Part shown: piece after piece, positions 1-64,000 of the stretch | Layout: each line of letters starts with the position of its first letter | Numbering within the stretch: position 1 is the stretch's first letter | From: Nevskiaceae bacterium | GTDB taxonomy: Bacteria; Pseudomonadota; Gammaproteobacteria; Nevskiales; Nevskiaceae | DNA length: 64,000 nt | Reading direction: 5' to 3' | Assembly: GCA_036379455.1 (NCBI GenBank) | Contig: DASVGQ010000054.1 | Coordinates: 277 to 64,276, forward strand | Made by a program: the position numbers and the translations under genes | Notes under the pieces: model-generated | What the model was told of the DNA's origin: nothing | What the model saw: the letters and a program-made list of their open reading frames with translations, nothing else | The model's database searches: none

Positions 1-172
1 CAACAAGCGGCGTCGGCGGTTTCTCCCGAATCTGCAGTCGCACCGGTTCTGGTTGGAGGGGGAAAAGCGTTTCGTGCGTCTGCGCGTTTCCAAAGCGGGG
101 TTACGCACGATCGACAAGAAGGGCATCGAGGCAATCGTTGCCGAACTGCGCAAGCGCGGAGAGAAGGTCTGA
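1..172 (+). CDS. rpmB: 50S ribosomal protein L28, 3' part (5' end outside window)
   Basis: Reading from nt 2 gives [56 protein letters not shown], a typical L28 C-terminal portion. rpmG follows 3 nt later, the usual rpmB-rpmG pair. Below the ORF-track length cutoff. Confidence 0.9.
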
Positions 173-175
173 ATC

Positions 176-346
176 ATGGCGAAGAACAAGGCACGCGAGA
201 AGATCAAGCTGGTGTCAACCGCAGGCACGGGCTTCTATTACACAACGACGAAGAACAAGAAGAACACGCCGGACAAGTTCGAGTTCCGCAAGTTTGATCC
301 GGTTGTTCGCAAGCACGTTGCGTTCAAGGAAGCCAAGATCAAATAG
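176..346 (+). CDS. rpmG: 50S ribosomal protein L33
   Basis: ATG at 176. The 56-aa product [56 protein letters not shown] is the L33 pattern. TAG stop at 344-346. Absent from the ORF track because it is under 60 aa. Confidence 0.92.
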
Positions 347-487
347 CGCGCGCTAGCGCGCCGCGCCTGTGCTCGCCTTGGCGCGCGGCGTGAATGCATG
401 CGCAGGGCGTTGACGCGGCAGCCGCTTTTCTAGAACATGCGTCGCGGGTTGCCGCGGTATCGCCGCGGCTGCAGCAAGGGAGAGCAC

Positions 488-841
488 ATGAGACGTATTA
501 CGCGACGGGCGCAGTATTGTGCGTTCGCGCTCGCGGGACTCGTGGCGGCGGGCGCGGCTGCGGCAGCGGGTAACCCGACGCAGGGACGCATCGACGCATA
601 CACCTGCATGGGATGTCATGGAATTCCCGGTTATACCAACGCGTACCCGAACTATCGCGTACCGAAGCTTGGCGGCCAGAGCCCACAGTACATCGTCAGC
701 GCGCTGAAGGAGTATCGCGAAGGAGATCGCTCACATCCGACGATGCGGATTCAGGCCAATGCGCTGTCCGATCAGCAGATGGAGGACATCGCGGCGTTCC
801 TTTCGCAATCCCCGGAGCGCTCTGATGACCTCAGGAACTAG
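488..841 (+). CDS. Monoheme class I c-type cytochrome (cytochrome c4 half-domain-like), secreted
   Basis: Internal ATG at 488 of ORF 437..841. Signal peptide MRRITRRAQYCAFALAGLVAAGAAAAAG, one CMGCH heme motif, c4-like KLGGQSPQYIVSALKEYREGDR...M...LSDQQMEDIAAFLS. Confidence 0.85.
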   Translation: MRRITRRAQYCAFALAGLVAAGAAAAAGNPTQGRIDAYTCMGCHGIPGYTNAYPNYRVPKLGGQSPQYIVSALKEYREGDRSHPTMRIQANALSDQQMEDIAAFLSQSPERSDDLRN

Positions 842-1205
842 CGTGAGCCGATGCCTGGCGCTTGGCGGCTTGGTGGCAGCTGCCCTGCTCACTCTCCCCG
901 CCATGGCTGCGGACCACGAAGCGAACCCGCCGGCCAAAGTGAAGGACGTGTGCGCGGCCTGTCACGGGGTGGATGGCATCGGAAAGAGTCCCATCTATCC
1001 GAATCTGGCGGGTCAATACAAGGACTACATCGAGCAGGCGCTGCGCGAATATCAGCACAATGAGCGGGTCAACCCGATCATGACGCCGATGGCGAAACCG
1101 CTGACGGCGGATCAAATCACCGCAGTCGCGACTTGGTATTCGCAGCAGAAACCGAAGGTGTATACGCCAGATATCAACCAAGCGTTCGTGCCGCGCGCCG
1201 ACTGA
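825..1205 (+). CDS. Monoheme class I c-type cytochrome (second c4 half-domain-like), secreted
   Basis: ATG at 825 inside ORF 759..1205, overlapping the upstream gene by 17 nt. Own signal peptide (LALGGLVAAALLTLPAMAAD), one CAACH motif, NLAGQYKDYIEQALREYQ...M...LTADQITAVATWYS. Confidence 0.85.
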   Translation: MTSGTSVSRCLALGGLVAAALLTLPAMAADHEANPPAKVKDVCAACHGVDGIGKSPIYPNLAGQYKDYIEQALREYQHNERVNPIMTPMAKPLTADQITAVATWYSQQKPKVYTPDINQAFVPRAD

Positions 1206-1293
1206 GCCGCGGGAAGACTGCCGAGGCGCGGCATCGGCCGCAGGCGGCTGGCTCGGTGCGCCTTTCGGCTTCGCAACTCTTCTGCCGTGGACG

Positions 1294-1764
1294 CTACCGC
1301 GCCGAGCTCGCCGCGGCGGGAGTTCCCGAGTCCGGCGCGTCGGTGCCGCAGGCGCTCATCAGCTTGTCACGCGTATGCGATACGAGCTGTTCGCGTTGCT
1401 CAGCCGTGTAGACATGCGACTGCCCGAGCGCGTCCACTTCGGTGACGGACGACGCCTTTTCGTACGAAGACAGCTGTGAACGCAACGCGTCGCAGTCAAC
1501 CGCCGAGTGTGCCGCTGGTGATGCGCTCGCGGGCGTCGTAGGCGCGGATGTCGGCCGGACGCTGTTGGCTTCGTTGGCATGACGAGCGTCGTAGGCGCTC
1601 GCGCCGATGCGTTGCTGATCGCTGAAGTGCACTTGGCCGTTGCTGTCAACCCAGCGGTACAGCGTTGCGGCGTGGCTGACCGGCGCCATACAGGCAGTAA
1701 GCAGCGCCACGCTGACGAAGCCAATCAAGGTGGCCGTACGACGGTGTGGTGTTTGACCGCGCAT
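1294..1764 (-). CDS. DUF4124 domain-containing secreted protein
   Basis: ORF 1294..1770. Signal peptide followed by LYRWVDSNGQVHFSDQ, the DUF4124 signature. ATG at 1764 (a GTG at 1770 is also possible). Confidence 0.75.
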   Translation of the reverse strand: MRGQTPHRRTATLIGFVSVALLTACMAPVSHAATLYRWVDSNGQVHFSDQQRIGASAYDARHANEANSVRPTSAPTTPASASPAAHSAVDCDALRSQLSSYEKASSVTEVDALGQSHVYTAEQREQLVSHTRDKLMSACGTDAPDSGTPAAASSAR

Positions 1765-2255
1765 GATCACTTAGGTTGCCATGAGCCTGCAGGGAGTCTA
1801 CGCCAAGAGGAACGACAGAACCCCCCGACGAACGACGGAATCCGTGGTGGCTCGAGTTGACCTTCGCCGGCATCCGTCGGGCGAAGTGCGCGGCGGCCGT
1901 CGTGTCGCGTTGTTCGACGACGACGTGCCGTTGCCGCCTGGGGCTTACCGGGTTTTCGCCGCGCTTCATGGTCGATCTCCATCGAGTGTCGTGGAATGCA
2001 CGCCCTTGGTGTGTTTGCCGAACCGGATTGAGGGTGGGCTTGACGGCGGCAGGCAGGACCGACGCTTCAGTCTTCGTGCCCCTGCAAAGTTCGCGTTTCC
2101 GGGCGGGGCCGCGAGGCTTTGAACGAGGTGGCGGCAACAGCGCCGAAGGCTTCGATTGGGCGTGCGACAAACGGAGGCGCGCACCGTATTGCGCTGGGTT
2201 AGACTCGCTGCGTCGGCCCCGATGGGGTCGGGACAAGAACAGAGGGGGAGCGTAC

Positions 2256-3044
2256 ATGGATGGGTTGAAAGCCAAGGTGGCGATCATCACGGGTGGTGCC
2301 ACCCTCATCGGCGCGGGAGTGGCGCGCGTGCTTCACGCCAGTGGCGCCAGCGTGGTCATTGCCGACATCGACGCGACCGGAGGCAAGCGCGTGGTCGATG
2401 AGCTGGGCGCTAACGCCGTATTCCTGTCGACGGATATCACGAAGGACGCCGAGATCCAGAACTGTGTCGACCGCACGGTCGCGAAATTCGGCGGCGTCGA
2501 CATTCTCGTCAATCTTGCGTGCAGCTATCTCGACGACGGCATCAACTCGACGCGCGCCGACTGGCACGCGAGCCTTGACGTCAACCTGATCGGCGCCGTG
2601 GTCATGAGCAAGGCGTGTCGGCCGCACATGGTGGCGCGTGGCGGCGGGGCGATCGTGAACTTCAGCAGCATCAGCGCGAAGGTTGCCCAGACCGGCCGCT
2701 GGCTGTACCCGGTCGGCAAGGCGGCGGTCACGCAGCTGACGCGCAACATGGCACTTGATCTTGCCGCCGACCACATCCGCGTCAACTCGGTCGCTCCGGG
2801 ATGGACCTGGTCACGCATCATGGATGAACTGACGCAGCACGACCGCGCCAAGACCGATCGCGTGGCGGCACCGTTCCACATCCTCGGCCGGGTGGGCGAC
2901 CCTGACGAGGTGGGCAACGCGGTGGCGTTTCTGTGCTCGCCGCAGGCTTCGTTCATCACCGGCGCCAACCTGCCGGTCGACGGAGGATACGGTGCGCTGG
3001 GGCCCGAGCAAGGAGCTCCTGCAATTCCGTTGTTGACTCAGTGA
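2256..3044 (+). CDS. Short-chain dehydrogenase/reductase (SDR)
   Basis: ATG at 2256 preceded by AGGGGGAG. TGGATLIG dinucleotide fold, NLACSY, YPVGK catalytic Y-x3-K, PVDGG tail. Paralogous to the SDR at 11740..12588. The 5' part of track ORF 1857..3044 does not look coding. Confidence 0.88.
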   Translation: MDGLKAKVAIITGGATLIGAGVARVLHASGASVVIADIDATGGKRVVDELGANAVFLSTDITKDAEIQNCVDRTVAKFGGVDILVNLACSYLDDGINSTRADWHASLDVNLIGAVVMSKACRPHMVARGGGAIVNFSSISAKVAQTGRWLYPVGKAAVTQLTRNMALDLAADHIRVNSVAPGWTWSRIMDELTQHDRAKTDRVAAPFHILGRVGDPDEVGNAVAFLCSPQASFITGANLPVDGGYGALGPEQGAPAIPLLTQ

Positions 3045-3056
3045 AGGGGGAGACAC

Positions 3057-4556
3057 ATGAAGATCGCGGTCATAGGCGCAGGCTTTGCGGGCCTTAGCGC
3101 CGTCAAGGTGCTGACGCAGTTCGGACACGACGTCACGGTCTTTGAGAAGGCGCCGGACGTGGGTGGCGTGTGGAGCGCGACCCGACGTTATCCGGGCCTG
3201 CGTACGCAGAACAACAAGGGAACGTACTGCTTCAGCGACTTCCCGATGCCCGCCAGCTATCCCGAGTGGCCTTCCAGCGAGCAGGTCCAGAAGTACCTCG
3301 CGGATTACGTCCAGCATTTCAACCTCGGCGACAGGATCCAGCTGAACAAGGAGGTCATGAAGGCGGAGCCCAACGGTGACAAGGGCTGGCGCCTGACGGT
3401 ACGGGATACCCAGAGCAACGGGACCATTGAGCACGATGCGGAGCGCCTGGTCGTTGCGAATGGCATCTTCTCCAAGCCCTTCATCCCGCCCTACAAGGGG
3501 CGCGATGAGTTCGAGGCTGCCGGCGGCCATATCGGTCCACCCTCGGAATTCCACGACCTGGAACAGGTACGCGGCAAGAACGTGATCGTTGTCGGCTACG
3601 GAAAGTCCGCGTGCGACGCTGCAGCAAAGATCGGCGAAGCCGCGGCGTCGACCACCGTGGTGGCGCGTGAGCTGATCTGGAAGATGCCGCGCAAGATCAT
3701 GAACGTCCTCAATTACAAGTATTTGATGCTTACTCGCATGGGCGAGGGATTGTTCCCGTACCAACGGCGCAGGGGATTCGAGAAGTTTCTGCACGATGGC
3801 CCAGGCCGCGCCATGCGCAACAGCATGATCAACTCGCTGCAGTCGGTGGTCACGAAGCAGTACAAGCTCAAGGAGCGCGGGCTGGTGCCTCGCGGCAGCT
3901 TTGACCGTATCGCACGCAGCACCGTGTCGCTGGCATCGGACCAGCTCTATGAGCACGTGGAGCAGGGAACGACCGAGATCATCCGTGACTGCGAAATCAC
4001 GCGTCTGGGAGTCGACAAAGGCAAACCGGTCGCGGTCCTCAGCAACGGGCGCACGATTCCGGCGGATGCAGTGATCTGCGGCACCGGTTGGCAACAGGAG
4101 ACGCCTTTCTTCTCCAAGGAGATCGAAGCAAAGATCACCGACGGTGAAGGGAACTTCATGCTCTGGCGGCAGATTCTCCCGCTCGAGGTGCCCAACGTGA
4201 TGTTCTGTGGCTACAACTCATCCTTCTACAGCCCGTTGAGTGCGGAAGTGGCGTCGCTGTGGATCGCAACCTATCTGATGGGCGGCGTGAAGCTGCCACC
4301 GTTGGCAGAACGCCGCACGCGTATCGAGGAACGCCTCCGCTGGATGAAGGAACGGACGGAAGGACACCATGCGCGTGGAACCAACATCATTCCCTTCTCG
4401 ATGCACAACATCGACGAGATGCTCGATGAGATCGGAGCGAACGTATCGGCCCTGACACGGTTCAAGCAATGGCTGATGCCGACGAACGCGAAGGACTACC
4501 AGTCCGTGACGAAGCGATTGCTCAAGCGCCAACACGCTCCATCTGCCCATGCTTGA
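3057..4556 (+). CDS. FAD/NAD(P)-dependent class B flavoprotein monooxygenase (FMO-like)
   Basis: ATG at 3057 with GGGGGAG RBS, 12 nt after the SDR. Two Rossmann motifs (VIGAGFAGLS near the N-terminus, VVGYGKSACD mid-protein), 499 aa, the layout of FMO/BVMO-type enzymes. Confidence 0.8.
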   Translation: MKIAVIGAGFAGLSAVKVLTQFGHDVTVFEKAPDVGGVWSATRRYPGLRTQNNKGTYCFSDFPMPASYPEWPSSEQVQKYLADYVQHFNLGDRIQLNKEVMKAEPNGDKGWRLTVRDTQSNGTIEHDAERLVVANGIFSKPFIPPYKGRDEFEAAGGHIGPPSEFHDLEQVRGKNVIVVGYGKSACDAAAKIGEAAASTTVVARELIWKMPRKIMNVLNYKYLMLTRMGEGLFPYQRRRGFEKFLHDGPGRAMRNSMINSLQSVVTKQYKLKERGLVPRGSFDRIARSTVSLASDQLYEHVEQGTTEIIRDCEITRLGVDKGKPVAVLSNGRTIPADAVICGTGWQQETPFFSKEIEAKITDGEGNFMLWRQILPLEVPNVMFCGYNSSFYSPLSAEVASLWIATYLMGGVKLPPLAERRTRIEERLRWMKERTEGHHARGTNIIPFSMHNIDEMLDEIGANVSALTRFKQWLMPTNAKDYQSVTKRLLKRQHAPSAHA

Positions 4557-5277
4557 TGACGCCTGCTTGCGGCAGGCCTGAGAACGCATCGGAATTCGCA
4601 CCCGGGCGGCGTCCGCGCGATGTTCGCGTGGCAGGCGAGAGCGGGTCAGGTCTAGCGCGTTGGGGGCCGCAGGCTGATGAGACTGGATACCGGAGAAACT
4701 TGGTGCGCTGCGGCACGGCGCGCGGGTCGGTGTAGCTGCGAGGCGCCGTCTCGGTACGGCGTTTGCCGCCTCGCGTGCGTAACTTGTCCGTCGCTCGACG
4801 GAAGCGCGCACAGCCACGGTCCTGTGTGCGGCTTGAATTTGGGAGTGGTCGTCCGGCACGCGTTTGTGGCGCGCCGTGGTGCCATGTCGTGGTGAATGCG
4901 TCCCAGCGGGCATGTTTAAAGCGGCCGCGGGAGGCCATCGCTGCCAGCCTTCGTTCTTGCGGAAAAAAGCATAGAACGAGGTGGCTCGAGCGGCAGTCGG
5001 ATGGGGAAAACCCTCGCGATCAGTAGTTTGGTGGCGGTCCAGCCGTCAAGTGGCGCTATGCCGTGCATTCCGCGCGTCCGAGAGCCGTCGCGGGGGCCTG
5101 TTTCGTTGTCATGCTGTCGCGGCGTGCGACGCAACAGCGACGCGCCGTGGCTGTTGGACGATCTACGCAGAGCCACGCCTCACGGGTGTCAGTGATGTCA
5201 TGGACAGCGTGGGTACAATCGCGTTACTAATAGGAGAGGTGTCTGTCGAATTGACGATAGTCTTCTGGAGCTGAGAG

Positions 5278-7629
5278 ATGGCCGAACGGTCTTTCAAGGG
5301 TGAAGTCAAGAAGCTGCGCTTGGGCAAAGGGGATGTGTTCCATGGTGAGGGAATCATGGCCATCACCAAGGCACTTCTTGAGTCTGGCGTGTCCTATGTC
5401 GGCGGTTATCAGGGTGCGCCGATCTCGCATCTGATGGATGTGTTCAGCGACGCATCGGACATCTTGGCGGAGTACAACGTCCGCTTCGAGAACAGCGCGA
5501 ACGAGGCGGCTGCCGCGGCGATGCTGTCGGCTTCGGTGAACTATCCGCTGCGCGGGGCGGTAACGTTCAAGACCACCGTCGGCACGAACGTGGCGGCGGA
5601 CGCCCTGTCGAATCTGTCCTCGGGCGGCGTGACGGGAGGCGCGCTCATCATTCTGGGCGAAGACTACGGTGAAGGCTCCTCCATCATGCAGGAGCGCAGC
5701 CACGCATTCGCCATGAAGTCGCAGATGTGGCTGCTGGATCCGCGGCCGAACCTGACGAGCATCGTGAAGGCGGTAAAGGACGGGTTTGAGCTGTCCGAGG
5801 CGACCAATACGCCGGTGATGATGATGATGCGCATCCGTTCGTGCCACCTGCGTGGCACCTTCGTGTGCGATGACAACCGAGCTTCGACCTTCACTCCGAA
5901 GGAAGCGCTGGAACACCCGGTCCGCGACCTCACGCGTATCGTGCTGCCGCCGGCGAGTTTCCAGCACGAAGTGGAGAAGATCGAGGGGCGCTGGCCGCGG
6001 GCCGTACGGTTCATCCAGGAACACGAGCTCAACGAGTTCATTTCCGAGGATGCGGCGAACGTGGGCATCGTGACGCAGGGCGGCAGCTACAACGCCGTGA
6101 ACCGCGCGCTGCACCGCGTCGGGCTGTCGGACATGTACGGCAACTCGAAGATCCCGATCTTCGTGATGAATTGCGTCTATCCGTTGGTGGACGCTGAATT
6201 CGAACGCTTCTGCAAGGGTAAGCGGGCGATCCTGATCGTCGAGGAAGGCCAGCCGAACTTCATCGAGCAGAACGTTGCGGACATCCTGCGGCAACGCGAA
6301 ATCGACATCCGTCTGCATGGCAAGGATGTGCTGCCGCTGGCGGGTGATTACAACGTCGCGACGGTGTTTGTAGGCGTCCGCGATTTTCTCGTTGAATACG
6401 GCTTCGTCGAGCCAGGCAAGTTTCCCGACCCGGTGGCGGACGTGCATCCGGTCTCCTTGTTCGAGCTGCAACGTCGCAAGCAGATTCCGAAGGCTCATGC
6501 GGACGAGGTTTCGGCGGAGGTTGCCGAACAGCGCGCCAAGGTGCACAAGGTCCAGGCAGCGGCCGCGGCGGCCAAGGCGGCTACGAGAGCAGCTGCTGTG
6601 GCAAAACAGCCGGTACCTTCAGTGCAGCTCGCCGAGGTGGAGAAGGAACCGACGCTCGACGACACGGTTCAGGGTCGTCCGCCTGGTCTGTGCACGGGGT
6701 GCCCGGAACGGCCGATTTTCACGTCGATCATGCTCGTGGAGGAGCAGCTCGGCGTTCATCACATCGCGTCGGACATCGGTTGCAACCTGTTCTCGATCAT
6801 GCCGCCCTTCAACTTGGGCAACACGACGATGGGCTACGGCCTGTCGGGGGCGAGCTCGGAAGCGTTCAATGTGGCGCCGGGCAGCCCGGCGGCGGACAAG
6901 CGTGCGATCGCGATCATGGGCGACGGTGGTTTCTGGCATAACGGTCTGACGACCGGTATCGCGAACGCGGTGTTCAATCGCAGCGATAACGTGACCATCA
7001 TCGTCGACAACAACTACGCGGCGGCGACGGGAGGACAGGACATCCCGTCAACGCGCACGAACAGGCGCGCCATCCGCGACGCAGGTCACGCAATCGAAGA
7101 CGCGGTCAAAGGCGTAGGCGTGAAGTGGGTGCGCACGATCACGCGGACCTACGATCTCGAGAAGATGACGAAGACCCTGCGGGAGGCGTTGACAACGCAT
7201 ACGGACGGGCCGAAGGTCATCATTGCGCAGAGCGAATGCATGCTGAACAAGCAGCGCCGCGTCAAGCCGTTGAAACTCAAGGCCATTGCCGACGGCAAGC
7301 GGGTCGTCCGCGAGCGTTTCGGCGTCGACTCCGATACCTGCACGGGCGATCACTCGTGCATCCGCCTGTCGGGCTGCCCGTCGCTCACGATCAAGGAGAA
7401 CCCCGACCCGCTGCGGGAGGACCCGGTTACCACGGTTCTCGATAGCTGCGTGGGCTGTGGACACTGTGGTGAGATGGCACATGCAGCGGTGCTGTGTCCG
7501 TCCTTCTACAAGGCTTCGATCGTGAACAACCCGACGCCGTGGGACAAGCTGAGCGCACGCATGCGGATGTGGATCATCGCGCCGCTGCAGGCGATGGCGG
7601 CGCGACGCCGCGCGCGGTTCGCGTTCTGA
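5278..7629 (+). CDS. Indolepyruvate:ferredoxin oxidoreductase family, alpha-like subunit (TPP and 4Fe-4S binding 2-oxoacid oxidoreductase)
   Basis: 783 aa. TPP motif AIMGDGGFWHNG...IIVDNNYAAATGGQ. Cys clusters CTGCPERP, CTGDHSCIRLSGCPS and CVGCGHCGEMAHAAVLCPS. Low-complexity Ala/Lys linker in the middle. Confidence 0.85.
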   Translation: MAERSFKGEVKKLRLGKGDVFHGEGIMAITKALLESGVSYVGGYQGAPISHLMDVFSDASDILAEYNVRFENSANEAAAAAMLSASVNYPLRGAVTFKTTVGTNVAADALSNLSSGGVTGGALIILGEDYGEGSSIMQERSHAFAMKSQMWLLDPRPNLTSIVKAVKDGFELSEATNTPVMMMMRIRSCHLRGTFVCDDNRASTFTPKEALEHPVRDLTRIVLPPASFQHEVEKIEGRWPRAVRFIQEHELNEFISEDAANVGIVTQGGSYNAVNRALHRVGLSDMYGNSKIPIFVMNCVYPLVDAEFERFCKGKRAILIVEEGQPNFIEQNVADILRQREIDIRLHGKDVLPLAGDYNVATVFVGVRDFLVEYGFVEPGKFPDPVADVHPVSLFELQRRKQIPKAHADEVSAEVAEQRAKVHKVQAAAAAAKAATRAAAVAKQPVPSVQLAEVEKEPTLDDTVQGRPPGLCTGCPERPIFTSIMLVEEQLGVHHIASDIGCNLFSIMPPFNLGNTTMGYGLSGASSEAFNVAPGSPAADKRAIAIMGDGGFWHNGLTTGIANAVFNRSDNVTIIVDNNYAAATGGQDIPSTRTNRRAIRDAGHAIEDAVKGVGVKWVRTITRTYDLEKMTKTLREALTTHTDGPKVIIAQSECMLNKQRRVKPLKLKAIADGKRVVRERFGVDSDTCTGDHSCIRLSGCPSLTIKENPDPLREDPVTTVLDSCVGCGHCGEMAHAAVLCPSFYKASIVNNPTPWDKLSARMRMWIIAPLQAMAARRRARFAF

Positions 7630-7664
7630 TTCTGCTGAGAACCACCTTCTGGAAGAGGTTCGTC

Positions 7665-9242
7665 ATGGTCGTTGACCCCATCAAGATTGCCGTTCTCGCC
7701 ATGGGTGGAGAGGGCGGTGGTGTGCTGGCTGACTGGATCGTGGATCTGGCCGAAGGAAACGGCTGGTTCGCGCAGACGACTTCGGTGCCGGGCGTCGCGC
7801 AGCGCACGGGTGCGACCATCTACTACCTCGAGCTGTTCCCGGGAGCGAACGACTCGAAGGCGAAACAGCCGGTGTTCGTTGAATCTCCCCTGCCGGGTGA
7901 TGTGGATATCGTCATCGCTTCGGAGCTCATGGAGGCGGGTCGTGCGCTCAAGCGCGGCTTTGTGAGCGCGGACCGTACGACGGTCATCTCTTCTACGCAC
8001 CGCGTGTACACGAAGCGCGAGAAGATGGAAATGAGCGACGGGCGCATCGACAGCGATGCGCTGTTGAAGCAGGTGGAGAAAGCGGCAAAACGCTACATCC
8101 GGTTCGACATGGCGAAGCTTGCTGGCGACGCCGGAGCGGTGGTCAGCGCGTGCATGTTCGGCGCGCTGTGTGGGGCCGGCGTACTGCCGTTCACACGCAA
8201 GCAGTTCGAGGACACGATCGTCAAGGGTGGGAAGGGCGTGAAGTCGAGCCTGAAGGCTTTCGACCTGTCTTTTTCCAAGGCGCAGGACGCGAAGGAGTCC
8301 GCGTCAGGTCCAGCCGGCAAACGCCACGTCGATGAAAGCGCGCCGCGGGATCTGAAGACGGACAGTGCGGCGGTGCAGGCGCTGCTGCAACGCGTCCGCG
8401 GATATCCGGAGAACCTGCAGTGGATCCTTACGGAGGGAGTCCGGAAGGTGATCGACTACCAGGATCCGGCCTACGGCAAGTTATACATGGATCGCATGGA
8501 TGCCTTGGCCGCGGCGCCGGGCGGAAAAGACGTGCAGCTGCTACATGAAACAGCGCGCTATCTGGCGCTGTGGATGGCATATGACGATACGTTCCGTGTA
8601 GCGGACCTGAAAACGCGAAGCAGCCGTTTTCAGCGCGTACGTGACGAGGTCCACGCGCACCCCGATCAAGTGTTGACCATCGGCGAGTACATGCATCCCC
8701 GCATCGAGGAAATCTGTGATTCGATGCCCGCGTGGCTTGGCCGCTGGATCCTCAAGCCGAATTTCGCGCATCGCTTCGTCCGGCTGTTCACGCTCAAGGG
8801 CCGCGTCATAAAGACCACCTCGCTGACCGGCTTCCTCATGCTGTACATGATGGCGCGCTTCGGCTATCGCTTCCGTCGGATATCGCTTCGCTACAAGATC
8901 GAGACGCGGCAGATCGATGCTTGGTTGGAACGGCTCCGCAAGCTGGCAGGCGTCGATCCGGCTCTGGCGTTGGAAGCGGCCAAGTGCCAGAGGCTGATCA
9001 AGGGCTACAGCAATACCCATGCGCGAGGCCTGATGAACTTCAACACCATCATGAAAGTCATCGACCAGAACATGAACCACTTGGCGCCGGCTCAGTTGGC
9101 TGAAATGCGCAACGCGGCGCTCGGTGATGAACGCGGCAAGAAGCTCTTTGAATGCCTGCAGCGCAACGGATTTTCGGTGGACGGGTTGTTCACCGATCCT
9201 GAGCACCACCGTCACAGCCTGTATCCGGCTCCCAGCGCATGA
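7665..9242 (+). CDS. Indolepyruvate:ferredoxin oxidoreductase family, beta-like subunit with long C-terminal extension
   Basis: ATG at 7665 (RBS GGAAGAGG) within ORF 7494..9242. N-terminal IAVLAMGGEGGGVLADW is the PFOR-gamma/IorB GxGGxG motif. The roughly 330-aa C-terminal extension resembles the tail of the large fused IOR-family proteins of aerobic proteobacteria. Confidence 0.82.
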   Translation: MVVDPIKIAVLAMGGEGGGVLADWIVDLAEGNGWFAQTTSVPGVAQRTGATIYYLELFPGANDSKAKQPVFVESPLPGDVDIVIASELMEAGRALKRGFVSADRTTVISSTHRVYTKREKMEMSDGRIDSDALLKQVEKAAKRYIRFDMAKLAGDAGAVVSACMFGALCGAGVLPFTRKQFEDTIVKGGKGVKSSLKAFDLSFSKAQDAKESASGPAGKRHVDESAPRDLKTDSAAVQALLQRVRGYPENLQWILTEGVRKVIDYQDPAYGKLYMDRMDALAAAPGGKDVQLLHETARYLALWMAYDDTFRVADLKTRSSRFQRVRDEVHAHPDQVLTIGEYMHPRIEEICDSMPAWLGRWILKPNFAHRFVRLFTLKGRVIKTTSLTGFLMLYMMARFGYRFRRISLRYKIETRQIDAWLERLRKLAGVDPALALEAAKCQRLIKGYSNTHARGLMNFNTIMKVIDQNMNHLAPAQLAEMRNAALGDERGKKLFECLQRNGFSVDGLFTDPEHHRHSLYPAPSA

Positions 9243-10261
9243 GCGTCGCGTCGGACGGATCGACGGTTCTGACGCTGAAGGTGATCGAGGCCAGACAGCT
9301 CAACCCACTCATCAGGAAATTCCGACTCGCGGCGCCTGACGAGCGTGCTCTGCCGACGTGGTCTGCGGGATCGCATATCCAGGTTCAGGTGACTCTGCCG
9401 GATGGGGCGCAGGACTGGCGCCATTACTCGCTCATCAACCTCGAGCGGGCGGACGCGAGCAACGGCATGGTGCACAAGCAATCGCCGCGTACCGAATACA
9501 CGATCGCCGTGCGCCGCGAGAATCCTGGCCGCGGTGGTTCAGCGTTCATGCATGAGAAGCTGCGGGAAGGAGACACGCTCTCCGTGATCGCGCCGAAGAA
9601 CGATTTTCCTCTGACAGGTACGAACGGCACTACGGTCTTGCTGGCAGGGGGGATTGGCATCACGCCTCTCACGAGCATGGCCGCGTACTGCCACGGCCAC
9701 GGTCGCCCGGTACGCATGTGTTACGCGGGCCGATCGCGTGGGCTCATGGCGTTCATCCCCGAGTTGCAGGCCTTGTTGGGTGATGAGCTGCAGGTTCATG
9801 CCGATGACGAGCACGAGGGAAAAGTGCTGGATATCGACGCTTTTCTGGAAAGCTGCGGTGACGCGGATCATCTCTACGTGTGCGGGCCGAAGCCGATGCT
9901 TGACGCGGCGCTCAAGGCAACCAGCGCGCATGGATGGGACCCCGGACGCGTGCATTTCGAGCTGTTCGTCACGGGCGCCACGGCGTCGGGCGACCGCGCC
10001 TTCGAGGTGGTCTTGGCGCGATCGGGCAAGACCTTCATATGCCGCGCCGACCAGACCTTGCTCGATGCGCTCATCGAGCATGGTTGTGATCCGATGTACG
10101 ACTGCACGCGCGGCGAGTGCGGCGTGTGCACCACCGGCGTATTGGAAGGTGAGATCGATCATCGCGATTACGTGCTGTCGCAGGCGGAGCGGGATAGCGG
10201 AAAGATGATGCAGATCTGCGTATCGCGCGCGAAGGGCGACCGGATCGTGCTGGACATCTAG
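9239..10261 (+). CDS. PDR/VanB-type oxidoreductase (FMN-binding, NAD-binding, C-terminal plant-type 2Fe-2S)
   Basis: ATGA overlap with the preceding stop (9239-9242). WRHYSL flavin motif, LLAGGIGITPL NAD fold, C-terminal CTRGECGVCTTG...ICVS 2Fe-2S ligands. 340 aa. Confidence 0.88.
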   Translation: MSVASDGSTVLTLKVIEARQLNPLIRKFRLAAPDERALPTWSAGSHIQVQVTLPDGAQDWRHYSLINLERADASNGMVHKQSPRTEYTIAVRRENPGRGGSAFMHEKLREGDTLSVIAPKNDFPLTGTNGTTVLLAGGIGITPLTSMAAYCHGHGRPVRMCYAGRSRGLMAFIPELQALLGDELQVHADDEHEGKVLDIDAFLESCGDADHLYVCGPKPMLDAALKATSAHGWDPGRVHFELFVTGATASGDRAFEVVLARSGKTFICRADQTLLDALIEHGCDPMYDCTRGECGVCTTGVLEGEIDHRDYVLSQAERDSGKMMQICVSRAKGDRIVLDI

Positions 10262-10609
10262 AACGGCGCTGTCGTCGTATCGACGCTAACAAGATCCGCA
10301 CACGGGTACTTGTGCCCGCGCAACATACGTGCGGCTCGGCAGCAAGTTCCGCCGGTGCGCGGGCTCTGCACCGCCCGAGGTCTCAGCCCGCCCCAGCCCT
10401 GCTACGAATGGCGGTAGCCTCGCTTGAACGAGGTCACCGCATGACCCGTCCCGTCCAGGGCCGGTAGCTCGGTGCCGTATCGGCGGTGCGGTGCGGCCGC
10501 ACACGTCAGCGCACTGCGTATTCCGGTGAGCGCCGGGCGACTCGTGAACCGCGAACAACCGGACGTCTGACGACCGTTACGGCATACAGAGACACTCGGC
10601 ACTTTCGGC

Positions 10610-10655
10610 GTGACCGAGCTTCCCGCGCGACGCGATGTGCGCGGGTGACCGAGCT
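10610..10655. repeat. Hairpin flanked by an 11-nt direct repeat
   Basis: GTGACCGAGCT (10610-10620) and GTGACCGAGCT (10645-10655) bracket the inverted repeat CCCGCGC...GCGCGGG, in the 473-bp non-coding spacer between the reductase and cyclase genes. Confidence 0.4.
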
Positions 10656-10734
10656 GTCGCCAGCCCGGTCGGCGCGAATCTTCGCTTGTCGCTGCTCGTG
10701 GCGATAACGGGCCTCCGGGCTTCTGAGCCTCCGT

Positions 10735-11517
10735 TCAGGGAACCAGCGCCAGAACGCGAAGCGGGCTGCCCGAGCCGTGCTCGATCTTGAGCGGCGCAGC
10801 GATGATGACGGATCCGGTGGGTGGCAGCTTGTCGAGGTTGTTGAGGCACTGCAGACCGAAGCGGCCGTTGCCGTGCATCAACGTGTGGCAGGGGTACGGA
10901 AGCGGCCAGCCGAAGGCTTGCCCGGCGTCCGTGTTGATCGTTTCCACGCCGAAGCCGTGGACGTTGCGTTCCTTGATGAGCCACTCGACCGCTTCCTGCG
11001 TCGGGCCCGGCGTGTGCGCACCATCCGCCTTCACGTTGGCATAGGAGTCCGGATTGGTTTCGAGCCGCTTGCTCCAGCCCGTGCGGAACAGGACCCAGTT
11101 GTCGTTCGGGATGCGGCCGTGCTTGGCTTCCCACTGCTTGAGATAGTCCGGCGTCAACAGCCAGTCGTCGTTGCGGCTGACAGGTTCCGTCGCGTCCACG
11201 ACCACCGCGCAGGCGATGAACTTGTGCGGATCGATCGTATCCACGGAGTTGTGCGGAAGATCCTTGCCCGATGACCAATGAATCGGCGCGTCGAAATGCG
11301 TGCCTGTGTGTTCGCAGCACGTGAAGTTGTTCCAATACCACGTGATGCCACGCTCGTCGTAGTGCGAGATTTCCTCGATCTTGAACGCGCTCGCCTGACC
11401 AAACTGTGGAGGAAGCACCAGCTGCGGGAACTTCGGTGACAGCGTATGCGTCAGGTCGATCATCCGGAAGTTGCCCTTCGCCAGAAGCTGCGCGAAATTC
11501 ATCGATTCGTTTGCCAT
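10735..11517 (-). CDS. Cyclase family hydrolase (kynurenine formamidase / isatin hydrolase family)
   Basis: ATG at 11517 preceded by GGAGGA. Metal-binding signature CEHTGTHFDAPIHW (HxGTHxDxPxH). 260 aa. Confidence 0.85.
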   Translation of the reverse strand: MANESMNFAQLLAKGNFRMIDLTHTLSPKFPQLVLPPQFGQASAFKIEEISHYDERGITWYWNNFTCCEHTGTHFDAPIHWSSGKDLPHNSVDTIDPHKFIACAVVVDATEPVSRNDDWLLTPDYLKQWEAKHGRIPNDNWVLFRTGWSKRLETNPDSYANVKADGAHTPGPTQEAVEWLIKERNVHGFGVETINTDAGQAFGWPLPYPCHTLMHGNGRFGLQCLNNLDKLPPTGSVIIAAPLKIEHGSGSPLRVLALVP

Positions 11518-11739
11518 CGTGTCCTCCATTGAAAGATTGGTCGGCTGTGAAAAATACGTTTGCGTGCCGGTGCACGGCTCGTTGACCCGCGCCTGCCCGT
11601 CACGCGACGGTTCCATCTCATTGTTCTCCATCCTACCGCGATGCTGCGTTGGCGAGCCCGCCTGCGCCTTGTACCCGTGATGGGCGCGAGGGCTGGACTC
11701 TGTCGCAAGCTGTACGCGGATGCACGTGTGAACGAATAC

Positions 11740-12588
11740 CTATCCCGCGGGCTCGCTACCCCCGCCGTTGCTCTTGAGCACTCGTTCGAACCAGATGCGC
11801 GGTGAAATGCCTTGATCGGGTCCGAGGATGGAGAACCCGCCGTCAACGGGAAAGTCCACGCCGGTGACCCAGGACGCCGCGTCACTGGCGACGAAGGCGA
11901 TGACGTTGCCGATCTCTGCGCCGTTGCCGATGCGCCCCAGCGGGTGGACGAGCGCCCCTACGCGGTCCGCGTCGCGCCGGGAACCGTGACTCATGCGCTC
12001 GGTAGCAGGGGACCACGTCCAGGCGGGTGACACCGCTACGGCCCGGATGCCTTGCGGCGCCAGCGTTACCGCCAAGTTCTTCGTGAACTGCAGCATCGCG
12101 GCCTTCGAAGCCGGGTAGAGGGCGCGTCCCATTGCGCCGAACTTTCCTCCGGTGCTGCCCATGTTCACGACGACGCCGCCGCGCGGCATGTGCGGAACCG
12201 CCTGCTGCGTGAAGATCGCGGCGGAGATCAGGTTGACGCCGAGCGTGTCGTGCCACTGTGCGCGTGTCGATGCGAGGCCGTTGTCGACGTAGCTGCAGGC
12301 GTTGTTGACGAGGATGTCCAGATGTCCGAACTGCGCCAGGGTTTGTGTGATGCACCGCTCGACGTCGTCGTCCTTCTGGATGTCGGTGGCGCAGTACAGC
12401 GCCTTGCCGCCGTGGCTGCGCAACTCTTCCGCCACGGCTTCGCCCAGCGACGCATTGATGTCTGCGATGACCACCGCCGCGCCGCAGCGTGCCAGGACGC
12501 GTGCCGTATCCGCTCCCACGCCCTGAGCGCTTCCCGTGACGATGGCCGTCCTGCCGTCGAGATCGGCGGGTTTCGCCGTGCTGCTCAT
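11740..12588 (-). CDS. Short-chain dehydrogenase/reductase (SDR), paralog of 2256..3044
   Basis: TGSAQGVG fold, NNACSY, YPASK, PVDGG. Shares the unusual strings ACSY-D-G-STRA-WH, SP-WTWS and LGP-QG with the SDR at 2256..3044. Start chosen at ATG 12588 (MSSTAK). Confidence 0.85.
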   Translation of the reverse strand: MSSTAKPADLDGRTAIVTGSAQGVGADTARVLARCGAAVVIADINASLGEAVAEELRSHGGKALYCATDIQKDDDVERCITQTLAQFGHLDILVNNACSYVDNGLASTRAQWHDTLGVNLISAAIFTQQAVPHMPRGGVVVNMGSTGGKFGAMGRALYPASKAAMLQFTKNLAVTLAPQGIRAVAVSPAWTWSPATERMSHGSRRDADRVGALVHPLGRIGNGAEIGNVIAFVASDAASWVTGVDFPVDGGFSILGPDQGISPRIWFERVLKSNGGGSEPAG

Positions 12589-12761
12589 TTCGCGTTTACC
12601 TCGCTGTCCGGCCATGAAGCTGTGGACCCCTTGCGTGTCGCCGCATCAACGGCTCACGTGCTCCGACACGCGCCGGATGGTGCGACTTCGCCGCGCGCGC
12701 GTGGCTGGAGACGCTGATTCGTCGAGCTGCCGGCGTGTGACATGGGGCGTCCTGCAAGAGA

Positions 12762-13382
12762 TCATGCGCCCCGTAAGCGCTGGTCGGCGGCTGCACCATC
12801 AAGGATGTCGGCGATAAGGCTCATGCTGTGCAGCGACGCTCGGTGGACCGCGGGATCTGCGGCCGAACAGGCGTCCGCGGCGACTCCTACCTCGAAGCCC
12901 ATGTCCACGGCATGCCGCACCGTGCTCTCCACGACCGAATGTGTCGCGACGCCGGCGACCACCAGCCGCGTCGCGCCGATGACGCGCAGCGTCTCCTCCA
13001 GCGGCGAGCCGAAGAACGCGTTGATCCGCGAGTGCTTGACGATGAACTCACTCAGGCTGCTGGTGTCAGGGGCGAGCGTTGGATGGAATTCCGCGCCCCA
13101 GCTGCCTTCCGCGCATGCGCCGATGCGCGCGACGTTCCGGAAGATCGGTGCGTTCTTCAGGATATCCGCGCCGTCCGCTCGAAACGCGACGCGCACATGC
13201 ACGATCGGAACCGCGCACTCGCGCGCCGTCACGAGCAGGCGGTGCGCTGCGGCCAGCAGCCGCGCGCGCTCGGGGCTGTCCTCGCCGATGCCGACGCGGA
13301 TCTTGCCGCGCTCGTCAAGGACGTCGTTCTGGTAGTGCAGCGCGAGGAGCGCGATCGGCGCCGGATCTCTCGCGTCTTTCAC
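12762..13382 (-). CDS. Isochorismatase-family hydrolase
   Basis: 206 aa. GTG start overlapping the upstream TGA (GTGA). Family pattern ...VHVRVAF...KHSRINAFFGSPLEETLR..GATRLVVAGVATHSVVESTVRHA. By my hand alignment, the position where the amidase branch of this family has its Cys nucleophile reads Ser. Confidence 0.8.
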   Translation of the reverse strand: MKDARDPAPIALLALHYQNDVLDERGKIRVGIGEDSPERARLLAAAHRLLVTARECAVPIVHVRVAFRADGADILKNAPIFRNVARIGACAEGSWGAEFHPTLAPDTSSLSEFIVKHSRINAFFGSPLEETLRVIGATRLVVAGVATHSVVESTVRHAVDMGFEVGVAADACSAADPAVHRASLHSMSLIADILDGAAADQRLRGA

Positions 13383-13915
13383 ATGTACAGCTCGATGGCC
13401 TCGTAGGCGCCGTCACAGTCGATGAGATCAACGCGCTTGAGCTTGATCTTCCAGCTGTCGCCGTCGGCGACCAGTTTGTGGACGCAGGATCCGGCCCGAT
13501 GGAACATCGTTTCGCGCCGCCACTCCGTCATGTGGATGACCGAGCGGACGAGCAGGCAGCCATCGGAATCCGTTCCGTCCACGGTGACGTTGCCGATCAG
13601 GCGCGACGCGTAAGAACGCGGCTGCTGCGACCAGCGCCGCGGGCTGTCGAGGATGCGCATGCGCACGCGACGCAGCACGTCGTCGTCCCAGCACAGCGAC
13701 AGCGCGTCATAGGGGCTCTGCTGATCGCGGCTGCGCGGGATCCAGTACATGCCGTCCGGCGTCCACAGCTTGAGCCACGCGTCCCACTGGCGCGTGTCCA
13801 GAAGCCGCGCCTCGTGGTAGAGGAATTGGCTGAGCTGTTGATAGGTATCGGCCGGCACCGCGACGCGCTTGGTCGCCTCGGTCGAATAGTCGAACTTTTC
13901 TTCCATCAGCATCAT
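13379..13915 (-). CDS. Aromatic ring-hydroxylating dioxygenase, beta (small) subunit
   Basis: 178 aa. ATG at 13915 with GAGGAG RBS. YHEARLLDTRQWDAWLKLWTPDGMYWIP is the typical SnoaL-like RHO beta N-terminal core. Directly downstream of the alpha subunit. Confidence 0.88.
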   Translation of the reverse strand: MMLMEEKFDYSTEATKRVAVPADTYQQLSQFLYHEARLLDTRQWDAWLKLWTPDGMYWIPRSRDQQSPYDALSLCWDDDVLRRVRMRILDSPRRWSQQPRSYASRLIGNVTVDGTDSDGCLLVRSVIHMTEWRRETMFHRAGSCVHKLVADGDSWKIKLKRVDLIDCDGAYEAIELYM

Positions 13916-13942
13916 GGTGATTTCTCCTCGGATCGCGGTGGC

Positions 13943-15253
13943 TCAGGCGGCGGCCAGCATGTACTGCTTCCATGCGTTGAACTGGTTGCGCATCGGCAGC
14001 TCGCTGGTGCCGTTGATGGCGACCAGGCCTCCGTCGATAGGCTTGTCTGTCCCCGCGTAACGATGCTGGCTTACCCATTCGCCGCCGCGCGTGCGGTTGC
14101 CCATCTGGCAGCGGAAGTACACCTCGAGGTCGTCAGGCATCACCGCCGACGCCGGCGAGTTGATCACGTTGCAGTACATCAGCGCCCGCCTATACACCTC
14201 TTCCGGTGCACCTTTGAGCCGGAAGACCTGGATCTCGATCAACGTGCGGTCGACGCTCAGCGGCCGGATGATGCGGAACTGCTGGAACACGGTGTGCGGC
14301 GAGCCGCTGCCGTAGATGATGGTGTTGTGCCGGTTCTCGCTGAGGATCTCCAACGCCCGTTTCTCACCGTAGGCGTCGATCAGCGTCTGGTAGTGGGCGT
14401 GGCTGATCGGATCCTTTTTGATCGAGCCCGGATCGAAGATGCCTTCCATGTAGCTGTGCCCGTGGTCGAAGGCCACGAGCTTGAGTTTCTCCCAGAATTC
14501 GTAAGGCTGCCCGTTGTTTTCCATGATGTGAAGGCGCAGGGGCATCTGCTCCAGGCCCTCGGCTTTCACCTCGTCGCGCGCCGCCTGGATGGCGGATTCG
14601 TGCGTGACACGCGCGTGCATGGTGTCGTTGAGGTTCTCGTAGAACACCTTCCAGTTCGCGCGCTGGATGACGCGGAACACGTTCTTCGAGGCGACGACCT
14701 CGCCTTCCGGGGCACGGTCGCAGAAGTTGTCGAGCGAGGAGCGCGCTCCGCCGAGAAATTCCGGCAAGGGGATCCCGTCCGCCGCCTGGCTGGCGAAGAC
14801 GAAGCCGCGGTAGCTGTCCACGCGCGCGAGCTCACGCATGGAGAATTCCGGCGAGGCTGGATCGAAGCGCGTGCCTTCGAGGCCCAGCTTCATGGGTGCC
14901 GCAAGGTGGTGGCCGTTGAGCCGGAAGGTCCAGCCGTGGTAGGGGCAGCGGAAGAACTTGCCGGCGCAGCCGTTTCCCTCGGGAACCACCATGGCGCCCT
15001 TGTGGGGGCAGCGGTTGTAGAGGACGTGGACCTTGCCGTCGTCGGCGCGCACCATCACGACGTCCTGATCTCCGATCATCGTCGCGTGGTAGTCGCCGAC
15101 GTTCGGCACCTGGCTGTCGTGCCCGACGTAGACCCAGATGCGCCCGTAGATGCGCTGCATCTCGAGCTTGAAGAGCTCGGGATCCGTGTAGATGGACTTG
15201 TTGACGCTGTCCGGGCGCACCAGCGCGCCGATCTGTTCCTTGCTGTATGGCAT
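13943..15253 (-). CDS. Rieske non-heme iron aromatic ring-hydroxylating dioxygenase, alpha (large) subunit
   Basis: ATG at 15253 with GGAGGA RBS. Rieske motif CPHKG...(17 aa)...CPYHGW. Mononuclear iron motif ENLNDTMHARVTH. 436 aa. Confidence 0.9.
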   Translation of the reverse strand: MPYSKEQIGALVRPDSVNKSIYTDPELFKLEMQRIYGRIWVYVGHDSQVPNVGDYHATMIGDQDVVMVRADDGKVHVLYNRCPHKGAMVVPEGNGCAGKFFRCPYHGWTFRLNGHHLAAPMKLGLEGTRFDPASPEFSMRELARVDSYRGFVFASQAADGIPLPEFLGGARSSLDNFCDRAPEGEVVASKNVFRVIQRANWKVFYENLNDTMHARVTHESAIQAARDEVKAEGLEQMPLRLHIMENNGQPYEFWEKLKLVAFDHGHSYMEGIFDPGSIKKDPISHAHYQTLIDAYGEKRALEILSENRHNTIIYGSGSPHTVFQQFRIIRPLSVDRTLIEIQVFRLKGAPEEVYRRALMYCNVINSPASAVMPDDLEVYFRCQMGNRTRGGEWVSQHRYAGTDKPIDGGLVAINGTSELPMRNQFNAWKQYMLAAA

Positions 15254-15273
15254 GTGTGTCGATCCTCCGTTGC

Positions 15274-16485
15274 TTACATTTCCATCCGGCACTCGTGGGC
15301 GAAGGGATCGTGGTAGTCCTTGAGGATCGTCATCGCCGTCTTGTTCACAAGACCGGTCTTGTTGATGGCTGCGTCCCCCGTGTCCGTCACGATCTCGCGC
15401 AGGTAGTAGTCCTGGATGGGGTAGTGGTTGACGTTGAACTTGAAATTGCCGCGCACGGACTTGAAGTTGGCCGCTGCCAGCGCCGTGCGGAATGCGGCCT
15501 TGTCCTTGATGTTGCCCTTGACGTCACGCGCCGCTCCGTCGATCAGCATCGCCGCGTCGTAGCCCTGCGACGCGTAGAGCGTGGGGATGCGGCCGTATTC
15601 CTTCTGGAAATCCGCGACGAAGCGTTCGTTCTGCGGGTTGCGGAAGTCGGGCCCCCATTGCGCGGAGTTGAAGCTGCCCTTCATCGGCTGGCCGACGGCG
15701 ACGATGGTGTCCTGATCGCCGGAGAATCCCGGCATGTAGAGCTTCATGGTCTGGTTCAGCCCGGAGCTGTCGAACTGCTTGATGAAGCTCACGCCCATGC
15801 CGCCCGGCAGGAAGAAGAACACCGAGTTCGCTCCCGAGGCGCGTGCCTGCGCAAGTTCCGCTGAATAGTCGAGCTGTCCGAGCTTGGTGTAGACCTCCGC
15901 GGCGATCTTGCCCTTGTACAGGCGCTTGAAGCCGCCGATGGATTCCCGGCCGCCCGGATAATCCGGCGCGATCAGGAACACGCTCCCGTCCTTCTGGTGC
16001 TCGGAGACGTACTGCCCCATGGCTGCCGGAATATCCTCGTTTTCCCACGACACGACGAAGAAGTTCTTGTTGCATTCAGCCCCGGCGTACTTCGCTGGCC
16101 CGGTATTGGTGGAGATGTAGACGGTGTCACTGCCGAGGATGGAGGGCATCACCGGCAGCAGCACGTTGGAGAAGACCATCCCCGTCATCACGTCCACGTG
16201 GTCGCGCTTGAGCAGCCGGTCCACCGCCTGGCGGCCGGTCGTGGGATCCTGATGATCGTCCGCAACGATCACGGTTGTGTCGAGGTCGCCCAGCTTGCCG
16301 CCGGCGTGCTTTACCGCCAGCTGGAAGCCATCGCGGATGTCGGCACCGAGCGCCGCGCCGGGGCCGGAAAGCGTCGAAAGGAATCCAACCTTGATCGAAT
16401 CCGCGGCGGAAGCTGCCGATGACGCGATGCCGACGATCCCCGCCACGGCCAGCACGCGACCGATCTGCAAGTACCCTGTCCCCAT
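15274..16485 (-). CDS. ABC transporter periplasmic substrate-binding protein (LivJ/branched-chain amino acid-type fold)
   Basis: ATG at 16485 (RBS GGGAGGGGAA). Signal peptide ending ASAADS, then IKVGFLSTLSGPGAALG, typical of type I SBPs. No permease or ATPase genes adjacent. Confidence 0.8.
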   Translation of the reverse strand: MGTGYLQIGRVLAVAGIVGIASSAASAADSIKVGFLSTLSGPGAALGADIRDGFQLAVKHAGGKLGDLDTTVIVADDHQDPTTGRQAVDRLLKRDHVDVMTGMVFSNVLLPVMPSILGSDTVYISTNTGPAKYAGAECNKNFFVVSWENEDIPAAMGQYVSEHQKDGSVFLIAPDYPGGRESIGGFKRLYKGKIAAEVYTKLGQLDYSAELAQARASGANSVFFFLPGGMGVSFIKQFDSSGLNQTMKLYMPGFSGDQDTIVAVGQPMKGSFNSAQWGPDFRNPQNERFVADFQKEYGRIPTLYASQGYDAAMLIDGAARDVKGNIKDKAAFRTALAAANFKSVRGNFKFNVNHYPIQDYYLREIVTDTGDAAINKTGLVNKTAMTILKDYHDPFAHECRMEM

Positions 16486-16511
16486 GTTCCCCTCCCAAGT
16501 ACCGGTGGACT

Positions 16512-16575
16512 CCTGATCATGGTGGCGAGCTGCGTGCAACGCTATCCAGTTCTGGCAGTTTTGAGCCTGATCATG
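16512..16575. promoter_or_regulatory. 10-bp direct repeat CCTGATCATG x2 in the divergent AraC / SBP-dioxygenase promoter region (candidate operator)
   Basis: Identical copies at 16512-16521 and 16566-16575, 54 bp apart (about five helical turns). Each contains the palindrome TGATCA. They lie between the start codons at 16485 (minus strand) and 16619 (plus strand). Confidence 0.35.
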
Positions 16576-16618
16576 CAACATCTCCGCGATCTGGCTGTCT
16601 CGGGGGAGAGGTGATGCC

Positions 16619-17599
16619 ATGCAGCCGTGGTTCCGGAGGACGCTCGACCCGCTCTACGCGGCGGTCCCGCTGTTCACGTCCAGCGATCTCGGCGAAGTGC
16701 GCTGGCGCACGACGGCGGCCCTGAAGGAGCACGAGCTCAACTGGCGCTCGGGTCGGGTGGACTCCTCGTTGTGCACGCTCGCCGTCGGCGATGCCTCCTT
16801 GATGCTGCTGCGCTACGGCGCGGCCGTCACCGTGACCCCCGGCGCGCTGCAGGACTTCTTGTTGTTCCAGGTGCCGGTATGGGGCGCTGCGTCGATCACG
16901 GTGGGCGGTACGCGGCTGCGCACGGACGCGTGCACCGCGGCCCTCATCTCGCCGACCCTGTCGCTGCAGCTGCAGTGGGAGGAGGGGTGCGAGCAGCTGC
17001 TGGTGAAGTTCCCTCGCGAACGCGTCGAGCGCCTGTGCGGCTGGCTGCTCGGCATGCCGATCACGACGCCGATCGAATTCCAGCCGTGCTTTGCGATGGA
17101 CAGCGCTGCCGGATGCTGCTGGCAGCATCAGCTCGGCGCGCTGCTCGCATGGCGCCGGCGCCCGCCCGCCCGATCGTTGGAGCGCTGGGCGGATGCGCAG
17201 CAGGAGGCCCTTATTCAGTACCTGCTGCTGAGCCAGCCGCACAACTACTCGGCCCTGCTGGAGCAAGGGCCCAGCGGTGCGAGCCGCAACCTGCGGCGTG
17301 CCGCGGAATACATCGCGGCACATCTGCAGGAGCCGCTTGTGCTTGCACGCATTGCGCGCGCCGGCGGCGTGAGCGTGCGCAGCCTGTGTGCCGGCTTTCG
17401 CGAGCACTTCGGGCAGTCGCCGATGGCCTACGTGCGCAGCCAGCGCATGGACCACGCGCGCTCCGAGTTGATGCGGGCCCCGCCCGGAACGCATGTGACG
17501 GACGTGGCGCTGCGCTGGGGTTTCACGCACCTCGGGCGGTTCTGCGCCCGCTATCGGCGCCGCTACGGCGAAACGCCGGCCGAGACGCTGAGGAAGTAG
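16619..17599 (+). CDS. AraC family transcriptional regulator
   Basis: 326 aa. C-terminal double HTH (LARIARAGGVSVRSLCAGFREHFGQSPMAYVRSQRMDHARSEL...DVALRWGFTHLGRFCARYRRRYGETP). Divergent from the SBP-dioxygenase operon. Confidence 0.88.
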   Translation: MQPWFRRTLDPLYAAVPLFTSSDLGEVRWRTTAALKEHELNWRSGRVDSSLCTLAVGDASLMLLRYGAAVTVTPGALQDFLLFQVPVWGAASITVGGTRLRTDACTAALISPTLSLQLQWEEGCEQLLVKFPRERVERLCGWLLGMPITTPIEFQPCFAMDSAAGCCWQHQLGALLAWRRRPPARSLERWADAQQEALIQYLLLSQPHNYSALLEQGPSGASRNLRRAAEYIAAHLQEPLVLARIARAGGVSVRSLCAGFREHFGQSPMAYVRSQRMDHARSELMRAPPGTHVTDVALRWGFTHLGRFCARYRRRYGETPAETLRK

Positions 17600-17620
17600 C
17601 GGGGTCCGCCGCGCCGACGG

Positions 17621-18790
17621 TCAGCGCGCGTCGTCGCGCAGCAGCTCGCGCGCGATGATCAGCAGCTGGACCTCACTGGCGCCTTCGTAGATGCGCAGCG
17701 CGCGGATGTCGCGGTAGAGCCGCTCGACCGGCTGCTCGCTGACCACACCCAGACCCCCGTGCAGCTGCACCGCCGCATCGATGACGCGCTGCGCGTTCTC
17801 GGTGGCGGTGAGCTTGGCCATGGCGGCCTCGCGGGTCACGCGCTGGCCCTGGTCTCGCTGCCACGCGGCGCGGTAGGTCAGCAGTGCGGCGCTGTCGATG
17901 GCGGTCGCCATTTCGGCGAGCTTCGCCTGCGTGATCTGGAAATCCGCGAGCACGCCTTTGAACATCTTGCGGCTGATGGCGCGTGCCAGTCCCTCGTCCA
18001 ACGCTCGACGTGCGAAGCCCAGCGCCGCGGCGGCGACGGATGTGCGAAAGACGTCAAGGGTGCGCATGGCCACCTTGAAGCCTTCTGCCGGGTTTCCCAG
18101 CCGCTGGGTGGCGGGGATGCGACAGTTCGTGAAACGCAGGCGCGCCAGCGGATGGGGGGCGATGACTTCGATGCGTTCGGCAATCTCGAAGCCCGGCGTT
18201 CCGGCATCGACGATGAACGCGGTGATGCCGCGCGACCCCGGCGCCTCGCCGGTGCGCGCGAAAACCACGTAGAAGTCCGCGATGCCACCGTTCGAGATCC
18301 ACATCTTCTCGCCGTCGAGCACGTAGTGATCCCCGTCGTGGCGCGCGGTGCAGGACAGCGCGGCGACGTCCGAGCCGGCGTCGGGTTCAGACAGCGCGAA
18401 CGCGGCGATCGCGGCTCCGCTGGCCACGCGCGGCAGATAGCGCTGCTTCTGCTGCGCTGTCCCATGCAGAGAAATGGCGCCCGAGCCCAGCCCCTGCATC
18501 GCGAAGGCGAAGTCCGCCAGCCCCGAATGCCGCGCCAGCGTTTCGCGGATCAGGCAGATCGCGCGCGTGTCGATGGTGTCCGTTGCCCCGCCATAGGAGG
18601 TGCCGGCGATCGCGTGGCGCAGCCAGCCGTCCGTGCCCAGAGCCTTCACCAGCGCGCGGCAGGTATCGTCGACGTCGCGACCGTGGTTCGCGGCGATGTG
18701 TTCGGTCGCCCACGCGTCGAGCGCGGTCGCCAGCTCCCGATGGCGTTCTTCGAAGAACGGCCACTGCAGGTAGCTCTTGTCGGACGTCAT
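17621..18790 (-). CDS. Acyl-CoA dehydrogenase
   Basis: ATG at 18790 ([13 protein letters not shown]), overlapping the upstream stop by 1 nt (TGATG). ACAD pattern ...[11 protein letters not shown]...WISNG...YEGASEVQ. 389 aa. Confidence 0.88.
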
Positions 18791-19644
18791 CAGTTGCCCT
18801 CGAATTTCGGCTTCTGCTTGGCGACGAAGGCGCGGTAGGCACGCGCGAAATCTTCCGTCAGCATGCACAGCGCCTGCGCCTGGGCTTCAGACTCGATCGC
18901 CTGGTCGATGGTCATCGACCACTCCTGGTGGAGCATGGTCTTGGTGATGCCGTTGGCGAAGCTCGGGCCCTGCGTGAGGCGGGCGGCGAGGGCCTGCGCG
19001 TCGGCGAGCAGGGACTCGGGTTCGCACAGGCGGTTGAAGAAGCCCCATCGCTCGCCTTCTTCGCCGCCCAGACTGCGCCCGGTATACAGCAGCTCGCTGG
19101 CGCGCCCCTGCCCGATCAGACGCGGGAGCATGGCGCAGGCGCCCATGTCGCAGCCCGCCAGCCCGACGCGGTTGAAGAGAAAGGCCGTCTTGCTGCGCGC
19201 GGTGCCGACGCGCATGTCCGACGCCATCGCAAGGATGGCGCCGGCGCCAGCGCATACGCCGTCCACCGCCGCGACGATCGGCTGCGGGCAGGCGCGCATC
19301 ATCTTCACGACTTCGCCGGTCATGCGCGTGAAAAGCAGGAGTTCTGGAGCCTTCATGCGCACCAGCGGGCCGATGATCTCGTGTACGTCACCGCCCGAGC
19401 AGAAGTTCTCGCCGGCGCCCGTCACCACCACGGCCTTGACGTCCTCCGCCCACTTGAGCTCATGGAAGAGATCGCGCAGCTCCGCGTAGCTCTCGAAGGT
19501 CAGTGGGTTCTTTCGCTCCGGCCGGTTGAGCGTGATCGTCGCCACCTGCTCGCGCACGTCCCAGCGGAAGTGTCGCGCCGCGTAGCTTGCAAGCTGCCGG
19601 CGGTTGCCGGCCACCAAGCCGGGATCAACGCGTCCGTCGTTCAT
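18790..19644 (-). CDS. Enoyl-CoA hydratase/isomerase (crotonase) family protein
   Basis: 284 aa. [16 protein letters not shown]...[15 protein letters not shown] is the crotonase fold signature. Confidence 0.88.
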
Positions 19645-19762
19645 CGAGTTGCTCCTTCATCGTTTTACCTCGCGACCAAGCGGTGCCGCTGCCGGAGAAC
19701 CGGTGTCAGGTCGTTCGGACGCTCCGCGCTGCGGCTGGATATGCCTTTGCCGCCCGCTGCGG

Positions 19763-20539
19763 CTAGGGCATCACCTCGCCGCCGCTGACGGACACTGACT
19801 GCCCGGTGACAGCCCCCGTGTTCTCGCCGCACAGCCATGCCACCGTGTCAGCCACTTCCACCGGTTCCACGAGCCGGTGCTGCGGGTTCACCTTGATGAA
19901 CTCCTCGAGCGCCGACTCCTCGCTCCGGCCGGTTTTCGCCACCACACGTCTGATGCTTTCCTTGACCAGGTCGGTGTTGGCATAGCCGGGGCAGACGGCG
20001 TTGACCGTCACGCCCTTCTTTGCCATTTCCAGTGCCAGCGCCCGCGTCAGCCCGACCACGCCGTGCTTGGCCGCCACATACGCCGTGACGTAGGCATAGC
20101 CGACCTTGCCGGCGGTGCTGGCGATATTGACGATGCGTCCCCAGCCGGCTTCGACCATCGCCGGCAGCACCGCGTGCGTGCACAGCATGGTGCCGGTGAG
20201 GTTGACGTCGAGCATGCGTTGCCACAGCGCGAGATCCATCTTCAGGAACGGCGCGCTGGAAGCCATGCCGGCGTTGTTGACGAGGATGTCCACCCGCCCG
20301 AAGCGCTGGTTGGCGTCGGCGACCGCCGCCTGCACCTGCTGCTCGCTGGTGATGTCCGCCGCCACCGCGTGCAGATGCTCGGGGTCCTTCGTCGCCAGCT
20401 GCTGGGCGCCTTCCAGGCGAACGTCCAGGATCGTCACGCGGTGTCCGTCGGCCACGAGGCGCCGCGCGATCGCCGCGCCGATCCCGCGGCTGCCGCCGGT
20501 AACCAGCGCGTGGCGCCCGGGCTTGACCCCAGAGCTCAC
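19763..20539 (-). CDS. SDR-type 3-hydroxyacyl-CoA dehydrogenase-like oxidoreductase
   Basis: GTG at 20539 overlapping the upstream TGA (GTGA). ALVTGGSRGIG, NNAG, YVAAKHG (Y-x3-K). 258 aa. The longer track ORF 19763..20860 overlaps the upstream gene and is rejected. Confidence 0.85.
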   Translation of the reverse strand: MSSGVKPGRHALVTGGSRGIGAAIARRLVADGHRVTILDVRLEGAQQLATKDPEHLHAVAADITSEQQVQAAVADANQRFGRVDILVNNAGMASSAPFLKMDLALWQRMLDVNLTGTMLCTHAVLPAMVEAGWGRIVNIASTAGKVGYAYVTAYVAAKHGVVGLTRALALEMAKKGVTVNAVCPGYANTDLVKESIRRVVAKTGRSEESALEEFIKVNPQHRLVEPVEVADTVAWLCGENTGAVTGQSVSVSGGEVMP

Positions 20540-22905
20540 AGGTTGACCCCCGCACGCGCACGGATGCGCGCCGTCTCCAGCGCGGCGGCCTGTGCCGCCT
20601 GGCTGCGCTCGAAGTTCGCTTCCATCTGCCGCTTGCCTTGGTAGTACTGCTTGGGCCACTTGATGTTGCGGTAACCGAGCTTGGCCGCTTCCGTGAGCGT
20701 CCACGCCGGGTTGGCGAGGTGCGGGCGCGCGATGGCGCACAGATCGGCGCGGCCGGCACCCAGGATGCTGTTGACGTGGTCGGCCTCGAAGATTGCGCCG
20801 ACGGCGATGGTCGCGATGTGCGCTTCCTGGCGGACTTCGTCCGCGAACGGCGTCTGCCACATGCGGCCGTAGGTCGGCTTCTCGTCCTTGCTGACCTGTC
20901 CCGCCGAGCAGTCGATCATGTCCGCGCCAGCGGCCTTGAAGGCCTTGGCGATCACCACCGCGTCGTCCGGCGTGATGCCGCCGTCAACCCAGTCCGTCGC
21001 GGAGATACGCACTGACATCGGCTTCTCCTGCGGCCAGATGGCGCGCATGGCAGTGAAGATCTCCAGCGGGTAGCGCAGGCGATTGGCCAGCGAGCCGCCG
21101 TATTCGTCGGTGCGATGGTTCGTCAGCGGCGAGATGAACTCGGACAGCAGGTAGCCGTGCGCGCAGTGCAGCTCGAGCCAGTCCGCGCCCACTTCGATGA
21201 CTGCGCGCGTGGACGCCAGGAACTGTTCCTTGACCATGTCCATGTCGGCGCGCGTCATCTCGCGCGAGATCTGGCTCACGCCTTTCAGGTATTGCTGCGG
21301 CGATGCCGAGATGATCGGCCAGTTGCCTTCCTCGAGTGGCAGGTCGGTGCCGTCCCACGCCAGTCGCGTCGAAGCCTTGGCACCGGCATGACCGAGTTGC
21401 ATGCCGAAGCGTGCGTCCGTGTTGGCATGGATCCAGTCCGAAATGCGCTTGAAGGCCGCGGTGTGCTCCGGCTTGTAGAGCCCCGGACATCCGGGCGTGA
21501 TGCGGCCTTCCGGACTTACGCAGGTCATCTCGGACACCACCATTGCGGCACCGCCGAGCGCGCGGGCGCCGAGATGCACGAGATGGAAGTCGCCGACCAG
21601 TCCATCGACCGCCGAGTACTGCGCCATCGGTGAGCAGATGATGCGGTTCTTGAGCGTGACGTCGCGCACCTTGTACGGCAGGAACATGGGAGGCGGGGGC
21701 GTTTCGTCCTTGCCGACGTGGAAGCCGTTCTTCTCGGCGAACCAGCGTTCGTAGCCCTCGAGCCACGCCTTGTCGCGCAGCCGCAGGTTCTCGTGGCTGA
21801 TGCGCTGGCTGCGGGTCAGCAGCGAGTACATCAGCTGCTCGGGTTCGAACTGGTCGCAGTAGCGCTTGCCGCACACCTCGAACCATTCCATCGCGTTGCG
21901 CGCCGCGTTCTGCAGTCGCAGCGTCTCGATGCGTCGTGATTCCTGGTAGGCGGCGAGCACTTCGGGAATGTTCTCCTTGCGATCGCCGAGGCGCTGGAAC
22001 TGCTTGGTGAGCTCGATGCCGTCCTCGATGGCCAGCTTGGTTCCGGCACCGATGGCGAAGTGGGCGGTGTGCACCGCATCGCCCATCAGTACCACGTGCG
22101 CGCCATGCTTGTTCTTGAGCCACCACTGGTCACAGACGACGCGCGAGAAATTCAGCCACGCCGAACCGCGCAGGTGCCGCGCGTTGGTTTCCAGCTTGGC
22201 GCCCTGGAGGTTGTCGGCAAACAGCTTCTCGCAGTAGGCGATGGACTGCTGCTGGTCCATCTTGTCGATGCCTTCTGCCTTCCACGTCTCCTCGGTGGTT
22301 TCGACGATGAAGGTGGAGCTGGTGTCGTCAAACTTGTAGATGTGGGCCTGGACCCAGCCATGCGGCGTCTTGCGGAAGTCGAAGGTGAAGGCGTCGTAGA
22401 GGCGGTGCGTGCCGAGCCAGATGAAGCGGTTCGGACGCACGCTGATGTCCGGCTTGAAGATCTCCGCGTATTCCGTGCGGATCTTGGAATTGATGCCGTC
22501 GCTGGCGATGATCAGGTCGGCATCGGGGTAGTCTTCGTCCGAATCCACCTCGGTCTCGAACACGAGCTTGACGTCGAGCTGCTCGCAGCGGCGCTGCAGG
22601 ATGTTGAGCAGGTTCTTGCGGTAGATGCCGACGAAGCCGTGGCCACCGGAGCGGATGTGGCGTCCCTTGAAGAGCAGCTCGATGTCATCCCAGTGATTGA
22701 AGGCCGCCTGGATCTCGTCCGCGCTCTCGCGGTCCCAGGCCCGCATGTTGTCCATCGTCAGATCGGAGAACACCACGCCCCAACCGAAGGTGTCGTAGGG
22801 CCGGTTGCGCTCTACGACGGTGATGTCGTGCTTGGCGTTGAGCTTCTTCATGAGCAGCGCCAAGTACAGACCGGCGGGTCCCCCCCCGATGCATACGATC
22901 TTCAT
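20536..22905 (-). CDS. Fused FAD aromatic monooxygenase / old-yellow-enzyme-type reductase (2-aminobenzoyl-CoA monooxygenase/reductase or salicylyl-CoA 5-hydroxylase architecture)
   Basis: 789 aa (about 87 kDa). N-terminal MKIVCIGGGPAGLYLALLM FAD fold and ...LMGDAVHTAHFAIGAGTKLAIEDG hydroxylase motif. The C-terminal half (NRIICSPMAQYSAVDG...GMQLGHAGAKAS...LELHCAHGYLLSEFISP) is an OYE/FMN TIM barrel. This two-domain fusion and size are characteristic of ACMR-type enzymes. Confidence 0.85.
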   Translation of the reverse strand: MKIVCIGGGPAGLYLALLMKKLNAKHDITVVERNRPYDTFGWGVVFSDLTMDNMRAWDRESADEIQAAFNHWDDIELLFKGRHIRSGGHGFVGIYRKNLLNILQRRCEQLDVKLVFETEVDSDEDYPDADLIIASDGINSKIRTEYAEIFKPDISVRPNRFIWLGTHRLYDAFTFDFRKTPHGWVQAHIYKFDDTSSTFIVETTEETWKAEGIDKMDQQQSIAYCEKLFADNLQGAKLETNARHLRGSAWLNFSRVVCDQWWLKNKHGAHVVLMGDAVHTAHFAIGAGTKLAIEDGIELTKQFQRLGDRKENIPEVLAAYQESRRIETLRLQNAARNAMEWFEVCGKRYCDQFEPEQLMYSLLTRSQRISHENLRLRDKAWLEGYERWFAEKNGFHVGKDETPPPPMFLPYKVRDVTLKNRIICSPMAQYSAVDGLVGDFHLVHLGARALGGAAMVVSEMTCVSPEGRITPGCPGLYKPEHTAAFKRISDWIHANTDARFGMQLGHAGAKASTRLAWDGTDLPLEEGNWPIISASPQQYLKGVSQISREMTRADMDMVKEQFLASTRAVIEVGADWLELHCAHGYLLSEFISPLTNHRTDEYGGSLANRLRYPLEIFTAMRAIWPQEKPMSVRISATDWVDGGITPDDAVVIAKAFKAAGADMIDCSAGQVSKDEKPTYGRMWQTPFADEVRQEAHIATIAVGAIFEADHVNSILGAGRADLCAIARPHLANPAWTLTEAAKLGYRNIKWPKQYYQGKRQMEANFERSQAAQAAALETARIRARAGVNL

Positions 22906-23131
22906 TCCGCTCTTCCTCTGGTGGTTTTTCAGGGCCAGGGCCTACCCTGCCCGGCAGCTTTTTACAGCCTAAGTGATCGCACGATGCGTGGGAAGTGAAC
23001 GCGATTGCGGCGGACCGGGCGCTTCGGCGGCGGCCTGACGCCGGTCGCGGCGGCGCTCCGGGGACCGCGCTATGTTCCGTGGCGGGTGCGGGCCGGTCGG
23101 AACCGGCGAGGAGGCGGGGAGGGTGGCGAAA

Positions 23132-24088
23132 ATGAGCGCGATGACCGTGCTGGGCCACCCCGCCGAGTGGCTGAGGCGCCGGGTGCTCGACGTGATCGCC
23201 CTGCCGGGGCGCGGCACCGGCATCGACTACACCCGCCCGGCGGGCGACGCCGGCCTGTTCGGCCCCGACAGCGTGGTGTGGACCATCCATGCGGATTTTC
23301 CCGGCATGATGGCGGGCGGCATCTGCGCCCTCATGCTGCAGGCGCTGCACCCGCTGGCGCTGGCCGGCGTCTACAACCACTCGGATTTTCGCCGCGATCC
23401 CCTCGGGCGGCTGCGGCGCACGATCGCCTTCGTCTCGGCCACGACCTACGCGCCGACGGCCGGCGCTCAGCGGCAGATTGAACGCGTACTGGCGATCCAC
23501 CGCACGGTGTGTGGGGTCGCACTCGACGGGCGGAAGTATTCGGCCTGCGACCCGGAGCTCCTGACCTGGGTGCACTGCGCGGAGATGTGGAGCTTCCTGC
23601 ATGGCTACATGTGCTATCGCCACGCACGGCTGCCGATCGCCGTGCAGGATCGCTATTACGACGAGACGCGACGCGTCGCCGAAGCGCTCGGCGCCCGCGA
23701 CGTCCCACGGTCGGCGGCGGGCATGGACGCCTATTTCGCACGCCTGCGACCCGAACTCGGCTGCGACGCGCGCACGCTTGAGGTGCTTGGCGTGCTGGAC
23801 AACATTCGCCTTCCGGTTCCGGCGGCGCCGTGGGTCCGCGCTCTGTTCGTCGGCGCCGGCGCGGCGCTGCTGCCGGACTGGGCGAGCCGGATGCTGGGTC
23901 GCGCCGGGCGCGCAAGGCAACGGCGGGACCGGCGTGCCAAGCGCCTGCTGCGCTGCAGCGCACCCATGCTGCGGGCCGCGATGGCCGGCAGTCGCGAAGG
24001 CATCGTCGCCCGCGCCAGCCGCCGGGTCGGCGCCGACCCGGCGCGCTACTACCGCGTTCCGACCCCGGGAGCTTCCAGCGCATCCTGA
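23132..24088 (+). CDS. MpaB/DUF2236 family oxygenase-like protein
   Basis: ATG at 23132 in ORF 23072..24088. DSVVWTIHADFPGMMAGGICALMLQALHPLALAGV...FRRDPLGRLRRT is the DUF2236 core pattern. Confidence 0.7.
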   Translation: MSAMTVLGHPAEWLRRRVLDVIALPGRGTGIDYTRPAGDAGLFGPDSVVWTIHADFPGMMAGGICALMLQALHPLALAGVYNHSDFRRDPLGRLRRTIAFVSATTYAPTAGAQRQIERVLAIHRTVCGVALDGRKYSACDPELLTWVHCAEMWSFLHGYMCYRHARLPIAVQDRYYDETRRVAEALGARDVPRSAAGMDAYFARLRPELGCDARTLEVLGVLDNIRLPVPAAPWVRALFVGAGAALLPDWASRMLGRAGRARQRRDRRAKRLLRCSAPMLRAAMAGSREGIVARASRRVGADPARYYRVPTPGASSAS

Positions 24089-25011
24089 GATCGGGGGCGC
24101 ATCTCTCCGGGAGGCGTCGCGCTCGTGTCCACGTCCATGGCGGCGAAGAGCTCGTCGATCATGGCTGTGCAAGTGCCGGTCATCAGGGCCAGTTCCGCTG
24201 CAAAACGCTCGGCCTCGGGCGACTCGGTGGCCTTGTCCGATTCGTCGATGTCGAGGAAACGCAGCTTCTTCAGCTGCAGCTTGGCGTCGACGACGAAACT
24301 CAGGCGGTCGCGCCAGACGAGGCCGAGACGCGACGCGCGAAAGCCGCTGTCCAGGTGCTGCCGCAGCTCCGGCGTCGGCAGCGGATGGCGCTGATAGCGC
24401 AGGATCGGCCGCGTCTCGTCGGAACCAGTGAGCTCGCATTCATCGCCGAGGATGAATCCCGGTCCGGCGCTGCCGCTGCGCAGCCACGCCGAGAGCGTGT
24501 CGTCCGGCGCGCGCTGCGCGGTCGGCAGCGACAGGTTGAGTTCGTCCAGGTCGTCGCGCAGGGCCTCTGTCGCCAGCTCCGCGGCGGCCGGTGAAGCGGA
24601 GTCGCACACCAGCCGGCGGCGCGTGGGATCGATCCAGGCGCGCAGCGTACGACGCCTGGTGAGCGCGCGGGGCAGCAGCTCGGTGGCGGCGCGATCCTTG
24701 AACTCCCGCTTCAGCTTGCGGCCCGGCTTGACGCCGTGGCTGCGTTCCCACTCCTGGGCGAAGGTGCGCGCGCGGTCGGCGATGACCGAAGCGGGCAGCA
24801 GCTTCTGCTCGACGCCCAGCGCAAGCAGGAGATGGCGATCCACGCTTTCCACCAGCGCGCCGCTGTCGCCCGGCGCCACCCATCCCCGGCTCGACCAGGC
24901 GAGCGGCCCGCACGGCTGCAGGCGGTGGCTGGCGAGCACCGCTTCGAGGCTGCCGGGCGCCATCTTCCAGTCGTCCTCGAGCCGGTAGATCTGCAGATTG
25001 CGAAACCACAT
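24049..25011 (-). CDS. rdgC: Recombination-associated protein RdgC
   Basis: 320 aa beginning MWFRNLQIYRL, the hallmark RdgC N-terminus. Length and overall pattern fit. Confidence 0.9.
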   Translation of the reverse strand: MWFRNLQIYRLEDDWKMAPGSLEAVLASHRLQPCGPLAWSSRGWVAPGDSGALVESVDRHLLLALGVEQKLLPASVIADRARTFAQEWERSHGVKPGRKLKREFKDRAATELLPRALTRRRTLRAWIDPTRRRLVCDSASPAAAELATEALRDDLDELNLSLPTAQRAPDDTLSAWLRSGSAGPGFILGDECELTGSDETRPILRYQRHPLPTPELRQHLDSGFRASRLGLVWRDRLSFVVDAKLQLKKLRFLDIDESDKATESPEAERFAAELALMTGTCTAMIDELFAAMDVDTSATPPGEMRPRSQDALEAPGVGTR

Positions 25012-25077
25012 CGGATGCCGCTCCCGCCGTGAGGGCCGGCGATTGTACGCGGCGCGGCGCCCCCGCCGGGGCGGCCG

Positions 25078-25995
25078 TCAGCGCGGGTCGCGTGGGATCC
25101 CGAAGCGCGTCCATACCGGCGTGATGGACGGCGGCAGCGGCGTAAGCCTGCCGAGCTGGCGCCAGGGCTGGGCCGGATCGTGGAAGTCGGATCCGACCGA
25201 GCCGAGCAGTCCGTGGCGCCGCGCCAGCTCCGCGGCGTGCGCCACGTTCGCGGGTCGGCTCGTGCCGCAGCAGACCTCCAGCGCATCGCCATCCGCGTCG
25301 CGGAACGCGCCGATCAGGCGGCCGAGGGCGCTCGCGGAGAGTCGATACGCGAAGGGGTGTGCGAGCGCGGCGCATCCGCCGGCGCCGTGGATCCACGCCA
25401 CGACCTCCGGCAGCGGCGCCCACGCGGCGGCGACGTAGGCGCGGCCGGTGCGCCCCAGAAAGCGCTTGAAGGCGCGCTGCGTGTCGCGGCACAGGCCGTC
25501 CTCGATCAGCAGCCGGGCAAAGTGCTGGCGCGTGATCTGGCCGTCCGTCGCCTCACGCTGTACGCGTTCAAGCGCATCTGCCACTCCGAGGGCCTCGAGC
25601 TTCTGCGCGATCCGCGTCGCCCGCGCGCGTCGCGTCGCCTGCAGCTCCGCCAGACCGCGCTGCAGCGCCTCATTTCCGCCGTCGAAACCGAGCCCCACGA
25701 CATGGACCGTGCGCTGCTCCCATCGACAGGACAGCTCCACGCCGCTGATGAGCCGGATGCCCCGGCGGCTCGCGGCAGCGGCGGCGGAAGGCAGGCCGGC
25801 CAACGTATCGTGGTCGGTGAGCGCCAGGGTGCGCACGCCGGCCGCGGCGGCGGCGGCAATGACGTCACCCGGCGCCAGCGTGCCGTCCGAGGCGAGGCTG
25901 TGACAGTGCAGGTCGATGTCGCTGGAAGCTGCGGGCACGATTGCAGGAGGCAGGCTTGAGCCGAGATCCGTGCCACGCACGGTTCGGCGTATCAT
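25078..25995 (-). CDS. PHP-domain phosphoesterase (TrpH/YciV-like 3',5'-nucleotide bisphosphate phosphatase)
   Basis: IDLHCHSLASDGTLAP...LALTDHDT PHP metal motifs. Start uncertain (ATG 25995 used; a downstream GTG is possible). Confidence 0.78.
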   Translation of the reverse strand: MIRRTVRGTDLGSSLPPAIVPAASSDIDLHCHSLASDGTLAPGDVIAAAAAAGVRTLALTDHDTLAGLPSAAAAASRRGIRLISGVELSCRWEQRTVHVVGLGFDGGNEALQRGLAELQATRRARATRIAQKLEALGVADALERVQREATDGQITRQHFARLLIEDGLCRDTQRAFKRFLGRTGRAYVAAAWAPLPEVVAWIHGAGGCAALAHPFAYRLSASALGRLIGAFRDADGDALEVCCGTSRPANVAHAAELARRHGLLGSVGSDFHDPAQPWRQLGRLTPLPPSITPVWTRFGIPRDPR

Positions 25996-26056
25996 GACCG
26001 CTTCTCGCCCGCCAAGTGGCGCTGTTGCGGTCGCAGCGCGTCCGCTTGAGCCTGTC

Positions 26057-27331
26057 ATGGCAAACACGGTCCTGTCACCAAACGTCCTGGACGCCCCGGT
26101 CGCCGCGTCTGACGACGCAGCGCGCCATCGCACGCACTACAACGTGCTGGCGGGCGTCAGCGTTTCGCATCTGTTGAACGACATGATGCAGGCGCTGATC
26201 GTGACGATCTATCCGCTGCTGCAGGGGCAATTCGACCTCAGCTTCGTGCAGATCGGGCTCATCACCCTCACTTTCCAGCTGACGGCGTCGCTGCTGCAGC
26301 CGATCGTGGGCATGGTGACGGACCGCTATCCGATCCCTTACGCCACGCCGGTCGGCATGTGCTTCACGCTCACAGGCCTCGTCCTGCTGTCGCGAGCGCC
26401 CTCCTATCCGTTGCTACTGCTGGCGGTCGCGCTGATCGGCTGCGGATCGTCGGTGTTCCATCCGCAGTCCTCGCAGATCGCGCGCAGCGCTTCGGGTGGG
26501 CGCTACGGGTTGGCGCAGTCGCTGTTCCAGATCGGCGGGAATCTCGGCCAGGCGCTGGGGCCGTTGCTGGCTGCGGCCGTCGTCCTGCGCTTCGGGCTCC
26601 ACGGCCGCGGCAACGTCGCGTGGTTCGGACTGGCCGCGCTGCTGGCGATCGTTCTTCTGCTGCAGGTGAGTCGGTGGTACAGCCACCACCTCGACTGGCG
26701 CAAGCCGAAGCGCAGGCGCGGCGTCGCGGCACGCCGCTACCCTGCGCCCTTGGTGCGGCGCACGGTCGGTATCCTGTTCGTGCTGATGTTTTCCAAGTTC
26801 TTCTACCTGGCCAGCATCAGCAGTTACTACGAGTTCTTCTTGATCCATCGTTTCGGGATGACCGCCCATTCAGCGGCATACCTGCTGGGCGTGTTCCTTC
26901 TGGCGGTCGCGGCCGGTACGTTGATCGGTGGCCCGCTCGGAGATCGCATCGGCCGCAAGCGGGTTATCTGGTTTTCCATCCTCGGCTGCGCGCCGTTCAC
27001 GCTGGCGCTGCCCTATGTGGGGCTGCACCTCACGGTGGGCCTGAGCGTCATCATCGGCCTCGTGCTCGCGTCGGCGTTTCCGGCCATCATCGTGTACGCG
27101 CAGGACATGCTCACGCACCGCATCGGCATGGTGTCCGGGCTGTTCTACGGCTTCAGCTTCGGGTTGGGTGGATTGGGCGCCGCCGTGCTCGGGATTCTTG
27201 CCGACCACTTCGGCATCGACTTCGTCTACCAGGTGTGCGCGTTCCTGCCGCTGCTCGGCCTCCTTGCCGCGGCGTTGCCGGATGTGCGTCCACCGGACGC
27301 GGAAGCGGAACCCGCGACCTCTGCCTCGTGA
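26057..27331 (+). CDS. MFS transporter (Fsr-like)
   Basis: ATG at 26057 (MANTVLSP). About 12 predicted hydrophobic spans, HLLNDMMQAL near the N-terminus. The earlier in-frame ATG at 25994 would collide with the divergent PHP gene start. Confidence 0.8.
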   Translation: MANTVLSPNVLDAPVAASDDAARHRTHYNVLAGVSVSHLLNDMMQALIVTIYPLLQGQFDLSFVQIGLITLTFQLTASLLQPIVGMVTDRYPIPYATPVGMCFTLTGLVLLSRAPSYPLLLLAVALIGCGSSVFHPQSSQIARSASGGRYGLAQSLFQIGGNLGQALGPLLAAAVVLRFGLHGRGNVAWFGLAALLAIVLLLQVSRWYSHHLDWRKPKRRRGVAARRYPAPLVRRTVGILFVLMFSKFFYLASISSYYEFFLIHRFGMTAHSAAYLLGVFLLAVAAGTLIGGPLGDRIGRKRVIWFSILGCAPFTLALPYVGLHLTVGLSVIIGLVLASAFPAIIVYAQDMLTHRIGMVSGLFYGFSFGLGGLGAAVLGILADHFGIDFVYQVCAFLPLLGLLAAALPDVRPPDAEAEPATSAS

Positions 27332-27388
27332 TCGCGGTGCGCCTTGCCACACACATAGAATCGCCGCGGCCGCCCGGTGCGTGAGCGG

Positions 27389-28093
27389 ATGGCGGGCGGG
27401 GTCGTGAAACGGGCCTGCGTGGCAGCGGCGGCCGACAACGCCGCCGTACCGGGGGCGCTGTGGATCGTGTCGGCCCCGAGTGGTGGCGGCAAGACAAGCC
27501 TGTGCCGGGCGCTGGTGCCGCGGCTGCGCGCACGTGGCATTGCGGCGGCGATCTCGGTGTCGTGTACCACTCGGCCGCCGCGCGAGGGCGAACGCGAGGA
27601 CATCGACTACCGGTTCGTGGATGAGGCGCGCTTTGCCGCCATGGTGGAGGCGGGCGAATTCGTCGAGCACGCTGGCGTGTTCGGGCGTCATTACGGGACC
27701 CTGCGCGCGCCGCTCGAGTCCACGCTGCGCAGCGGCGCGGTATTGTTGCTGGATATCGACTGGCAAGGCGGTCGCCAGATCCGCGCGCGCTATCCGGAAG
27801 CTCGCAGCGTGTTCGTCCTGCCGCCGACGATCGCGGTGCTCGAGCAGCGGCTGCGCGAGCGCGCCGGCAGCGACGCGTCGTCGGTGGCGGCACGGATGCG
27901 CGCAGCCCGCGCCGAGATGGCTCACTACAACGAATACGACTACGTAGTCGTGAATAGCGACTTCGAGCGCGCGGTCGGCGATTTTGAGGCGCTGATCGTG
28001 GCTGAGACCCTGCGCCGGAACACGCAGCGCCTGCGGCACTGCGCCCTGATCGACGCACTGCTCGATGACGATGGTGCCACTACGCTAGAATAG
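27389..28093 (+). CDS. gmk: Guanylate kinase
   Basis: P-loop SAPSGGGKTS, TTRPPREGE...DY.F motif. gmk-rpoZ-spoT order. Start uncertain (ATG 27389; GTG 27377 or 27419 possible). Confidence 0.9.
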   Translation: MAGGVVKRACVAAAADNAAVPGALWIVSAPSGGGKTSLCRALVPRLRARGIAAAISVSCTTRPPREGEREDIDYRFVDEARFAAMVEAGEFVEHAGVFGRHYGTLRAPLESTLRSGAVLLLDIDWQGGRQIRARYPEARSVFVLPPTIAVLEQRLRERAGSDASSVAARMRAARAEMAHYNEYDYVVVNSDFERAVGDFEALIVAETLRRNTQRLRHCALIDALLDDDGATTLE

Positions 28094-28124
28094 ATGGAGC
28101 TCCTTGTCTGTCGAGTCTTGAGCC

Positions 28125-28385
28125 ATGGCGCGCGTGACCGTTGAAGATTGTCTGGACCGTATCCCAAACCAGTTCGAGCTGACGCTCGTCGCGTCCAAGC
28201 GGGCGCGCATGCTGGCGCGCGGCGCGGAGTCCAAGCTGCCGTGGGAGAACCACAAGTCGACGGTGCTCAGCCTCAAGGAGATCGCTGAGGGGAAGGTGGG
28301 CGCGAGCGTGCTGGAGGAGGCGGAGCTCCCGGCGGTGCAGCAGCCGAAGATGCAGTTGGAGAGGCTGGACCCCAGCTTCGATTGA
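28125..28385 (+). CDS. rpoZ: DNA-directed RNA polymerase subunit omega
   Basis: MARVTVEDCLDRIPNQFELTLVASKRARML is the canonical RpoZ N-terminus. Confidence 0.93.
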   Translation: MARVTVEDCLDRIPNQFELTLVASKRARMLARGAESKLPWENHKSTVLSLKEIAEGKVGASVLEEAELPAVQQPKMQLERLDPSFD

Positions 28386-28494
28386 TCCCTCTGCTCGCGG
28401 TCGCGGGATAAGCGGCCGCAGCTAGTTTCCAGCGCGCCCTCGGGCCGCGCATCGGCGCCTGCGCGCGCGTAGCGTCGCCGTCTATACTGCCGGC

Positions 28495-30678
28495 ATGGAA
28501 TTGCCGGTGATCCAGCGCATAGGAACCGCGATCCATACGCAGCGCGTAGCGCGTGAGTATGGCATCGACGCGCTGGCGAAGATCATGGCGGCGTACCTGC
28601 CGCCTGACCAGATCGCCGAGGTGCGCCGCGCCTATGAGTTCGGCGCGCGCATGCACTCGGGGCAGAGCCGCACCAGCGGCGAGCCCTACATCTATCACCC
28701 GCTGGCGGTGGCGCGCATCCTGGCCGAGATGCGGCTGGACGTGCAGACGCTCGAGGCGGCGATCCTGCACGACGTCATCGAAGACACGGAGATCCAGCAG
28801 GAGCAAATCGCGGCGCGCTTCGGGCCACAGGTCGCCGAGCTCGTCGAGGGCGTCTCGAAGTTCCATCGCGTCGAGGGCATGACGCGTGCTGAACGCCAGG
28901 CTGAGAGCGTGCGCAAGCTGCTGCTTGCGATGGCGGCGGACCTGCGGGTCATTCTCATCAAGCTGGCTGACCGGCTGCACAACATGCGTACGCTGGACGC
29001 CGTCGAGCCGTCGAAGCGACGGCGCGTGTCGCGGGAAACGCTCGACATCTACGCGCCGATCGCACAGCGGCTGGGGATCAATACGCTGCGGGCGGAGCTC
29101 GAGGACCTTGCGTTCCGCAACCTGTATCCACACCGCTACGAGGTGTTCGAAAAGGCCGTCAAGCAGCAGCTCGGCGATACGCGTGGACTGATCCGCGAGA
29201 TCGAGCGGCGCCTGACAGACGCGCTCAAGGTCAAGGAGATCGAGTGCAGCGTCGCCGGGCGACAGAAGAACCTGTACGGCATCTACGAGAAGATGCAACG
29301 CAAGCGCCACCGCTTCCTCGACGTGATGGACCTGCTTGGCTTCCGCATCATCGTTGGCAATGTCGACGAGTGCTACCGCGTGCTGGGCGTGGTGCACCAC
29401 GTCTACAAGCCGATCTCCGAGCAGTTCAACGACTTCATCGCCAACCCGAAGGTCAACGGCTACCAGAGCCTGCATACCACCTGCGTCGGCCCCCAGGGCC
29501 GGAAGATTGAGATCCAGATCCGCACCCGCGAAATGCACTACATCGCCGAAAGCGGCATCGCGGCGCACTGGCAGTACAAGCTGGGGAGCCACGGCGGAGA
29601 CGGGCAGGCTGCGCCGCAGCTGCGCGCCAACGAGTGGCTGGGGTCCCTGTTCGATCTGCCGAACGATGCCGCGGCGCTCGATTTCATCGACAACGTCAAG
29701 GTCGACCTGTTCCCCGACGAGGTCTATGTGTTCACGCCGCGCGGCGAGATCCGCCGCCTGCCACGCGGGGCGACGCCGATCGATTTCGCCTACGCGGTGC
29801 ATACGGAGCTGGGTGATCATTGCGTCGCGGCGCGCGTCGACCATCAGCTCGAGCCGCTAAGCCTGCCGCTGGTCAATGGGCAGACGGTGGAGGTCATCAC
29901 GGCCCGCCACGCGCGCCCAAACGCGGCGTGGCTGAACTTCGCCAAGACCGCGAAGGCTCGCAGCCACATCCGCAGCTACCTCAAGGGGCAGCGCGAGGAT
30001 CAGGCCGTACGCCTCGGTCGACGGCTGCTCGGCGCGGCGATGCGCGAGCTCGGCGTCCCCGCCGCGCGGCTCAAGGGCGATGGGCCGAAGTCGGTGCTGG
30101 CGGGCTACGGGCTTGACGACCTCGAGGCCCTGTACGCGTCGATCGGCAGCGGGCGGCGGCTCGCGCCGCTGGTCGCGCGCCAGTTCCTGCCGGACGCGCA
30201 GGCGACGGTGAGCGGGCGGGCGGTGCCCATCGCCGTGGAAGGCACGGAAGGCCTGGTGGTCGACTACGCGCGCTGCTGCTATCCCATCCCGGGCGACGAC
30301 ATTTGCGGCTACGTCAGCGTGGGGCGCGGGATCGTCATCCATCGGCTTGAATGCCGCCACGCGCCAGGAAAGAAATCCGGCACCAACGCGCACGACCGCA
30401 TCCCGCTGGTGTGGGCGCCTGAGGTGCAGGGGGACTTCTGCGCGGAGCTGCGCGTACGCGCGGAGAACCGACGCAGCCTGCTGGGCGACGTGGCGAGCGA
30501 GATCTCGCGCGCGGAGTCAGGCATCGAGAACGTGCAGATGCCGGAGCACGCCGGATTCGGCACAGCGGAAATGCGCTTCGTCGTCACGGTGCGCGATCGG
30601 GTGCATCTGGCGCGCGTGATTCGCCGCCTGCGGCGGATCGACGCCGTGCAGCGCGTCTATCGCACCAACGCCAGCTGA
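28495..30678 (+). CDS. spoT: Bifunctional (p)ppGpp synthetase/hydrolase
   Basis: 727 aa. HD hydrolase motif (SGEPYIYHPLAVA...LHDVIEDT), RelA/SpoT synthetase core, TGS and C-terminal ACT-like regions. Located after rpoZ. Confidence 0.92.
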   Translation: MELPVIQRIGTAIHTQRVAREYGIDALAKIMAAYLPPDQIAEVRRAYEFGARMHSGQSRTSGEPYIYHPLAVARILAEMRLDVQTLEAAILHDVIEDTEIQQEQIAARFGPQVAELVEGVSKFHRVEGMTRAERQAESVRKLLLAMAADLRVILIKLADRLHNMRTLDAVEPSKRRRVSRETLDIYAPIAQRLGINTLRAELEDLAFRNLYPHRYEVFEKAVKQQLGDTRGLIREIERRLTDALKVKEIECSVAGRQKNLYGIYEKMQRKRHRFLDVMDLLGFRIIVGNVDECYRVLGVVHHVYKPISEQFNDFIANPKVNGYQSLHTTCVGPQGRKIEIQIRTREMHYIAESGIAAHWQYKLGSHGGDGQAAPQLRANEWLGSLFDLPNDAAALDFIDNVKVDLFPDEVYVFTPRGEIRRLPRGATPIDFAYAVHTELGDHCVAARVDHQLEPLSLPLVNGQTVEVITARHARPNAAWLNFAKTAKARSHIRSYLKGQREDQAVRLGRRLLGAAMRELGVPAARLKGDGPKSVLAGYGLDDLEALYASIGSGRRLAPLVARQFLPDAQATVSGRAVPIAVEGTEGLVVDYARCCYPIPGDDICGYVSVGRGIVIHRLECRHAPGKKSGTNAHDRIPLVWAPEVQGDFCAELRVRAENRRSLLGDVASEISRAESGIENVQMPEHAGFGTAEMRFVVTVRDRVHLARVIRRLRRIDAVQRVYRTNAS

Positions 30679-30763
30679 CCGCACGTGCACGAGCCACAGC
30701 GGCGCTTCGCGTGCGGTGACGCGCCGCGGGGCCGACACGATCTCAAGGGCGAGATAAGGAACC

Positions 30764-31159
30764 ATGCACAAGCAGAAGGTTGAAACCGCCGGTGCGCCGG
30801 CAGCCATCGGCAGCTATTCGCAGGCCATTCGCGTCGGAGACGCGGTGTATCTGTCGGGCCAGATCGGCCTCGATCCGGCGAGCGGACAGCTCGTCGCGGG
30901 TGGCGCCAAGGCCGAGATTCGGCAGATCTTCACGAACCTGGCGGCGGTGGCGGAAGCCGCCGGCGGCGGCCTCGCGGATGCCGTCAAGGTGACGGCTTAC
31001 CTGACGGATCTTGCCGCATATCCGGACCTCAATGAGATCATGGGCGAGTTCTTTCCCGCGCCTTTCCCCGCGCGGGCGGCGGTCGCGGTGGCCGCGCTGC
31101 CGCGCGGGGCGCGGGCGGAAGCTGACGTGATTCTCGTCCTTGGCGCGGCCGGGCGCTGA
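30764..31159 (+). CDS. ridA: RidA/YjgF family reactive-intermediate deaminase
   Basis: 131 aa. APAAIGSYSQAIRVGDAVYLSGQIGLDP...ARAAVAVAALPRGA..E is the YjgF/RidA signature. Confidence 0.88.
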   Translation: MHKQKVETAGAPAAIGSYSQAIRVGDAVYLSGQIGLDPASGQLVAGGAKAEIRQIFTNLAAVAEAAGGGLADAVKVTAYLTDLAAYPDLNEIMGEFFPAPFPARAAVAVAALPRGARAEADVILVLGAAGR

Positions 31160-33248
31160 CCGCCGGCCGGCGCCGCGGCTCCGCCTTCAGGATGACGCGG
31201 TCTGGCTCAAGGGCGCCGGACCGCTGATTGGTCGCAAGCTTGCGGGCCTCGGGGTGCGGCGGGTGGTCGACGTGCTGCTGCACCTGCCCATCCGCTACGA
31301 GGACCGCCGTCGACTGACGCCGCTGGATCAGGTGCGGGCAGGCCACGAAGCGCTGGTGCTGGCGAAGATCGGCCGTGTGCAGCTCGCCTTCACGCCGCGC
31401 CGTAACCTGTGGGTGACGCTGGTCGGTGACGGACGCATGGCGACGGCGATGCTGCAGCTGCGCCTGTTTCATTTCAGCGAGGCGCAGCGCAAGGGGCTGG
31501 TCGAAGGCCGCTGGGTGTGCGCCTATGGTCCCGTGCGTGCGGGTGCACGGGCGTTGGAGATGATCCATCCGCAGTATCGTGTTGCCGACGACCGGCAGGC
31601 GCTGGCTATCGAGCGCGGCTGGATCGCGGTGTACGGGACGACGGCAGGCGTGACGCAGGCGCGCATACGGCTGCTCGTGGCGCGCGCCTTCGACGTCGCG
31701 CAGGCGGATGGTGCACTGGCTCGCCCCTTAGCGGACTTTGTTGGGTCCAACACCATCGACGCGCTGCGCGCCTTGCATTACCCGGCGGCAGATGCCGACG
31801 CCTCGGCGCTGCTCGATGCCGCCCATCCGCTGCGCCTGCGGCTCGCGACGGAAGAGCTGCTGGCCCACCAGCTCGCCCTCCAGGCGAGCCGTGCAGGAGT
31901 TCGCGAGCGGCGGGCACCGGTGATCGCGGACATGGCGCGGAGCGTGGCGCGGCTGCAGCGGGCACTGCCTTTCGAGCTGACGCGCGCGCAGCAACGGGCA
32001 ATGAAGGACATTGCGGTGGATCTCGCGTCGGGTCACCCGATGCTGCGGCTGCTGCAGGGCGACGTCGGCTCGGGCAAGACGCTGGTGGCGGTCGCGGCGA
32101 TGGCGGCGTGCGCGGGCAAGGGCCGCCAGGCCGTGCTCATGGCACCGACAGAGCTGCTGGCCGAGCAGCATCAACGCACCCTGTCGCGCCTGCTGCAACC
32201 GCTGGGTGAAAACGTCGGGCTGCTGTCGTCGCGGCTCAAGGCAACCGAGAAGAAGGCAGCGCTGGAAGCGGCGGCCGCTGGAACGACGCATCTGTGGGTC
32301 GGGACGCACGCGCTGCTGCAAGGGTCGGTGCGCTTCGCGCGCCTCGTGCTGGTGGTGGTCGACGAGCAGCATCGCTTCGGCGTCGGGCAGCGTCTGGCGC
32401 TGGCCGACAAGGGCGAGGCGGGCGAATGGGTGCATCAGCTGGTGATGTCAGCGACGCCGATTCCACGCACCCTGGCGCAGGTGGTCTATGCCGACCTGGA
32501 CATCTCCACCCTCGACGAGCTGCCGCCCGGCAGGACGCCAGTCACCACCGTGGTGCTCAACGAAAGCCGCCGCGGTGCCGTGCTCAGGCGGATCGGAGCG
32601 GCGTGCGCTGCGGGCCGTCAAGCCTATTGGGTGTGCACCTTGATCGAGGAATCGGAGCAGCTGCAGGCGCAGACCGCCGAGGACACGCATGCGCAGCTGT
32701 GTGCGGAACTGCCTGGGCTGGCGGTCGGGCTGGTGCACGGGCGCATGAAGCCCGCCGACAAGGAACGGCAGATGCGCGCCTTCGTCGAGGGACAGACGCA
32801 GGTGCTTGTCGCGACCACCGTGATCGAGGTGGGCGTGGATGTGCCGAACGCTTCCATCATGGTGATCGACAACGCGGAGCGCCTCGGCCTCGCGCAGCTG
32901 CACCAGCTGCGGGGGCGCGTCGGACGCGGGCAGCGTGCCAGCCAGTGCGTGCTGATGTACCGGGCGCCGCTGTCGGGCCTGGCACGCAGCCGTCTGCAGG
33001 TGCTGCGGGAGACGCACGATGGGTTCCGGATCGCCGAACGCGATCTGCAGCTGCGCGGCCCGGGCGAGCTGCTCGGTCGACGCCAGACCGGAATGGTCGG
33101 CCTGAAGGTCGCGGATCCAATGCGCGACGCCATGTTGATGCCGGCGGTGCGGCGGCGCGCAGCGGATTGGCTGCAACGCCATCCGGTGGAGGCCCGCCGG
33201 TTGATCGAGCGCTGGATTCCGGAGGCGGGTCGCTATGCGCAGGTTTGA
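31140..33248 (+). CDS. recG: ATP-dependent DNA helicase RecG
   Basis: 702 aa. LHLPIRYEDRR wedge region, Walker A GDVGSGKT, DEQHRFG, helicase C motifs. The start appears to be TTG at 31140 (no in-frame ATG nearby), so the start is approximate. Confidence 0.9.
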   Translation: MARPGADRRPAPRLRLQDDAVWLKGAGPLIGRKLAGLGVRRVVDVLLHLPIRYEDRRRLTPLDQVRAGHEALVLAKIGRVQLAFTPRRNLWVTLVGDGRMATAMLQLRLFHFSEAQRKGLVEGRWVCAYGPVRAGARALEMIHPQYRVADDRQALAIERGWIAVYGTTAGVTQARIRLLVARAFDVAQADGALARPLADFVGSNTIDALRALHYPAADADASALLDAAHPLRLRLATEELLAHQLALQASRAGVRERRAPVIADMARSVARLQRALPFELTRAQQRAMKDIAVDLASGHPMLRLLQGDVGSGKTLVAVAAMAACAGKGRQAVLMAPTELLAEQHQRTLSRLLQPLGENVGLLSSRLKATEKKAALEAAAAGTTHLWVGTHALLQGSVRFARLVLVVVDEQHRFGVGQRLALADKGEAGEWVHQLVMSATPIPRTLAQVVYADLDISTLDELPPGRTPVTTVVLNESRRGAVLRRIGAACAAGRQAYWVCTLIEESEQLQAQTAEDTHAQLCAELPGLAVGLVHGRMKPADKERQMRAFVEGQTQVLVATTVIEVGVDVPNASIMVIDNAERLGLAQLHQLRGRVGRGQRASQCVLMYRAPLSGLARSRLQVLRETHDGFRIAERDLQLRGPGELLGRRQTGMVGLKVADPMRDAMLMPAVRRRAADWLQRHPVEARRLIERWIPEAGRYAQV

Positions 33249-33301
33249 GGCGGCGTGGCGGCGGTGTCCAACGGGCCACGAGCGATCCGTTCACGAGAGG
33301 G

Positions 33302-34207
33302 GTGGATCGCGCCGTGCGTGACTTCCGACAGCTCGTTTGGGGGCGCGCCGTCGATTACTGGCGCCTGACGCGGATGCACCGACCGATCGGCATCCTGCTG
33401 CTGCTGTGGCCGACGCTGTGGGCGCTGTGGATCGCCGCGCGTGGCGTGCCGCCGCTGAAGATCCTTGCGATCTTCGTGGTGGGGACCGTGCTTATGCGCG
33501 GCGCGGGCTGCGCGATCAACGATTTCGCTGATCGTCGCTTTGATGCGCACGTGCAGCGTACGCGTGGGCGCCCGCTGGCGGCGGGCCGGATTCGTCCGAT
33601 CGAAGCCGTGGTCGTCGCGATCGTGCTGGCACTGGTTGCGCTGGCCGTCGCCTGGCCCCTACCGCGGCTGGCGCTGTGGCTTGCGGTTCCTGGCGTCGTG
33701 ATTGCCGCCACCTATCCGCTCGCCAAGCGCGTCACCCAGTGGCCGCAGGCCTATCTCGGCGTCGCGTTCTCATGGGGGATCCCGATGGCGTTTGCCGCCG
33801 TGCAGTCGCCGGTATCCTGGCCTCTGGTGGCGGCCGTCATGGCCGCGAATTTCTGCTGGATCATCGCCTACGACACGCTCTATGCGATGGCGGATCGACC
33901 GGACGATATCCGCATCGGCGTGAAGTCCACCGCCGTCCTGTTCGGCCGCTACGATCGCCTGTGCGTCGGCATGTTCCAGCTGGCTGCGCTCGCCGGGCTT
34001 GCCGCCATCGGCGTATGGCAGGGTCTCGGAGGCTGGTTCCAGCTCGGGCTGCTGCTGGCGGCGCTGTGCGCGGTGGCTTACCAGTGGATGGCCCGACATC
34101 GTGACCGCGGCGCATGTTTTCGCGCCTTTGTCGCCAACAACTGGTTTGGCGCGGCGGTGTTTGCCGGACTCGTGCTCGCCGACCTCGCCCCGCGATCCTT
34201 CCCGTGA
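33302..34207 (+). CDS. ubiA: 4-hydroxybenzoate polyprenyltransferase
   Basis: In frame with track ORF 32294..34207, but only the last roughly 300 codons are UbiA-like: RMHRPIGILLLLWPTLWALW...GCAINDFADRRFD...YDTLYAMADRPDD. GTG start at 33302 (or 33314). Confidence 0.88.
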   Translation: MDRAVRDFRQLVWGRAVDYWRLTRMHRPIGILLLLWPTLWALWIAARGVPPLKILAIFVVGTVLMRGAGCAINDFADRRFDAHVQRTRGRPLAAGRIRPIEAVVVAIVLALVALAVAWPLPRLALWLAVPGVVIAATYPLAKRVTQWPQAYLGVAFSWGIPMAFAAVQSPVSWPLVAAVMAANFCWIIAYDTLYAMADRPDDIRIGVKSTAVLFGRYDRLCVGMFQLAALAGLAAIGVWQGLGGWFQLGLLLAALCAVAYQWMARHRDRGACFRAFVANNWFGAAVFAGLVLADLAPRSFP

Positions 34208-34210
34208 ACT

Positions 34211-34990
34211 TCATGCGCGCGCCACCGCCCATGCGGCGACTGACGCTGCGCCGGCGGTGCGGCAGCATCTGGCCGCTTCGCCGAAGGTACTACCGGTCGT
34301 CATGACGTCGTCGAGCAGCGCGATGTGCCGTCCGGCGATGACCGGCGCCGCGTGGAACGCGCCTCGCAGGTTGCGCCGGCGGGCGTTGCGGCTCTGGCCG
34401 ATCTGGTCCACCGTCGCGCGGTGGCGGCGCAGGACCGCGTGCACAACGGGGATGCCGAGCTCCTTGCCGACTACCCGCGCGAGCTCCAGCGCCTGGTTGT
34501 AGCCACGGCCGCGCAGCCGGCGCGCGTGCAGCGGGATCGGCACGATCCAGTCGGGCAGTGCGGCGTGACGCTCCCGCGCCGCCTGCGCCAGGCCAGCGCC
34601 CAGCCACTGCGCCTGCGCGAACGCTGCGTGGTACTTGAGCTGCAAGATGGAACGGCGGACCGCGCCCGTAAAGTGGAACGCGGCGATGGCGTAGTCCTGC
34701 GGTGGCAGCTGTGTCGCACACGCCGCGCAAAGGGAGCCGTCCGGGCGGGCGTTGGCGCAGCGTGGACAGGCGCCGTCCATCCACGGCAGATCTTCCCGGC
34801 AACCAGGACACAGGGATTCCGTCGCGCCCGGGAGATGCCCCCGGCAGATGGCGCAGTGGCGCGGAGCGAGGGACATCCGCAGTTGTGCGCCCAGGCGTCG
34901 CACGACGTCGCGTCCTCTCAATGCGATCTCCTCGCCCGCAGTGTGGTTGGCGGGGATCACTCCGTACCGTTGGCAGGTGGCTTGCCGCAT
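34211..34990 (-). CDS. ComF family protein (phosphoribosyltransferase domain)
   Basis: N-terminal Cys pairs (CAICRG...CPGC...CPRC...CAAC) and C-terminal PRTase motif IALLDDVMTTGST. Start uncertain (ATG 34990 or 34876). Confidence 0.8.
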   Translation of the reverse strand: MRQATCQRYGVIPANHTAGEEIALRGRDVVRRLGAQLRMSLAPRHCAICRGHLPGATESLCPGCREDLPWMDGACPRCANARPDGSLCAACATQLPPQDYAIAAFHFTGAVRRSILQLKYHAAFAQAQWLGAGLAQAARERHAALPDWIVPIPLHARRLRGRGYNQALELARVVGKELGIPVVHAVLRRHRATVDQIGQSRNARRRNLRGAFHAAPVIAGRHIALLDDVMTTGSTFGEAARCCRTAGAASVAAWAVARA

Positions 34991-35089
34991 GCATGACCGT
35001 TCTCATTGACTTTACCAGTGCTGCCGCAGCTGCCTAGAATATTGGCGGGAGTGACTGCTGCAATCGTCGTCGGGGCCGCCATTTATCGC

Positions 35090-35629
35090 ATGCACGTACC
35101 AGAACCGACAATCAGGCGGCTCGTCGTGGAGCCGAACGCGTCATTGTCATGGACAGGAGCGCGGCGCTTCCTGGTTGTGATGGCCATCGGTGCGCTCGGC
35201 GTTGCAGGCTGGTTCACCGCGCATGGCTTCTGGCCGGTGATGCTCTTCGCCGTGGCGAACCTCACGGGAGTCGGCGTGGCGCTGTGGATCGCGCTGCGCC
35301 ACAACGCATACCGCGAAGTGCTGCGTTTTGACGATGACCAGCTTGAGGTGGCTTTCGGCTTTGCAGGACGCGGGATTGCCTTCCGCGCGCAGCTGCCACG
35401 CGGGCAGACGCGTGCGATGCTCGAGCCCGGGCCCTATCCGACCAGTCCGGCGCGCTTGATGCTGTGCTGTGGCGCACAGCGCCTCGAGGTAGGCCACGGT
35501 CTCACCGATCGCGAGCGGGTCGATCTGTGCGCGCGCATCCGCGCGTTGCTCCAGCCGGGCTGGGAGAGGAAAAAGCCGTCCTTGCCGGTGTCCGGGCGCG
35601 GTGGCGCCTGGGGTGCCGAGGGGCCATAG
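35090..35629 (+). CDS. DUF2244 domain membrane protein (commonly precedes coxB)
   Basis: ATG at 35090 (the track start 35006 is TTG). EPNASLSWTGARRFLVVMAI plus two TM spans and the position before coxB match the DUF2244 pattern. Confidence 0.7.
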   Translation: MHVPEPTIRRLVVEPNASLSWTGARRFLVVMAIGALGVAGWFTAHGFWPVMLFAVANLTGVGVALWIALRHNAYREVLRFDDDQLEVAFGFAGRGIAFRAQLPRGQTRAMLEPGPYPTSPARLMLCCGAQRLEVGHGLTDRERVDLCARIRALLQPGWERKKPSLPVSGRGGAWGAEGP

Positions 35630-35675
35630 GCGGCGGGATCGTTTCGGGGTGCGGCACGAAAAGGGAGAGCAGGGA

Positions 35676-36665
35676 ATGCCGAGCTTCAGGGGCATGGGCG
35701 GTGGACTCGCGGCGCTGGTTGGGCTGCTGCTCGCGGGCGCTGCGCAGGGAGCAACGACACTCGAGCAGGACGCCGTCTTCAACCTGCCGACCGGCGTCAC
35801 GCCCATCAGCCGCGAGATCTACGGCCTGCACATGTATGGCCTGTGGGTCGTGACGATCATCGGCGTGCTGGTCTTCGGAGTCATGGGGTATTCCCTCTGG
35901 GCGCACAGCCGCAAACGGCATCCGGTGCCCGCGAAGTTCCACGAGAACACCACCGTCGAGGTGATCTGGACCCTGGTTCCGTTCCTGATCCTCGTCAGCA
36001 TGGCCCTGCCCGCGGCTGCCACGCTCGTGCGTGCCTACAACACCAGCAACCCGTACATGACGGTGAAGGTGACCGGCTCCCAGTGGCGCTGGGTCTATGA
36101 GTATCCCGACTTCGGCGTCGGTTTCGTGAGCTCCCTGGATGCGCGCTCGAACCAGGCTTCCATGCTCGGCTCGGGCATCGATCCGGCGACCGTGCCGCAC
36201 TACCTGCGCGCGGTGGATCACCCGATGGTCGTCCCGGAGGGCAAGAAGGTTCGCCTCTTGATCACGTCTGCTGACGTCGACCACGCATGGTCGGTCATGG
36301 ATCTGGGGATCAAGAAGAACGCGTACCCGGGGTTCATCAACGAGGTGTGGTTCAACGCGGACCGGATCGGAACCTACACCGGTCAGTGCACGGTGCTGTG
36401 CGGCCGCGGCCATTCCTACATGCCGACAGCGGTCAAGGTGGTGAGCCTTGAGGACTTCAACGCATGGGTGAAGGGCGAACTGGCGGCCAAGCACACTCTG
36501 CACCTCAGCGAAGGCTGTGATGCGGAAGCCGCCGCGGGGGATGCGGTCGGCAAGACTTTCCCGGTATCGCAGGTATGCGGGTCCGGCGCGAAGGCGCGCT
36601 GGCAGGGAAGCGGGGTGCCGCGTCACGGCACGCGGGATGAGGATGCGGCCGCAGCGCGGTCGTAG
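35676..36665 (+). CDS. coxB: Cytochrome c oxidase subunit II
   Basis: ATG at 35676 (RBS GGGAGAG). Signal peptide plus two TM spans. CuA site H...CTVLCGRGHSYM. An Ala/Gly-rich tail of about 80 aa has no CxxCH. Confidence 0.9.
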   Translation: MPSFRGMGGGLAALVGLLLAGAAQGATTLEQDAVFNLPTGVTPISREIYGLHMYGLWVVTIIGVLVFGVMGYSLWAHSRKRHPVPAKFHENTTVEVIWTLVPFLILVSMALPAAATLVRAYNTSNPYMTVKVTGSQWRWVYEYPDFGVGFVSSLDARSNQASMLGSGIDPATVPHYLRAVDHPMVVPEGKKVRLLITSADVDHAWSVMDLGIKKNAYPGFINEVWFNADRIGTYTGQCTVLCGRGHSYMPTAVKVVSLEDFNAWVKGELAAKHTLHLSEGCDAEAAAGDAVGKTFPVSQVCGSGAKARWQGSGVPRHGTRDEDAAAARS

Positions 36666-36685
36666 GAAAAAGGAGCGGGCCTGAC

Positions 36686-38356
36686 ATGGCTGAGCAGATC
36701 GAGGGAGCAGGGGCGTCCGCGCACGGCACGGCCGCTGTCCACGAGCACGGCCCGCCGAAGGGCATCATGCGGTGGATTTCGACGACCAACCACAAGGACC
36801 TCGGCACGCTGTATCTGCTGTTCAGCGGCCTGATGTTCATCGTGGGCGGCGCGTTCTCGCTGGTGATTCGCGCCGAGCTCTTCGAACCGGGGCTGCAGTT
36901 CCTCGATCCGGGGACCTACAACGAGTTCATGAGCATGCACGCGCTGGTGATGATCTTCGGCGCGGTGATGCCGGCCTTCGTCGGGTTGGCGAACTGGATG
37001 GTGCCGATGCAGATCGGCGCGTCCGACCTCGCCATGCCGCGGCTCAACAATTTCGGTTTCTGGTTGTTGCCCTTCGCATTCGTGCTGCTCCTGTCGAGCT
37101 TCTTCCTGCCGGGTGGCGCTTCGGCGGCCGGCTGGACCATGTATCCGCCGCTCATGCTGCAGATGGGCCTCGCGGTGCCGTTCCAGATCTTTGCCGTGCA
37201 TCTGATGGGCATCTCCTCGGTCACCGGGGCGATCAACCTGATCGTCACGGTGCTCAACATGCGCGCACCGGGCATGACGCTGATGAAGATGCCGATCTTC
37301 GTCTGGGGTTGGTTCATCACCGCCTATCTGGTGATCATGGTGCTGCCGGTGCTCGCCGGTTCCATCACCATGTTGCTCACCGACAAGTACTTCGGGACCA
37401 CGTTCTTCGACCCGACCGGCGGCGGTGACCCGATCCTCTACGAGCACATCTTCTGGTTCTTCGGGCACCCGGAGGTCTACATCATGATCCTGCCGGCCTT
37501 CGGGATCATTTCCATGATCATTCCGACCTTCGCGCGCAAGCCGCTGTTCGGCTACGAGTCGATGGTCTACGCCCTCGCGTGCATCGGCTTCCTGAGCTGC
37601 CTCGTCTGGGCGCATCACATGTTCGCGGATGGCATGCCGCTGCCGGCCGAGATCTTCTTCATGTTCAGCACCATGACGATCTCGGTGCCGACCGGCGTGA
37701 AGATCTTCAACTGGGTGGCGACGATGTGGCGCGGTTCCCTGACCTACGAGACGCCGATGCTGTTCTCGATCGCCTTCGTCGTGCTGTTCTCGATCGGCGG
37801 CTTCTCGGGGCTGATGATGGCGATGGCGCCCGTCGACTTCCAGTACCACAACACCTACTTCATCATCGCGCACTTCCACTACGTGCTGGTCCCCGGCTCG
37901 GTGTTCGCGATCATCGCCGCCGTCTATTACTGGATGCCCAAGTGGACCGGCGTCATGTACAGCGAACGGCTCGGCCGGATCCATTTCTGGCTGTCGCTGG
38001 TGTTCATCAACGTGCTGTTCTTCCCGCAGCATTTCCTCGGTCTGGCCGGCATGGTCCGGCGTACGGCGGATTACCCGGCGCAGTTCGCGGATTGGAACAT
38101 GGTGTCGAGCATCGGCGCCTTCCTGTTCTTCGCGTCGCAGTTCATCTTTGCCTACAACATGGCGCGCTGCATCTGGTTCCGCCGCGGCATGGCGAAGGCG
38201 ACCAGTCGCGTATGGGAAGGTGCCTACGGACTCGAGTGGGTGGTGCCGTCGCCCGCGCCGTATCACAGCTTCCACGACGAACCGCCCAGCAAGTACGTCG
38301 ACTCCGAATCGCCGTGGGTACTCGAGGTACAGGCTCGGCCGGTGGCTGCAAGCTGA
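36686..38356 (+). CDS. ctaD: Cytochrome c oxidase subunit I
   Basis: 556 aa. WISTTNHKDLGTLYL, FFGHPEVYI, HHMF, HFHYVL are the canonical heme-copper oxidase subunit I motifs. Confidence 0.95.
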   Translation: MAEQIEGAGASAHGTAAVHEHGPPKGIMRWISTTNHKDLGTLYLLFSGLMFIVGGAFSLVIRAELFEPGLQFLDPGTYNEFMSMHALVMIFGAVMPAFVGLANWMVPMQIGASDLAMPRLNNFGFWLLPFAFVLLLSSFFLPGGASAAGWTMYPPLMLQMGLAVPFQIFAVHLMGISSVTGAINLIVTVLNMRAPGMTLMKMPIFVWGWFITAYLVIMVLPVLAGSITMLLTDKYFGTTFFDPTGGGDPILYEHIFWFFGHPEVYIMILPAFGIISMIIPTFARKPLFGYESMVYALACIGFLSCLVWAHHMFADGMPLPAEIFFMFSTMTISVPTGVKIFNWVATMWRGSLTYETPMLFSIAFVVLFSIGGFSGLMMAMAPVDFQYHNTYFIIAHFHYVLVPGSVFAIIAAVYYWMPKWTGVMYSERLGRIHFWLSLVFINVLFFPQHFLGLAGMVRRTADYPAQFADWNMVSSIGAFLFFASQFIFAYNMARCIWFRRGMAKATSRVWEGAYGLEWVVPSPAPYHSFHDEPPSKYVDSESPWVLEVQARPVAAS

Positions 38357-38359
38357 CGC

Positions 38360-38557
38360 ATGGTCGGGGAGCCGGACGACTGGGAGCGTCGCCGCCGGAA
38401 GATGCGCTGGCGCAATCTGGGCGGCGCGGTCGTACTGGGCGCGATTGCCCTGGCCCTCTACGCTGCGATCTTCTGGCGCTGGTCGCATCACGCGCCGGCG
38501 GTGGACGGTAGTGGCGCGGCATCCGCGAGCAGCGCCTCACACGCAGGACGCTATTGA
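38360..38557 (+). CDS. Small single-pass membrane protein occupying the position where ctaG/cox11 is normally found
   Basis: 65-aa ORF 4 nt after the ctaD stop. A basic stretch RRRRKMRWRN is followed by one hydrophobic span GGAVVLGAIALALYAAIFW and then an Ala/Ser-rich tail. No soluble Cox11 domain. Confidence 0.45.
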   Translation: MVGEPDDWERRRRKMRWRNLGGAVVLGAIALALYAAIFWRWSHHAPAVDGSGAASASSASHAGRY

Positions 38558-38577
38558 ATCGGGATGGGGATGAAGCA

Positions 38578-39465
38578 ATGACCAGTGGGCGTACGGAAGA
38601 AACGTCGGGCTACTTCGTCCCCAAGCCGGCGGCATGGCCATTCCTGCTCGTCGCGGGACTTGCGCTCGCGATCTACGGCTTCAGCCATTGGCTCGAGGGC
38701 CACGATCTGGGGATGCCGTGGCAGCTGCCGTTGACGGTCGGCGTGCTGCTCGCCGTCTACATGATCTTCCGCTGGTTCTGGGGCATCGCGCACGAGAGCG
38801 AGGAGGGCGCCTACAACCGTCAGGTGGATCGCACCTACCGGTTCGGCATGGGGTGGTTCATCTTCTCGGAAGTCTGCTTCTTCGGCGCCTTCTTCGGTGC
38901 CCTCTACTACACCCACGCGCTGGCCGTGCCATGGCTGGGCGGTGAGGGCGCGAAGTTCTTCACCGGCTCGGTGCTGTGGCCCGACTTCACGCCGGTATGG
39001 CCGAGCAACGGGCCGGGTTCGGTTGGCGGGACGTTCACCGGCATGAGCCCGTGGGGCCTGCCGGCCATCAATACCGCGATCCTCATCACCAGCAGCTTCA
39101 CGGTGACGTGGGCCCACCATGCGCTCAAGGAGAATCACCGCGGGCGATGCATCGCCTTCATGATCCTGACCGTCGCGCTCGGCGTCGTCTTCCTGACCCT
39201 GCAGGCGCACGAGTACGTCGAGGCCTATACGCAGCAGAACCTGACCTTGCACAGCGGCATCTACGGCTCGACCTTCTACATGCTGACCGGATTCCACGGA
39301 CTGCACGTCACGATCGGCACGATCATGTTGATCGTCATCACCTGCCGCCTGCTGGCCGGGCATTTCAGCGCAACCAGACACTTCGGCTTCGAGGGCGTCG
39401 CCTGGTACTGGCATTTCGTCGACGTCGTCTGGATTCTCCTGTTCACGTTCGTCTATATCCTCTAG
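38578..39465 (+). CDS. coxC: Cytochrome c oxidase subunit III
   Basis: ATG at 38578 (the track start 38554 is TTG). FIFSEVCFFGAFF, GFHGLHVTIGT and WYWHFVDVVW are subunit III motifs. Confidence 0.92.
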   Translation: MTSGRTEETSGYFVPKPAAWPFLLVAGLALAIYGFSHWLEGHDLGMPWQLPLTVGVLLAVYMIFRWFWGIAHESEEGAYNRQVDRTYRFGMGWFIFSEVCFFGAFFGALYYTHALAVPWLGGEGAKFFTGSVLWPDFTPVWPSNGPGSVGGTFTGMSPWGLPAINTAILITSSFTVTWAHHALKENHRGRCIAFMILTVALGVVFLTLQAHEYVEAYTQQNLTLHSGIYGSTFYMLTGFHGLHVTIGTIMLIVITCRLLAGHFSATRHFGFEGVAWYWHFVDVVWILLFTFVYIL

Positions 39466-39475
39466 CGCGGCACGT

Positions 39476-39495
39476 GGGGGCGGTGATACGCCCCC
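39476..39495. terminator. Possible bidirectional hairpin between convergent coxC and the DUF2909 gene
   Basis: GGGGGCG-GTGATA-CGCCCCC, a perfect 7-bp GC stem with a 6-nt loop, 11 nt after the coxC stop. There is no U-tract, so terminator function is uncertain. Confidence 0.3.
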
Positions 39496-39531
39496 TGAGC
39501 GCTCGGTATTCCCGCCGGACCCAGCCCTGCG

Positions 39532-39750
39532 CTACGGCGTCGGGCCGGGATGCGGATGGATCCACCCCATGAACCACGCCAGCACGAGAAACAACGCAAA
39601 CGCGATGGTCAGGACGACGCGGAGTTCCAACGCGTGGAGCGTACGACGGTTGTCCCGCGTGCTGTCGTCATGCAGCAGGAAGAAGAAACCGGAGAACAGC
39701 GACGCGACGATCGCGACGAGAAACCCGATGATGATCAGCTTGACGATCAT
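39532..39750 (-). CDS. Twin-transmembrane-helix small protein (DUF2909)
   Basis: 72 aa with two hydrophobic helices (MIVKLIIIGFLVAIVASLFSGFFFL; VVLTIAFALFLVLAWFMGW). This family is typically embedded in proteobacterial cox clusters. Confidence 0.7.
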   Translation of the reverse strand: MIVKLIIIGFLVAIVASLFSGFFFLLHDDSTRDNRRTLHALELRVVLTIAFALFLVLAWFMGWIHPHPGPTP

Positions 39751-39836
39751 GCCGATGGAAGCAGCGGGCGAGGCTCATGATAACGGGACACGATCATCCC
39801 GACGCTTCACGAGCGGCGAGCCTGTTTGCGCTTCGC

Positions 39837-40628
39837 ATGCATGAGCGACGCCACTTCAGACCTCGCTGGTGGTCGTGCCTGATCGCTCTGCTGGGTTGCT
39901 CCGCCCTGTGTGGGCTGGGGGTCTGGCAGATCCAGCGCGGGCTGCAGAAGGCGACCTACCTCGAACAGCACAAGCTGGCACAAGCGACGCCCGCCAAATC
40001 CTTGGCGGCGCTGGACGACCGTGCCTTGCCGCCGGAGGCTCGCGCGATACGGGTGTGGGCGGACGGACACTATGACGCGCACCGGCAGCTGCTGATGGAT
40101 GGTCAGTCCCACGGAGAACAGACCGGATACGACGTGCTGACTCCATTCATCCTCGCGGACGGTCACGTGGTGATGGTCAACCGTGGCTGGGTTCCGCGTG
40201 CGGTTGATTCGCAGCCGCCCGACACCAGCCGACTCGCCGTCGGTCGCCGCCCGCGCCGCATCGAAGGCCTCTGGCGCTCCTTGCCCAGGCCGGCGCTGCG
40301 CCTGGCGGGAGATGGTTGCGCGGCGCAGGCTTGGCCGCGCCACGTGCTCTACCCCACGGATGGAGATCTTCGCTGCCTCTACGGCGAGCGGATCCGACAC
40401 GGTGTCGTGGAGCTCGATGCCCGCCTGCCCGACGGGTATGTCCGCGATTGGGCTGACCCGGTGGGCTTCCCCCCCGTCCGACACTATGGTTATGCCGCGC
40501 AGTGGTTCATGTTCAGCCTGATCGGCTTGTTTCTCTTCTATCGGCTCAATCTGCGCCGCACGGCGTCGCTGGAATCATCTCCATGTTCTGCGCGGGCTGT
40601 CGCGCCAAAGGCAGGCAAGCGCCCATGA
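39837..40628 (+). CDS. SURF1 family cytochrome oxidase biogenesis protein
   Basis: MHERRHFRPRWWSCLIALLG...LGVWQIQRG...VNRGWVP...YAAQWF are SURF1 hallmarks. ATG 39837 preferred over 39777. Confidence 0.85.
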   Translation: MHERRHFRPRWWSCLIALLGCSALCGLGVWQIQRGLQKATYLEQHKLAQATPAKSLAALDDRALPPEARAIRVWADGHYDAHRQLLMDGQSHGEQTGYDVLTPFILADGHVVMVNRGWVPRAVDSQPPDTSRLAVGRRPRRIEGLWRSLPRPALRLAGDGCAAQAWPRHVLYPTDGDLRCLYGERIRHGVVELDARLPDGYVRDWADPVGFPPVRHYGYAAQWFMFSLIGLFLFYRLNLRRTASLESSPCSARAVAPKAGKRP

Positions 40629-41296
40629 GCCACTCGCCCGATCCACGCCACGCTGTCTCGTCTGATGACGAGGTAGCGGTGCGCTCCCGGGGGCGCAATC
40701 GCGGTCCGCTGTTGGTCATCGTCCTCGTGACGGCGCTGCCGCTGCTGCTGGCCATGGCGGTCTTCTTCGTGCCCACGCTGCGCGACGGGCTGCAGCACAA
40801 CAACCGCGGGCAGCTCGTCACCCCGGCGCGTGACGTGCCGCCGCTTGCGCTGCACGACCTGACTGGCGAGGAGCTCCCGGTCGGCGCCTTCAGCGGGCAC
40901 TGGTCGGTGATCTACATCGGAGGAGCGACCTGTGACGAAGGCTGCGTCCGGCAGGTGTTCCAGGTCCACAATATCCGATGGCTGCTGCAGGAGCAGTACC
41001 GCCGTCTGCGCGTCTTCTACCTCGCTCCCGACTCGAGCAGCCTGCGCAACGCCGCGGGCGCTATGCGCACGGACGCGGATCTGTACCGCAAAGCGGGTGC
41101 TTTGCCCGTCATGCTCACGGCCGCACCGGATGCAGATCACGCTGCGGACGCGATGCGATTCTTCGGGCAGGCTCCCGGTACCGTGGTGCTGATCAATCCT
41201 GCGCGTCACTGGATACTCTCGTACCCGCCGGGGTTCAAGGTCGAGGACGTGTACCACGACTTGCGCCGGCTGCTGCGGTTCTCCCAGCTGGGATGA
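40625..41296 (+). CDS. Membrane-anchored hypothetical protein of the cox assembly cluster (possible thioredoxin-like/SCO-like fold, CxxxC)
   Basis: ATGA overlap with the SURF1 stop. One N-terminal TM span (LLVIVLVTALPLLLAMAVFFV). GGATCDEGC resembles the SCO1/SenC CxxxC copper motif. A hypothetical gene occupies this slot between SURF1 and COX15 in other proteobacteria. Confidence 0.55.
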   Translation: MSHSPDPRHAVSSDDEVAVRSRGRNRGPLLVIVLVTALPLLLAMAVFFVPTLRDGLQHNNRGQLVTPARDVPPLALHDLTGEELPVGAFSGHWSVIYIGGATCDEGCVRQVFQVHNIRWLLQEQYRRLRVFYLAPDSSSLRNAAGAMRTDADLYRKAGALPVMLTAAPDADHAADAMRFFGQAPGTVVLINPARHWILSYPPGFKVEDVYHDLRRLLRFSQLG

Positions 41297-41356
41297 GGCG
41301 TGCGTCTTGCGCGCACATCACCGCATCGCGACTTCGCATGACGGAACGGCGCGTTG

Positions 41357-42367
41357 ATGCCGATTGACCGTTGGTTCTCCCGACTGAATCTGATCACGGT
41401 CGCGGCCTGCTTCGCACTGGTGGTGCTTGGGGCCTATGTGCGCCTGTCGGATGCCGGACTCGGGTGTCCCGACTGGCCCGGCTGCTATGGACAGATGGTT
41501 GTCCCCACGGCCGAGAACGCCGCCCAGCACGCGGACTTCCCAGCTCGTCCGTTCCATGTCGCCAAGGCATGGAAAGAGATGGTTCACCGCTATCTCGCCG
41601 GCCTCGTCGGCATGATGGTGCTGTTGATGGCGCTGGTCGCCGCGGCGCGGCGCGCTCGCGGGCTGCCCGCGGGACTGGCTCTCGCCATTCTCCTGCTGGT
41701 GATCGTCCAGGCCGTGTTCGGTGCGCTGACGGTCACCTGGCAGGTGATGCCGGTTATCGTGACGACACACCTTCTGCTCGGTCTGCTCACGCTGATGCTG
41801 CTGTGGTGGATGTGGCTGCGGCAGGCGGCGCCGGCGCCGCCCCAGCTGCGATTGCCATGGTTTCGGGCGTGGAGCGCGCTGGCCTTGTGCGTGCTCGCGC
41901 TGCAGGTGTTTCTCGGCGGTTGGACCAGCACGAATTATGCGGCGATCGGATGCCCGGATTTTCCCACTTGCCAAGGCGTTTATAGGCTGCAGACGGGCCT
42001 GGCGCCCGCGTTTGACCTGTGGCATGGGCTCGGGATCGACTACCAGGGCGGCGTGCTGAGTGCGTCGGTGCGGGCGACCATCCACATGGTGCATCGCTAC
42101 GGCGCGCTGTTGACTGCACTGGTCGTCGGGGCGCTCGCCCTTTATCTATGGATCGCGGCGTCACAACGCATCGGCCGGGCGCTCGCCGCGCTGCTGCTGC
42201 TGGCACTTGCGCTGCAGATCCTCATCGGCATCGCCTTCGTGGAAGGCGGCTTCCCGCTGTGGCTTGCGGACGCCCACACCGGTGGCGCCGCCGTCCTGCT
42301 CCTGGTCGTCGTGCTGGTCAACCACCTCGCCTGGCGAAGCCGGGCAGCGGGAGAGGACGGGGCCTGA
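41357..42367 (+). CDS. ctaA: Heme A synthase (COX15/CtaA)
   Basis: ATG at 41357 (the track start 41354 is TTG). VVLGAYVRLSDAGLGCPDWPGCYG and HR..A motifs, about 8 TM spans. Confidence 0.9.
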   Translation: MPIDRWFSRLNLITVAACFALVVLGAYVRLSDAGLGCPDWPGCYGQMVVPTAENAAQHADFPARPFHVAKAWKEMVHRYLAGLVGMMVLLMALVAAARRARGLPAGLALAILLLVIVQAVFGALTVTWQVMPVIVTTHLLLGLLTLMLLWWMWLRQAAPAPPQLRLPWFRAWSALALCVLALQVFLGGWTSTNYAAIGCPDFPTCQGVYRLQTGLAPAFDLWHGLGIDYQGGVLSASVRATIHMVHRYGALLTALVVGALALYLWIAASQRIGRALAALLLLALALQILIGIAFVEGGFPLWLADAHTGGAAVLLLVVVLVNHLAWRSRAAGEDGA

Positions 42368-42500
42368 TGGTGGCCGGGGTCGAGCACCAGCCGCCGCGCC
42401 GCGGCCGTTGCGCGGGTACTACAGGATGTGCAAACCGCGAGTCGTCATGCTGATCGCCTTCGCAGCGATCTCTGGTCTTCGCAACGGTCTGCTGCCATGA
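42367..42500 (+). pseudogene. ctaB: Protoheme IX farnesyltransferase (heme O synthase) remnant: frameshifted and truncated after about 45 codons
   Basis: An ATG at 42367 overlaps the ctaA TGA (the usual coupling). However, the conserved CtaB N-terminus LRGYYRMCKPRVVMLIAFAAISG is in a different frame (42408-42500) and hits TGA at 42498-42500. No frame downstream (42501-42672) continues a CtaB-like sequence before the rpoH 3' end. Confidence 0.7.
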
Positions 42501-42672
42501 CGACCTTGCATTCTCGACCGCCGACCGGATCGCAGGCTTCGTGCGGTTGGCCACGAGCCGCGTGCAGTAGTCGTCGGCACGTTGCAGTAGGCGGCAGCGG
42601 CACCTTCAACGGGCAAAGGAGGTCGCGCTACTTCGGTTGCGGACAGGTCCTCGTCAACGCGCGCGGCTCGCT

Positions 42673-43560
42673 TCAGGCGACCGCTGGATCCAGTTCGTCC
42701 AGCGCCATAGCCTTGCGCATCTTCTTGATGGCGGCCGCTTCAATCTGGCGGATACGCTCCGCCGACACGCCATACTCGCTGCCGAGTTCCTGCAGGCCCA
42801 TCTTGCTGCCGTCGGCCGCCAGCCAGCGGCGCTGCACGATGTCGCGGGATCGGTCGTCAAGCGTCGTCAGCGCGCTGCGCATGCGCTGTTCGACCTGCGC
42901 GTCCCAGTCTGAGGCTTCCAGCGCCTCGCTCGGGTCGCCGTCCGCGGCCAGATAGTCTTCCGGCATGTAGGCGTCATCGCCGTCGGCCGGCCCGGCGCTG
43001 AAAGAGACGTCGCGACCGCTGAGGCGCGACTCCATCTGCAGCACGTCCTCCGGCCGCACCTTGAGATCTGCCGCCACGGCGCCGACCTCTTCGTTGTTCA
43101 TCCAACCCAGCCGTGCCTTGGCGCGCCGCAGGTTGAAGAAGAGCTTGCGCTGCGCCTTGGTGGTCGCGATCTTGACGATGCGCCAGTTCGCCAGGATGTA
43201 CTCATGGATCTCTGCCTTGATCCAGTGCACGGCGAAGGAGATCAGGCGCACGCCGACTTCGGGATCGAAGCGCTTGATGGCCTTCATCAGGCCGATGTTG
43301 CCTTCCTGAATCAGGTCGGCCATCGGCAGCCCGTAGCCCTGGTAGCCGCGCGCGATGTGCACGACGAAGCGCAGGTTGGACAATACCAAGTGCTGCGCTG
43401 CGTCGAGATCACCGTCGTCGTGCAGCCGGTGCGCCAGCTCGCTTTCTTCCTGGCGCGACAGCACGGGAATGTGTGCAAGGCTCTGCAGGTACGCGTCCAG
43501 ACTGCCGACACGCGGCGTGGGCAAGTTGTTCAGGCGTAACGCCAAGGCGGATGTCGTCAT
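42673..43560 (-). CDS. rpoH: RNA polymerase sigma-32 (heat shock sigma factor)
   Basis: ATG at 43560 with GGAGGA 7 nt upstream. Contains the RpoH box [11 protein letters not shown] and sigma-70 regions 2-4. ftsYEX-rpoH synteny. Confidence 0.93.
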
Positions 43561-43637
43561 CACTCGGTCCTCCGAGCCCTCATTTTAGCAGTCGTTACCT
43601 TGGAGTGCTAAACCGGTGGCAAGTTCACGCGCGCGCC

Positions 43638-44639
43638 TCAACGCGGCTCGATCCGGTGCAGGTGGCGCGCAACGGTCCATGTCGCTGCCAGCCATCCAAG
43701 CACCAACCCGACGCCCAGCAGTGCCAGCGAGGTATCGAATCCGGGTGCGGCGAGGACCATGCCGGTGTTGCCGAGCACCGCGCTCCTGCGTACCGCATAC
43801 TCCAGCAGCTGCATTACCAGTGCGACCAGCAGCAACGCGAACACCGCGCCGCCGACCCCATAGCATGCCCCCATGTACAGGAACGGACGTCGGACATAGG
43901 CGTTCGACGCGCCGATGAGCTTCATGATCGCGATCTCGTGCCGACGGTCCTCGATTTCGAGACGGATCGTGTTGCCGACGACGATGAGCACCGTGAGCGC
44001 AAGGGCGCCCATCGCCAGCCACAGGAGATTCTTCAGCAGGGCGAAGCCCGCGTACAGCTGGTCAGTCCACGCCGGATCCAGCTGCGCCTGCTCGACTTCG
44101 GGCATCGCCGCCAGCGCGTCAAGCATGGTGCGGGTGGCGGCCTGGCCGCGATGGATATCGGGCGTGACCACGATCGAAGCGGGCAGCGGGTTCGTGTCCA
44201 GCAGCGCGACGGCGGCCGCGGCCCCCGCCTGCTGCTTGAATTCCGCGAGCGCCGCGTCGCGCGAAATGTAGCGCGCGGTGGCGATCCCCGGCTGATGGGC
44301 GATGCGTTCCGTCAGCGCTTCGCCGGCGGCGGGCGTGATGGAATCCCTGAGATAGAGCGTCGCCTGGGCCGATCGTTCGCCGACCTGCAGTGTGGCCGGG
44401 GTCATGTCGCGGAACAGGGTCAGCAGCGTGGCGGGCAGGCTCAGCACGACGGCGACCACGCACAGGGTCAGTACCGTGCCGACGGCGTGCTGTCCGAGCC
44501 GTGCGAGCGTCACGTAGACCGCGCGGGCGTGGTTCTGCAGCAGGCGCAGCGGCCCGGAAGGAACGCTGGCCGGGCGCGCCGGCGCTGCGGCACGATGTGG
44601 CGCGCTCGTCGGCGCGGGCGTTCTAGCGCGGTACGGCAT
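43638..44639 (-). CDS. ftsX: Cell division permease-like protein FtsX
   Basis: Four TM spans and a periplasmic loop, directly downstream of ftsE. Start at ATG 44639 (44681 possible). Confidence 0.85.
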   Translation of the reverse strand: MPYRARTPAPTSAPHRAAAPARPASVPSGPLRLLQNHARAVYVTLARLGQHAVGTVLTLCVVAVVLSLPATLLTLFRDMTPATLQVGERSAQATLYLRDSITPAAGEALTERIAHQPGIATARYISRDAALAEFKQQAGAAAAVALLDTNPLPASIVVTPDIHRGQAATRTMLDALAAMPEVEQAQLDPAWTDQLYAGFALLKNLLWLAMGALALTVLIVVGNTIRLEIEDRRHEIAIMKLIGASNAYVRRPFLYMGACYGVGGAVFALLLVALVMQLLEYAVRRSAVLGNTGMVLAAPGFDTSLALLGVGLVLGWLAATWTVARHLHRIEPR

Positions 44640-45336
44640 CGGCGGCAGGCGCTGCGCGGTACGTGGGTCGATCGGCGGCAAGGCGCCCGTTCTCCAACCG
44701 CATGACGCGGTACGGCAGGCGCTGCACGAGGTGAGTGGCGTGCGTGACGACCAGCACGCTGGTGCCTACTTCGTTGAAGCGGGCGAACAGTCGCATCACG
44801 TCCTCTGCCATCGTCTGGTCAAGGTTGCCGGTGGGCTCGTCCGCCAGCAGCAGCGCGGGACGCGCGACGATGGCCCGGGCGATGCTGACGCGCTGCTGTT
44901 CTCCGCTGGACAACGCCGGTGGATAGCTGAGCTCGGCTCCCCGCATGTCGACGGCGTCCAGCGCGGCGCGCACCCGCCGGCCGATGTCGGCCGCCGAATG
45001 ACCGCGGATCAGCAGCGGCAGCGCGATGTTGTCGAAGACGGTCTGTTCGGGCAGCAGGTTTGCGTCCTGGAAGATCATGCCGAGCGTGCGGCGATGTTTC
45101 GCGATGTGCCGCCCGTGCGTCTGCTCCAGCGCGCGGCCGTTGACGAAGATGGCACCGTCCGTTGGCCGCAGGAGCAGCCCGATCAGTCTCAGCACCGTGC
45201 TCTTGCCGGCGCCCGAGCTGCCGGTCAGGAACGCCATCTCGCCGACGCCCAGCGTGAAGCTCAGGTCTGCGAGCACGAGACCTTCTCCAGCGGCGTAGCG
45301 GTGATTGACGTGTTCGAAGCGGACGCTGTCGGGCAT
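44623..45336 (-). CDS. ftsE: Cell division ATP-binding protein FtsE
   Basis: ATG at 45336 ([14 protein letters not shown]). Walker [13 protein letters not shown] signature LSSGEQQR, Walker [10 protein letters not shown]. Confidence 0.92.
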
Positions 45337-45469
45337 GGGCGATAGGGGTGCGCGAGGCGTGCGGCGCGGCCTGCAGACCACCGGCGCTGAGGTCGTTCGA
45401 CGATCGGCCGGCGGCGGAACGCCTATCGTAAGGAAAACCGCATCGCGGGGTGCCAAGCGGCGTGCGTGG

Positions 45470-46396
45470 TCACGCGGCGAGGGCTTCAGCGTAGGCCTGT
45501 GCGTCGAACGGTATGAGGTCGTCGACGCCTTCGCCGACGCCGATGAATCGCACCGGCAGCGCCATGCGCTTGGCGAGCGCGAGCAGGATGCCGCCTTTCG
45601 CGGTGCCGTCCAGCTTGGTGATCACCAGCCCGGTGATGCCGACGGCGTCGTTGAATTGCTCGGCCTGGTTGAGCGCGTTCGCGCCGGTCGTGGCGTCGAC
45701 GACGAGCAGCACTTCGTGCGGTGCCTGCGGATCCTGCTTCTGCACGACGCGCTTGATCTTGCGCAGCTCGTCCATCAGGTGCGCCTGCGTGTGCAGTCGG
45801 CCGGCGGTGTCCGCGAGAACCACGTCGACGCCACGGCTCCGGGCGGCCTGGACAGCGTCGTAGATGACCGAGGCGGCGTCGGCGCCCGCGCCTTGCGAGA
45901 TCAGCTGCGCGCCGGTGCGCTCGGACCACTGCGCCAGCTGCTCGACCGCCGCCGCGCGGAAGGTGTCCCCGGCCGCGAGCAGGACCGACAATCCCTCAGC
46001 TTTCAGTTTCGCGGCGAGCTTGCCGATGGTGGTGGTCTTGCCGACCCCGTTGACGCCGGTGACGAAGATCACGAACGGTCGCGCGCCGTCGGCGATGCGC
46101 AGCGGTTGGCTGCACGGCGCGAGGATGTCGACGAGCGCCTCGCGCAGCACGGCGCGCAGCTGCGCCTCCTTCTTGATCCGCCCGCTCATGATCTCGCGCC
46201 GTATCATGTGGCTGAGCTCGGTGCTCGCCTCGACGCCGGCGTCCGCCAGCAGCAGGCGCTCCTCGATCTCCTCGATCGCCTCGTCGCCAAGCTTGTCGTG
46301 CGTGAACAGCCGGCCGAGGTCGGTCGTCAGCCACGAATCGCCGCGGTTGAGCTTGCGCCTCAGCCGCGCGATGACGCTCTCGTGGGCATGCGGCAT
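45470..46396 (-). CDS. ftsY: Signal recognition particle receptor FtsY (NG domains, short N-terminus)
   Basis: ATG at 46396 overlapping the hemL stop by 1 nt. GVNGVGKTTTIGKLA, DTAGR, TKLDGTAKGG. The upstream part of track ORF 45470..47011 is antisense-frame noise over hemL. Confidence 0.9.
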   Translation of the reverse strand: MPHAHESVIARLRRKLNRGDSWLTTDLGRLFTHDKLGDEAIEEIEERLLLADAGVEASTELSHMIRREIMSGRIKKEAQLRAVLREALVDILAPCSQPLRIADGARPFVIFVTGVNGVGKTTTIGKLAAKLKAEGLSVLLAAGDTFRAAAVEQLAQWSERTGAQLISQGAGADAASVIYDAVQAARSRGVDVVLADTAGRLHTQAHLMDELRKIKRVVQKQDPQAPHEVLLVVDATTGANALNQAEQFNDAVGITGLVITKLDGTAKGGILLALAKRMALPVRFIGVGEGVDDLIPFDAQAYAEALAA

Positions 46397-47742
46397 CAGG
46401 CGTCGGCGGAGAGTTCGGCGAAGGCTTCGCGCGCCGCCGCCAGCGTGCGCTGCAGCTCGGATATCCCGTGCGCCGCCGATACGAAGTTCGTCTCGAACAG
46501 CGAGGGTGCGAGATACACGCCGCGCGCCAGCATGGCGTGGAAGAAGCGTGCGAAGGCACCCGCGTCGCAGGCTGTGACCGCCGCGTAGTCGCGGACGGTG
46601 GGCGCCGTGGTGAAGAACAGGCCGAGCATGCTGCCGACGTGCTGCGCGAGGAACGGCACGTGAGCCTCGCGCGCCGCGTCGTTCAGGCCGTCGGCGAGCT
46701 GCCCGGTGAAGCGGTCGAGGCGCTCGTACAGCGGCGGATCGTCCAGCAGCCGCAGCAGGGCCAGTCCCGCCGACACCGCCAGTGGGTTGCCCGACAGCGT
46801 GCCCGCTTGGTACACGGGGCCCTGCGGCGCGATCTGCGCCATGAGATCCGCGCGGCCGCCGAAGGCGCCGATCGGCAGGCCGCCGCCGATGATCTTGCCG
46901 AGCGTGACGAGGTCGCCGGTGACGCCGTACAGCCCGGACGCGCCCTGCGGATGCACGCGAAAGCCGGTCATGACTTCGTCGAGGATCAGCAGGCTGCCGG
47001 ATTCGTCGCACAGGTGACGCAGCCCCGTGAGGAAGCCGGGCAGCGGGGCAATGCAGCCCATGTTGCCGGCCACCGGCTCGACGATGACGGCGGCGATTTC
47101 GTGGCCGTGCTCAGCGAACAGCGCGGACACGGCGTCCAGGTCGTTGTAGGGGGCCGTCAGCGTGTGGCGGGCCAGATCGGCCGGCACGCCTGGCGAAGTG
47201 GGGACGCCGATGGTGGATGCGCCGGAGCCGGCGCGCACCAGCAGCGAATCGCTGTGGCCGTGGTAGCAGCCCTCGAACTTGAGGATCGCGTCGCGGCTGG
47301 TGGCGCCGCGCGCGAGGCGCAGCGCGGACATGGTCGCCTCGGTGCCCGAGTTGCATAGCCGCACCTGCTCGAGGCCGGGAACGCGGCGGCACAGCAGCTC
47401 GGCCATGTCTACCTCGAGCTCCGTCGGCGCGCCGTAGCTCGTGCCGACGTTGATCTGGTGGCGCAGCGCGTCAATGACCGCCGGATGCTGATGACCGAGG
47501 ATCATCGGCCCCCAGGAACCGACGTAATCGATGTACCGATGGCCGTCGGCGTCCGTGATCCACGCGCCCTTGGCCGAGACGATGAAGCGCGGTACGCCGC
47601 CCACCGCGCGGAACGCACGCACCGGCGAGTTGACGCCGCCGGGGATATGCCGGCAGGCGCGTTCGAAGAGTTGTTCCGAGCGCGGTGCGGCGCGCCCGGT
47701 CGGCAGCGGCGGGAGCAGGGTTGTCGGTTCCACGGTACTCAA
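46396..47742 (-). CDS. hemL: Glutamate-1-semialdehyde 2,1-aminomutase
   Basis: [12 protein letters not shown], class III aminotransferase pattern, PLP lysine context [10 protein letters not shown]. The track start at 47742 is TTG, so the start is approximate. Confidence 0.92.
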
Positions 47743-48431
47743 GCGGGAAGTGTGCGTTCGGTGGCGTTGTCGCCGGGAAACAGCGCGACGTATCGATCGG
47801 CGGCTGCGGCGACGCCCACGACGTCGGTCTGTTCGAAGACGCCGCCGGCGGTCGCTAGCAGCGCGGCGCCGGCGGCAAGCAGCGGCGGCGCGTTGTCAGG
47901 GCGAATGCCGCCGCTGACCGCGATTGGCACCGCAAGCTCCTGCCGGGCGCGCTCGATCACCTTCAGCGACGCTGCAGCTCCGTCGGTTGCGGACGCGGCC
48001 GGGAAACACGGGCCGAAGTTTACGTAGTCGGCGCCGGCCACCGCCGCACGCCGCGCGCGTTCGAGATCCATGCCGCAGCTGCAGCCGATGACCGCGGCCG
48101 CACCAAGCGCAGCGCGCGCTTCCGCAATCGGCGCGCTCTCCCGGTCCAGGTACACGCCGTCGGCGCCCAGCGCGCGGGCCAGTTCGATGTCGTCATCGAT
48201 CAACAGCCCGGTGCCGAAGTGGCGCGACAGGCTCACCAGCATGGCCGCGAGGCGCCGCCGGATGTCCGCGTTCAAGCGCTCGTCGTGGTAGCGCAGCAGC
48301 CGTGCGCCGGAGTGCATGACCGCTTCGCCGTAGGCCATCAGGCGACTGTTGTCCGCGCACAGCTCGGGCGGTGTGACGGCAATGAGCCCATGCAGCGGCG
48401 CACGCAGGGCAGTGGCCTTCGGCGGCGTCAT
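47739..48431 (-). CDS. thiE: Thiamine-phosphate synthase
   Basis: ATG at 48431. TIM-barrel ThiE-like pattern ([19 protein letters not shown]...[11 protein letters not shown]...IAVSGGI). About 230 aa. Confidence 0.8.
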
Positions 48432-48644
48432 CGTGTCGATTCGTCCGCCGGCGCGTGGGGCGCGGCGCACGGCTCTGCGGCTACGCTGCCGCAGCGCAGC
48501 GCGGGTTGCGCCGGGTGGGGCGCAAGCCGGTGTGTTGAAGGGTGCGTCATGATGTGTCGCGTTGGCGGTGCGCGCTCAGTGTATCGCGCCGGTGCGCTGC
48601 GCCAACGCGCTCCGGGCGGGACGTTGTATTGATCCTTGCACAGG

Positions 48645-48653
48645 TTATGCACA
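48645..48653 (+). promoter_or_regulatory. DnaA box-like 9-mer TTATGCACA (1 mismatch)
   Basis: Same orientation as the perfect box 191 bp away. GATC sites at 48631-48634 and 48758-48761. Confidence 0.25.
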
Positions 48654-48835
48654 CTGCAGTGCGGAGCAATGCCGGTCGCCGTGCGCCGGCTTGACGTGCC
48701 GTGGTCATGAGCGCTTGTGTTTTTGCATCGTGCTGAAAACGCGGCCGATATTTTCCTGATCAAAAATGCGCCAATGCGCTTGGAAGGGCCGGAATTGCTG
48801 GCGTCGGGCGGCCTGCCGGGCACTTTCTCACAAGC

Positions 48836-48844
48836 TTATCCACA
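48836..48844 (+). promoter_or_regulatory. Perfect DnaA box 9-mer TTATCCACA
   Basis: Exact match to the E. coli R1/R4 consensus, in the 440-bp mtgA-thiE spacer next to the lowest-GC stretch I noticed in this part of the window (roughly 48715-48775). Confidence 0.4.
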
Positions 48845-48912
48845 GCAGCTGTGAGTTGTCCCACAAGGCGCCCCGAAATCCGGGACTTATGGCCGATGCG
48901 TGAAGTACGACA

Positions 48913-49626
48913 TCAGTGCCGGCGGGCAAAATCGAGGTAAGCGAGCCCGAGATTGCGCATCTGCACGCGAATTTCCGCGGCACGTCGCAGGACGTAGGGC
49001 GAAGGGTTGCCCGCATGCATGCCCACGGGATCCGGCAGAACCGCTGCGAGCTGCGCGGCCTGCTGCGCGTCCAGCGCGGCGGACGGTCGATGGAACCAGA
49101 AGCGCGCGGCCGCCTCGGCGCCGTAGATGCCGTCGCCGAACTGCGCGCTGTTGAGGTAGACGGTGAGGACGCGCGCCTTCGGCCACAGCAAGTCCAGCAG
49201 CACGGTGAACCAGGCCTCAAGTCCCTTGCGCAGCCACGTGCGACCCGGCCACAGGAACAGGTTGCGCGCGGTCTGCTGCGTGATGGTACTCGCGCCGATG
49301 AGCTGGTGCGGATGGCGCCGATCGTGGCGCCACGCGGCGACGATGGCCTGGAAATCGAAGCCCCAGTTCGTGCGGAAGGTCTGATCCTCGGAGGCGATGA
49401 CGGCGAGCTGCAGCTGCGGCGAGATGCGCTCGAGCGGGACCCAGCGGTGTCGCAGCGGCGGATGCGGCTGGCCGCCGCGCCACCAGGCAATCTGCTGTTC
49501 CACCATGTAGGCGCTGACCGGAACCGGCACGAAGCGCAGCACGGCGACCGGCACAGTGGTGACGATCAACCACGCCACGATGACGCGGAAGAGAACACGC
49601 CCGAGCCTGTGCCTGCGTTGCGCCAC
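48913..49626 (-). CDS. mtgA: Monofunctional biosynthetic peptidoglycan transglycosylase
   Basis: GT51 motifs [39 protein letters not shown] start at 49626 chosen (238 aa); the longer track ORF would run into the gor start. Confidence 0.88.
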
Positions 49627-49819
49627 CGGTTGCCTGCTCCCGCGAGTGCCTGCGCTGCGAGCCGAGGGCGCGCGGTTTCCGTCGTCGGCCGCGTCCCGGC
49701 TGCCCACGCCGGAGCGGCATCTTAAGGGGATGCGCCGTGCGTGGCCGCAGCTGCTATCGTCGCCGCCTGTCTGCGGCGCAGAGCGCACGGTCGATGCGCC
49801 GTGGAGGACCACGAGGGTG

Positions 49820-51181
49820 ATGCGGATGACGGACGATTTCGATCTGGTCGTTCTGGGCGGCGGCAGCGGCGGCATCGCCGCGGCGCGGCGCGGCGCGAGC
49901 TACGGCGCGCGAGTCGCGCTGGTGGAATGCGCGCGGCTCGGGGGCACCTGCGTGAACGTCGGATGCGTGCCGAAGAAGGTCATGTGGCACGCTTCACAGA
50001 TCGCCGACATGCTGCACGACGCGCCGGGTTACGGCTTCCCGGCGGCGCTGGCGGATGCGACGCAGCGGCATGACTGGGCGGCGTTGCGCACGCGGCGCGA
50101 GCGATACATCGAGCGACTCAACGGCATCTACGCGGCGAATCTCGACAAGGACGGCGTAGAGCTGGTGCGGGCGCATGGAGCGCTCGCCGGCCCGCGCGAC
50201 ATCCTCGCCGGTGGCCGGCGGCTGCGCGCCGCGCGGACCCTGGTCGCCACCGGCGGGCGCCCGGCTTCGCTGCCCGTGCCCGGCGCGGAGCTGGCGATCG
50301 ACTCCAACGGCTTCTTCGCGCTCGACGCCTGCCCGCGGCGCGTGGCGATCGTCGGCGCCGGATACATCGCGGTGGAGCTCGCCGGCGTGCTGCGCGGGCT
50401 CGGCGCGGAGGTCGATGTGCTGGTGCGCGGCGACCGCCTGCTGCGCCACTTCGACGCGATGGTCAGCGAGGCGCTGCTGGCCGCCTGCACCGACAGCGGC
50501 ATCCGCGTGCATTTCCATGCGCGGGTGAAGGCCATCGCGAAGGGGGCCGGCGCGCTGGATGCGACGCTGGACGACGGCACGACGCTGGCGGTGGACTGCG
50601 TGCTGCTGGCGACCGGTCGCGTGCCGCGCACCGCGGACTGCGGGCTGGAAGCGGCCGGCGTGGCGCTCGGTGCCAAAGGGCACGTTGTCGTCGACGCGTG
50701 GCAGGAGACGAACGTCGCGGGCATCGCGGCGGTGGGCGACGTGACGCCTGCGCCCGAGCTGACGCCGGTGGCGATCGCCGCCGGACGGCGCTGGGCGGAC
50801 CGCGTGTTCGGCGGCATGCAGGATCGCCGCCTCGACTACGAGAACATCCCCTCGGTCGTATTCACGCACCCGCCGATCGGCACCGTCGGGCTCACCGAGG
50901 ACGCCGCGCGCGCCCGCTTCGGCGCGGGCGTGAAGGCCTACACGAGCCGCTTCCGCGCCCTGTATTACGGCGTTCTGGAGCACAAGCGCGAGAGCCGGGT
51001 GAAGCTGGTCTGCGCGGGGCCCGAGGAGCGCGTGGTCGGCGTGCACGTCGTCGGCACGGGGGCCGACGAGCTGTTGCAGGGTTTCGCGGTGGCGGTGCGC
51101 ATGGGCGCGACCAAGCGGGATTTCGACGACACGGTCGCGATCCATCCGACCAGCGCTGAGGAGCTTGTCACGCTGCGCTAG
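49820..51181 (+). CDS. gor: Glutathione-disulfide reductase
   Basis: ATG at 49820. [12 protein letters not shown], redox-active [14 protein letters not shown]-terminal [12 protein letters not shown]. 453 aa. Confidence 0.9.
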
Positions 51182-51244
51182 CGCTAGCGCTGGCGGGGCG
51201 GCTTGCATGGCCGCACGACCGGCTCCGACAATGGCTCATCCCCA

Positions 51245-53257
51245 ATGAGTACCGTCATGCCTTCCCGCCAAGAACTGGCCAACGCCATCCGCGCGCTGGC
51301 GATGGATGCAGTCCAGCAGGCCAACTCCGGCCATCCCGGCATGCCGATGGGCATGGCGGACATCGCCGAAGTGCTGTGGAGCGATTACTTGGTCCACAAC
51401 CCGGCGGATCCGCTCTGGTTCAACCGCGACCGCTTCGTGCTGTCGAACGGCCACGGTTCGATGCTGCTCTACGCGCTGCTGCACCTGACCGGCTATGACC
51501 TGCCGCTGGAAGAGCTCAAGCGCTTCCGGCAGCTGCACTCGAGGACGCCCGGCCATCCCGAGTACGGGGTCACGCCCGGCGTGGAGACGACCACCGGGCC
51601 GCTCGGGCAGGGGCTGGGCAACGCCGTGGGGATGGCGCTGGCGGAACGCCTTCTCGCGGCGCGCTTCAACCGCGAAGGCTTTCCCGTCGTCGATCACCGC
51701 ACCTGGGTGTTCTGCGGCGACGGTGATCTCATGGAAGGGGTGAGCCACGAGGCGGCGTCGCTCGCGGGCACGCTGGGTCTCGGCAAGCTCGTCGCCTTCT
51801 ACGATGAGAACGGCATCTCGATCGACGGCAAGGTTTCGGGCTGGTTCCGCGACGACACCGCGGGCCGCTTCGAGGCCTACGGCTGGCAGGTCGTGCGCAA
51901 GGTTGACGGCCACAACCCGGCCGAGATCGACGCGGCGATCCGCACGGCGCTGGCGCAGAGCCGGCGGCCCACGCTGATCCTTTGCAAGACGGTGATCGGC
52001 TTCGGCGCGCCCGACAAGCAGGGGACCGCCGCGGTGCACGGCTCGGCGCTGGGGGCCGAGGAGGTGGCGGCGGCGCGCAAGACCCTGCATTGGCCGTATC
52101 CGCCGTTCGTGGTGCCGCCGGAGATCTACGCGGGCTGGGATGCCCGCAAGCGCGGCGCAGAGCGCCAAGCGCAGTGGCAGGCCTTGATGGAGCGTTACCG
52201 CCACGTCCACGCGCAGGACGCCGCGGAGCTGGACCGCCGCCTGCGCCGTGCGCTGCCGGAGGACTGGCAGCAGGTGCTGCGCGCGCTGTACGCGAAGCTT
52301 GCGACGGCCGGTCCAGCGCAGGCCACCCGCAAATCCTCGCAGGCGGTGCTGGATGCGCTGGCGCCGCGCCTGCCGGAGCTGTTCGGCGGCTCCGCAGACC
52401 TCACCGGATCCAACAACACGAACTGGAAGGGCGACGAGGTCGTCCATCCAGGCGAGCTGCACGGCAACTATCTGTCCTGGGGCGTGCGCGAGTTCGGCAT
52501 GTCCACCGCGCTCAACGGCATGGCGCTGCACGGCGGGCTGATCCCCTTCGGCGGTACCTTCCTGACCTTTTCCGACTATGCCCGCAACGCCGTCCGGCTC
52601 GCGGCGCTGGGTGGCTACGGCACGATCTTCGTCTACAGCCACGATTCCGTGGGCGTCGGCGAGGACGGGCCGACGCACCAGCCGGTCGAGCAATTGGCGT
52701 CCCTGCGGCTGATTCCGGGGCTGGAAGTGTGGCGGCCGGCGAACGCCTTCGAGACGGCCGCGGCGTGGCAGGCGGCGATCGAGCGCCGCGACGCGCCGAC
52801 GGCGCTGGTGCTGTCGCGCCAGAAGCTGACGCAGCACGCCTATGCTGCCGACGACGCCGCAAAGGTGCTGCGCGGCGGTTACGCGCTGTTCGAACCGCCC
52901 GCTGACGCACAGGCGTTGATTCTGGCGACCGGCTCGGAGGTCGGCCTGGCGCTGGACGCGGCGCGCAAGCTCGCGGAGGACGGCATCGCCGTACGCGTGG
53001 TGTCCATGCCCTGCGTGAAGCGCTTCCGCGCGCAGGACGAGGGCTGGCGCGAGCAGGTGCTGCCGGCGGCGCTGCCGGCGCGGCTGGTGGTCGAGGCAGG
53101 CGTCGGCGCCGGCTGGCGCGAGTTCGCTGGCGCGCGCGGTGACGTGCTATCCATCGAGACCTTTGGCGCGTCCGCGCCGGGTGACGAAGTGATGGAGATG
53201 TTCGGCTTCAGCGTGGCCGAAGTGGTGCGCCGCATCCGTGCGCTGCTGGCGCGCTGA
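51245..53257 (+). CDS. tkt: Transketolase
   Basis: ATG at 51245. [31 protein letters not shown], and GEDGPTHQP in the pyrimidine-binding domain. Confidence 0.95.
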
Positions 53258-53286
53258 CGCGCTCGAAGGACGTCTCGTTGTCGTCC

Positions 53287-53309
53287 AATTGAGATGTATT
53301 ATCATTCGC
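53287..53309 (+). promoter_or_regulatory. Putative Fur box upstream of exbB-exbD-tonB
   Basis: AATTGAGATGTATTATCATTCGC is the only AT-rich patch in the tkt-exbB spacer. Aligned by hand it matches about 12 of 19 positions of GATAATGATAATCATTATC, including the ATCATT core. TonB systems are commonly Fur-regulated. Confidence 0.3.
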
Positions 53310-53411
53310 ACTTCACGATGAGGTGCGGCCAGGTCGGGTAGCGGGAAGGGCCCGGCGGGGAGACGGCGCCGCACGGGCGGTCGGGAGCCGGGAATCCTGC
53401 GAGGGCCTGCG

Positions 53412-54131
53412 GTGCCACTGGTCGATCTTGTCACAGCGATGGGCGTGGCCGTGCCGGAGGTCGCTGCGCCGGTGGACTTCTCGCTCCGGCACATGGTGCT
53501 GCAGTCGGATGCGGTGGTGAAGGCCGTGCTCGTCATCCTCGTCCTCTTTTCGGTGTGGTGCTGGGCGGTGGTCATCGAGAAGTGCATCGAGCTGCGGCGG
53601 GCGAGCCGTGCCGCGCACCGGCTGGAAGCGGCTATCGCCGGCAACGACGACGGCCGCCTGCTGAACTACGCCGACCCGTATCCGCTGGCCGGTGTCATCG
53701 CCGCCGGCAACCGGGAATGGCGGGCGGGGCCCGGTGAGCGCGGCGGCGAATCGCTGCAGGAGACGCGCGAACGCATCGAGCGCGCGATGCAGCTCGAGCT
53801 TTCGGTCGAGCTGCGGCGGCTGAACCACCGCGTGCCGTTTCTCGCCACCATCGGCTCGGCGGCGCCCTTCATCGGGCTGTTTGGCACGGTGTGGGGAATC
53901 ATGAGCACCTTCATCGGCATCGGCGCCGCGCGGGACACGAGCCTCGCGACCGTCGCGCCAGGCATTGCCGAGGCGCTGATCGCGACCGCCATCGGGCTGG
54001 TGGCGGCCATTCCCGCGGTCGTCGCCTACAACAAGTTCGCCACCGACATCGGCCGCTATCGCGGGCGGCTCAACACCGCTATCGGCATCTGGGCAGGCAG
54101 GCTGTCCAAGCGCCTGCGCCCGACGGCCTGA
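53412..54131 (+). CDS. exbB: MotA/TolQ/ExbB proton channel family protein
   Basis: Three TM spans and the conserved ...LATIGSAAPFIGLFGTVWGIM..F...VAPGIAEALIATAIGL block. The track start is GTG 53412; ATG 53439 is an alternative. Confidence 0.88.
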   Translation: MPLVDLVTAMGVAVPEVAAPVDFSLRHMVLQSDAVVKAVLVILVLFSVWCWAVVIEKCIELRRASRAAHRLEAAIAGNDDGRLLNYADPYPLAGVIAAGNREWRAGPGERGGESLQETRERIERAMQLELSVELRRLNHRVPFLATIGSAAPFIGLFGTVWGIMSTFIGIGAARDTSLATVAPGIAEALIATAIGLVAAIPAVVAYNKFATDIGRYRGRLNTAIGIWAGRLSKRLRPTA

Positions 54132-54140
54132 GCGGACGGC

Positions 54141-54572
54141 ATGGCGCTGCACCTGCTGGACAGCGGCGACGATCCCGGCGCGATGGCGCCGGTCGCCGAC
54201 ATCAACGTGACGCCCTTCGTCGACGTGATGCTCGTGCTGCTCGTGATCTTCATCCTCACGGCGCCGCTGATGCTATCCCAGCTGCCGATCAATCTGCCAC
54301 AGGCCAGCCTCGACGCGATGACGCGGCCGCCGCAGCCGATGATTGTGTCGATGGACGAACACGACGCGTACTACCTCGGCGCCGAGCGCGTGCCCTACGA
54401 CCAGCTCGCGCAGCGCCTGCACGCCGTCGCGGAGCGCGAGCCTGACCGCATCGTGTACGTCCACGCGGACCGCGCGTTGCCCTACGGCAAGGTCGTCGGG
54501 CTGCTGGAACTGGTCGGCGCGGCGGGTTTCACGCGGGTGTCCCTCGTGTCCCGGGCGCCCGACCACGGGTGA
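54141..54572 (+). CDS. exbD: ExbD/TolR biopolymer transport protein
   Basis: INVTPFVDVMLVLLVIFILTAP TM segment with conserved Asp. 143 aa, between exbB and tonB. Confidence 0.9.
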   Translation: MALHLLDSGDDPGAMAPVADINVTPFVDVMLVLLVIFILTAPLMLSQLPINLPQASLDAMTRPPQPMIVSMDEHDAYYLGAERVPYDQLAQRLHAVAEREPDRIVYVHADRALPYGKVVGLLELVGAAGFTRVSLVSRAPDHG

Positions 54573-55321
54573 TGCGGACGCCGACCGCCGTGTTCCCGAT
54601 GTCCCGGCCCCCGCGCCGGCCGCTGGGCGTGGGCGCGGCGGCGTCGATCGCCCTGCACGCGCTGGCGCTGGTCGCGGTCGCGATGTTCATCCACGGCGCG
54701 CCGCCCAAGCCGCCGCAGCGCATCATCCTGACGCTCGATCTCGTCCCTCCGGCGCCTGAGGCCCCGGCGCTGATGAAGGCCCCTCAGCCGGCGCCACGCG
54801 CCGTCACGTCGCCGCCGAAGTTGTTGCCGCTGCCGCGTCCGCACGCGGTGCCGGTGACGTCGCGGCCGCTCGCCCCACGCCCACCGACCGCGCCGACGCC
54901 GCCGTCGGCGGAGCCGGTCCCCGCGATGCAACCGCCCACGCAAGCCGCCGCGCCGGTGCCAACCGACGCGCCGGCACCGATCGCTCAGAATCCAGGGGTA
55001 GTGGGCCATCGCGTCGACGCCGCCTACAAGGCGCGGCTGGAGAAGGCGATCGGAGAACAGCTGCAGTATCCGCGGGCCGCGGCGCGGCGCGGCCGCGAAG
55101 GCGTGGCGCTCGTGCAGGTGCGCATGCAGCGTGACGGCAGGATCGACGGTGTGGTCCTGATAAAATCCTCTGGCGTCGCCGCGCTGGATGACGAAGCGCA
55201 GCGAGTGTTTCGCCGCATGGGACGCCTGCCGCCGCTGCCGGCGGACTTCCTTCCACAGGCGGCAGAGTTCGAGTTCGAGGTGCCCATCGCATTCCGCCTC
55301 TTGGAGGGCGGCGCGCGCTGA
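54572..55321 (+). CDS. tonB: TonB family energy transducer
   Basis: N-terminal TM span with a His residue ([12 protein letters not shown]), Pro-rich spacer, C-terminal TonB domain ([18 protein letters not shown]...[10 protein letters not shown]). Start overlaps the exbD stop. Confidence 0.88.
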
Positions 55322-55397
55322 GCGACGCGTCATCGGCGCGCTGCGGGCCTGCGGTGGCGCCGGCCTTCGAGACGTTCCACGAGAGGATCACGTATTC

Positions 55398-56402
55398 ATG
55401 ACCACAAGAGTTGCCATCAACGGCTACGGCCGGATCGGCCGCAACGTGCTGCGGGCCTGCTACGAGACGGGCCGCAAGGATCTGAAGATCGTCGCGGTCA
55501 ACGACCTGGGCTCGCCGGAGACGAACGCGCACCTGACGCGCCACGACACCGCGCACGGACGTTTCCCCGGCACCGTGGAAATCGCGGGGAACGCGATGAT
55601 CGTCAACGGCGATCGCATCCGCGTGCTGGCCGAGCGCGACCCGACGCAGCTGCCGTGGCAGGAGCTGGACGTCGACGTGGTGCTGGAATGCACCGGCCTG
55701 TTCCGCACGCGCGAGAAGGCTTCGCAGCACTTGAAGGCCGGCGCCGGCAAGGTGCTGATCTCGGCGCCTGCGGGCGCCGACGTCAAGACCATCGTCTACG
55801 GCGTCAACGACGCCACGCTCGCTGCCACCGATACCATCGTCTCGAATGCCTCGTGCACCACCAACTGCCTGGCGCCGCTGGCCAAGGTGCTGCACGAAGG
55901 CGTAGGGATCGTCAGCGGCATCATGGTCACGATCCATTCCTACACCAATGACCAGGTGCTGACGGACGTCTATCACAAGGACCTGCGCCGCGCGCGCTCC
56001 GCCACCCAGTCGCAGATCCCGACCAAGACCGGCGCCGCCTCGGCGGTCGGGCTCGTGCTGCCGGAGCTCGCTGGCAAGCTCGATGGTTACGCCGTGCGCG
56101 TGCCGACGCTCAACGTCTCGCTGGTGGACCTCACCATCTTGGCGCAGCGCGACACCTCCGTGGAGGAGATTCACGATCTCATGCGCAAGGCCTCCGCAGG
56201 GCCGCTCAATGGCGTGCTGGAGATCAACGACGAGCCGCTGGTGTCAATCGACTTCAACCACAACCCGGCGTCCAGCACCTACGACACTTCGCTGACGAAG
56301 GTGCTGGGCAGGCTGGTGAAGGTCGGCTCCTGGTACGACAACGAGTGGGGTTTTTCCAACCGCATGCTCGACACCATCTCGGCGATGGCCACGGCGCGCT
56401 GA
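55398..56402 (+). CDS. gap: Glyceraldehyde-3-phosphate dehydrogenase
   Basis: ATG at 55398. [16 protein letters not shown], active site [24 protein letters not shown]. Confidence 0.95.
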
Positions 56403-56433
56403 CCGCCGACACACACCTCTGCGGGAGCTCGCC

Positions 56434-57606
56434 ATGCGCCGGATGGTGGACCTGGAGTTGAAGGGCAGGCGTCTGCTCATCCGCCAGGATCTCAACGTGC
56501 CGATCCACGGCGGCCGGATCACCTCCGACGCGCGCCTGCGGGCGTCGCTGCCGACGCTGCGGCTGGCCGTGGAGCGCGGCGCCGCGGTGCTCGTCACCTC
56601 GCATCTGGGGCGACCGAAGGCGGGGCGTTTCGACCCTGACCACTCGCTGACGCTGGTCGCTGCGTGGCTTTCCGAACACCTTGGGCGCATGGTCCCGGTG
56701 CTGACCAACTGGATCGACGGTGTGACGCTCGAAGCGGGACAGATCATCGTCGGGGAGAACACGCGTTTCCTGTCCGGCGAACGGGAGGATGACGAGTCGC
56801 TGGCGCGGCGCATGGCGGCGCTGTGCGACATCTACGTCATGGACGCCTTCGGGACCGCCCATCGCGCCGAGGCCTCTACCCACGGCGTCGCGCGCTTCGC
56901 ACCCGCGGCCTGCGCCGGGCCCCTGCTGGTCGCCGAGCTGGACGCGCTGGGCAGGGCGTTGACGGCGCCGCGCCACCCGCTGGCGGTCATCGTTGGCGGC
57001 AGCAAGGTGTCGACGAAGCTCGGGCTGCTCGGGCATCTCGTCGAGATCGCCGACCACGTCATCCTTGGCGGCGGCATCGCGAATACCTTCCTCGCCGCGA
57101 CAGGGCACTCCGTGGGCAAGTCGCTGTATGAGCCCGACATGCTCGACACGGCACGCAAGATCCTGCAGCGCGTGAAGGAGCGTGGCGGCGACCTGCCGCT
57201 GCCCGAGGACGTCGTGGTGGCGCCGGAATTCTCCGCCGAGGCGCGCGCCGAGACCTGCGACGTGGACGCGGTGGAAGACGACCAGATGATCCTCGACGTC
57301 GGCCCGCGCACGCGGCAGCGCTTCGACGCGCTGCTGGCCGGCTGTGGCACCATCATCTGGAACGGGCCGGTGGGCGTCTTCGAGTACGCCAGCTTCGCCG
57401 ACGGCACGCGCGAGCTCGCGCAGTCCATCGTGCGCAGCGGCGCTTTTTCCCTGGCGGGCGGCGGCGATACGCTGGCGGCGATCGACAAGTTCGGCGTCGC
57501 TTCCGGCATCGGCTACATCTCCACCGGCGGCGGCGCGTTTCTCGAGTTCCTCGAGGGCAGGACGCTGCCGGCGGTGGCCGCGCTGGAGGCGCGCGATCCG
57601 CGCTGA
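56434..57606 (+). CDS. pgk: Phosphoglycerate kinase
   Basis: 390 aa. RQDLNVP, SHLGRP, GGGDT and [13 protein letters not shown] motifs. Confidence 0.95.
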
Positions 57607-57649
57607 GCCGCGGGCGCAGGCCCAAGGGCGGCGCCCGACAGCCCCTGAT

Positions 57650-58009
57650 CTAGGGTGCGGTGCTGGCCGCGGCTGCCGGCTTGCCGCCGCTGACCTGTTT
57701 GGCAAAGCGGTTGAACTCCGCCACTGCCGCCTCGGCTGCCTTGTTATTGGCCTGCGTGAGCTCGCTGTACCTCTTCGCGTCGGCGGTGCGCGCGTCGACG
57801 TAGGTCTGGACACACTGGCGGTATTCCGGCAGCGCCTTGTTGTAGGCGTCAACCTGCTGCGTGCTCACCCCTTTCTCCGGCAAGGGCGCGGGCTGCGGGC
57901 AGTTCATCTCGGGAACCGTCGGCGCCTCTGCCGCGGCGACGGACCCGGTCGCCATGCCGCCGACCAGGGTGCAGGCCAGGAACAGCGGTGCGGTGCGTCG
58001 AATCTTCAT
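57650..58009 (-). CDS. Secreted hypothetical protein
   Basis: ATG at 58009. Signal peptide MKIRRTAPLFLACTLVGGMATGSVAAAEA, then a helical Ala/Lys/Gln-rich region with two Cys. No family recognised. Confidence 0.55.
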   Translation of the reverse strand: MKIRRTAPLFLACTLVGGMATGSVAAAEAPTVPEMNCPQPAPLPEKGVSTQQVDAYNKALPEYRQCVQTYVDARTADAKRYSELTQANNKAAEAAVAEFNRFAKQVSGGKPAAAASTAP

Positions 58010-58095
58010 GCGTACGGCGTCCACGGCAGGGGTTTTCGCGCATGGTAGCGGGCGGGGCGCGGGCCGGGCCAGCGACGCGCCGCGCAGGGCGCGGG

Positions 58096-58668
58096 ATGGG
58101 CTTGGTCGCGGTCCTGCTATTGACGCTCGCTGTGTCCGGCTGTGGCTACAACCGCCTGCAGGCGCAGGATGACGCGGTCGGCGCGCGCTGGACCGCGCTG
58201 CTGACGCAGTACCGGCAGCGGGCCGCGCAGGCCGCCGAACTCGAACAGATGGTGGCGCGCTTCCAGGCGCGCCGTGACGCGACGTCAGGCGATCTGGCCC
58301 AGGCGCGCGCGCGCATCGCCGCTATGCATGCGGGTGTCGCGCTGCCGGACGACTCCGTCGCCTTCCGCCGTTTCGAGGCGGCGCAGCGGGCGCTGGGCTC
58401 CGCCCTCGACCGGCTGCTGGCGCGGTCCTCGCGCGTCCCCGGACTCGCGGCAGATACTCGTTTCCATGCCCTGCGGGCATCGATTCTGAGCGGCGACGCG
58501 CAGCTGGCGGCGGCGCGCCGGGGCTACGACGCCGCGGTGCAAAGCTACAACGCGAGCGTCACGCGCTTTTCCGATCGCTTCACGGCCCGGACCTTCGGCT
58601 TTGCGCGCAAGCCCGGCCTCGAGATCGAGGCTGTGCACGCGGAACGCGGGGATCACGACGCGCGCTGA
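58096..58668 (+). CDS. lemA: LemA family lipoprotein
   Basis: ATG at 58096. Lipobox LAVSGC followed by GYNRLQAQDDAVGARW, the LemA N-terminal signature. About 190 aa. Confidence 0.75.
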   Translation: MGLVAVLLLTLAVSGCGYNRLQAQDDAVGARWTALLTQYRQRAAQAAELEQMVARFQARRDATSGDLAQARARIAAMHAGVALPDDSVAFRRFEAAQRALGSALDRLLARSSRVPGLAADTRFHALRASILSGDAQLAAARRGYDAAVQSYNASVTRFSDRFTARTFGFARKPGLEIEAVHAERGDHDAR

Positions 58669-58728
58669 ACCGCGTATCGTGTCGGGCGTGCGCATCGGAA
58701 CGCGAAGGATGACAGTGGCGGGCGACCT

Positions 58729-59931
58729 GTGGAAGGCGTGAGCGTGGCGCCAGAAGACGCCGCGCGAGGCGCCGTCGCGGACGCGCTGCCGCTGGCCCTC
58801 TATGTGCACTTCCCGTGGTGTGTGCGCAAGTGTCCCTACTGCGACTTCAATTCGCACATGCTGCGCGGCGAGCTGCCCGAGGATGCCTACGTCGACGCGC
58901 TGGCGCGCGATCTGGATTTCGAGCTGCGCGAGGCGCCGGATCCGCGGCCGCTGACATCGATCTTCTTCGGCGGTGGCACGCCGAGCCTGTTCTCCGACCG
59001 CGGCATCGGCCGCGTGCTGGACGTGGTTTCGCAACGGATGCCGCTTGCGCCGGACGTCGAGGTCACGCTGGAGGCCAACCCGGGGACGGTCGATGCTGGG
59101 CATTTCCGCGGCTATCACGCGGCCGGCGTGAACCGCCTGTCGATCGGTGTGCAGAGCTTCGACGATGTCCAGCTCAAGCGCCTCGGTCGCATCCACGACG
59201 CGGCGCAGGCGCGGCGCGCGGTGGAGGTCGCGCGCGGAGCGGGTTTTGACAACCTCAACATCGACCTGATGTTCGCGCTCCCGAGGCAACGCGTGGCCGA
59301 TGCCGAGGGCGACCTGCGCGCGGCGCTGGCCTGCGCGCCTCAGCACATCTCGTGGTACCAGCTCACGATCGAACCGCACACCGCCTTTGCCGCGCGGCCG
59401 CCGAAGCTGCCCGACAACGACGCGGCGTGGGACATCCAGCAGGCCGGACAGGCGCTGCTCGCCGACGCCGGCTATGCGCAGTACGAGGTGTCCGCCTACG
59501 CGCGCGCCGGCCACCGCTGCCGCCATAACCTCAACTACTGGCACTTCGGCGATTACCTGGCGATCGGCGCTGGGGGCCACGGCAAGCGCAGCTTTGGCAG
59601 TCCGCGGGGCCTGCGCGTCGTGCGCCGCGCGCGCTGCCGTCTGCCGAATGCCTATCAGCAGCGAGCGGGCAGTTCCGCCGCGCTCGACGAGGACCGCGTG
59701 GTCGAGGTGCGCGACCTGCCCTTCGAGTACACGATGAACGCGCTGCGTCTCAACATGGGCTTTGAGGTGGACGAATTCGAGGTGCGCACGGGCCTGCCCG
59801 GCGCTGCGCTGGAACCGGCGTTGGGAGAAGCGAGGCGCCTCGGTCTCGTGACGCATGAGGCCGGGCACGTGCGCCCGACGGCGTTTGGCCGGGCCCACCT
59901 CAACGATCTCATGGAGCTCTTCCTGCCGTGA
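58729..59931 (+). CDS. hemW: Radical SAM heme chaperone HemW (coproporphyrinogen III oxidase-like)
   Basis: LYVHFPWCVRKCPYCDFNS radical SAM CxxxCxxC, FFGGGTPS, C-terminal HemN_C-like region. GTG start at 58729. Confidence 0.88.
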   Translation: MEGVSVAPEDAARGAVADALPLALYVHFPWCVRKCPYCDFNSHMLRGELPEDAYVDALARDLDFELREAPDPRPLTSIFFGGGTPSLFSDRGIGRVLDVVSQRMPLAPDVEVTLEANPGTVDAGHFRGYHAAGVNRLSIGVQSFDDVQLKRLGRIHDAAQARRAVEVARGAGFDNLNIDLMFALPRQRVADAEGDLRAALACAPQHISWYQLTIEPHTAFAARPPKLPDNDAAWDIQQAGQALLADAGYAQYEVSAYARAGHRCRHNLNYWHFGDYLAIGAGGHGKRSFGSPRGLRVVRRARCRLPNAYQQRAGSSAALDEDRVVEVRDLPFEYTMNALRLNMGFEVDEFEVRTGLPGAALEPALGEARRLGLVTHEAGHVRPTAFGRAHLNDLMELFLP

Positions 59932-60061
59932 GCTGATCCGCAGCCGGGACGGTGGCACCGGGATCGTCTTGCCGCGCGGTGCAGCGCGCGGCGAAACTTG
60001 CGAATGGTTAAGGTCTGCGCGCCGGCACGGGTGCATCGTGATGCAACAACGGAGTCCTTCA

Positions 60062-60871
60062 ATGAATCCGAATCTGCGCTGGGACATGGCGGATACGCCG
60101 TGGGGCGAGCTGCAGGCGGAGCGGGTCGTCGACAACGACGCGTTGCGCTACATGGTGTGCGTGGCGTCCTTCGTCGAGATCACGACCGACCTCTACACCC
60201 GCAACCTGATCGAGAAATTCGCGGATGACGCGATCGTCTCCGCGTGGCTGCGCGACGAGTGGGAGCCGCAGGAGATGCAGCACGGGCAATCGCTGCGCGA
60301 GTACATCCGGCACGTCTGGCCGGACTTCGAGTGGGATCGCGTCTACCGCGATTTCCTCGCGGAATTCTCGCGCTACGCGGCGCCGGAATTCCTGCTGCCG
60401 GAACGCAGCCTGGAAATGGTCAGCCGCTGCGTCGTCGAGATGGGCACCTCCAGCTATTACACGGCGCTGCACCGCGCGACCGACGAGCCGGTGCTGTGCT
60501 GGTTGACGAAGCGCATCTACCAGGACGAGATCTCCCACTACAAGTATTTCCTGCGCTACTTCCACCGCTACCGGGAGCAGGACGGCGTCACCCGGCGCCA
60601 GGTGGCGTGGACGCTGTTCCAGCGGCTGCGGATGATCGACGGCGAGGATTCGCACACGTCGATCAAGTACGTCCACGGCGCACTGCACCCGGATCAACCG
60701 TGGAACGATCGCGTGTACCGGCAGATCGTGCGGCGCTGCCGGAAGGTGGCTTCGCCGTATGTGCCGCACCGCATGTCGGCGAAGATGCTGCTGCGGCCGC
60801 TCGATATCACGCCGCTGGCGCAGCGGGTGCTGGAGCCGGCGCTGGCAGGCGTGGCGCGGCTGGTCGCCTAG
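60062..60871 (+). CDS. Ferritin-like diiron-carboxylate protein (acyl-ACP desaturase-like)
   Basis: ATG at 60062. Ligand pattern E...ExxH...E...ExxH (SFVEITT, EPQEMQHG, VVEMGT, QDEISHYKYF). Confidence 0.7.
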   Translation: MNPNLRWDMADTPWGELQAERVVDNDALRYMVCVASFVEITTDLYTRNLIEKFADDAIVSAWLRDEWEPQEMQHGQSLREYIRHVWPDFEWDRVYRDFLAEFSRYAAPEFLLPERSLEMVSRCVVEMGTSSYYTALHRATDEPVLCWLTKRIYQDEISHYKYFLRYFHRYREQDGVTRRQVAWTLFQRLRMIDGEDSHTSIKYVHGALHPDQPWNDRVYRQIVRRCRKVASPYVPHRMSAKMLLRPLDITPLAQRVLEPALAGVARLVA

Positions 60872-61482
60872 CCGGCGACATCCGCGGCGGGCAGCGGCGC
60901 GCCCAGCGCGCGGCACAGCTTGCGCAGCGCCTGTCCCCGATGGCTCAGGCGGTCCTTCGTGGCCGGGTCCAGCTCCGCGGCGGTGGCCTCGAGTTCGGGG
61001 ATCCAGAACAGCGGGTCGTAGCCGAAGCCGTCGCGCCCGCGCGGCGCGGTCAGGATCTCCCCGTTCCAGGCGCCGAAGGCGACGAGTGGGGTCGGGTCGT
61101 TGGCGCGGCGCAGATAGACGATGACGCACACGAAGCGCGCCCGCCGCCGCGGCGCCGGCACGCGTTCCAGCGCGTGCAGCAGCTTGGCGTTGTTCGCGTC
61201 ATCGCTGGCGTGCTCGCCGGCGTAGCGCGCAGAGTGCACGCCCGGAGCGCCGCCGAGCACATCCACCTCCAGGCCGGAATCGTCCGCCAGCGCCGGGTGT
61301 CCCGAGACCCGGCAGGCGTGCCGAGCCTTGAGCAGCGCGTTCTCGACGAAGGTCGGCGCGGGCTCGGCCACCGGCAGCGCGTCGTAGTCGTCGATCGCCG
61401 ACAGCCGCCAGCCGAGCGGCTGCAGCAGGTGGCGGAATTCACGCAGCTTGCCGGCGTTGCGGCTGGCGAGCACGACGTCCAC
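60868..61482 (-). CDS. rdgB: dITP/XTP pyrophosphatase (Ham1/RdgB family)
   Basis: GTG at 61482 (VDVVLASRNAGKLREF). ADDSGLEVDVLGGAPGVHSARY, GFGYDPLF, SHRG. Directly downstream of rph. The rest of track ORF 60868..62088 overlaps rph in another frame. Confidence 0.9.
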   Translation of the reverse strand: MDVVLASRNAGKLREFRHLLQPLGWRLSAIDDYDALPVAEPAPTFVENALLKARHACRVSGHPALADDSGLEVDVLGGAPGVHSARYAGEHASDDANNAKLLHALERVPAPRRRARFVCVIVYLRRANDPTPLVAFGAWNGEILTAPRGRDGFGYDPLFWIPELEATAAELDPATKDRLSHRGQALRKLCRALGAPLPAADVAG

Positions 61483-61490
61483 GAGGTGCC

Positions 61491-62213
61491 CTATTCGTCG
61501 AGCGCTTCGCGCTGGCAGCGCTGCAACGCCTCGATGCCGTGGCCCGCCAGCGCCAGCAGTTCGTCGAGCTCGCTGCGACGCAGCGCGTGCCCCTCCGCCG
61601 TTCCCTGGATCTCGATGTACTGGGCCGCGTCGTTCATCACGACGTTCATGTCGGTTTCGCAGGTCGAGTCTTCGGCGTAGTCGAGGTCGAGCACCGCGCG
61701 GCCGGCGTGGATGCCCACGGAGACGGCGGCGACCTGGCCGTGCAGCGGGTTCTTGCGGATCTGGCCGCGCGCCAGCAGCGTGTGGACCGCGTCGACCACC
61801 GCCACGTAGCCGCCGGTGATGGCCGCCGTGCGCGTTCCGCCGTCGGCCTGCAGCACGTCGCAGTCGACGGTAATCGTCAGGCCGGCGATCGCGTCGAGGT
61901 CCAGCACCGCGCGCAGGGAGCGGCCGATGAGCCGCTGGATCTCCTGGCTGCGTCCGCTCTGGCGGCCCTGCGCGGCCTCGCGGCGCCCGCGCGTGTGCGT
62001 TGCGCGCGGCAGCATGCCGTACTCCGCCGTCAGCCAGCCGCTGTCGTGGCGCCACGCCGGAACCCGGGTCTCGACGCTCGCCGTGCACAGCACTTCTGTG
62101 TTTCCGCAGCTGATGAGGGCGGAACCTTCGGCGTAGCGGTTGCAGTGGCGACGGATGGAGATCGCGCGCAGCTGGTCGGGCGCGCGGCCGGATGGACGGG
62201 CGGGAGCATTCAT
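61491..62213 (-). CDS. rph: Ribonuclease PH
   Basis: 240 aa. [43 protein letters not shown]. Confidence 0.95.
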
Positions 62214-62315
62214 GGAGAGGCGGGAAGCAGTCGGGGCGAGGCAGTATAAGTCGCGAGCCTGCGATTGACCGTCATCACCGCCGCTTCGGCCGGCCGTGGT
62301 GCAGCGAGTTGCATG

Positions 62316-62359
62316 GCGTCAACTATTTTGTCCGGTCAGCGTCAATCATTCTGTCCGGT
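62316..62359. repeat. Two tandem 21-nt imperfect direct repeats at the IS21 terminus
   Basis: GCGTCAACTATTTTGTCCGGT (62316-62336) and GCGTCAATCATTCTGTCCGGT (62339-62359) match at 18/21 positions with a 23-nt period. Likely IstA binding sites. Confidence 0.7.
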
Positions 62360-62392
62360 GGCAGTCGCTGGAAATTGCTGACTGTGATGTGG

Positions 62393-63160
62393 TCAGTGGC
62401 TGGTGATCACCTCCTGCTGCTGCCGGGCGTGGGCACGTTTGCGGTAGCTTTCGCCGCTGAGTTCGAAGACCTGGGCGTGATGGATGAGGCGGTCGATGGC
62501 GGCGACCGCCATCATGTCGTCGGGAAAGACGCGGTTCCACGCTGAAAATGGCAGGTTGGACGTGATGAGCAGGCTGCCGGCTTCGTAGCGGTGGGCGATG
62601 AGTTCGAAGAGCACAGATGTCTCGGACTCGGAGCGTTTCACATAGCCGATGTCGTCGATGACGAGCAGCGCGTATTTGTCGAGCTTGGTGAGCGCGTCGG
62701 CCAGATGAAGTTCCTGCCTGGCGGCCTGGAGCAGCTGGACGAGCTCGCAGGCGGCCGTGTAGCGCACCCGCAGACCCTGATCCACCAAGGCGTGACCGAG
62801 TGCCGCTGCTACATGGCTCTTGCCCACACCGGAAGGCCCGAAGAGAAGGATGTTCTGGGCGGATTCGACCCACGTCGTTTCCGTCGCCAGCGCGCTGAGG
62901 GTGGCACGGTCCACGCCGGTGGAGGCCTGGAAGTCAAACTGCTCGAGGGTCTTGGCCGCCGGCAGGCGGGATTCGTTGCGATAGCGTGCCAGGCGCCTGC
63001 GTTCGCGCTCGGCGAGCTCGTATTCGCACAGGGTGGCGAGTACCTGAGGCGTGCTCCAGCCTTGCGTAGTGGCGCGCTCGCTGACTTCCTGCCAGCAGGC
63101 GGCGATGGTCGGCAGCCGCAGCTGATGCAGCAGCACGGGCAGCGCGGCGGCGTCAGCCAT
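62393..63160 (-). CDS. istB: IS21 family transposition helper ATPase IstB
   Basis: ATG at 63160 overlapping the istA stop by 8 nt. Walker A GPSGVGKSH, Walker B LLVIDDIGY, LITSN. 255 aa. Confidence 0.92.
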   Translation of the reverse strand: MADAAALPVLLHQLRLPTIAACWQEVSERATTQGWSTPQVLATLCEYELAERERRRLARYRNESRLPAAKTLEQFDFQASTGVDRATLSALATETTWVESAQNILLFGPSGVGKSHVAAALGHALVDQGLRVRYTAACELVQLLQAARQELHLADALTKLDKYALLVIDDIGYVKRSESETSVLFELIAHRYEAGSLLITSNLPFSAWNRVFPDDMMAVAAIDRLIHHAQVFELSGESYRKRAHARQQQEVITSH

Positions 63161-64000
63161 GACACACCTCCGGGGCCAGCCCATGGGCCGGCAGCAAGGC
63201 GTCGTAGTCTGCCAACGCATGCTGCGGAGTGACGATGACCGGGGCTGGCCGGTTATCGGGAGCGAAGCGGGCCTGCAGCTCGGCGAGCGTCGGGCACCTC
63301 CCCTCGTCGAGGGCCGCCAGCCACCAGGCGCCCAACGCGGATGCACAGTCGCGGTCCGCCGCGAGCCGCAGTGCGGCCACGACGCGCTTGCAGGCGGGTC
63401 GCACGCCCAGCTGCCGGACCAGACGTGGGTAGACGGCGCGCCACGACGCGTCCGGCAATAGCTCGTCGCGAAACGCCAGACCTGCCAAAGCGCCCGGCTT
63501 GCGCGCCAGCCAGCCGATGATGTGCCGGTAATCGATGCATCGTACATACGGATGTGTCGGAGTGGGCCGCAGCCGGGTCAGCGTCAGCAGCTTCTGCCCG
63601 CCGTGATACAGCACCAGCCGATCGTCGTGAACGTGGACCCTCAGACGTTCCCCGATCAGCCGGGCCGGCACGCTGTAGAGCACGTGCTTGAGCGCGAAGG
63701 TGCTCGAGCTCGTGACCCGCACCACGGCTTCGGTGTAATCGACCCCGCGTCGGCACGGCAACGGCTTGAGCTCGGCGCGCTCCGCCGCGATGCGTCGCGC
63801 GTTGCGACGATTGAGGCTGGCGGCAATGTCGTCGAGAAACGTCTGATAGGCGGCCACGTCCGCGAAATCGGCCGAGTCCCGCAGCGACAGCCGCTGGCGG
63901 ATGCGCCGCTTGAGTGGACGATGGGAGGCTTCGATGCTGCCGTTCTCATGCGCGACGCCGGGATTGTTGCGCGTGGCCTGCATGCCGTAGTGCGCGCACA
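63153..64000 (-). CDS. istA: IS21 family transposase IstA, C-terminal part (5' end beyond window)
   Basis: The reading frame is open to the window edge (...CAHYGMQATRNNPGVAHENGSIEASHRPLKRR...). It sits immediately upstream of and overlaps istB, the IS21 gene pair arrangement. Confidence 0.85.
   Translation of the reverse strand, partial: CAHYGMQATRNNPGVAHENGSIEASHRPLKRRIRQRLSLRDSADFADVAAYQTFLDDIAASLNRRNARRIAAERAELKPLPCRRGVDYTEAVVRVTSSSTFALKHVLYSVPARLIGERLRVHVHDDRLVLYHGGQKLLTLTRLRPTPTHPYVRCIDYRHIIGWLARKPGALAGLAFRDELLPDASWRAVYPRLVRQLGVRPACKRVVAALRLAADRDCASALGAWWLAALDEGRCPTLAELQARFAPDNRPAPVIVTPQHALADYDALLPAHGLAPEVCHG

Follow-up and report, generated by a model that had tools for sequence, protein, structure and literature searches.

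Does a gene cluster that combines ring oxygenases, a cyclase-family hydrolase, a 2-oxoacid oxidoreductase-like enzyme, and an operon of the 2-aminobenzoyl-CoA type encode a single degradation route, or do its modules only lie side by side? The question is raised by positions 2256–22905 of a 64-kb stretch of DNA (hereafter, the window), where the cluster sits in a Nevskiaceae MAG with housekeeping genes on both sides. Codon-position GC analysis and ORF listing gave 16 genes, and the gene number, the coordinates, and every domain named in a sequence-only reading of this DNA were confirmed by the ORF listing and by Pfam and NCBIfam profiles. Its count of four transcription blocks did not hold: five co-oriented blocks were found, because the AraC gene stands alone as a block. 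We consider it fairly probable that the locus is an aerobic funnel that would lead an indole-type compound (indole or an indole acid) through an isatin hub into the 2-aminobenzoyl-CoA pathway. The hydrolase, the Rieske oxygenase, synteny, and the absence of a ligase, all computational lines of evidence, support this reading, which had already been put forward from the letters alone.

The grouping of the genes is more than chance, since their order recurs in a sister contig and the genes for isatin hydrolase (IH), the IOR-like enzyme (IORab), and the ACMR-family enzyme co-localize widely. The sister contig, an independent assembly, has the identical 16-gene order at approximately 87% nucleotide identity, and its enzymes are 89–98% identical at the protein level; the whole arrangement is kept under purifying selection in this second organism.

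The hydrolase (positions 10735–11517, minus strand) is an IadI-like Mn hydrolase of the cyclase family, and its HxGTHxDxPxH metal motif is intact, reading H-T-G-T-H-F-D-A-P-I-H. It shares 69% identity (E-value approximately 3.7e−123) with PDB 5NMP, the isatin hydrolase RsIHA of R. solanacearum, with further PDB matches to 5NNA/5NNB and 4J0N. RsIHA has been crystallized and assayed, and isatin hydrolases are characterized both biochemically and structurally (PMC6117287). The identity to 5NMP and the intact motif agree with the lactam hydrolysis that the sequence-only reading had suggested, and the predicted conversion of isatin to isatinate by this protein is strongly supported by this homology. 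Its identity as a kynurenine formamidase was rejected (TIGR03035, 26 bits; cut-off 223).

The Rieske oxygenase alpha subunit (13943–15253, minus strand; Pfam Rieske and Ring_hydroxyl_A), whose 436-aa start is backed by the sister contig, is a distant relative of IadD (PDB 9o71/7yls; E-value 1e−103, 40% identity), the Variovorax oxygenase that oxidizes IAA. IadD is the nearest characterized relative; a phthalate-type identity, which the sequence-only reading had set out as a check, was rejected. The gene for the beta subunit (13379–13915, minus strand; PF00866) is next to that for the alpha subunit in every related locus. We propose that this oxygenase attacks the 2,3-position of the indole pyrrole ring. 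Its putative electron donor is an IadC-like PDR/VanB-type reductase (9239–10261, plus strand; Pfam FAD_binding_6, NAD_binding_1, and Fer2), which has an FNR-like portion and a C-terminal 2Fe-2S domain; the first 4 nt of its gene are shared with the end of IORb. This reductase is 58–63% identical to the iadC-position reductase of iad-type metagenome loci but only 35–41% identical to the reductases of pCAR1-type modules.

Further candidates for the early steps are two short-chain dehydrogenases, a flavin monooxygenase, and an isochorismatase-fold protein. SDR1 (2256–3044, plus strand; Pfam adh_short_C2; NF006121, 416 bits) is IifB-like (54% identity to the iifB-position SDR encoded by the iif operon of A. 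baumannii) and is a candidate indole-2,3-dihydrodiol or 3-hydroxyindolin-2-one dehydrogenase. SDR2 (11740–12615, minus strand; NF006121, 379 bits) belongs to a conserved Rieske-ISOC-SDR module, and in 54 of the 56 related genome loci the ISOC gene is followed by an SDR2 ortholog (52–73% identity); the two proteins are 48% identical, consistent with their earlier description as paralogs. Twelve base pairs downstream of SDR1 begins the gene for an FMO-like monooxygenase (3057–4556, plus strand; PF00743, E-value 8e−34), the best PDB match of which is an uncharacterized flavin monooxygenase (8z17, 1e−35). This gene is kept in the sister contig, and no homolog was present in 177 related loci; the FMO is a possible single-component indole oxygenase without synteny backing. 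The isochorismatase-fold protein (ISOC; 12762–13382, minus strand; PF00857, E-value 7.5e−36) is invariably coupled to this Rieske lineage. It belongs to a Cys-less clade: in its ATHSVVE motif the canonical Cys is replaced by Val, as it is in every one of the 55 orthologs, which also do not conserve the canonical Lys. It is therefore probably not the second hydrolase that had been suggested.

The IOR-like enzyme consists of an IadA-like alpha subunit with a TPP/[4Fe-4S] architecture (IORa; 5278–7629, plus strand; PF02775) and an IadB-like beta-family subunit (IORb; 7665–9242, plus strand; POR and DUF6537; NF006179, 670 bits, cut-off 348). IORa has Pseudomonas, Cupriavidus, and Ralstonia homologs at 65–70% identity; it scored below the NCBIfam IOR-alpha equivalog cut-off (TIGR03336, 290 bits against 651), so that the sequence alone is silent on the 2-oxoacid used. 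From family chemistry and gene neighborhood, we propose that IORab is a CoA-acylating isatinate:acceptor oxidoreductase. Two points count against this role: 2-oxoacid:ferredoxin oxidoreductases are frequently O2-labile, and no dedicated ferredoxin gene accompanies IORab. In published iad data, IadA and IadB are induced by IAA, which fits the proposed role, and strong accumulation of C8H7NO3, the formula of isatinate, is confined to a locus-deleted strain that expresses iadC-K2 and so has no iadAB. However, the same nine genes restore anthranilate formation in V. paradoxus; isatinate is thus convertible without IadAB, which is non-essential there, and this counts against the proposed step.

The last operon is headed by a fused FAD monooxygenase/OYE reductase of the ACMR/salicylyl-CoA 5-hydroxylase family (20536–22905, minus strand; NF006101, 1337 bits, cut-off 1078), with a VioD-like N-terminal domain and an OYE-like C-terminal domain in a PDB search; it is 57% identical to its homolog in thioesterase/cupin operons, and we propose that it is a 2-aminobenzoyl-CoA monooxygenase/reductase. 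Conserved in position after ACMR is an SDR-type hydroxyacyl-CoA dehydrogenase (19763–20530, minus strand; adh_short, E-value 4e−65) with BadH-like and 3-hydroxybutyrate-dehydrogenase-like matches. There follow an enoyl-CoA hydratase-family protein (ECH; 18790–19644, minus strand; NF006107, 501 bits, cut-off 330), with orthologs at 66–72% identity, and an acyl-CoA dehydrogenase with N, M, and C domains (ACAD; 17621–18790, minus strand), whose orthologs (63–73% identity) come after ECH in IOR/ACMR operons.

These parts can be arranged in a five-step route. The Rieske oxygenase, fed by the PDR-type reductase, would oxygenate the pyrrole C2=C3 bond, as the FMO may also do. The Cys-less ISOC and the two SDRs would then convert the product, by way of 3-hydroxyindolin-2-one, to isatin, and the isatin hydrolase would open the lactam to give isatinate (2-aminophenylglyoxylate). 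With CoA, IORab would carry out an oxidative decarboxylation of isatinate directly to 2-aminobenzoyl-CoA, so that neither free anthranilate nor an ATP-dependent ligase would be required. Judged by their families, the ACMR-type enzyme would hydroxylate and reduce the ring, which would then undergo β-oxidation-like processing by the SDR, hydratase, and acyl-CoA dehydrogenase. Control of the gene set would fall to the AraC-family regulator (16619–17599, plus strand; Pfam AraC_binding_2 and HTH_18), whose gene is divergent from the operon of the solute-binding protein and Rieske genes. It best matches AndR in NCBIfam (164 bits, under the cut-off of 350), and a homolog (31–62% identity) is found with the Rieske module in 37 of 56 loci. 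The sequence-only reading had stated that the cluster has no CoA ligase; this held for the whole 64-kb window, both by a PS00455 motif scan and by tblastn against an AMP-binding protein. Homologs of a thiolase, IifA/DLH, IifC, a thioesterase, a gentisate-type cupin, and MarR were also absent from the window; without IifA, 3-hydroxyindolin-2-one would have no alternative exit.

Related loci were compared in a metagenomic sample of 61 IORa loci, each flanked by 6 kb or more of sequence; IORb followed IORa in 58 of them. IH was found in 35 loci, ACMR-operon genes in 22, and both in 15; at least one pathway partner occurred in 50, whereas the 11 loci with none of the partner genes count against the proposed link. 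In 20 loci, IH and IORa shared a strand, with IH immediately upstream, and in 9 the distance from IORb to a downstream ACMR-family gene was at most 900 bp; compact operons had the order IH-IORa-IORb-ACMR-SDR-ECH-ACAD-thioesterase (L130, L132, L135, and L136). In Azospirillum thermophilum, the order is MarR/IORab-reductase-Rieske alpha/beta-ligase-SDR-ACMR-SDR-ECH-ACAD. In Ralstonia (which also has iifBCD-like genes), Pseudomonas, Cupriavidus, and Burkholderia, IH stands beside an IORab-thioesterase-ACMR-like-cupin operon; Providencia has the same operon in a locus that ends before any IH. The IH-IOR-ACMR association spans the entire IORa tree, and related clusters elsewhere retain both the cyclase and the ACMR components, as the earlier proposal had asked of synteny. 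This neighborhood strongly supports isatinate as the predicted substrate, and 2-aminobenzoyl-CoA as the predicted product, of the IOR-like enzyme.

It is unlikely that the modules are loosely or accidentally juxtaposed, with the Rieske/ISOC/SDR genes serving another aromatic acid, IOR serving amino-acid-derived aromatic 2-oxoacids, a detoxifying isatin hydrolase, and an ACMR operon supplied by an anthranilate-CoA ligase encoded at a distance. In favor of this view, the lower GC3 of the left half (approximately 0.75–0.86 at 2256–15292, versus 0.83–0.88 in the ACMR operon and AraC) suggests separate acquisition, IH and IOR are missing from most RHO-ISOC-SDR modules elsewhere, and some IORa homologs occur in unrelated contexts (aniline dioxygenase plasmids, and a paralog beside an alpha-hydroxy-acid oxidase). 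A ligase motif was also present in 3 of the 30 IOR+ACMR loci, but it was missing in the other 27. Moreover, IH, IORab, and ACMR genes recur jointly in many unrelated genomes and metagenomes across phyla, some as single operons, the full arrangement is conserved in the second organism, and the window has neither an IifA-type enzyme to form anthranilate nor a ligase to activate it.

Less likely still is a plain iad-type IAA degradation locus, in which the Rieske oxygenase attacks IAA to yield free anthranilate, IOR has another role (e.g., indole-3-pyruvate to indoleacetyl-CoA), and ACMR is fed by a distal ligase. The gene set of IOR alpha/beta, reductase, Rieske alpha/beta, cyclase, SDR, and solute-binding protein is that of the published iadA-K locus, annotation pipelines call the IOR-like enzyme an indolepyruvate oxidoreductase, and the IORab-reductase block is 54–64% identical to iad-type loci (63–64% for IORa at the IadA position and 54–55% for IORb). 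The IadK-like solute-binding protein (Peripla_BP_6, E-value 2e−74; 15274–16485, minus strand), encoded by the sixteenth gene, which had previously been left unnamed, is 53% identical to that of one iad-type locus (L109). It is an orphan, with no permease or ATPase genes nearby; its best PDB match (4evq, 1e−42) is annotated merely as a putative ABC-transporter substrate-binding component, and its gene in the sister contig has a 359-bp deletion and only 83% identity. Its resemblance to binding proteins of iad and aromatic-catabolic loci hints that the substrate is charged (e.g., an indole carboxylate) and is not plain indole, which counts against indole as the starting compound. However, removal of the acetate side chain in iad requires an IadF-type AMP ligase, the IadG thiolase, and MarR, all missing from the window, and the Rieske alpha subunit, 40% identical to IadD, is 63–72% identical to the iif-like lineage of RHO-ISOC-SDR modules (56 genomes). 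In the compact operons, no enzyme but IH precedes IORab, and the next gene encodes an ACMR-family enzyme, an order that requires an aroyl-CoA product and not indoleacetyl-CoA.

It is very improbable that the fused enzyme is an SdgC-type salicylyl-CoA 5-hydroxylase in a pathway for 2-hydroxyphenylglyoxylate- or salicylate-type compounds: the NCBIfam equivalog that it passes bears that name, but the family spans both activities, the adjacent hydrolase is closely homologous to isatin hydrolase, whose product has a 2-amino group, and the downstream SDR, hydratase, and ACAD fit a dearomatizing ACMR route, not one through the thioesterase and gentisate dioxygenase, of which neither the thioesterase nor the cupin was found in the window.

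The cluster had been described as not known as one genetic unit; the association of IOR, Rieske, and cyclase genes is in fact published as iad, whereas neither a link of iad-type genes to ACMR nor a function for IadA/B was found in the searchable literature. The proposed IORab step suggests a job for IadA and IadB of auxin-degradation loci, which have no assigned function. By sequence comparison, the locus is a mosaic of three known systems. Its IORa-IORb-reductase order is that of iadA-iadB-iadC, but the ligase motif, which the scan of the IOR+ACMR loci also found in 12 of 13 iad-type loci, is missing here. Its Rieske genes make up an iif-like indole module in Rieske form, with an IifB-like SDR1; elsewhere, RHOab-ISOC-SDR modules pair with an IifA homolog (30 of 56), unlike the window, and others pair with an amine-oxidase-like flavoprotein, sometimes together with isatin hydrolase. 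The operon of ACMR, SDR, hydratase, and acyl-CoA dehydrogenase is abm-type. In evolutionary terms, an isatin hydrolase has been joined with these three components: the iadABC-like block, the Rieske-type iif module, and the abm-type ACMR operon.

Sixteen genes were resolved at 2256-22905 by ORF listing and codon-position GC analysis, and Pfam and NCBIfam scans confirmed in the window each of the domain classes that the sequence-only reading had named; the sixteenth gene, encoding a Peripla_BP_6 solute-binding protein (SBP; 15274-16485, minus strand), had gone unmentioned there. The plus strand carries SDR1 (2256-3044), an FMO-like monooxygenase (3057-4556), a TPP-dependent IOR-alpha-like protein (IORa; 5278-7629), an IOR-beta-family protein (IORb; 7665-9242), an FNR-type reductase with a C-terminal 2Fe-2S domain (9239-10261), and an AraC regulator. 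On the minus strand are a cyclase-family protein (10735-11517), a block of SDR2, an isochorismatase-fold protein (ISOC), Rieske beta, and Rieske alpha (11740-15253, with ISOC itself at 12762-13382), and an operon of a fused FAD-monooxygenase/OYE reductase (ACMR), an SDR, an enoyl-CoA hydratase (ECH), and an acyl-CoA dehydrogenase (ACAD) (17621-22905). SDR1 and SDR2 share 48% identity. The IORa protein is identical to HEX7381098.1, located on a 64.4-kb contig of a Nevskiaceae (Gammaproteobacteria) MAG. Promoter and terminator scans returned no more sites than were found in shuffled sequence and were thus uninformative, so the operon structure is read solely from gene spacing. The gap between the FMO and IORa genes (4557-5277) comprises 721 bp of non-coding DNA with a terminator-like hairpin (9-bp stem) at 4805-4830; its sole ORF, on the minus strand, had no Pfam match, and the gap had no Rfam match.

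The cluster is flanked on the left by housekeeping genes (two cytochromes c and a DUF4124 protein), and on the right by genes for RdgC, a PHP protein, and an MFS transporter, then the gmk/spoT/recG region, and beyond it cox genes, a sigma factor, and transketolase. GC3 was 0.75-0.86 for the SDR1, FMO, IOR, reductase, cyclase, SDR2, ISOC, and Rieske genes (2256 to approximately 15300) and 0.83-0.93 for the AraC gene, the ACMR operon (16619-22905), and the housekeeping genes, a contrast that fits a stepwise assembly of the cluster; the ACMR operon probably came first and the upper-pathway genes were gained afterwards. The earlier description of the cluster as an island is supported by its function and its lower GC3, but not by its boundaries, because the flanks are housekeeping genes, and neither the tRNA and Rfam scans nor the flanks revealed a tRNA gene, an Rfam match, or a mobile-element gene.

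A sister contig from an independent assembly (Logan SRR32932768) has an identical gene order at approximately 87% nucleotide identity, and its enzymes are 89-98% identical to those in the window, indicating that the enzyme set is under purifying selection as a unit. The exception is the SBP, which is the least conserved protein (83% identity) and whose gene carries a 359-bp deletion in the sister contig (corresponding to window 16096-16454), suggesting that it is dispensable or decaying. The SBP is also an orphan, with permease and ATPase partner genes absent nearby, and in a PDB search it best resembled 4evq, deposited merely as a putative ABC-transporter component. The FMO gene is kept in the sister contig, its close relatives are all uncharacterised, and no homolog was found in any of the 177 related loci. 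An MpaB/Lcp-family (rubber-oxygenase-type) gene at 23072-24088 on the plus strand, divergent from the ACMR gene across a 166-bp spacer, likewise had no homolog in the 177 loci. Synteny supports neither oxygenase as a conserved member of the pathway, and both were rejected as such.

The cyclase-family protein is 69% identical (E 3.7e-123) to the crystallised and assayed isatin hydrolase RsIHA of Ralstonia solanacearum (5NMP), and it also matches the Labrenzia isatin hydrolases LaIHA/B (5NNA, 4J0N). Its Mn-binding HxGTHxDxPxH site is intact, reading HTGTHFDAPIH, and the kynurenine formamidase model scored only 26 bits against a cut-off of 223. No sequence-level difference from RsIHA or LaIHA/B was detected, and the protein is predicted to be an isatin hydrolase; the comparison with characterised enzymes that the sequence-only reading had called for thus came out in its favour.

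The IOR-like pair did not reach either curated equivalog model, scoring 290 against a cut-off of 651 for the alpha subunit (TIGR03336) and 27 against 206 for the beta subunit (TIGR03334), and the only model passed by IORb was the broad "subunit beta family" model NF006179. The pair therefore falls short of the models that define the indolepyruvate:ferredoxin oxidoreductases sensu stricto, and the gene context argues for an arylglyoxylate (isatinate) rather than indolepyruvate as the likely substrate. IORa has an Ala/Lys-rich low-complexity linker (window 6500-6700, about residues 415-470), through which it reaches 783 aa, compared with approximately 720-765 aa in most homologs; that of V. paradoxus P0074 is also 783 aa long. 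IORa homologs at 65-70% identity occur commonly, and in consistent gene contexts, among aerobic members of Pseudomonas, Cupriavidus, Ralstonia, Burkholderia, Variovorax, Castellaniella, and Providencia. In Ralstonia pseudosolanacearum, genes for an SDR, an IifC-like oxygenase, a flavin reductase, isatin hydrolase, an amine-oxidase-like protein, a MetA-type porin, and AraC lie to the left of an operon encoding IORa-IORb-thioesterase-ACMR-family-cupin-FAA hydrolase-nitrilase family-racemase. This right-hand operon also occurs in P. trivialis, C. necator, Burkholderia SFA1, Providencia, and V. paradoxus, and in the first three of these the cyclase is found near it. Sulfitobacter indolifex has the order cyclase-MarR-IORa-IORb, and Azospirillum thermophilum has an iad-like set joined to ACMR-SDR-ECH-ACAD as a single string of genes.

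Scanning metagenomes with IORa yielded 80 loci, which were mapped by tblastn, and the 61 with at least 6 kb of flank were counted. An isatin hydrolase homolog was present in 35 of the 61, ACMR-operon genes in 22, both in 15, and an IadD-like Rieske gene in 15, such that 50 of the 61 loci contained at least one of the three partners. Isatin hydrolase was the immediate same-strand upstream neighbour of IORa in 20 loci; a compact operon, isatin hydrolase-IORa-IORb-ACMR-SDR-ECH-ACAD-thioesterase, occurred in four loci (L130, L132, L135, L136), and in four others ACAD-ECH-SDR-ACMR was divergent from isatin hydrolase-IORab. The association with these partners was spread across the entire IORa tree, with only a 52%-identical paralog outside it. 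This IOR alpha/beta paralog, on a Variovorax boronicumulans plasmid (L092, 19998-30574), has the same orientation as the neighbouring genes for an SBP, an FMN alpha-hydroxy-acid oxidase, an ABC transporter, and an enolase-superfamily protein, and the locus may represent a route from a mandelate-like aryl-hydroxyacid via an arylglyoxylate to an aroyl-CoA; as evidence for arylglyoxylate use it was given little weight, its NCBIfam names being generic. Another context is provided by plasmids of linuron-degrading consortia (Hydrogenophaga pBPS33-2, and also the Variovorax WDL1/PBS-H4 plasmids), where IS1071 copies enclose a 67%-identical IORa and the adjacent genes of the aniline-dioxygenase type (glutamine synthetase-like, amidotransferase, Rieske alpha/beta, and reductase), with no IORb among the genes listed.

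The fused monooxygenase/reductase of the window scored 1337 bits with NF006101 (cut-off 1078), an NCBIfam model that covers both 2-aminobenzoyl-CoA and salicylyl-CoA activities, and in a PDB search it split into VioD-like and OYE-like domains. The enoyl-CoA hydratase was above the cut-off of NF006107, and the order ACMR-SDR-ECH-ACAD recurs in Azospirillum and in metagenome operons. An AMP-binding signature was absent from 27 of the 30 loci with both IOR and ACMR genes, using a scan that detects it in 12 of 13 iad-type loci. In general, 2-oxoacid:acceptor oxidoreductases convert R-CO-COOH and CoA into R-CO-SCoA. Because ACMR needs an aroyl-CoA, and the only upstream enzyme of the compact operons yields an arylglyoxylate, the conversion of isatinate to 2-aminobenzoyl-CoA by the IOR-like enzyme would be the most economical reading. 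Isatin hydrolase would thus form isatinate, the IOR-like enzyme would convert it to 2-aminobenzoyl-CoA, and ACMR would act next, a core mechanism that we regard as somewhat probable. The pathway logic of the sequence-only reading, which had run from the indole ring through isatin and isatinate to 2-aminobenzoyl-CoA, finds computational support both in the homology of its proteins to characterised enzymes and in extensive, independent evidence from gene neighbourhoods. The electrons of the IOR-like enzyme might pass to the co-translated PDR-type reductase, which would feed the initial Rieske oxygenase, although the role of this translationally coupled reductase as electron acceptor is speculative.

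A second, widespread operon type (type B; L081, L083, L087, L093, L094, L096, L097) has the order IORa-IORb-4HBT thioesterase-ACMR/SdgC-family enzyme-cupin-FAA hydrolase-nitrilase-family protein-Asp/Glu racemase (maleate-isomerase-like), often with isatin hydrolase upstream and, in Ralstonia, with iifBCD-like genes as well. Its cupin was below the cut-offs of both the gentisate and the 5-aminosalicylate 1,2-dioxygenase models. From its gene content, the operon reads as a putative route from isatin via 2-aminobenzoyl-CoA to 5-hydroxyanthranilate, followed by ring cleavage to maleamate/maleate, and it may supply the genes hitherto lacking for the old "indole-isatin-anthranilate-gentisate" route. 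More generally, the two-subunit IOR-like enzymes of aerobic Proteobacteria, IadA/IadB among them, could be isatinate (2-aminophenylglyoxylate):acceptor oxidoreductases that form 2-aminobenzoyl-CoA directly, with isatin rather than anthranilate as the hub, a proposal for and against which we see the chances as evenly balanced. Indole and indole-3-acetate (IAA) would then enter, without an ATP-dependent ligase, either the dearomatising ACMR route or the 5-hydroxyanthranilate ring-cleavage route of the second operon type. The searchable literature contains no link between isatin or isatinate and an IOR-type enzyme, 2-aminobenzoyl-CoA formation, or 5-hydroxyanthranilate; earlier proposals may exist elsewhere.

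For the Rieske alpha subunit, the nearest solved relatives are the Variovorax IadD structures 9o71 and 7yls/8h2t (E ~1e-103), to which it is only 40% identical; it groups instead, at 63-72% identity, with a different, ISOC-linked lineage. A genome scan with this subunit recovered 56 loci in that identity range, all with the fixed order Rieske alpha-beta-isochorismatase-like-SDR. A DLH/SnoaL-fusion (IifA-like) protein accompanied the module in 30 of the 56 loci, and an amine-oxidase-like flavoprotein in 11, four of which also had isatin hydrolase. The fusion protein is found, for example, beside antA on pCAR1, near andAc in Burkholderia, and beside ACMR-operon genes in Achromobacter. Since it is 64% identical to the first gene product of the iifABCDE operon of A. 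baumannii, and the SDR at the iifB position of that operon is 54% identical to SDR1 of the window, the Rieske module is probably a Rieske-type counterpart of the iif indole-oxidation system. The carbazole plasmid pCAR1 (L090, record 13117-18647) carries reductase-Rieske alpha/beta-ISOC-SDR-IifA-like genes beside anthranilate dioxygenase genes, and the same set occurs in many Pseudomonas and Burkholderia genomes (L091, L033-L045). This set seems to be a Rieske version of the iif cluster for indole-to-anthranilate conversion; no published description of it was found in the literature. Neither IifC/IifD homologs (Smoa-type oxygenase and flavin reductase) nor a homolog of IifA (a DLH and SnoaL-like fusion, a cofactor-independent oxygenase that forms anthranilate) were found within the 64-kb window. 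Thus, anthranilate could not be formed in that way, and isatin hydrolase is the only visible exit.

ISOC is invariably linked to this Rieske lineage. Val stands in place of the canonical Cys (motif ATHSVVE) both in the window protein and throughout its 55 orthologs (loci L001-L056, L090, and L091), and the canonical Lys of the Asp-Lys-Cys triad varies. Annotation pipelines nevertheless call this Cys-less protein a "cysteine hydrolase". With the catalytic Cys missing, a role as a lactam or amide cysteine hydrolase was rejected; ISOC is not a cysteine amidase, and it is probably not the second hydrolase of the sequence-only reading. At a guess, ISOC handles an epoxide or a diol.

The IOR-reductase block belongs to a gene set known from IAA degradation. 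The iad operon has the order iadR(MarR)-iadA(iorA)-iadB(iorB)-iadC(reductase)-iadD-iadE(Rieske)-iadF(AMP ligase)-iadG(thiolase)-iadH(SDR)-iadI(cyclase)-iadJ(SDR)-iadK(SBP), and its genes were reportedly named by Nascimento et al. in 2021. The published pathway runs from IAA through isatin and isatinate to free anthranilate as the end product; the iadDE Rieske oxygenase is both required for oxidising IAA and sufficient to do so. IadA/B, whose expression IAA induces, are described as "exclusive markers" of iad-like loci, and in the literature up to 2026 they are known by annotation only. IORa, IORb, and the reductase of the window are 63-64%, 54-55%, and 58-63% identical, respectively, to proteins of iad-type metagenome loci, and counterparts of the iadI cyclase-family amidase and the SDR (iadJ/H) are present. 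Across the whole 64-kb window, however, there was neither a PS00455 motif nor a tblastn match to the ligase IadF, and no tblastn match to IadG, the thiolase for side-chain removal; the statement that a CoA ligase is lacking thus holds for its entire length. The window also lacks a MarR gene, which iad loci carry upstream of iadA, and the only regulator of the cluster is of the AraC type. With ligase, thiolase, and MarR absent, membership in the canonical iad group was rejected. The claim that the cluster is not known as one genetic unit stands only in part: the IORab-reductase block is known from iad, whereas neither the link to ACMR nor an assigned function for IadA/B was found in the searchable literature. 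In V. paradoxus with the whole locus deleted, expression of iadC-K2, without iadAB, restored anthranilate, so IadAB are not essential for anthranilate formation there. In the same strain C8H7NO3, whose formula is that of isatinate, builds up "strongly", as does C7H7NO, and this fits the loss of an isatinate-consuming enzyme.

As the starting substrate, IAA is argued against by the absent side-chain-removal genes, and relatives of the iif kind point to indole. The IadK-like SBP, although apparently decaying in the sister strain, gives a hint of a charged indole derivative. We name indole as the substrate only tentatively.

The bacterial metabolism of isatin and isatinate has been a gap in work on indole and auxin catabolism; a review of 2018 raised the questions of whether isatin is a genuine intermediate and of which genes take over from there. 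The locus and its relatives offer a testable assignment, in which isatin hydrolase is followed by an isatinate oxidoreductase of the IOR type that forms 2-aminobenzoyl-CoA. Their main value is that a large, mis-annotated enzyme family, and IadA/IadB with it, could be given a specific function that can be tested. If true, the assignment would close the aerobic indole/IAA pathways, explain the ligase-less state of many ACMR operons, add an aerobic, ATP-saving means of aroyl-CoA formation, improve the annotation of thousands of genes called "indolepyruvate ferredoxin oxidoreductase", and be relevant to the engineering of auxin-degrading rhizosphere strains.

Among known systems, PadEFGHI, the phenylglyoxylate:acceptor oxidoreductase of Azoarcus evansii, resembles the IOR-like enzyme in its proposed type of reaction. 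This enzyme of the 2-oxoacid:ferredoxin-oxidoreductase family converts an arylglyoxylate and CoA to an aroyl-CoA and CO2; it has five subunits and serves anaerobic metabolism, whereas the IOR-like enzyme of the window has two subunits and a DUF6537 domain and occurs in aerobes. The Sdg salicylate pathway of Streptomyces sp. WA46 (CoA ligase, salicylyl-CoA 5-hydroxylase, thioesterase, and gentisate dioxygenase) shares the hydroxylase/reductase family (NF006101), but the window has a dearomatising, beta-oxidation-type continuation in place of the thioesterase/gentisate branch; it is the type-B operons (IORab-thioesterase-hydroxylase-cupin) that mirror the Sdg logic. The abm clusters of Azoarcus/Aromatoleum evansii, compared here by gene composition, encode a fused 2-aminobenzoyl-CoA monooxygenase/reductase followed by an SDR, an enoyl-CoA hydratase, and an acyl-CoA dehydrogenase. 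The window shares a fused enzyme of this family and the beta-oxidation-like genes; it differs in that no AMP-binding gene for a 2-aminobenzoate-CoA ligase is present in the 64 kb, and the thioester is proposed to arise from oxidative decarboxylation of isatinate. With the iif/ind clusters of Acinetobacter and Cupriavidus (iifABCDE-R), the window shares an AraC-type regulator, the IifB-like SDR1, and probably the chemistry from indole via the 2,3-dihydrodiol to 3-hydroxyindolin-2-one; these clusters use the two-component flavin oxygenase IifCD, in place of which the window has a Rieske oxygenase and/or the FMO. With the iad loci of Variovorax paradoxus, Achromobacter, and Bradyrhizobium, it has in common IORa, IORb, and the PDR-type reductase in iadABC order, an IadDE-related Rieske alpha/beta pair, an IadI-type cyclase, an SDR (IadJ/H), a Peripla_BP_6 SBP (IadK), and the predicted route through isatin and isatinate, and it has in addition the Cys-less isochorismatase-like gene, the FMO, the IifB-like SDR, the AraC regulator, and a directly linked ACMR operon. 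The locus is thus best described as one that joins modules of known kinds: iad-like, iif-like, and abm-type.

Follow-up and report, generated by a model that had tools for sequence, protein, structure and literature searches.

An iadABC-type operon of a Nevskiaceae bacterium: IadAB as a candidate isatinate:acceptor oxidoreductase forming 2-aminobenzoyl-CoA

In the iad loci of Variovorax, Achromobacter and Bradyrhizobium, the published gene order is iadR-iadA(iorA)-iadB(iorB)-iadC-iadD-iadE, and IadAB is described as an exclusive marker of iad-type loci. IadC is the NADH-dependent reductase of IadDE, as IadC, IadDE and NADH together convert IAA in vitro, and it can be partly replaced by host reductases. 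IAA induced iotA/iorB of B. japonicum 30.7-fold and 7.6-fold and IadA/IadB of V. boronicumulans 2.5-fold and 3.5-fold, respectively. In a locus-deletion mutant of V. paradoxus CL014, conversion of IAA to anthranilate was restored by nine genes, iadC-K2, which do not include iadAB; a C7H7NO species was also detected. Free anthranilate can thus arise from isatinate in the absence of IadAB. No function assignment for IadAB was found in open-access literature text. Another IOR-family protein, EdcC (KC8_05315), acts in the aerobic degradation of the oestrogen A-ring, where it decarboxylates a pathway-specific 2-oxoacid and converts it to a CoA ester with no ligase.

Here we analysed a 64-kb stretch of Nevskiaceae DNA (the window), in which three adjacent genes at positions 5278-10261 are, judged by sequence, homologues of the already named iadA, iadB and iadC of auxin/indole-degradation clusters. 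We propose, with a probability of about 0.6, that the IadAB homologues convert isatinate to 2-aminobenzoyl-CoA and that the IadC-type reductase mainly serves a Rieske oxygenase. The gene set is already known, while the proposed function of IadAB is new and testable; if true, the CoA thioester of 2-aminobenzoate would be formed without an ATP-dependent ligase.

Operon layout and enzyme class

The three genes form one operon on the plus strand in the order alpha-beta-reductase. They encode an IadA-like alpha subunit of a TPP/[4Fe-4S] 2-oxoacid:acceptor oxidoreductase (5278-7629, 783 aa, TGA at 7627-7629), an IadB-like beta subunit with an N-terminal OFOR domain-III/gamma fold and a helical DUF6537 extension (7665-9242, 525 aa) and an IadC-like class IA (PDR-type) FMN/NADH/plant-type [2Fe-2S] reductase (9239-10261, 340 aa). 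The 35-nt gap between the alpha and beta genes (7630-7664) holds the ribosome-binding site GGAAGAGG, the beta gene lies in a different frame, and the beta stop and the reductase start overlap in the ATGA at 9239-9242, so that everything the original prediction stated on the three ORFs, the gap, the frames and the overlap holds at the sequence level. The longest extension of the beta ORF reaches GTG 7494; ATG 7665 was taken as its start because the homologue matches begin at query residues 1-6 and a 525-aa gene is called in L085, a comparison locus 95% identical to the window. The GC3 values of the alpha, beta and reductase genes (0.76-0.81) indicate that all three are real genes. When the window was aligned with L085, good conservation within the 720-790-nt intergenic region was confined to a block of ~95 nt directly 5' of the alpha start (5183-5277, plus strand). 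This block, which matched neither an Rfam family nor a sigma-70 consensus, is probably the promoter or the 5' leader of the operon. The ORF at 4981-5274 had no gene call in L085 and no Pfam match.

The alpha subunit, which shares 60-70% identity with its counterparts in the comparison loci, contains a TPP_enzyme_C domain with GDGG at residues 534-537 and N564-N565. This GDGG...NN motif and 12 cysteines (175, 458, 461, 488, 640, 674, 680, 686, 710, 713, 716 and 726) are invariant in 75 homologues, among which residues 351-450 form a variable linker; the cysteines would be enough for three [4Fe-4S] clusters. The beta subunit carries AMGGEGGG at residues 12-19 and the Pfam domains POR and DUF6537, and it matches NF006179/PRK08312 over its full length (670 bits; cut-off 348). 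Residues ~1-210 of its AF2 model matched the gamma subunits OorC/PorC with a target-normalised TM-score of 0.75, and its DUF6537 part had no match in the PDB. The TPP motif, the 12 invariant cysteines and the domain-III fold in beta agree with the IOR-like TPP/Fe-S enzyme originally proposed, and they establish IadA/IadB as a predicted thiamine-diphosphate, three-[4Fe-4S] 2-oxoacid:acceptor oxidoreductase.

The division into two genes had been regarded as an anomaly within a usually fused family. Fused proteins (PRK13030/PRK13029) do exist, but they constitute a distant paralogous family, against whose profile (cut-off 816) alpha and beta scored 132 and 76 bits, respectively, and the plasmid-borne fused proteins are 24-28% identical to beta. 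Separate genes are the rule in the IadAB-type family: NF006179, the curated NCBIfam subfamily to which beta belongs, has >8000 members, and no comparison locus in which both subunits could be read had them fused.

The reductase and its electron partner

The reductase contains FAD_binding_6, NAD_binding_1 and, at its C-terminus, a Fer2 domain with the motif Cx4Cx2Cx29C. Its best match in the PDB is 7ylr_A (330 aa, E 9.8e-132), presumably the crystal structure of IadC. The Rieske oxygenase beta and alpha genes (13379-13915 and 13943-15292, minus strand) encode distant relatives of IadE and IadD by homology. The best PDB matches of this alpha subunit are 9o71_A and 7yls_B (E ~1e-102; the next is 1e-37), and the alpha and beta subunits are ~40% and 36% identical to Variovorax IadD and IadE. 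This oxygenase is the presumed partner of the reductase, which is, as originally pointed out, the sole candidate reductase for it in the island.

To place these genes in a wider context, 82 IOR loci were surveyed, with neighbour labels assigned by tblastn with a small query panel. The reductase and the Rieske alpha gene occurred together in 37 loci, the reductase alone in one (at a contig end), the Rieske alpha gene alone in seven and neither in 37 (Fisher 5e-15, a value that overstates independence because the loci are phylogenetically related). The order IORa-IORb-RED-RHOa-RHOb was found in 37 loci, and their reductases are 55-64% identical to that of the window in nearly all cases (58% in L048). 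The same range applies to the gene that follows iadB in most loci of the Variovorax type, while the reductases of three Alcaligenaceae loci, where the gene directly precedes RHOa and lies ~8 kb from IORb, are 44-49% identical. That the reductase tracks the Rieske oxygenase across the 82 loci identifies it as the oxygenase's reductase rather than a general IOR acceptor. This phyletic pattern and the strong homology to the characterised IadC suggest that its main job would be to deliver electrons to the IadDE-like oxygenase.

The original prediction had also coupled the two enzymes into one redox unit, in which isatinate electrons would flow from the [4Fe-4S] clusters of alpha to the [2Fe-2S]/FMN centres of the IadC-type protein and on to NAD+ or directly into the Rieske oxygenase; the first oxygenation would then be paid for by an intermediate of the pathway. 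The beta/reductase ATGA overlap recurs in L023, L080 and L085-L087, the reductase of the window is kept in the IOR operon though the Rieske genes are on the other strand, and there is no free ferredoxin gene in the island. In L080, the genes RHOa-RHOb-ACMR-IORa-IORb-RED form one operon on one strand. In seven iad-type loci the Rieske genes directly follow IORb with no reductase homologue even at E <= 1; the IOR itself may conceivably donate electrons there. A further parallel is the phenylglyoxylate:NAD+ oxidoreductase of Azoarcus evansii, an OFOR-family enzyme that is NAD-linked via extra flavin/Fe-S subunits. Against this coupling, 44 of the 82 IOR loci have no reductase, and the IOR normally must therefore use another acceptor; the position of the Alcaligenaceae reductase follows RHOa, not IORb; the beta and reductase genes are usually separated by 12-22 nt and do not overlap; and NADH alone suffices for IadC in vitro, where host reductases can also partly take its place in other tests. 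We thus consider the redox unit unlikely and do not retain the view of the PDR-type protein as a dedicated IOR acceptor module, although in the window it may be a candidate acceptor for the IOR.

The thioester source and the substrate of IadAB

A gene for a cyclase-family (Pfam Cyclase), Mn-dependent amidohydrolase (10735-11631, minus strand) is convergent with the reductase gene and lies 474 bp downstream of it. Translation probably begins inside this ORF and yields ~260 aa, the length of the L085 gene call. Its matches in the PDB are isatin hydrolases, namely RsIHA (5nmp, E 6.4e-123), 5nna/5nnb and 4j0n. The hydrolase of the Ralstonia IOR locus has one mismatch to 5NMP over 262 residues and is the crystallised RsIHA; the window's protein is 69% identical to it. 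An isatin hydrolase homologue was found in 62 of the 82 IOR loci, and this link spans differing upper pathways (Rieske/iad type, styrene-monooxygenase/iif type or none). Directly after IORb there is a 4HBT thioesterase gene (28 loci) and/or a PRK08255 aroyl-CoA hydroxylase gene (20 loci), and the frequent pairing with a thioesterase implies that the CoA ester may often be transient only.

The minus strand at 17621-22905 carries a predicted 2-aminobenzoyl-CoA lower pathway, made up of an acyl-CoA dehydrogenase (ACAD, 17621-18868), an enoyl-CoA hydratase (ECH, 18790-19644), an SDR (19763-~20536) and an ACMR-type protein (20536-22905; PRK08255, 1337 bits, cut-off 1078), and the set also includes a PRK08258 match of 501 bits. 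ACMR is the aminobenzoyl-CoA monooxygenase/reductase. The ACMR-SDR-ECH-ACAD set is followed by an AbmG-type ligase gene in 14 of 22 complete metagenome loci. Such a ligase occurs in 14 of the 19 complete ACMR loci without IOR, a ligase-like ORF is nearby in at most one of the 23 IOR+ACMR loci, and no ACMR locus has both an AbmG-type ligase and an IOR (Fisher 2.7e-6, not corrected for kinship of the loci). In two Paraburkholderia loci (L015 and L019), IOR, thioesterase and isatin hydrolase genes stand alongside an AbmG-type ligase gene 8-9 kb away. Neither an AMP-ligase motif nor a ligase homologue was found in the 64-kb window, which bears out the description of a CoA-ester pathway without a ligase and leaves the IOR as the sole visible thioester source for the ACMR/beta-oxidation-like genes.

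In the proposed pathway, the neighbouring isatin hydrolase would supply isatinate (2-aminophenylglyoxylate); IadAB would carry out its oxidative decarboxylation, with CoA receiving the 2-aminobenzoyl group; and the product would be consumed directly by the ACMR/beta-oxidation-like genes at 17.6-22.9 kb. This step would stand in for the ligase that, in classical abm clusters, activates 2-aminobenzoate with CoA at the cost of ATP, and the IadC-type protein would pass NADH electrons to the IadDE-like oxygenase encoded on the opposite strand. The gene neighbourhoods make isatinate the most likely substrate of IadAB, a choice well motivated by the adjacent RsIHA orthologue, the way the IOR pair recurs in different genera together with genes for isatin hydrolase, thioesterase and ACMR-type proteins, and its mutual exclusivity with AbmG-type ligases in ACMR clusters.

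Two other substrate assignments were weighed. First, the IOR might act on another 2-oxoacid of the pathway (such as indole-3-glyoxylate or a ring-cleavage or side-chain product) or, with a thioesterase, serve as a net oxidative decarboxylase yielding free anthranilate. EdcC acting on a meta-cleavage product is a precedent, the conserved Paraburkholderia module consists of IOR, thioesterase and isatin hydrolase only, and the reported end product of iad strains is free anthranilate. However, the window lacks a thioesterase homologue and contains the ACMR set, which would consume a CoA ester. Ring-cleavage enzymes are absent from the minimal Paraburkholderia module, where isatinate is therefore the sole 2-oxoacid at hand, and the ligase/IOR exclusivity in ACMR clusters argues for use of the CoA ester. 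We regard this assignment as quite improbable. Second, the pair is annotated in all databases as a conventional indolepyruvate/arylpyruvate:ferredoxin oxidoreductase, which would turn transaminated aromatic amino acids into indoleacetyl-CoA or arylacetyl-CoA, its clustering being incidental or regulatory. Alpha partially matches TIGR03336, and distant members in Ruegeria (42-46% identity) adjoin aminotransferase and aldehyde dehydrogenase genes. Yet both subunits score far below the equivalog cut-offs (IOR_alpha 290 vs. 650.9 bits; IOR_beta 27 vs. 205.8 bits), the island has no aminotransferase or arylacetyl-CoA (paa) genes, the IOR is consistently linked to genes for isatin hydrolase, aroyl-CoA hydroxylase and thioesterase and is mutually exclusive with the AbmG-type ligase, and the inducer IAA is a downstream product, not a precursor, of indolepyruvate. 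This conventional role is very improbable.

The remaining genes of the island include an SDR gene in the Rieske operon (11740-12615, minus strand; adh_short_C2, PRK08265), a candidate dihydrodiol or dioxindole dehydrogenase, and a gene for an isochorismatase-family hydrolase (12762-13382, minus strand; Pfam Isochorismatase), which is present only in the window and L085 and had no homologue in the 82 comparison loci. The genes at 15274-16620 (minus strand) and 16619-17599 (plus strand), for a periplasmic solute-binding protein and an AraC/AndR-like regulator, respectively, agree with the L085 gene calls. Upstream of the operon, an IifB-like SDR, whose domain begins near 2259, precedes a flavin-containing monooxygenase at 3057-4556 (together 1857-4556, plus strand). 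In Ralstonia, Burkholderia and Providencia loci, an SDR 57-64% identical to this one precedes an indole oxygenase that resembles styrene monooxygenases, and the window's pair is a candidate second indole-oxidising system. The window also contains aa3 oxidase genes, and the host is aerobic.

Comparison with described systems

The window shares with the IorA/IorB enzymes of Pyrococcus and other anaerobes (TIGR03336/TIGR03334) the TPP domain, the ferredoxin-like 2x[4Fe-4S] domain in alpha, the POR/domain-III beta and the predicted reaction type (2-oxoacid + CoA -> acyl-CoA + CO2 + 2 e-). It differs in its low equivalog scores, in the ~100-residue variable linker of alpha, in a beta subunit of 525 aa instead of the ~200 of IorB-type proteins, which is due to DUF6537, and in its oxygenase-rich cluster in an aerobic host. 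Such a setting had been called unusual for this enzyme family, but the iad loci and EdcC are precedents. Like the window IOR, EdcC lies among oxygenases in an aerobe and its CoA ester goes to beta-oxidation-like enzymes, whereas it is described as one gene and its substrate is an aliphatic meta-cleavage product.

We take EdcC to be of the fused type. PadEFGHI of Azoarcus/Aromatoleum, the phenylglyoxylate:acceptor (NAD+) oxidoreductase of an anaerobic pathway, converts an arylglyoxylate and CoA to an aroyl-CoA and CO2. It is an OFOR-family enzyme of five subunits (POR/KOR type) linked to a flavin/Fe-S module. Likened by description, its chemistry is the direct analogue of the reaction proposed here, although the window has an IOR-type alpha/beta pair. 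The window reductase has the same order of FMN-binding, NAD-binding and C-terminal plant-type [2Fe-2S] domains as the class IA reductases PDR (2PIA) and VanB, but it is much nearer to IadC/7ylr (E 1e-131) than to PDR 2PIA (E 3.5e-49).

The three-gene order is shared with the iad loci of Variovorax, Achromobacter and B. japonicum (iotA/iorB, bll3411/bll3410), an IadI-type isatin-hydrolase gene is near in both, and identity to the Variovorax type is 60-70% for alpha, 54-58% for beta and 55-64% for the reductase. In contrast to those loci, the window has an AraC-type regulator and no MarR repressor, lacks the IadF ligase and IadG thiolase of side-chain removal, carries its Rieske genes, ~40% identical to IadDE, on the opposite strand, and joins the island to the ACMR/beta-oxidation-like set and the FMO/IifB-like SDR pair; in a rough NJ tree its beta falls in the thioesterase/ACMR-type clade, not in the Variovorax iad clade. 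These differences fit indole or isatin, not IAA, as the substrate. With the abm clusters, the window shares an ACMR-SDR-ECH-ACAD set, with 60-80% identity to examples from metagenomes and genomes; there, the AbmG ligase gene is usually downstream of ACAD, while the window has the IOR pair instead of a ligase.

Gene organization and enzyme class

The organization of the three open reading frames (ORFs) at 5278–10261 was as first described. The alpha ORF (5278–7629, plus strand, 783 aa) and the beta ORF (7665–9242, plus strand, 525 aa, ATG start) lie in different frames and are separated by a 35-nt spacer that carries a GGAAGAGG ribosome-binding site, and the reductase ORF (9239–10261, plus strand, 340 aa) starts within the beta stop codon (ATGA). 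The GC3 values of the three ORFs (0.76–0.81) match those of the neighboring genes. A GTG at 7494 was ruled out as the beta start in favor of the ATG at 7665 on account of the ribosome-binding site, the N-termini of homologues and the gene call in L085, a 95 %-related contig. Of the 720–790-nt intergenic region, the window and L085 have kept only the last ~95 nt before alpha (5183–5277) in common and have diverged elsewhere. This conserved block, which contains TGATGTCA and TACAAT, is probably a promoter/operator. A consensus promoter scan upstream of alpha and an Rfam scan of 1–24 kb gave no match. The ORF at 4981–5274 was rejected as a gene, as it has no Pfam match, is uncalled in L085 and lies in an unconserved region.

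The alpha/beta pair can be assigned securely to the IOR branch of the 2-oxoacid:ferredoxin oxidoreductase superfamily, given its TPP motif, invariant cysteines, POR/DUF6537 domains and gamma/domain-III fold. Alpha matched Pfam TPP_enzyme_C (E 6e-16), and its GDGG (residues 534–537) and N564–N565 fit GDG-X(24–27)-NN, with the core residues invariant among 75 aligned homologues. Also invariant in this alignment were 12 alpha cysteines, including C710-x2-C713-x2-C716...C726-P and C674/C680/C686-P, which would provide enough ligands for three [4Fe-4S] clusters (one near TPP and two in a ferredoxin-like domain); the Ala-rich linker at residues 351–450 was poorly conserved. Beta contains the Pfam domains POR (residues 14–202) and DUF6537. 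In its AlphaFold (AF2) model (mean pLDDT 74), residues ~1–210 have the gamma/domain-III fold, with target-normalised TM-scores of 0.66–0.76 to OorC, PorC and the OGOR gamma subunit (about 0.75 for OorC/PorC), and a fold search with this model found no relative of the DUF6537 half in the PDB. DUF6537 (beta ~235–500, DNA 8365–9165) was predicted to be all-helical (pLDDT mostly 80–95) and also forms the C-terminal part of fused IOR-family proteins. A phmmer search of the PDB with alpha gave no match at E ≤ 0.001. Judged by profile scores, neither protein is a canonical IorA/IorB equivalog: alpha reached 290.3 bits against TIGR03336 (equivalog cut-off 650.9) and beta 27.2 bits against TIGR03334 (cut-off 205.8).

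The original prediction regarded the split into two genes as unusual. Separate genes are the norm in the comparison loci: in the 80 genome loci found by beta alignment and those from an exact look-up, alpha and beta were separate wherever both were readable, with a gap of usually 2–30 nt. The protein search returned at least 8000 beta relatives at E ≤ 1e-20, and all 120 among the matches listed were 495–528 aa long with the same two domains. The closest relatives suggested an affinity with Burkholderiales. Beta scored 670.3 bits against the curated model NF006179/PRK08312 (cut-off 348), its residues 4–501 covering positions 10–508 of 514; this model is titled "indolepyruvate oxidoreductase subunit beta family protein" and describes a long beta with DUF6537. 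Alignment to the fused families PRK13030/PRK13029 (~1170–1196 aa, cut-off 816), as originally proposed, yielded only 132 bits for alpha and 76.5 bits for beta. Alpha spans positions 56–654 of the fused model and beta 727–1157, so that the gene boundary corresponds to the linker of the fused form. Fused IOR-family proteins on plasmids were 24–28 % identical to beta, which makes them distant paralogues rather than an ancestor that broke in two. An origin of the split by pseudogenisation or frameshift was rejected, because the genes are separate wherever readable, beta matches NF006179 over its full length and the fused family is a distant paralogue.

Identity with iadABC and the role of the reductase

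The trio is iadA-iadB-iadC, an already known gene set that the original prediction did not name. In Variovorax, Achromobacter and Bradyrhizobium, the iad locus opens with iadR-iadA (iorA/iotA)-iadB (iorB)-iadC (2Fe-2S reductase)-iadD-iadE, and iadA/iadB have been described as exclusive markers of iad-type loci. They are signature genes of this type of auxin-degradation locus, the basis of Variovorax root-growth protection, and among the Bradyrhizobium genes most strongly induced by indole-3-acetic acid (IAA): induction by IAA was 30.7-fold and 7.6-fold for iotA/iorB of B. japonicum, and 2.5-fold and 3.5-fold for IadA/IadB of V. boronicumulans. Among our comparison loci, 37, mostly from Variovorax and other Comamonadaceae, had the order IORa-IORb-RED-RHOa-RHOb (IOR alpha and beta, reductase, Rieske oxygenase subunits), and nearly all of their reductases were 55–64 % identical to that of the window (58 % in L048). 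The reductases of three Alcaligenaceae loci were 44–49 % identical and did not adjoin IORb. The genes called iadA/iadB in Pseudomonas sp. LY1, and dhoAB from the WHOP island, proved to be different and were set aside.

The reductase has the Pfam order FAD_binding_6, NAD_binding_1 and C-terminal Fer2, with the motif Cx4Cx2Cx29C, and by its domains it is a class IA (PDR-type) oxygenase reductase; its flavin is expected to be FMN rather than FAD by analogy with IadC and PDR. Its best PDB match was 7ylr_A (330 aa, E 9.8e-132), and PDR itself (2PIA) matched at E 3.5e-49. From the chain length and the neighboring entry 7yls ("Rieske domain protein"), we infer that 7ylr is the published IadC structure. 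IadC was solved at 1.68 Å, with FMN, NADH and [2Fe-2S] domains over residues 1–329, and in vitro IadC together with IadDE and NADH converts IAA.

The PDR-type protein had been proposed as the electron acceptor module of the IOR, and a survey of their adjacency had been suggested. Across the 82 IOR-seeded loci, RED and RHOa were both present in 37, RED alone in one (at a contig end), RHOa alone in seven and neither in 37 (Fisher 5e-15, phylogeny ignored); the reductase thus follows the Rieske oxygenase and is not a universal companion of the IOR. In the three Alcaligenaceae loci it directly precedes RHOa, 8 kb from IORb. Where IORb and RED are neighbors, they are usually separated by a 12–22-nt gap, and the 4-nt overlap of the window is shared only by L023, L080 and L085–L087. 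The co-occurrence pattern, the spacing and the Alcaligenaceae position argue that the reductase is the partner of the Rieske oxygenase and that the IOR normally functions in its absence, and lend no support to the acceptor-module proposal. The island encodes no further Fe-S/flavin electron carrier besides the reductase, the IOR and the Rieske protein. In seven iad-type loci (L033, L035, L051, L056, L074, L079, and L082; ~10000–13500), IORb is followed by Rieske alpha/beta within 4–43 nt, and a search as permissive as E ≤ 1 found no IadC-type reductase homologue within 10 kb. In these loci the oxygenase either draws on a reductase encoded elsewhere or receives its electrons from the IOR, so that an electron link from IOR to oxygenase stays conceivable. 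The most far-reaching reading is that the IadAB-type enzyme is an isatinate:acceptor oxidoreductase (CoA-aminobenzoylating) whose electrons, in this island, pass via the translationally coupled IadC-type protein to the Rieske oxygenase or NAD+, giving ATP-free entry into the aminobenzoyl-CoA pathway. We consider it improbable, at roughly one chance in seven; if it were true, the first oxygenation would draw its power from decarboxylating a late intermediate, and the missing isatin-to-anthranilate enzyme of indole/auxin catabolism would be found.

The phenylglyoxylate enzyme PadEFGHI has five subunits of the POR/KOR type; as the IOR of the window is a two-subunit IOR-type enzyme, any resemblance to Pad would be functional only. 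EdcC, a member of the IOR family, works in aerobic, oxygenase-rich pathways and delivers CoA esters without a ligase. An oxygen-sensitive IOR-family enzyme among oxygenases, once thought unusual here, therefore has a precedent.

Isatin hydrolase, ligases and the source of the thioester

A cyclase-family isatin hydrolase (10735–11631, minus strand) lies 474 bp downstream of the reductase. Its best matches in the PDB are, without exception, isatin hydrolases (5NMP at E 6e-123, followed by 5NNA/5NNB and 4J0N), and 5NMP is RsIHA of Ralstonia solanacearum, which was assayed through isatinate formation. The cyclase of the Ralstonia locus L003 differs from 5NMP at one of 262 residues and is 69 % identical to the isatin hydrolase of the window. 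L003 begins with genes for an SDR, a styrene-monooxygenase-like oxygenase, a flavin reductase, the isatin hydrolase, an FAD amine-oxidase-family protein, a porin and an AraC regulator. Next come IORa-IORb, a 4HBT thioesterase and a PRK08255 "salicylyl-CoA 5-hydroxylase/oxidoreductase" of the ACMR (aminobenzoyl-CoA monooxygenase/reductase) family, and thereafter a gentisate-dioxygenase-like cupin, an FAA-family hydrolase, a CN-hydrolase and an Asp/Glu-racemase-type isomerase. Variants of this layout recur in Pseudomonas, Burkholderia, Cupriavidus, Providencia, Klebsiella and Xenorhabdus, and Paraburkholderia retains only IORa-IORb-(thioesterase)-isatin hydrolase.

An isatin hydrolase homologue was found near the IOR in 62 of the 82 loci, a thioesterase in 28 and an ACMR-type gene in 20. 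The constant partner of the IOR is thus isatin hydrolase, whose product isatinate (2-aminophenylglyoxylate) is a 2-oxoacid, and the constant downstream partners act upon or hydrolyse aroyl-CoA esters. In a rough NJ tree of beta, the context types were interleaved, with the protein >50 % identical throughout, suggesting that the IOR is a module common to varied upper (Rieske/iad, flavin monooxygenase/iif) and lower pathways.

Some individual loci merit description. L003 and L004 (both Ralstonia pseudosolanacearum), L016, L018 and L008 carry an apparently complete ligase-free route, consisting of an iif-like indole oxygenase, RsIHA, IORab, thioesterase, PRK08255 hydroxylase, gentisate/5-aminosalicylate-dioxygenase-like cupin, CN-hydrolase, isomerase and FAA-family hydrolase, which could account for the gentisate-type intermediates described long ago for indole breakdown. 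The region is broken in L004, just before alpha, by an IS element (transposase genes). L001 (Variovorax paradoxus GCA_030811855) has the non-iad layout IORab-thioesterase-ACMR-like-cupin, and other V. paradoxus, e.g., L032, have the iad layout; if one V. paradoxus genome had both, the paralogous IORab pairs would bear on iadAB knockouts. More distant IORab pairs, with 38–46 % identity to beta and set among other genes for aromatic compounds, are found in L088 (Ruegeria pomeroyi DSS-3 megaplasmid) and L089 (Delftia acidovorans plasmid). In L088, a thioesterase gene and two MarR genes come after the pair, and there is a divergent cupin/FAA hydrolase/CN-hydrolase/racemase/aminotransferase/aldehyde dehydrogenase set. 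In L089, the neighbors of the pair are genes for a PDR/VanB reductase, for a Rieske protein and for protocatechuate, and part of the region, alpha gene included, is repeated beyond an IS1071-family transposase gene. The substrate range of the IORab family is probably wider than isatinate.

The window contains a complete ACMR-SDR-enoyl-CoA hydratase-acyl-CoA dehydrogenase set (17621–22905). A search of all 64 kb with a relaxed AMP-ligase motif and by tblastn with AbmG-type (2-aminobenzoate-CoA ligase) and IadF-type (AMP ligase of the iad locus) queries found neither the motif nor a ligase homologue; the remainder of the window consists of housekeeping genes. In the reciprocal direction, a metagenome scan was seeded on the ACMR alignment. 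The 22 ACMR loci with at least 7 kb on both sides comprised 14 with an AbmG-type ligase only, three with an IOR pair only, none with both and five with neither; the corresponding numbers for all 80 were 31, 5, 0 and 44, the last mostly short contigs. When the IOR-seeded ACMR loci were pooled with these, a ligase-like ORF occurred in at most one of 23 IOR+ACMR loci vs. 14 of 19 ACMR loci without IOR (Fisher 2.7e-6, indicative only, as kinship of the phylogenetically non-independent loci is ignored). Such exclusivity is as expected of an IOR that takes over from the ligase in supplying 2-aminobenzoyl-CoA. Counter-evidence comes from two Paraburkholderia loci, in which an AbmG-type ligase lies 8–9 kb from the IOR module. 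The view that the IOR is the only visible source of the thioester is strengthened considerably by the ligase-free 64 kb and the exclusivity in ACMR loci. So too is the suggestion that isatinate is converted to 2-aminobenzoyl-CoA, for which the genomic signs are the isatin hydrolase in 62 of 82 loci, the thioesterase and ACMR neighbors and the ligase exclusivity.

Proposed route and comparison with the iad locus

In the route that we propose for the island (roughly 1.9–22.9 kb), the IadDE-like Rieske oxygenase with its IadC-like reductase, a single-component flavin-containing monooxygenase (FMO) with an IifB-like SDR, or both would oxidize indole or a close relative, and an SDR would carry the product to isatin. 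Isatin hydrolase is predicted to form isatinate, given its 69 % identity to a characterized enzyme, and the IadAB-type IOR would convert isatinate to 2-aminobenzoyl-CoA + CO2 + 2 e-. ACMR and the beta-oxidation-like enzymes would then carry on, as their equivalog-level family match suggests. The IifB-like SDR and FMO genes lie at 1857–4556, in that order. The Ralstonia, Burkholderia and Providencia clusters differ in having a two-component styrene-monooxygenase-like oxygenase and flavin reductase at the FMO position, and no FMO homologue was found in the 82 comparison loci; the FMO may have taken the place of the indole oxygenase without being its orthologue.

The open iad literature assigns no reaction to IadA/IadB and names no enzyme for the step from isatinate onward, and in the open-access literature IOR, isatin and aminobenzoyl-CoA are combined only by coincidence. 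According to a review, Cupriavidus requires a 2-aminobenzoyl-CoA cluster to degrade indole. In V. paradoxus CL014, iadC-K2 (nine genes, without iadAB) restored anthranilate production in a locus-deletion mutant, with C8H7NO3 and C7H7NO species along the way. Free anthranilate can thus arise without IadAB, perhaps via non-oxidative or chemical decarboxylation. The frequent thioesterase beside the IOR suggests that the CoA ester is hydrolysed in many organisms, before or after hydroxylation.

The neighborhood evidence yields a concrete prediction (isatinate + CoA + acceptor -> 2-aminobenzoyl-CoA) that is specific, testable and apparently unpublished. If true, it would explain the ligase-free entry of indole, isatin and IAA carbon into aminobenzoyl-CoA and 5-hydroxyanthranilate/gentisate-type routes, extend the substrates of the IOR family in aerobes to arylglyoxylates, allow thousands of proteins annotated as "indolepyruvate oxidoreductase" to be corrected, and guide the engineering of complete auxin/indole mineralisation cassettes.

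L085 keeps the order of the island, with rpmB/rpmG and two cytochrome c genes on its left flank. Two tandem overlapping cytochrome c genes, conserved in L085, are found at 437–1205 of the window, between rpmB/rpmG (seen in L085) and the island. An isochorismatase-family hydrolase gene (12762–13382, minus strand), whose stop overlaps the Rieske beta gene, occurs in the window and L085 but in none of the other loci. A gene for an IS21-type IstB ATPase and, next to it, an ORF that reaches the right end of the window (together 62393–63983, minus strand) are the sole mobile-element trace in the window and lie far from the island.

The window shares with the iad locus the iadA-iadB-iadC order, the IadC-type reductase and a cyclase-family amidohydrolase (IadI-type/isatin hydrolase). 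In the iad locus, however, IadDE are encoded directly downstream, whereas the Rieske genes of the window lie at 13379–15292 on the minus strand and their products are ~40 and 36 % identical to IadD and IadE. The closest PDB relatives of the Rieske alpha subunit were 9o71_A and 7yls_B (E ~1e-102; next 1e-37), both of which are taken to be IadD, though the depositor names are silent on that. The regulator is of the MarR type (iadR) in the iad locus but of the AraC type in the island. For iadF, iadG and iadR, we found no AMP-ligase motif or IadF homologue in the 64 kb and no thiolase or MarR gene among the annotated island genes. That the island lacks iadF/iadG and a MarR regulator speaks against IAA itself as its substrate. 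The trio of the window is a known gene set in a new mosaic context, and its enzyme family is widespread and misannotated.
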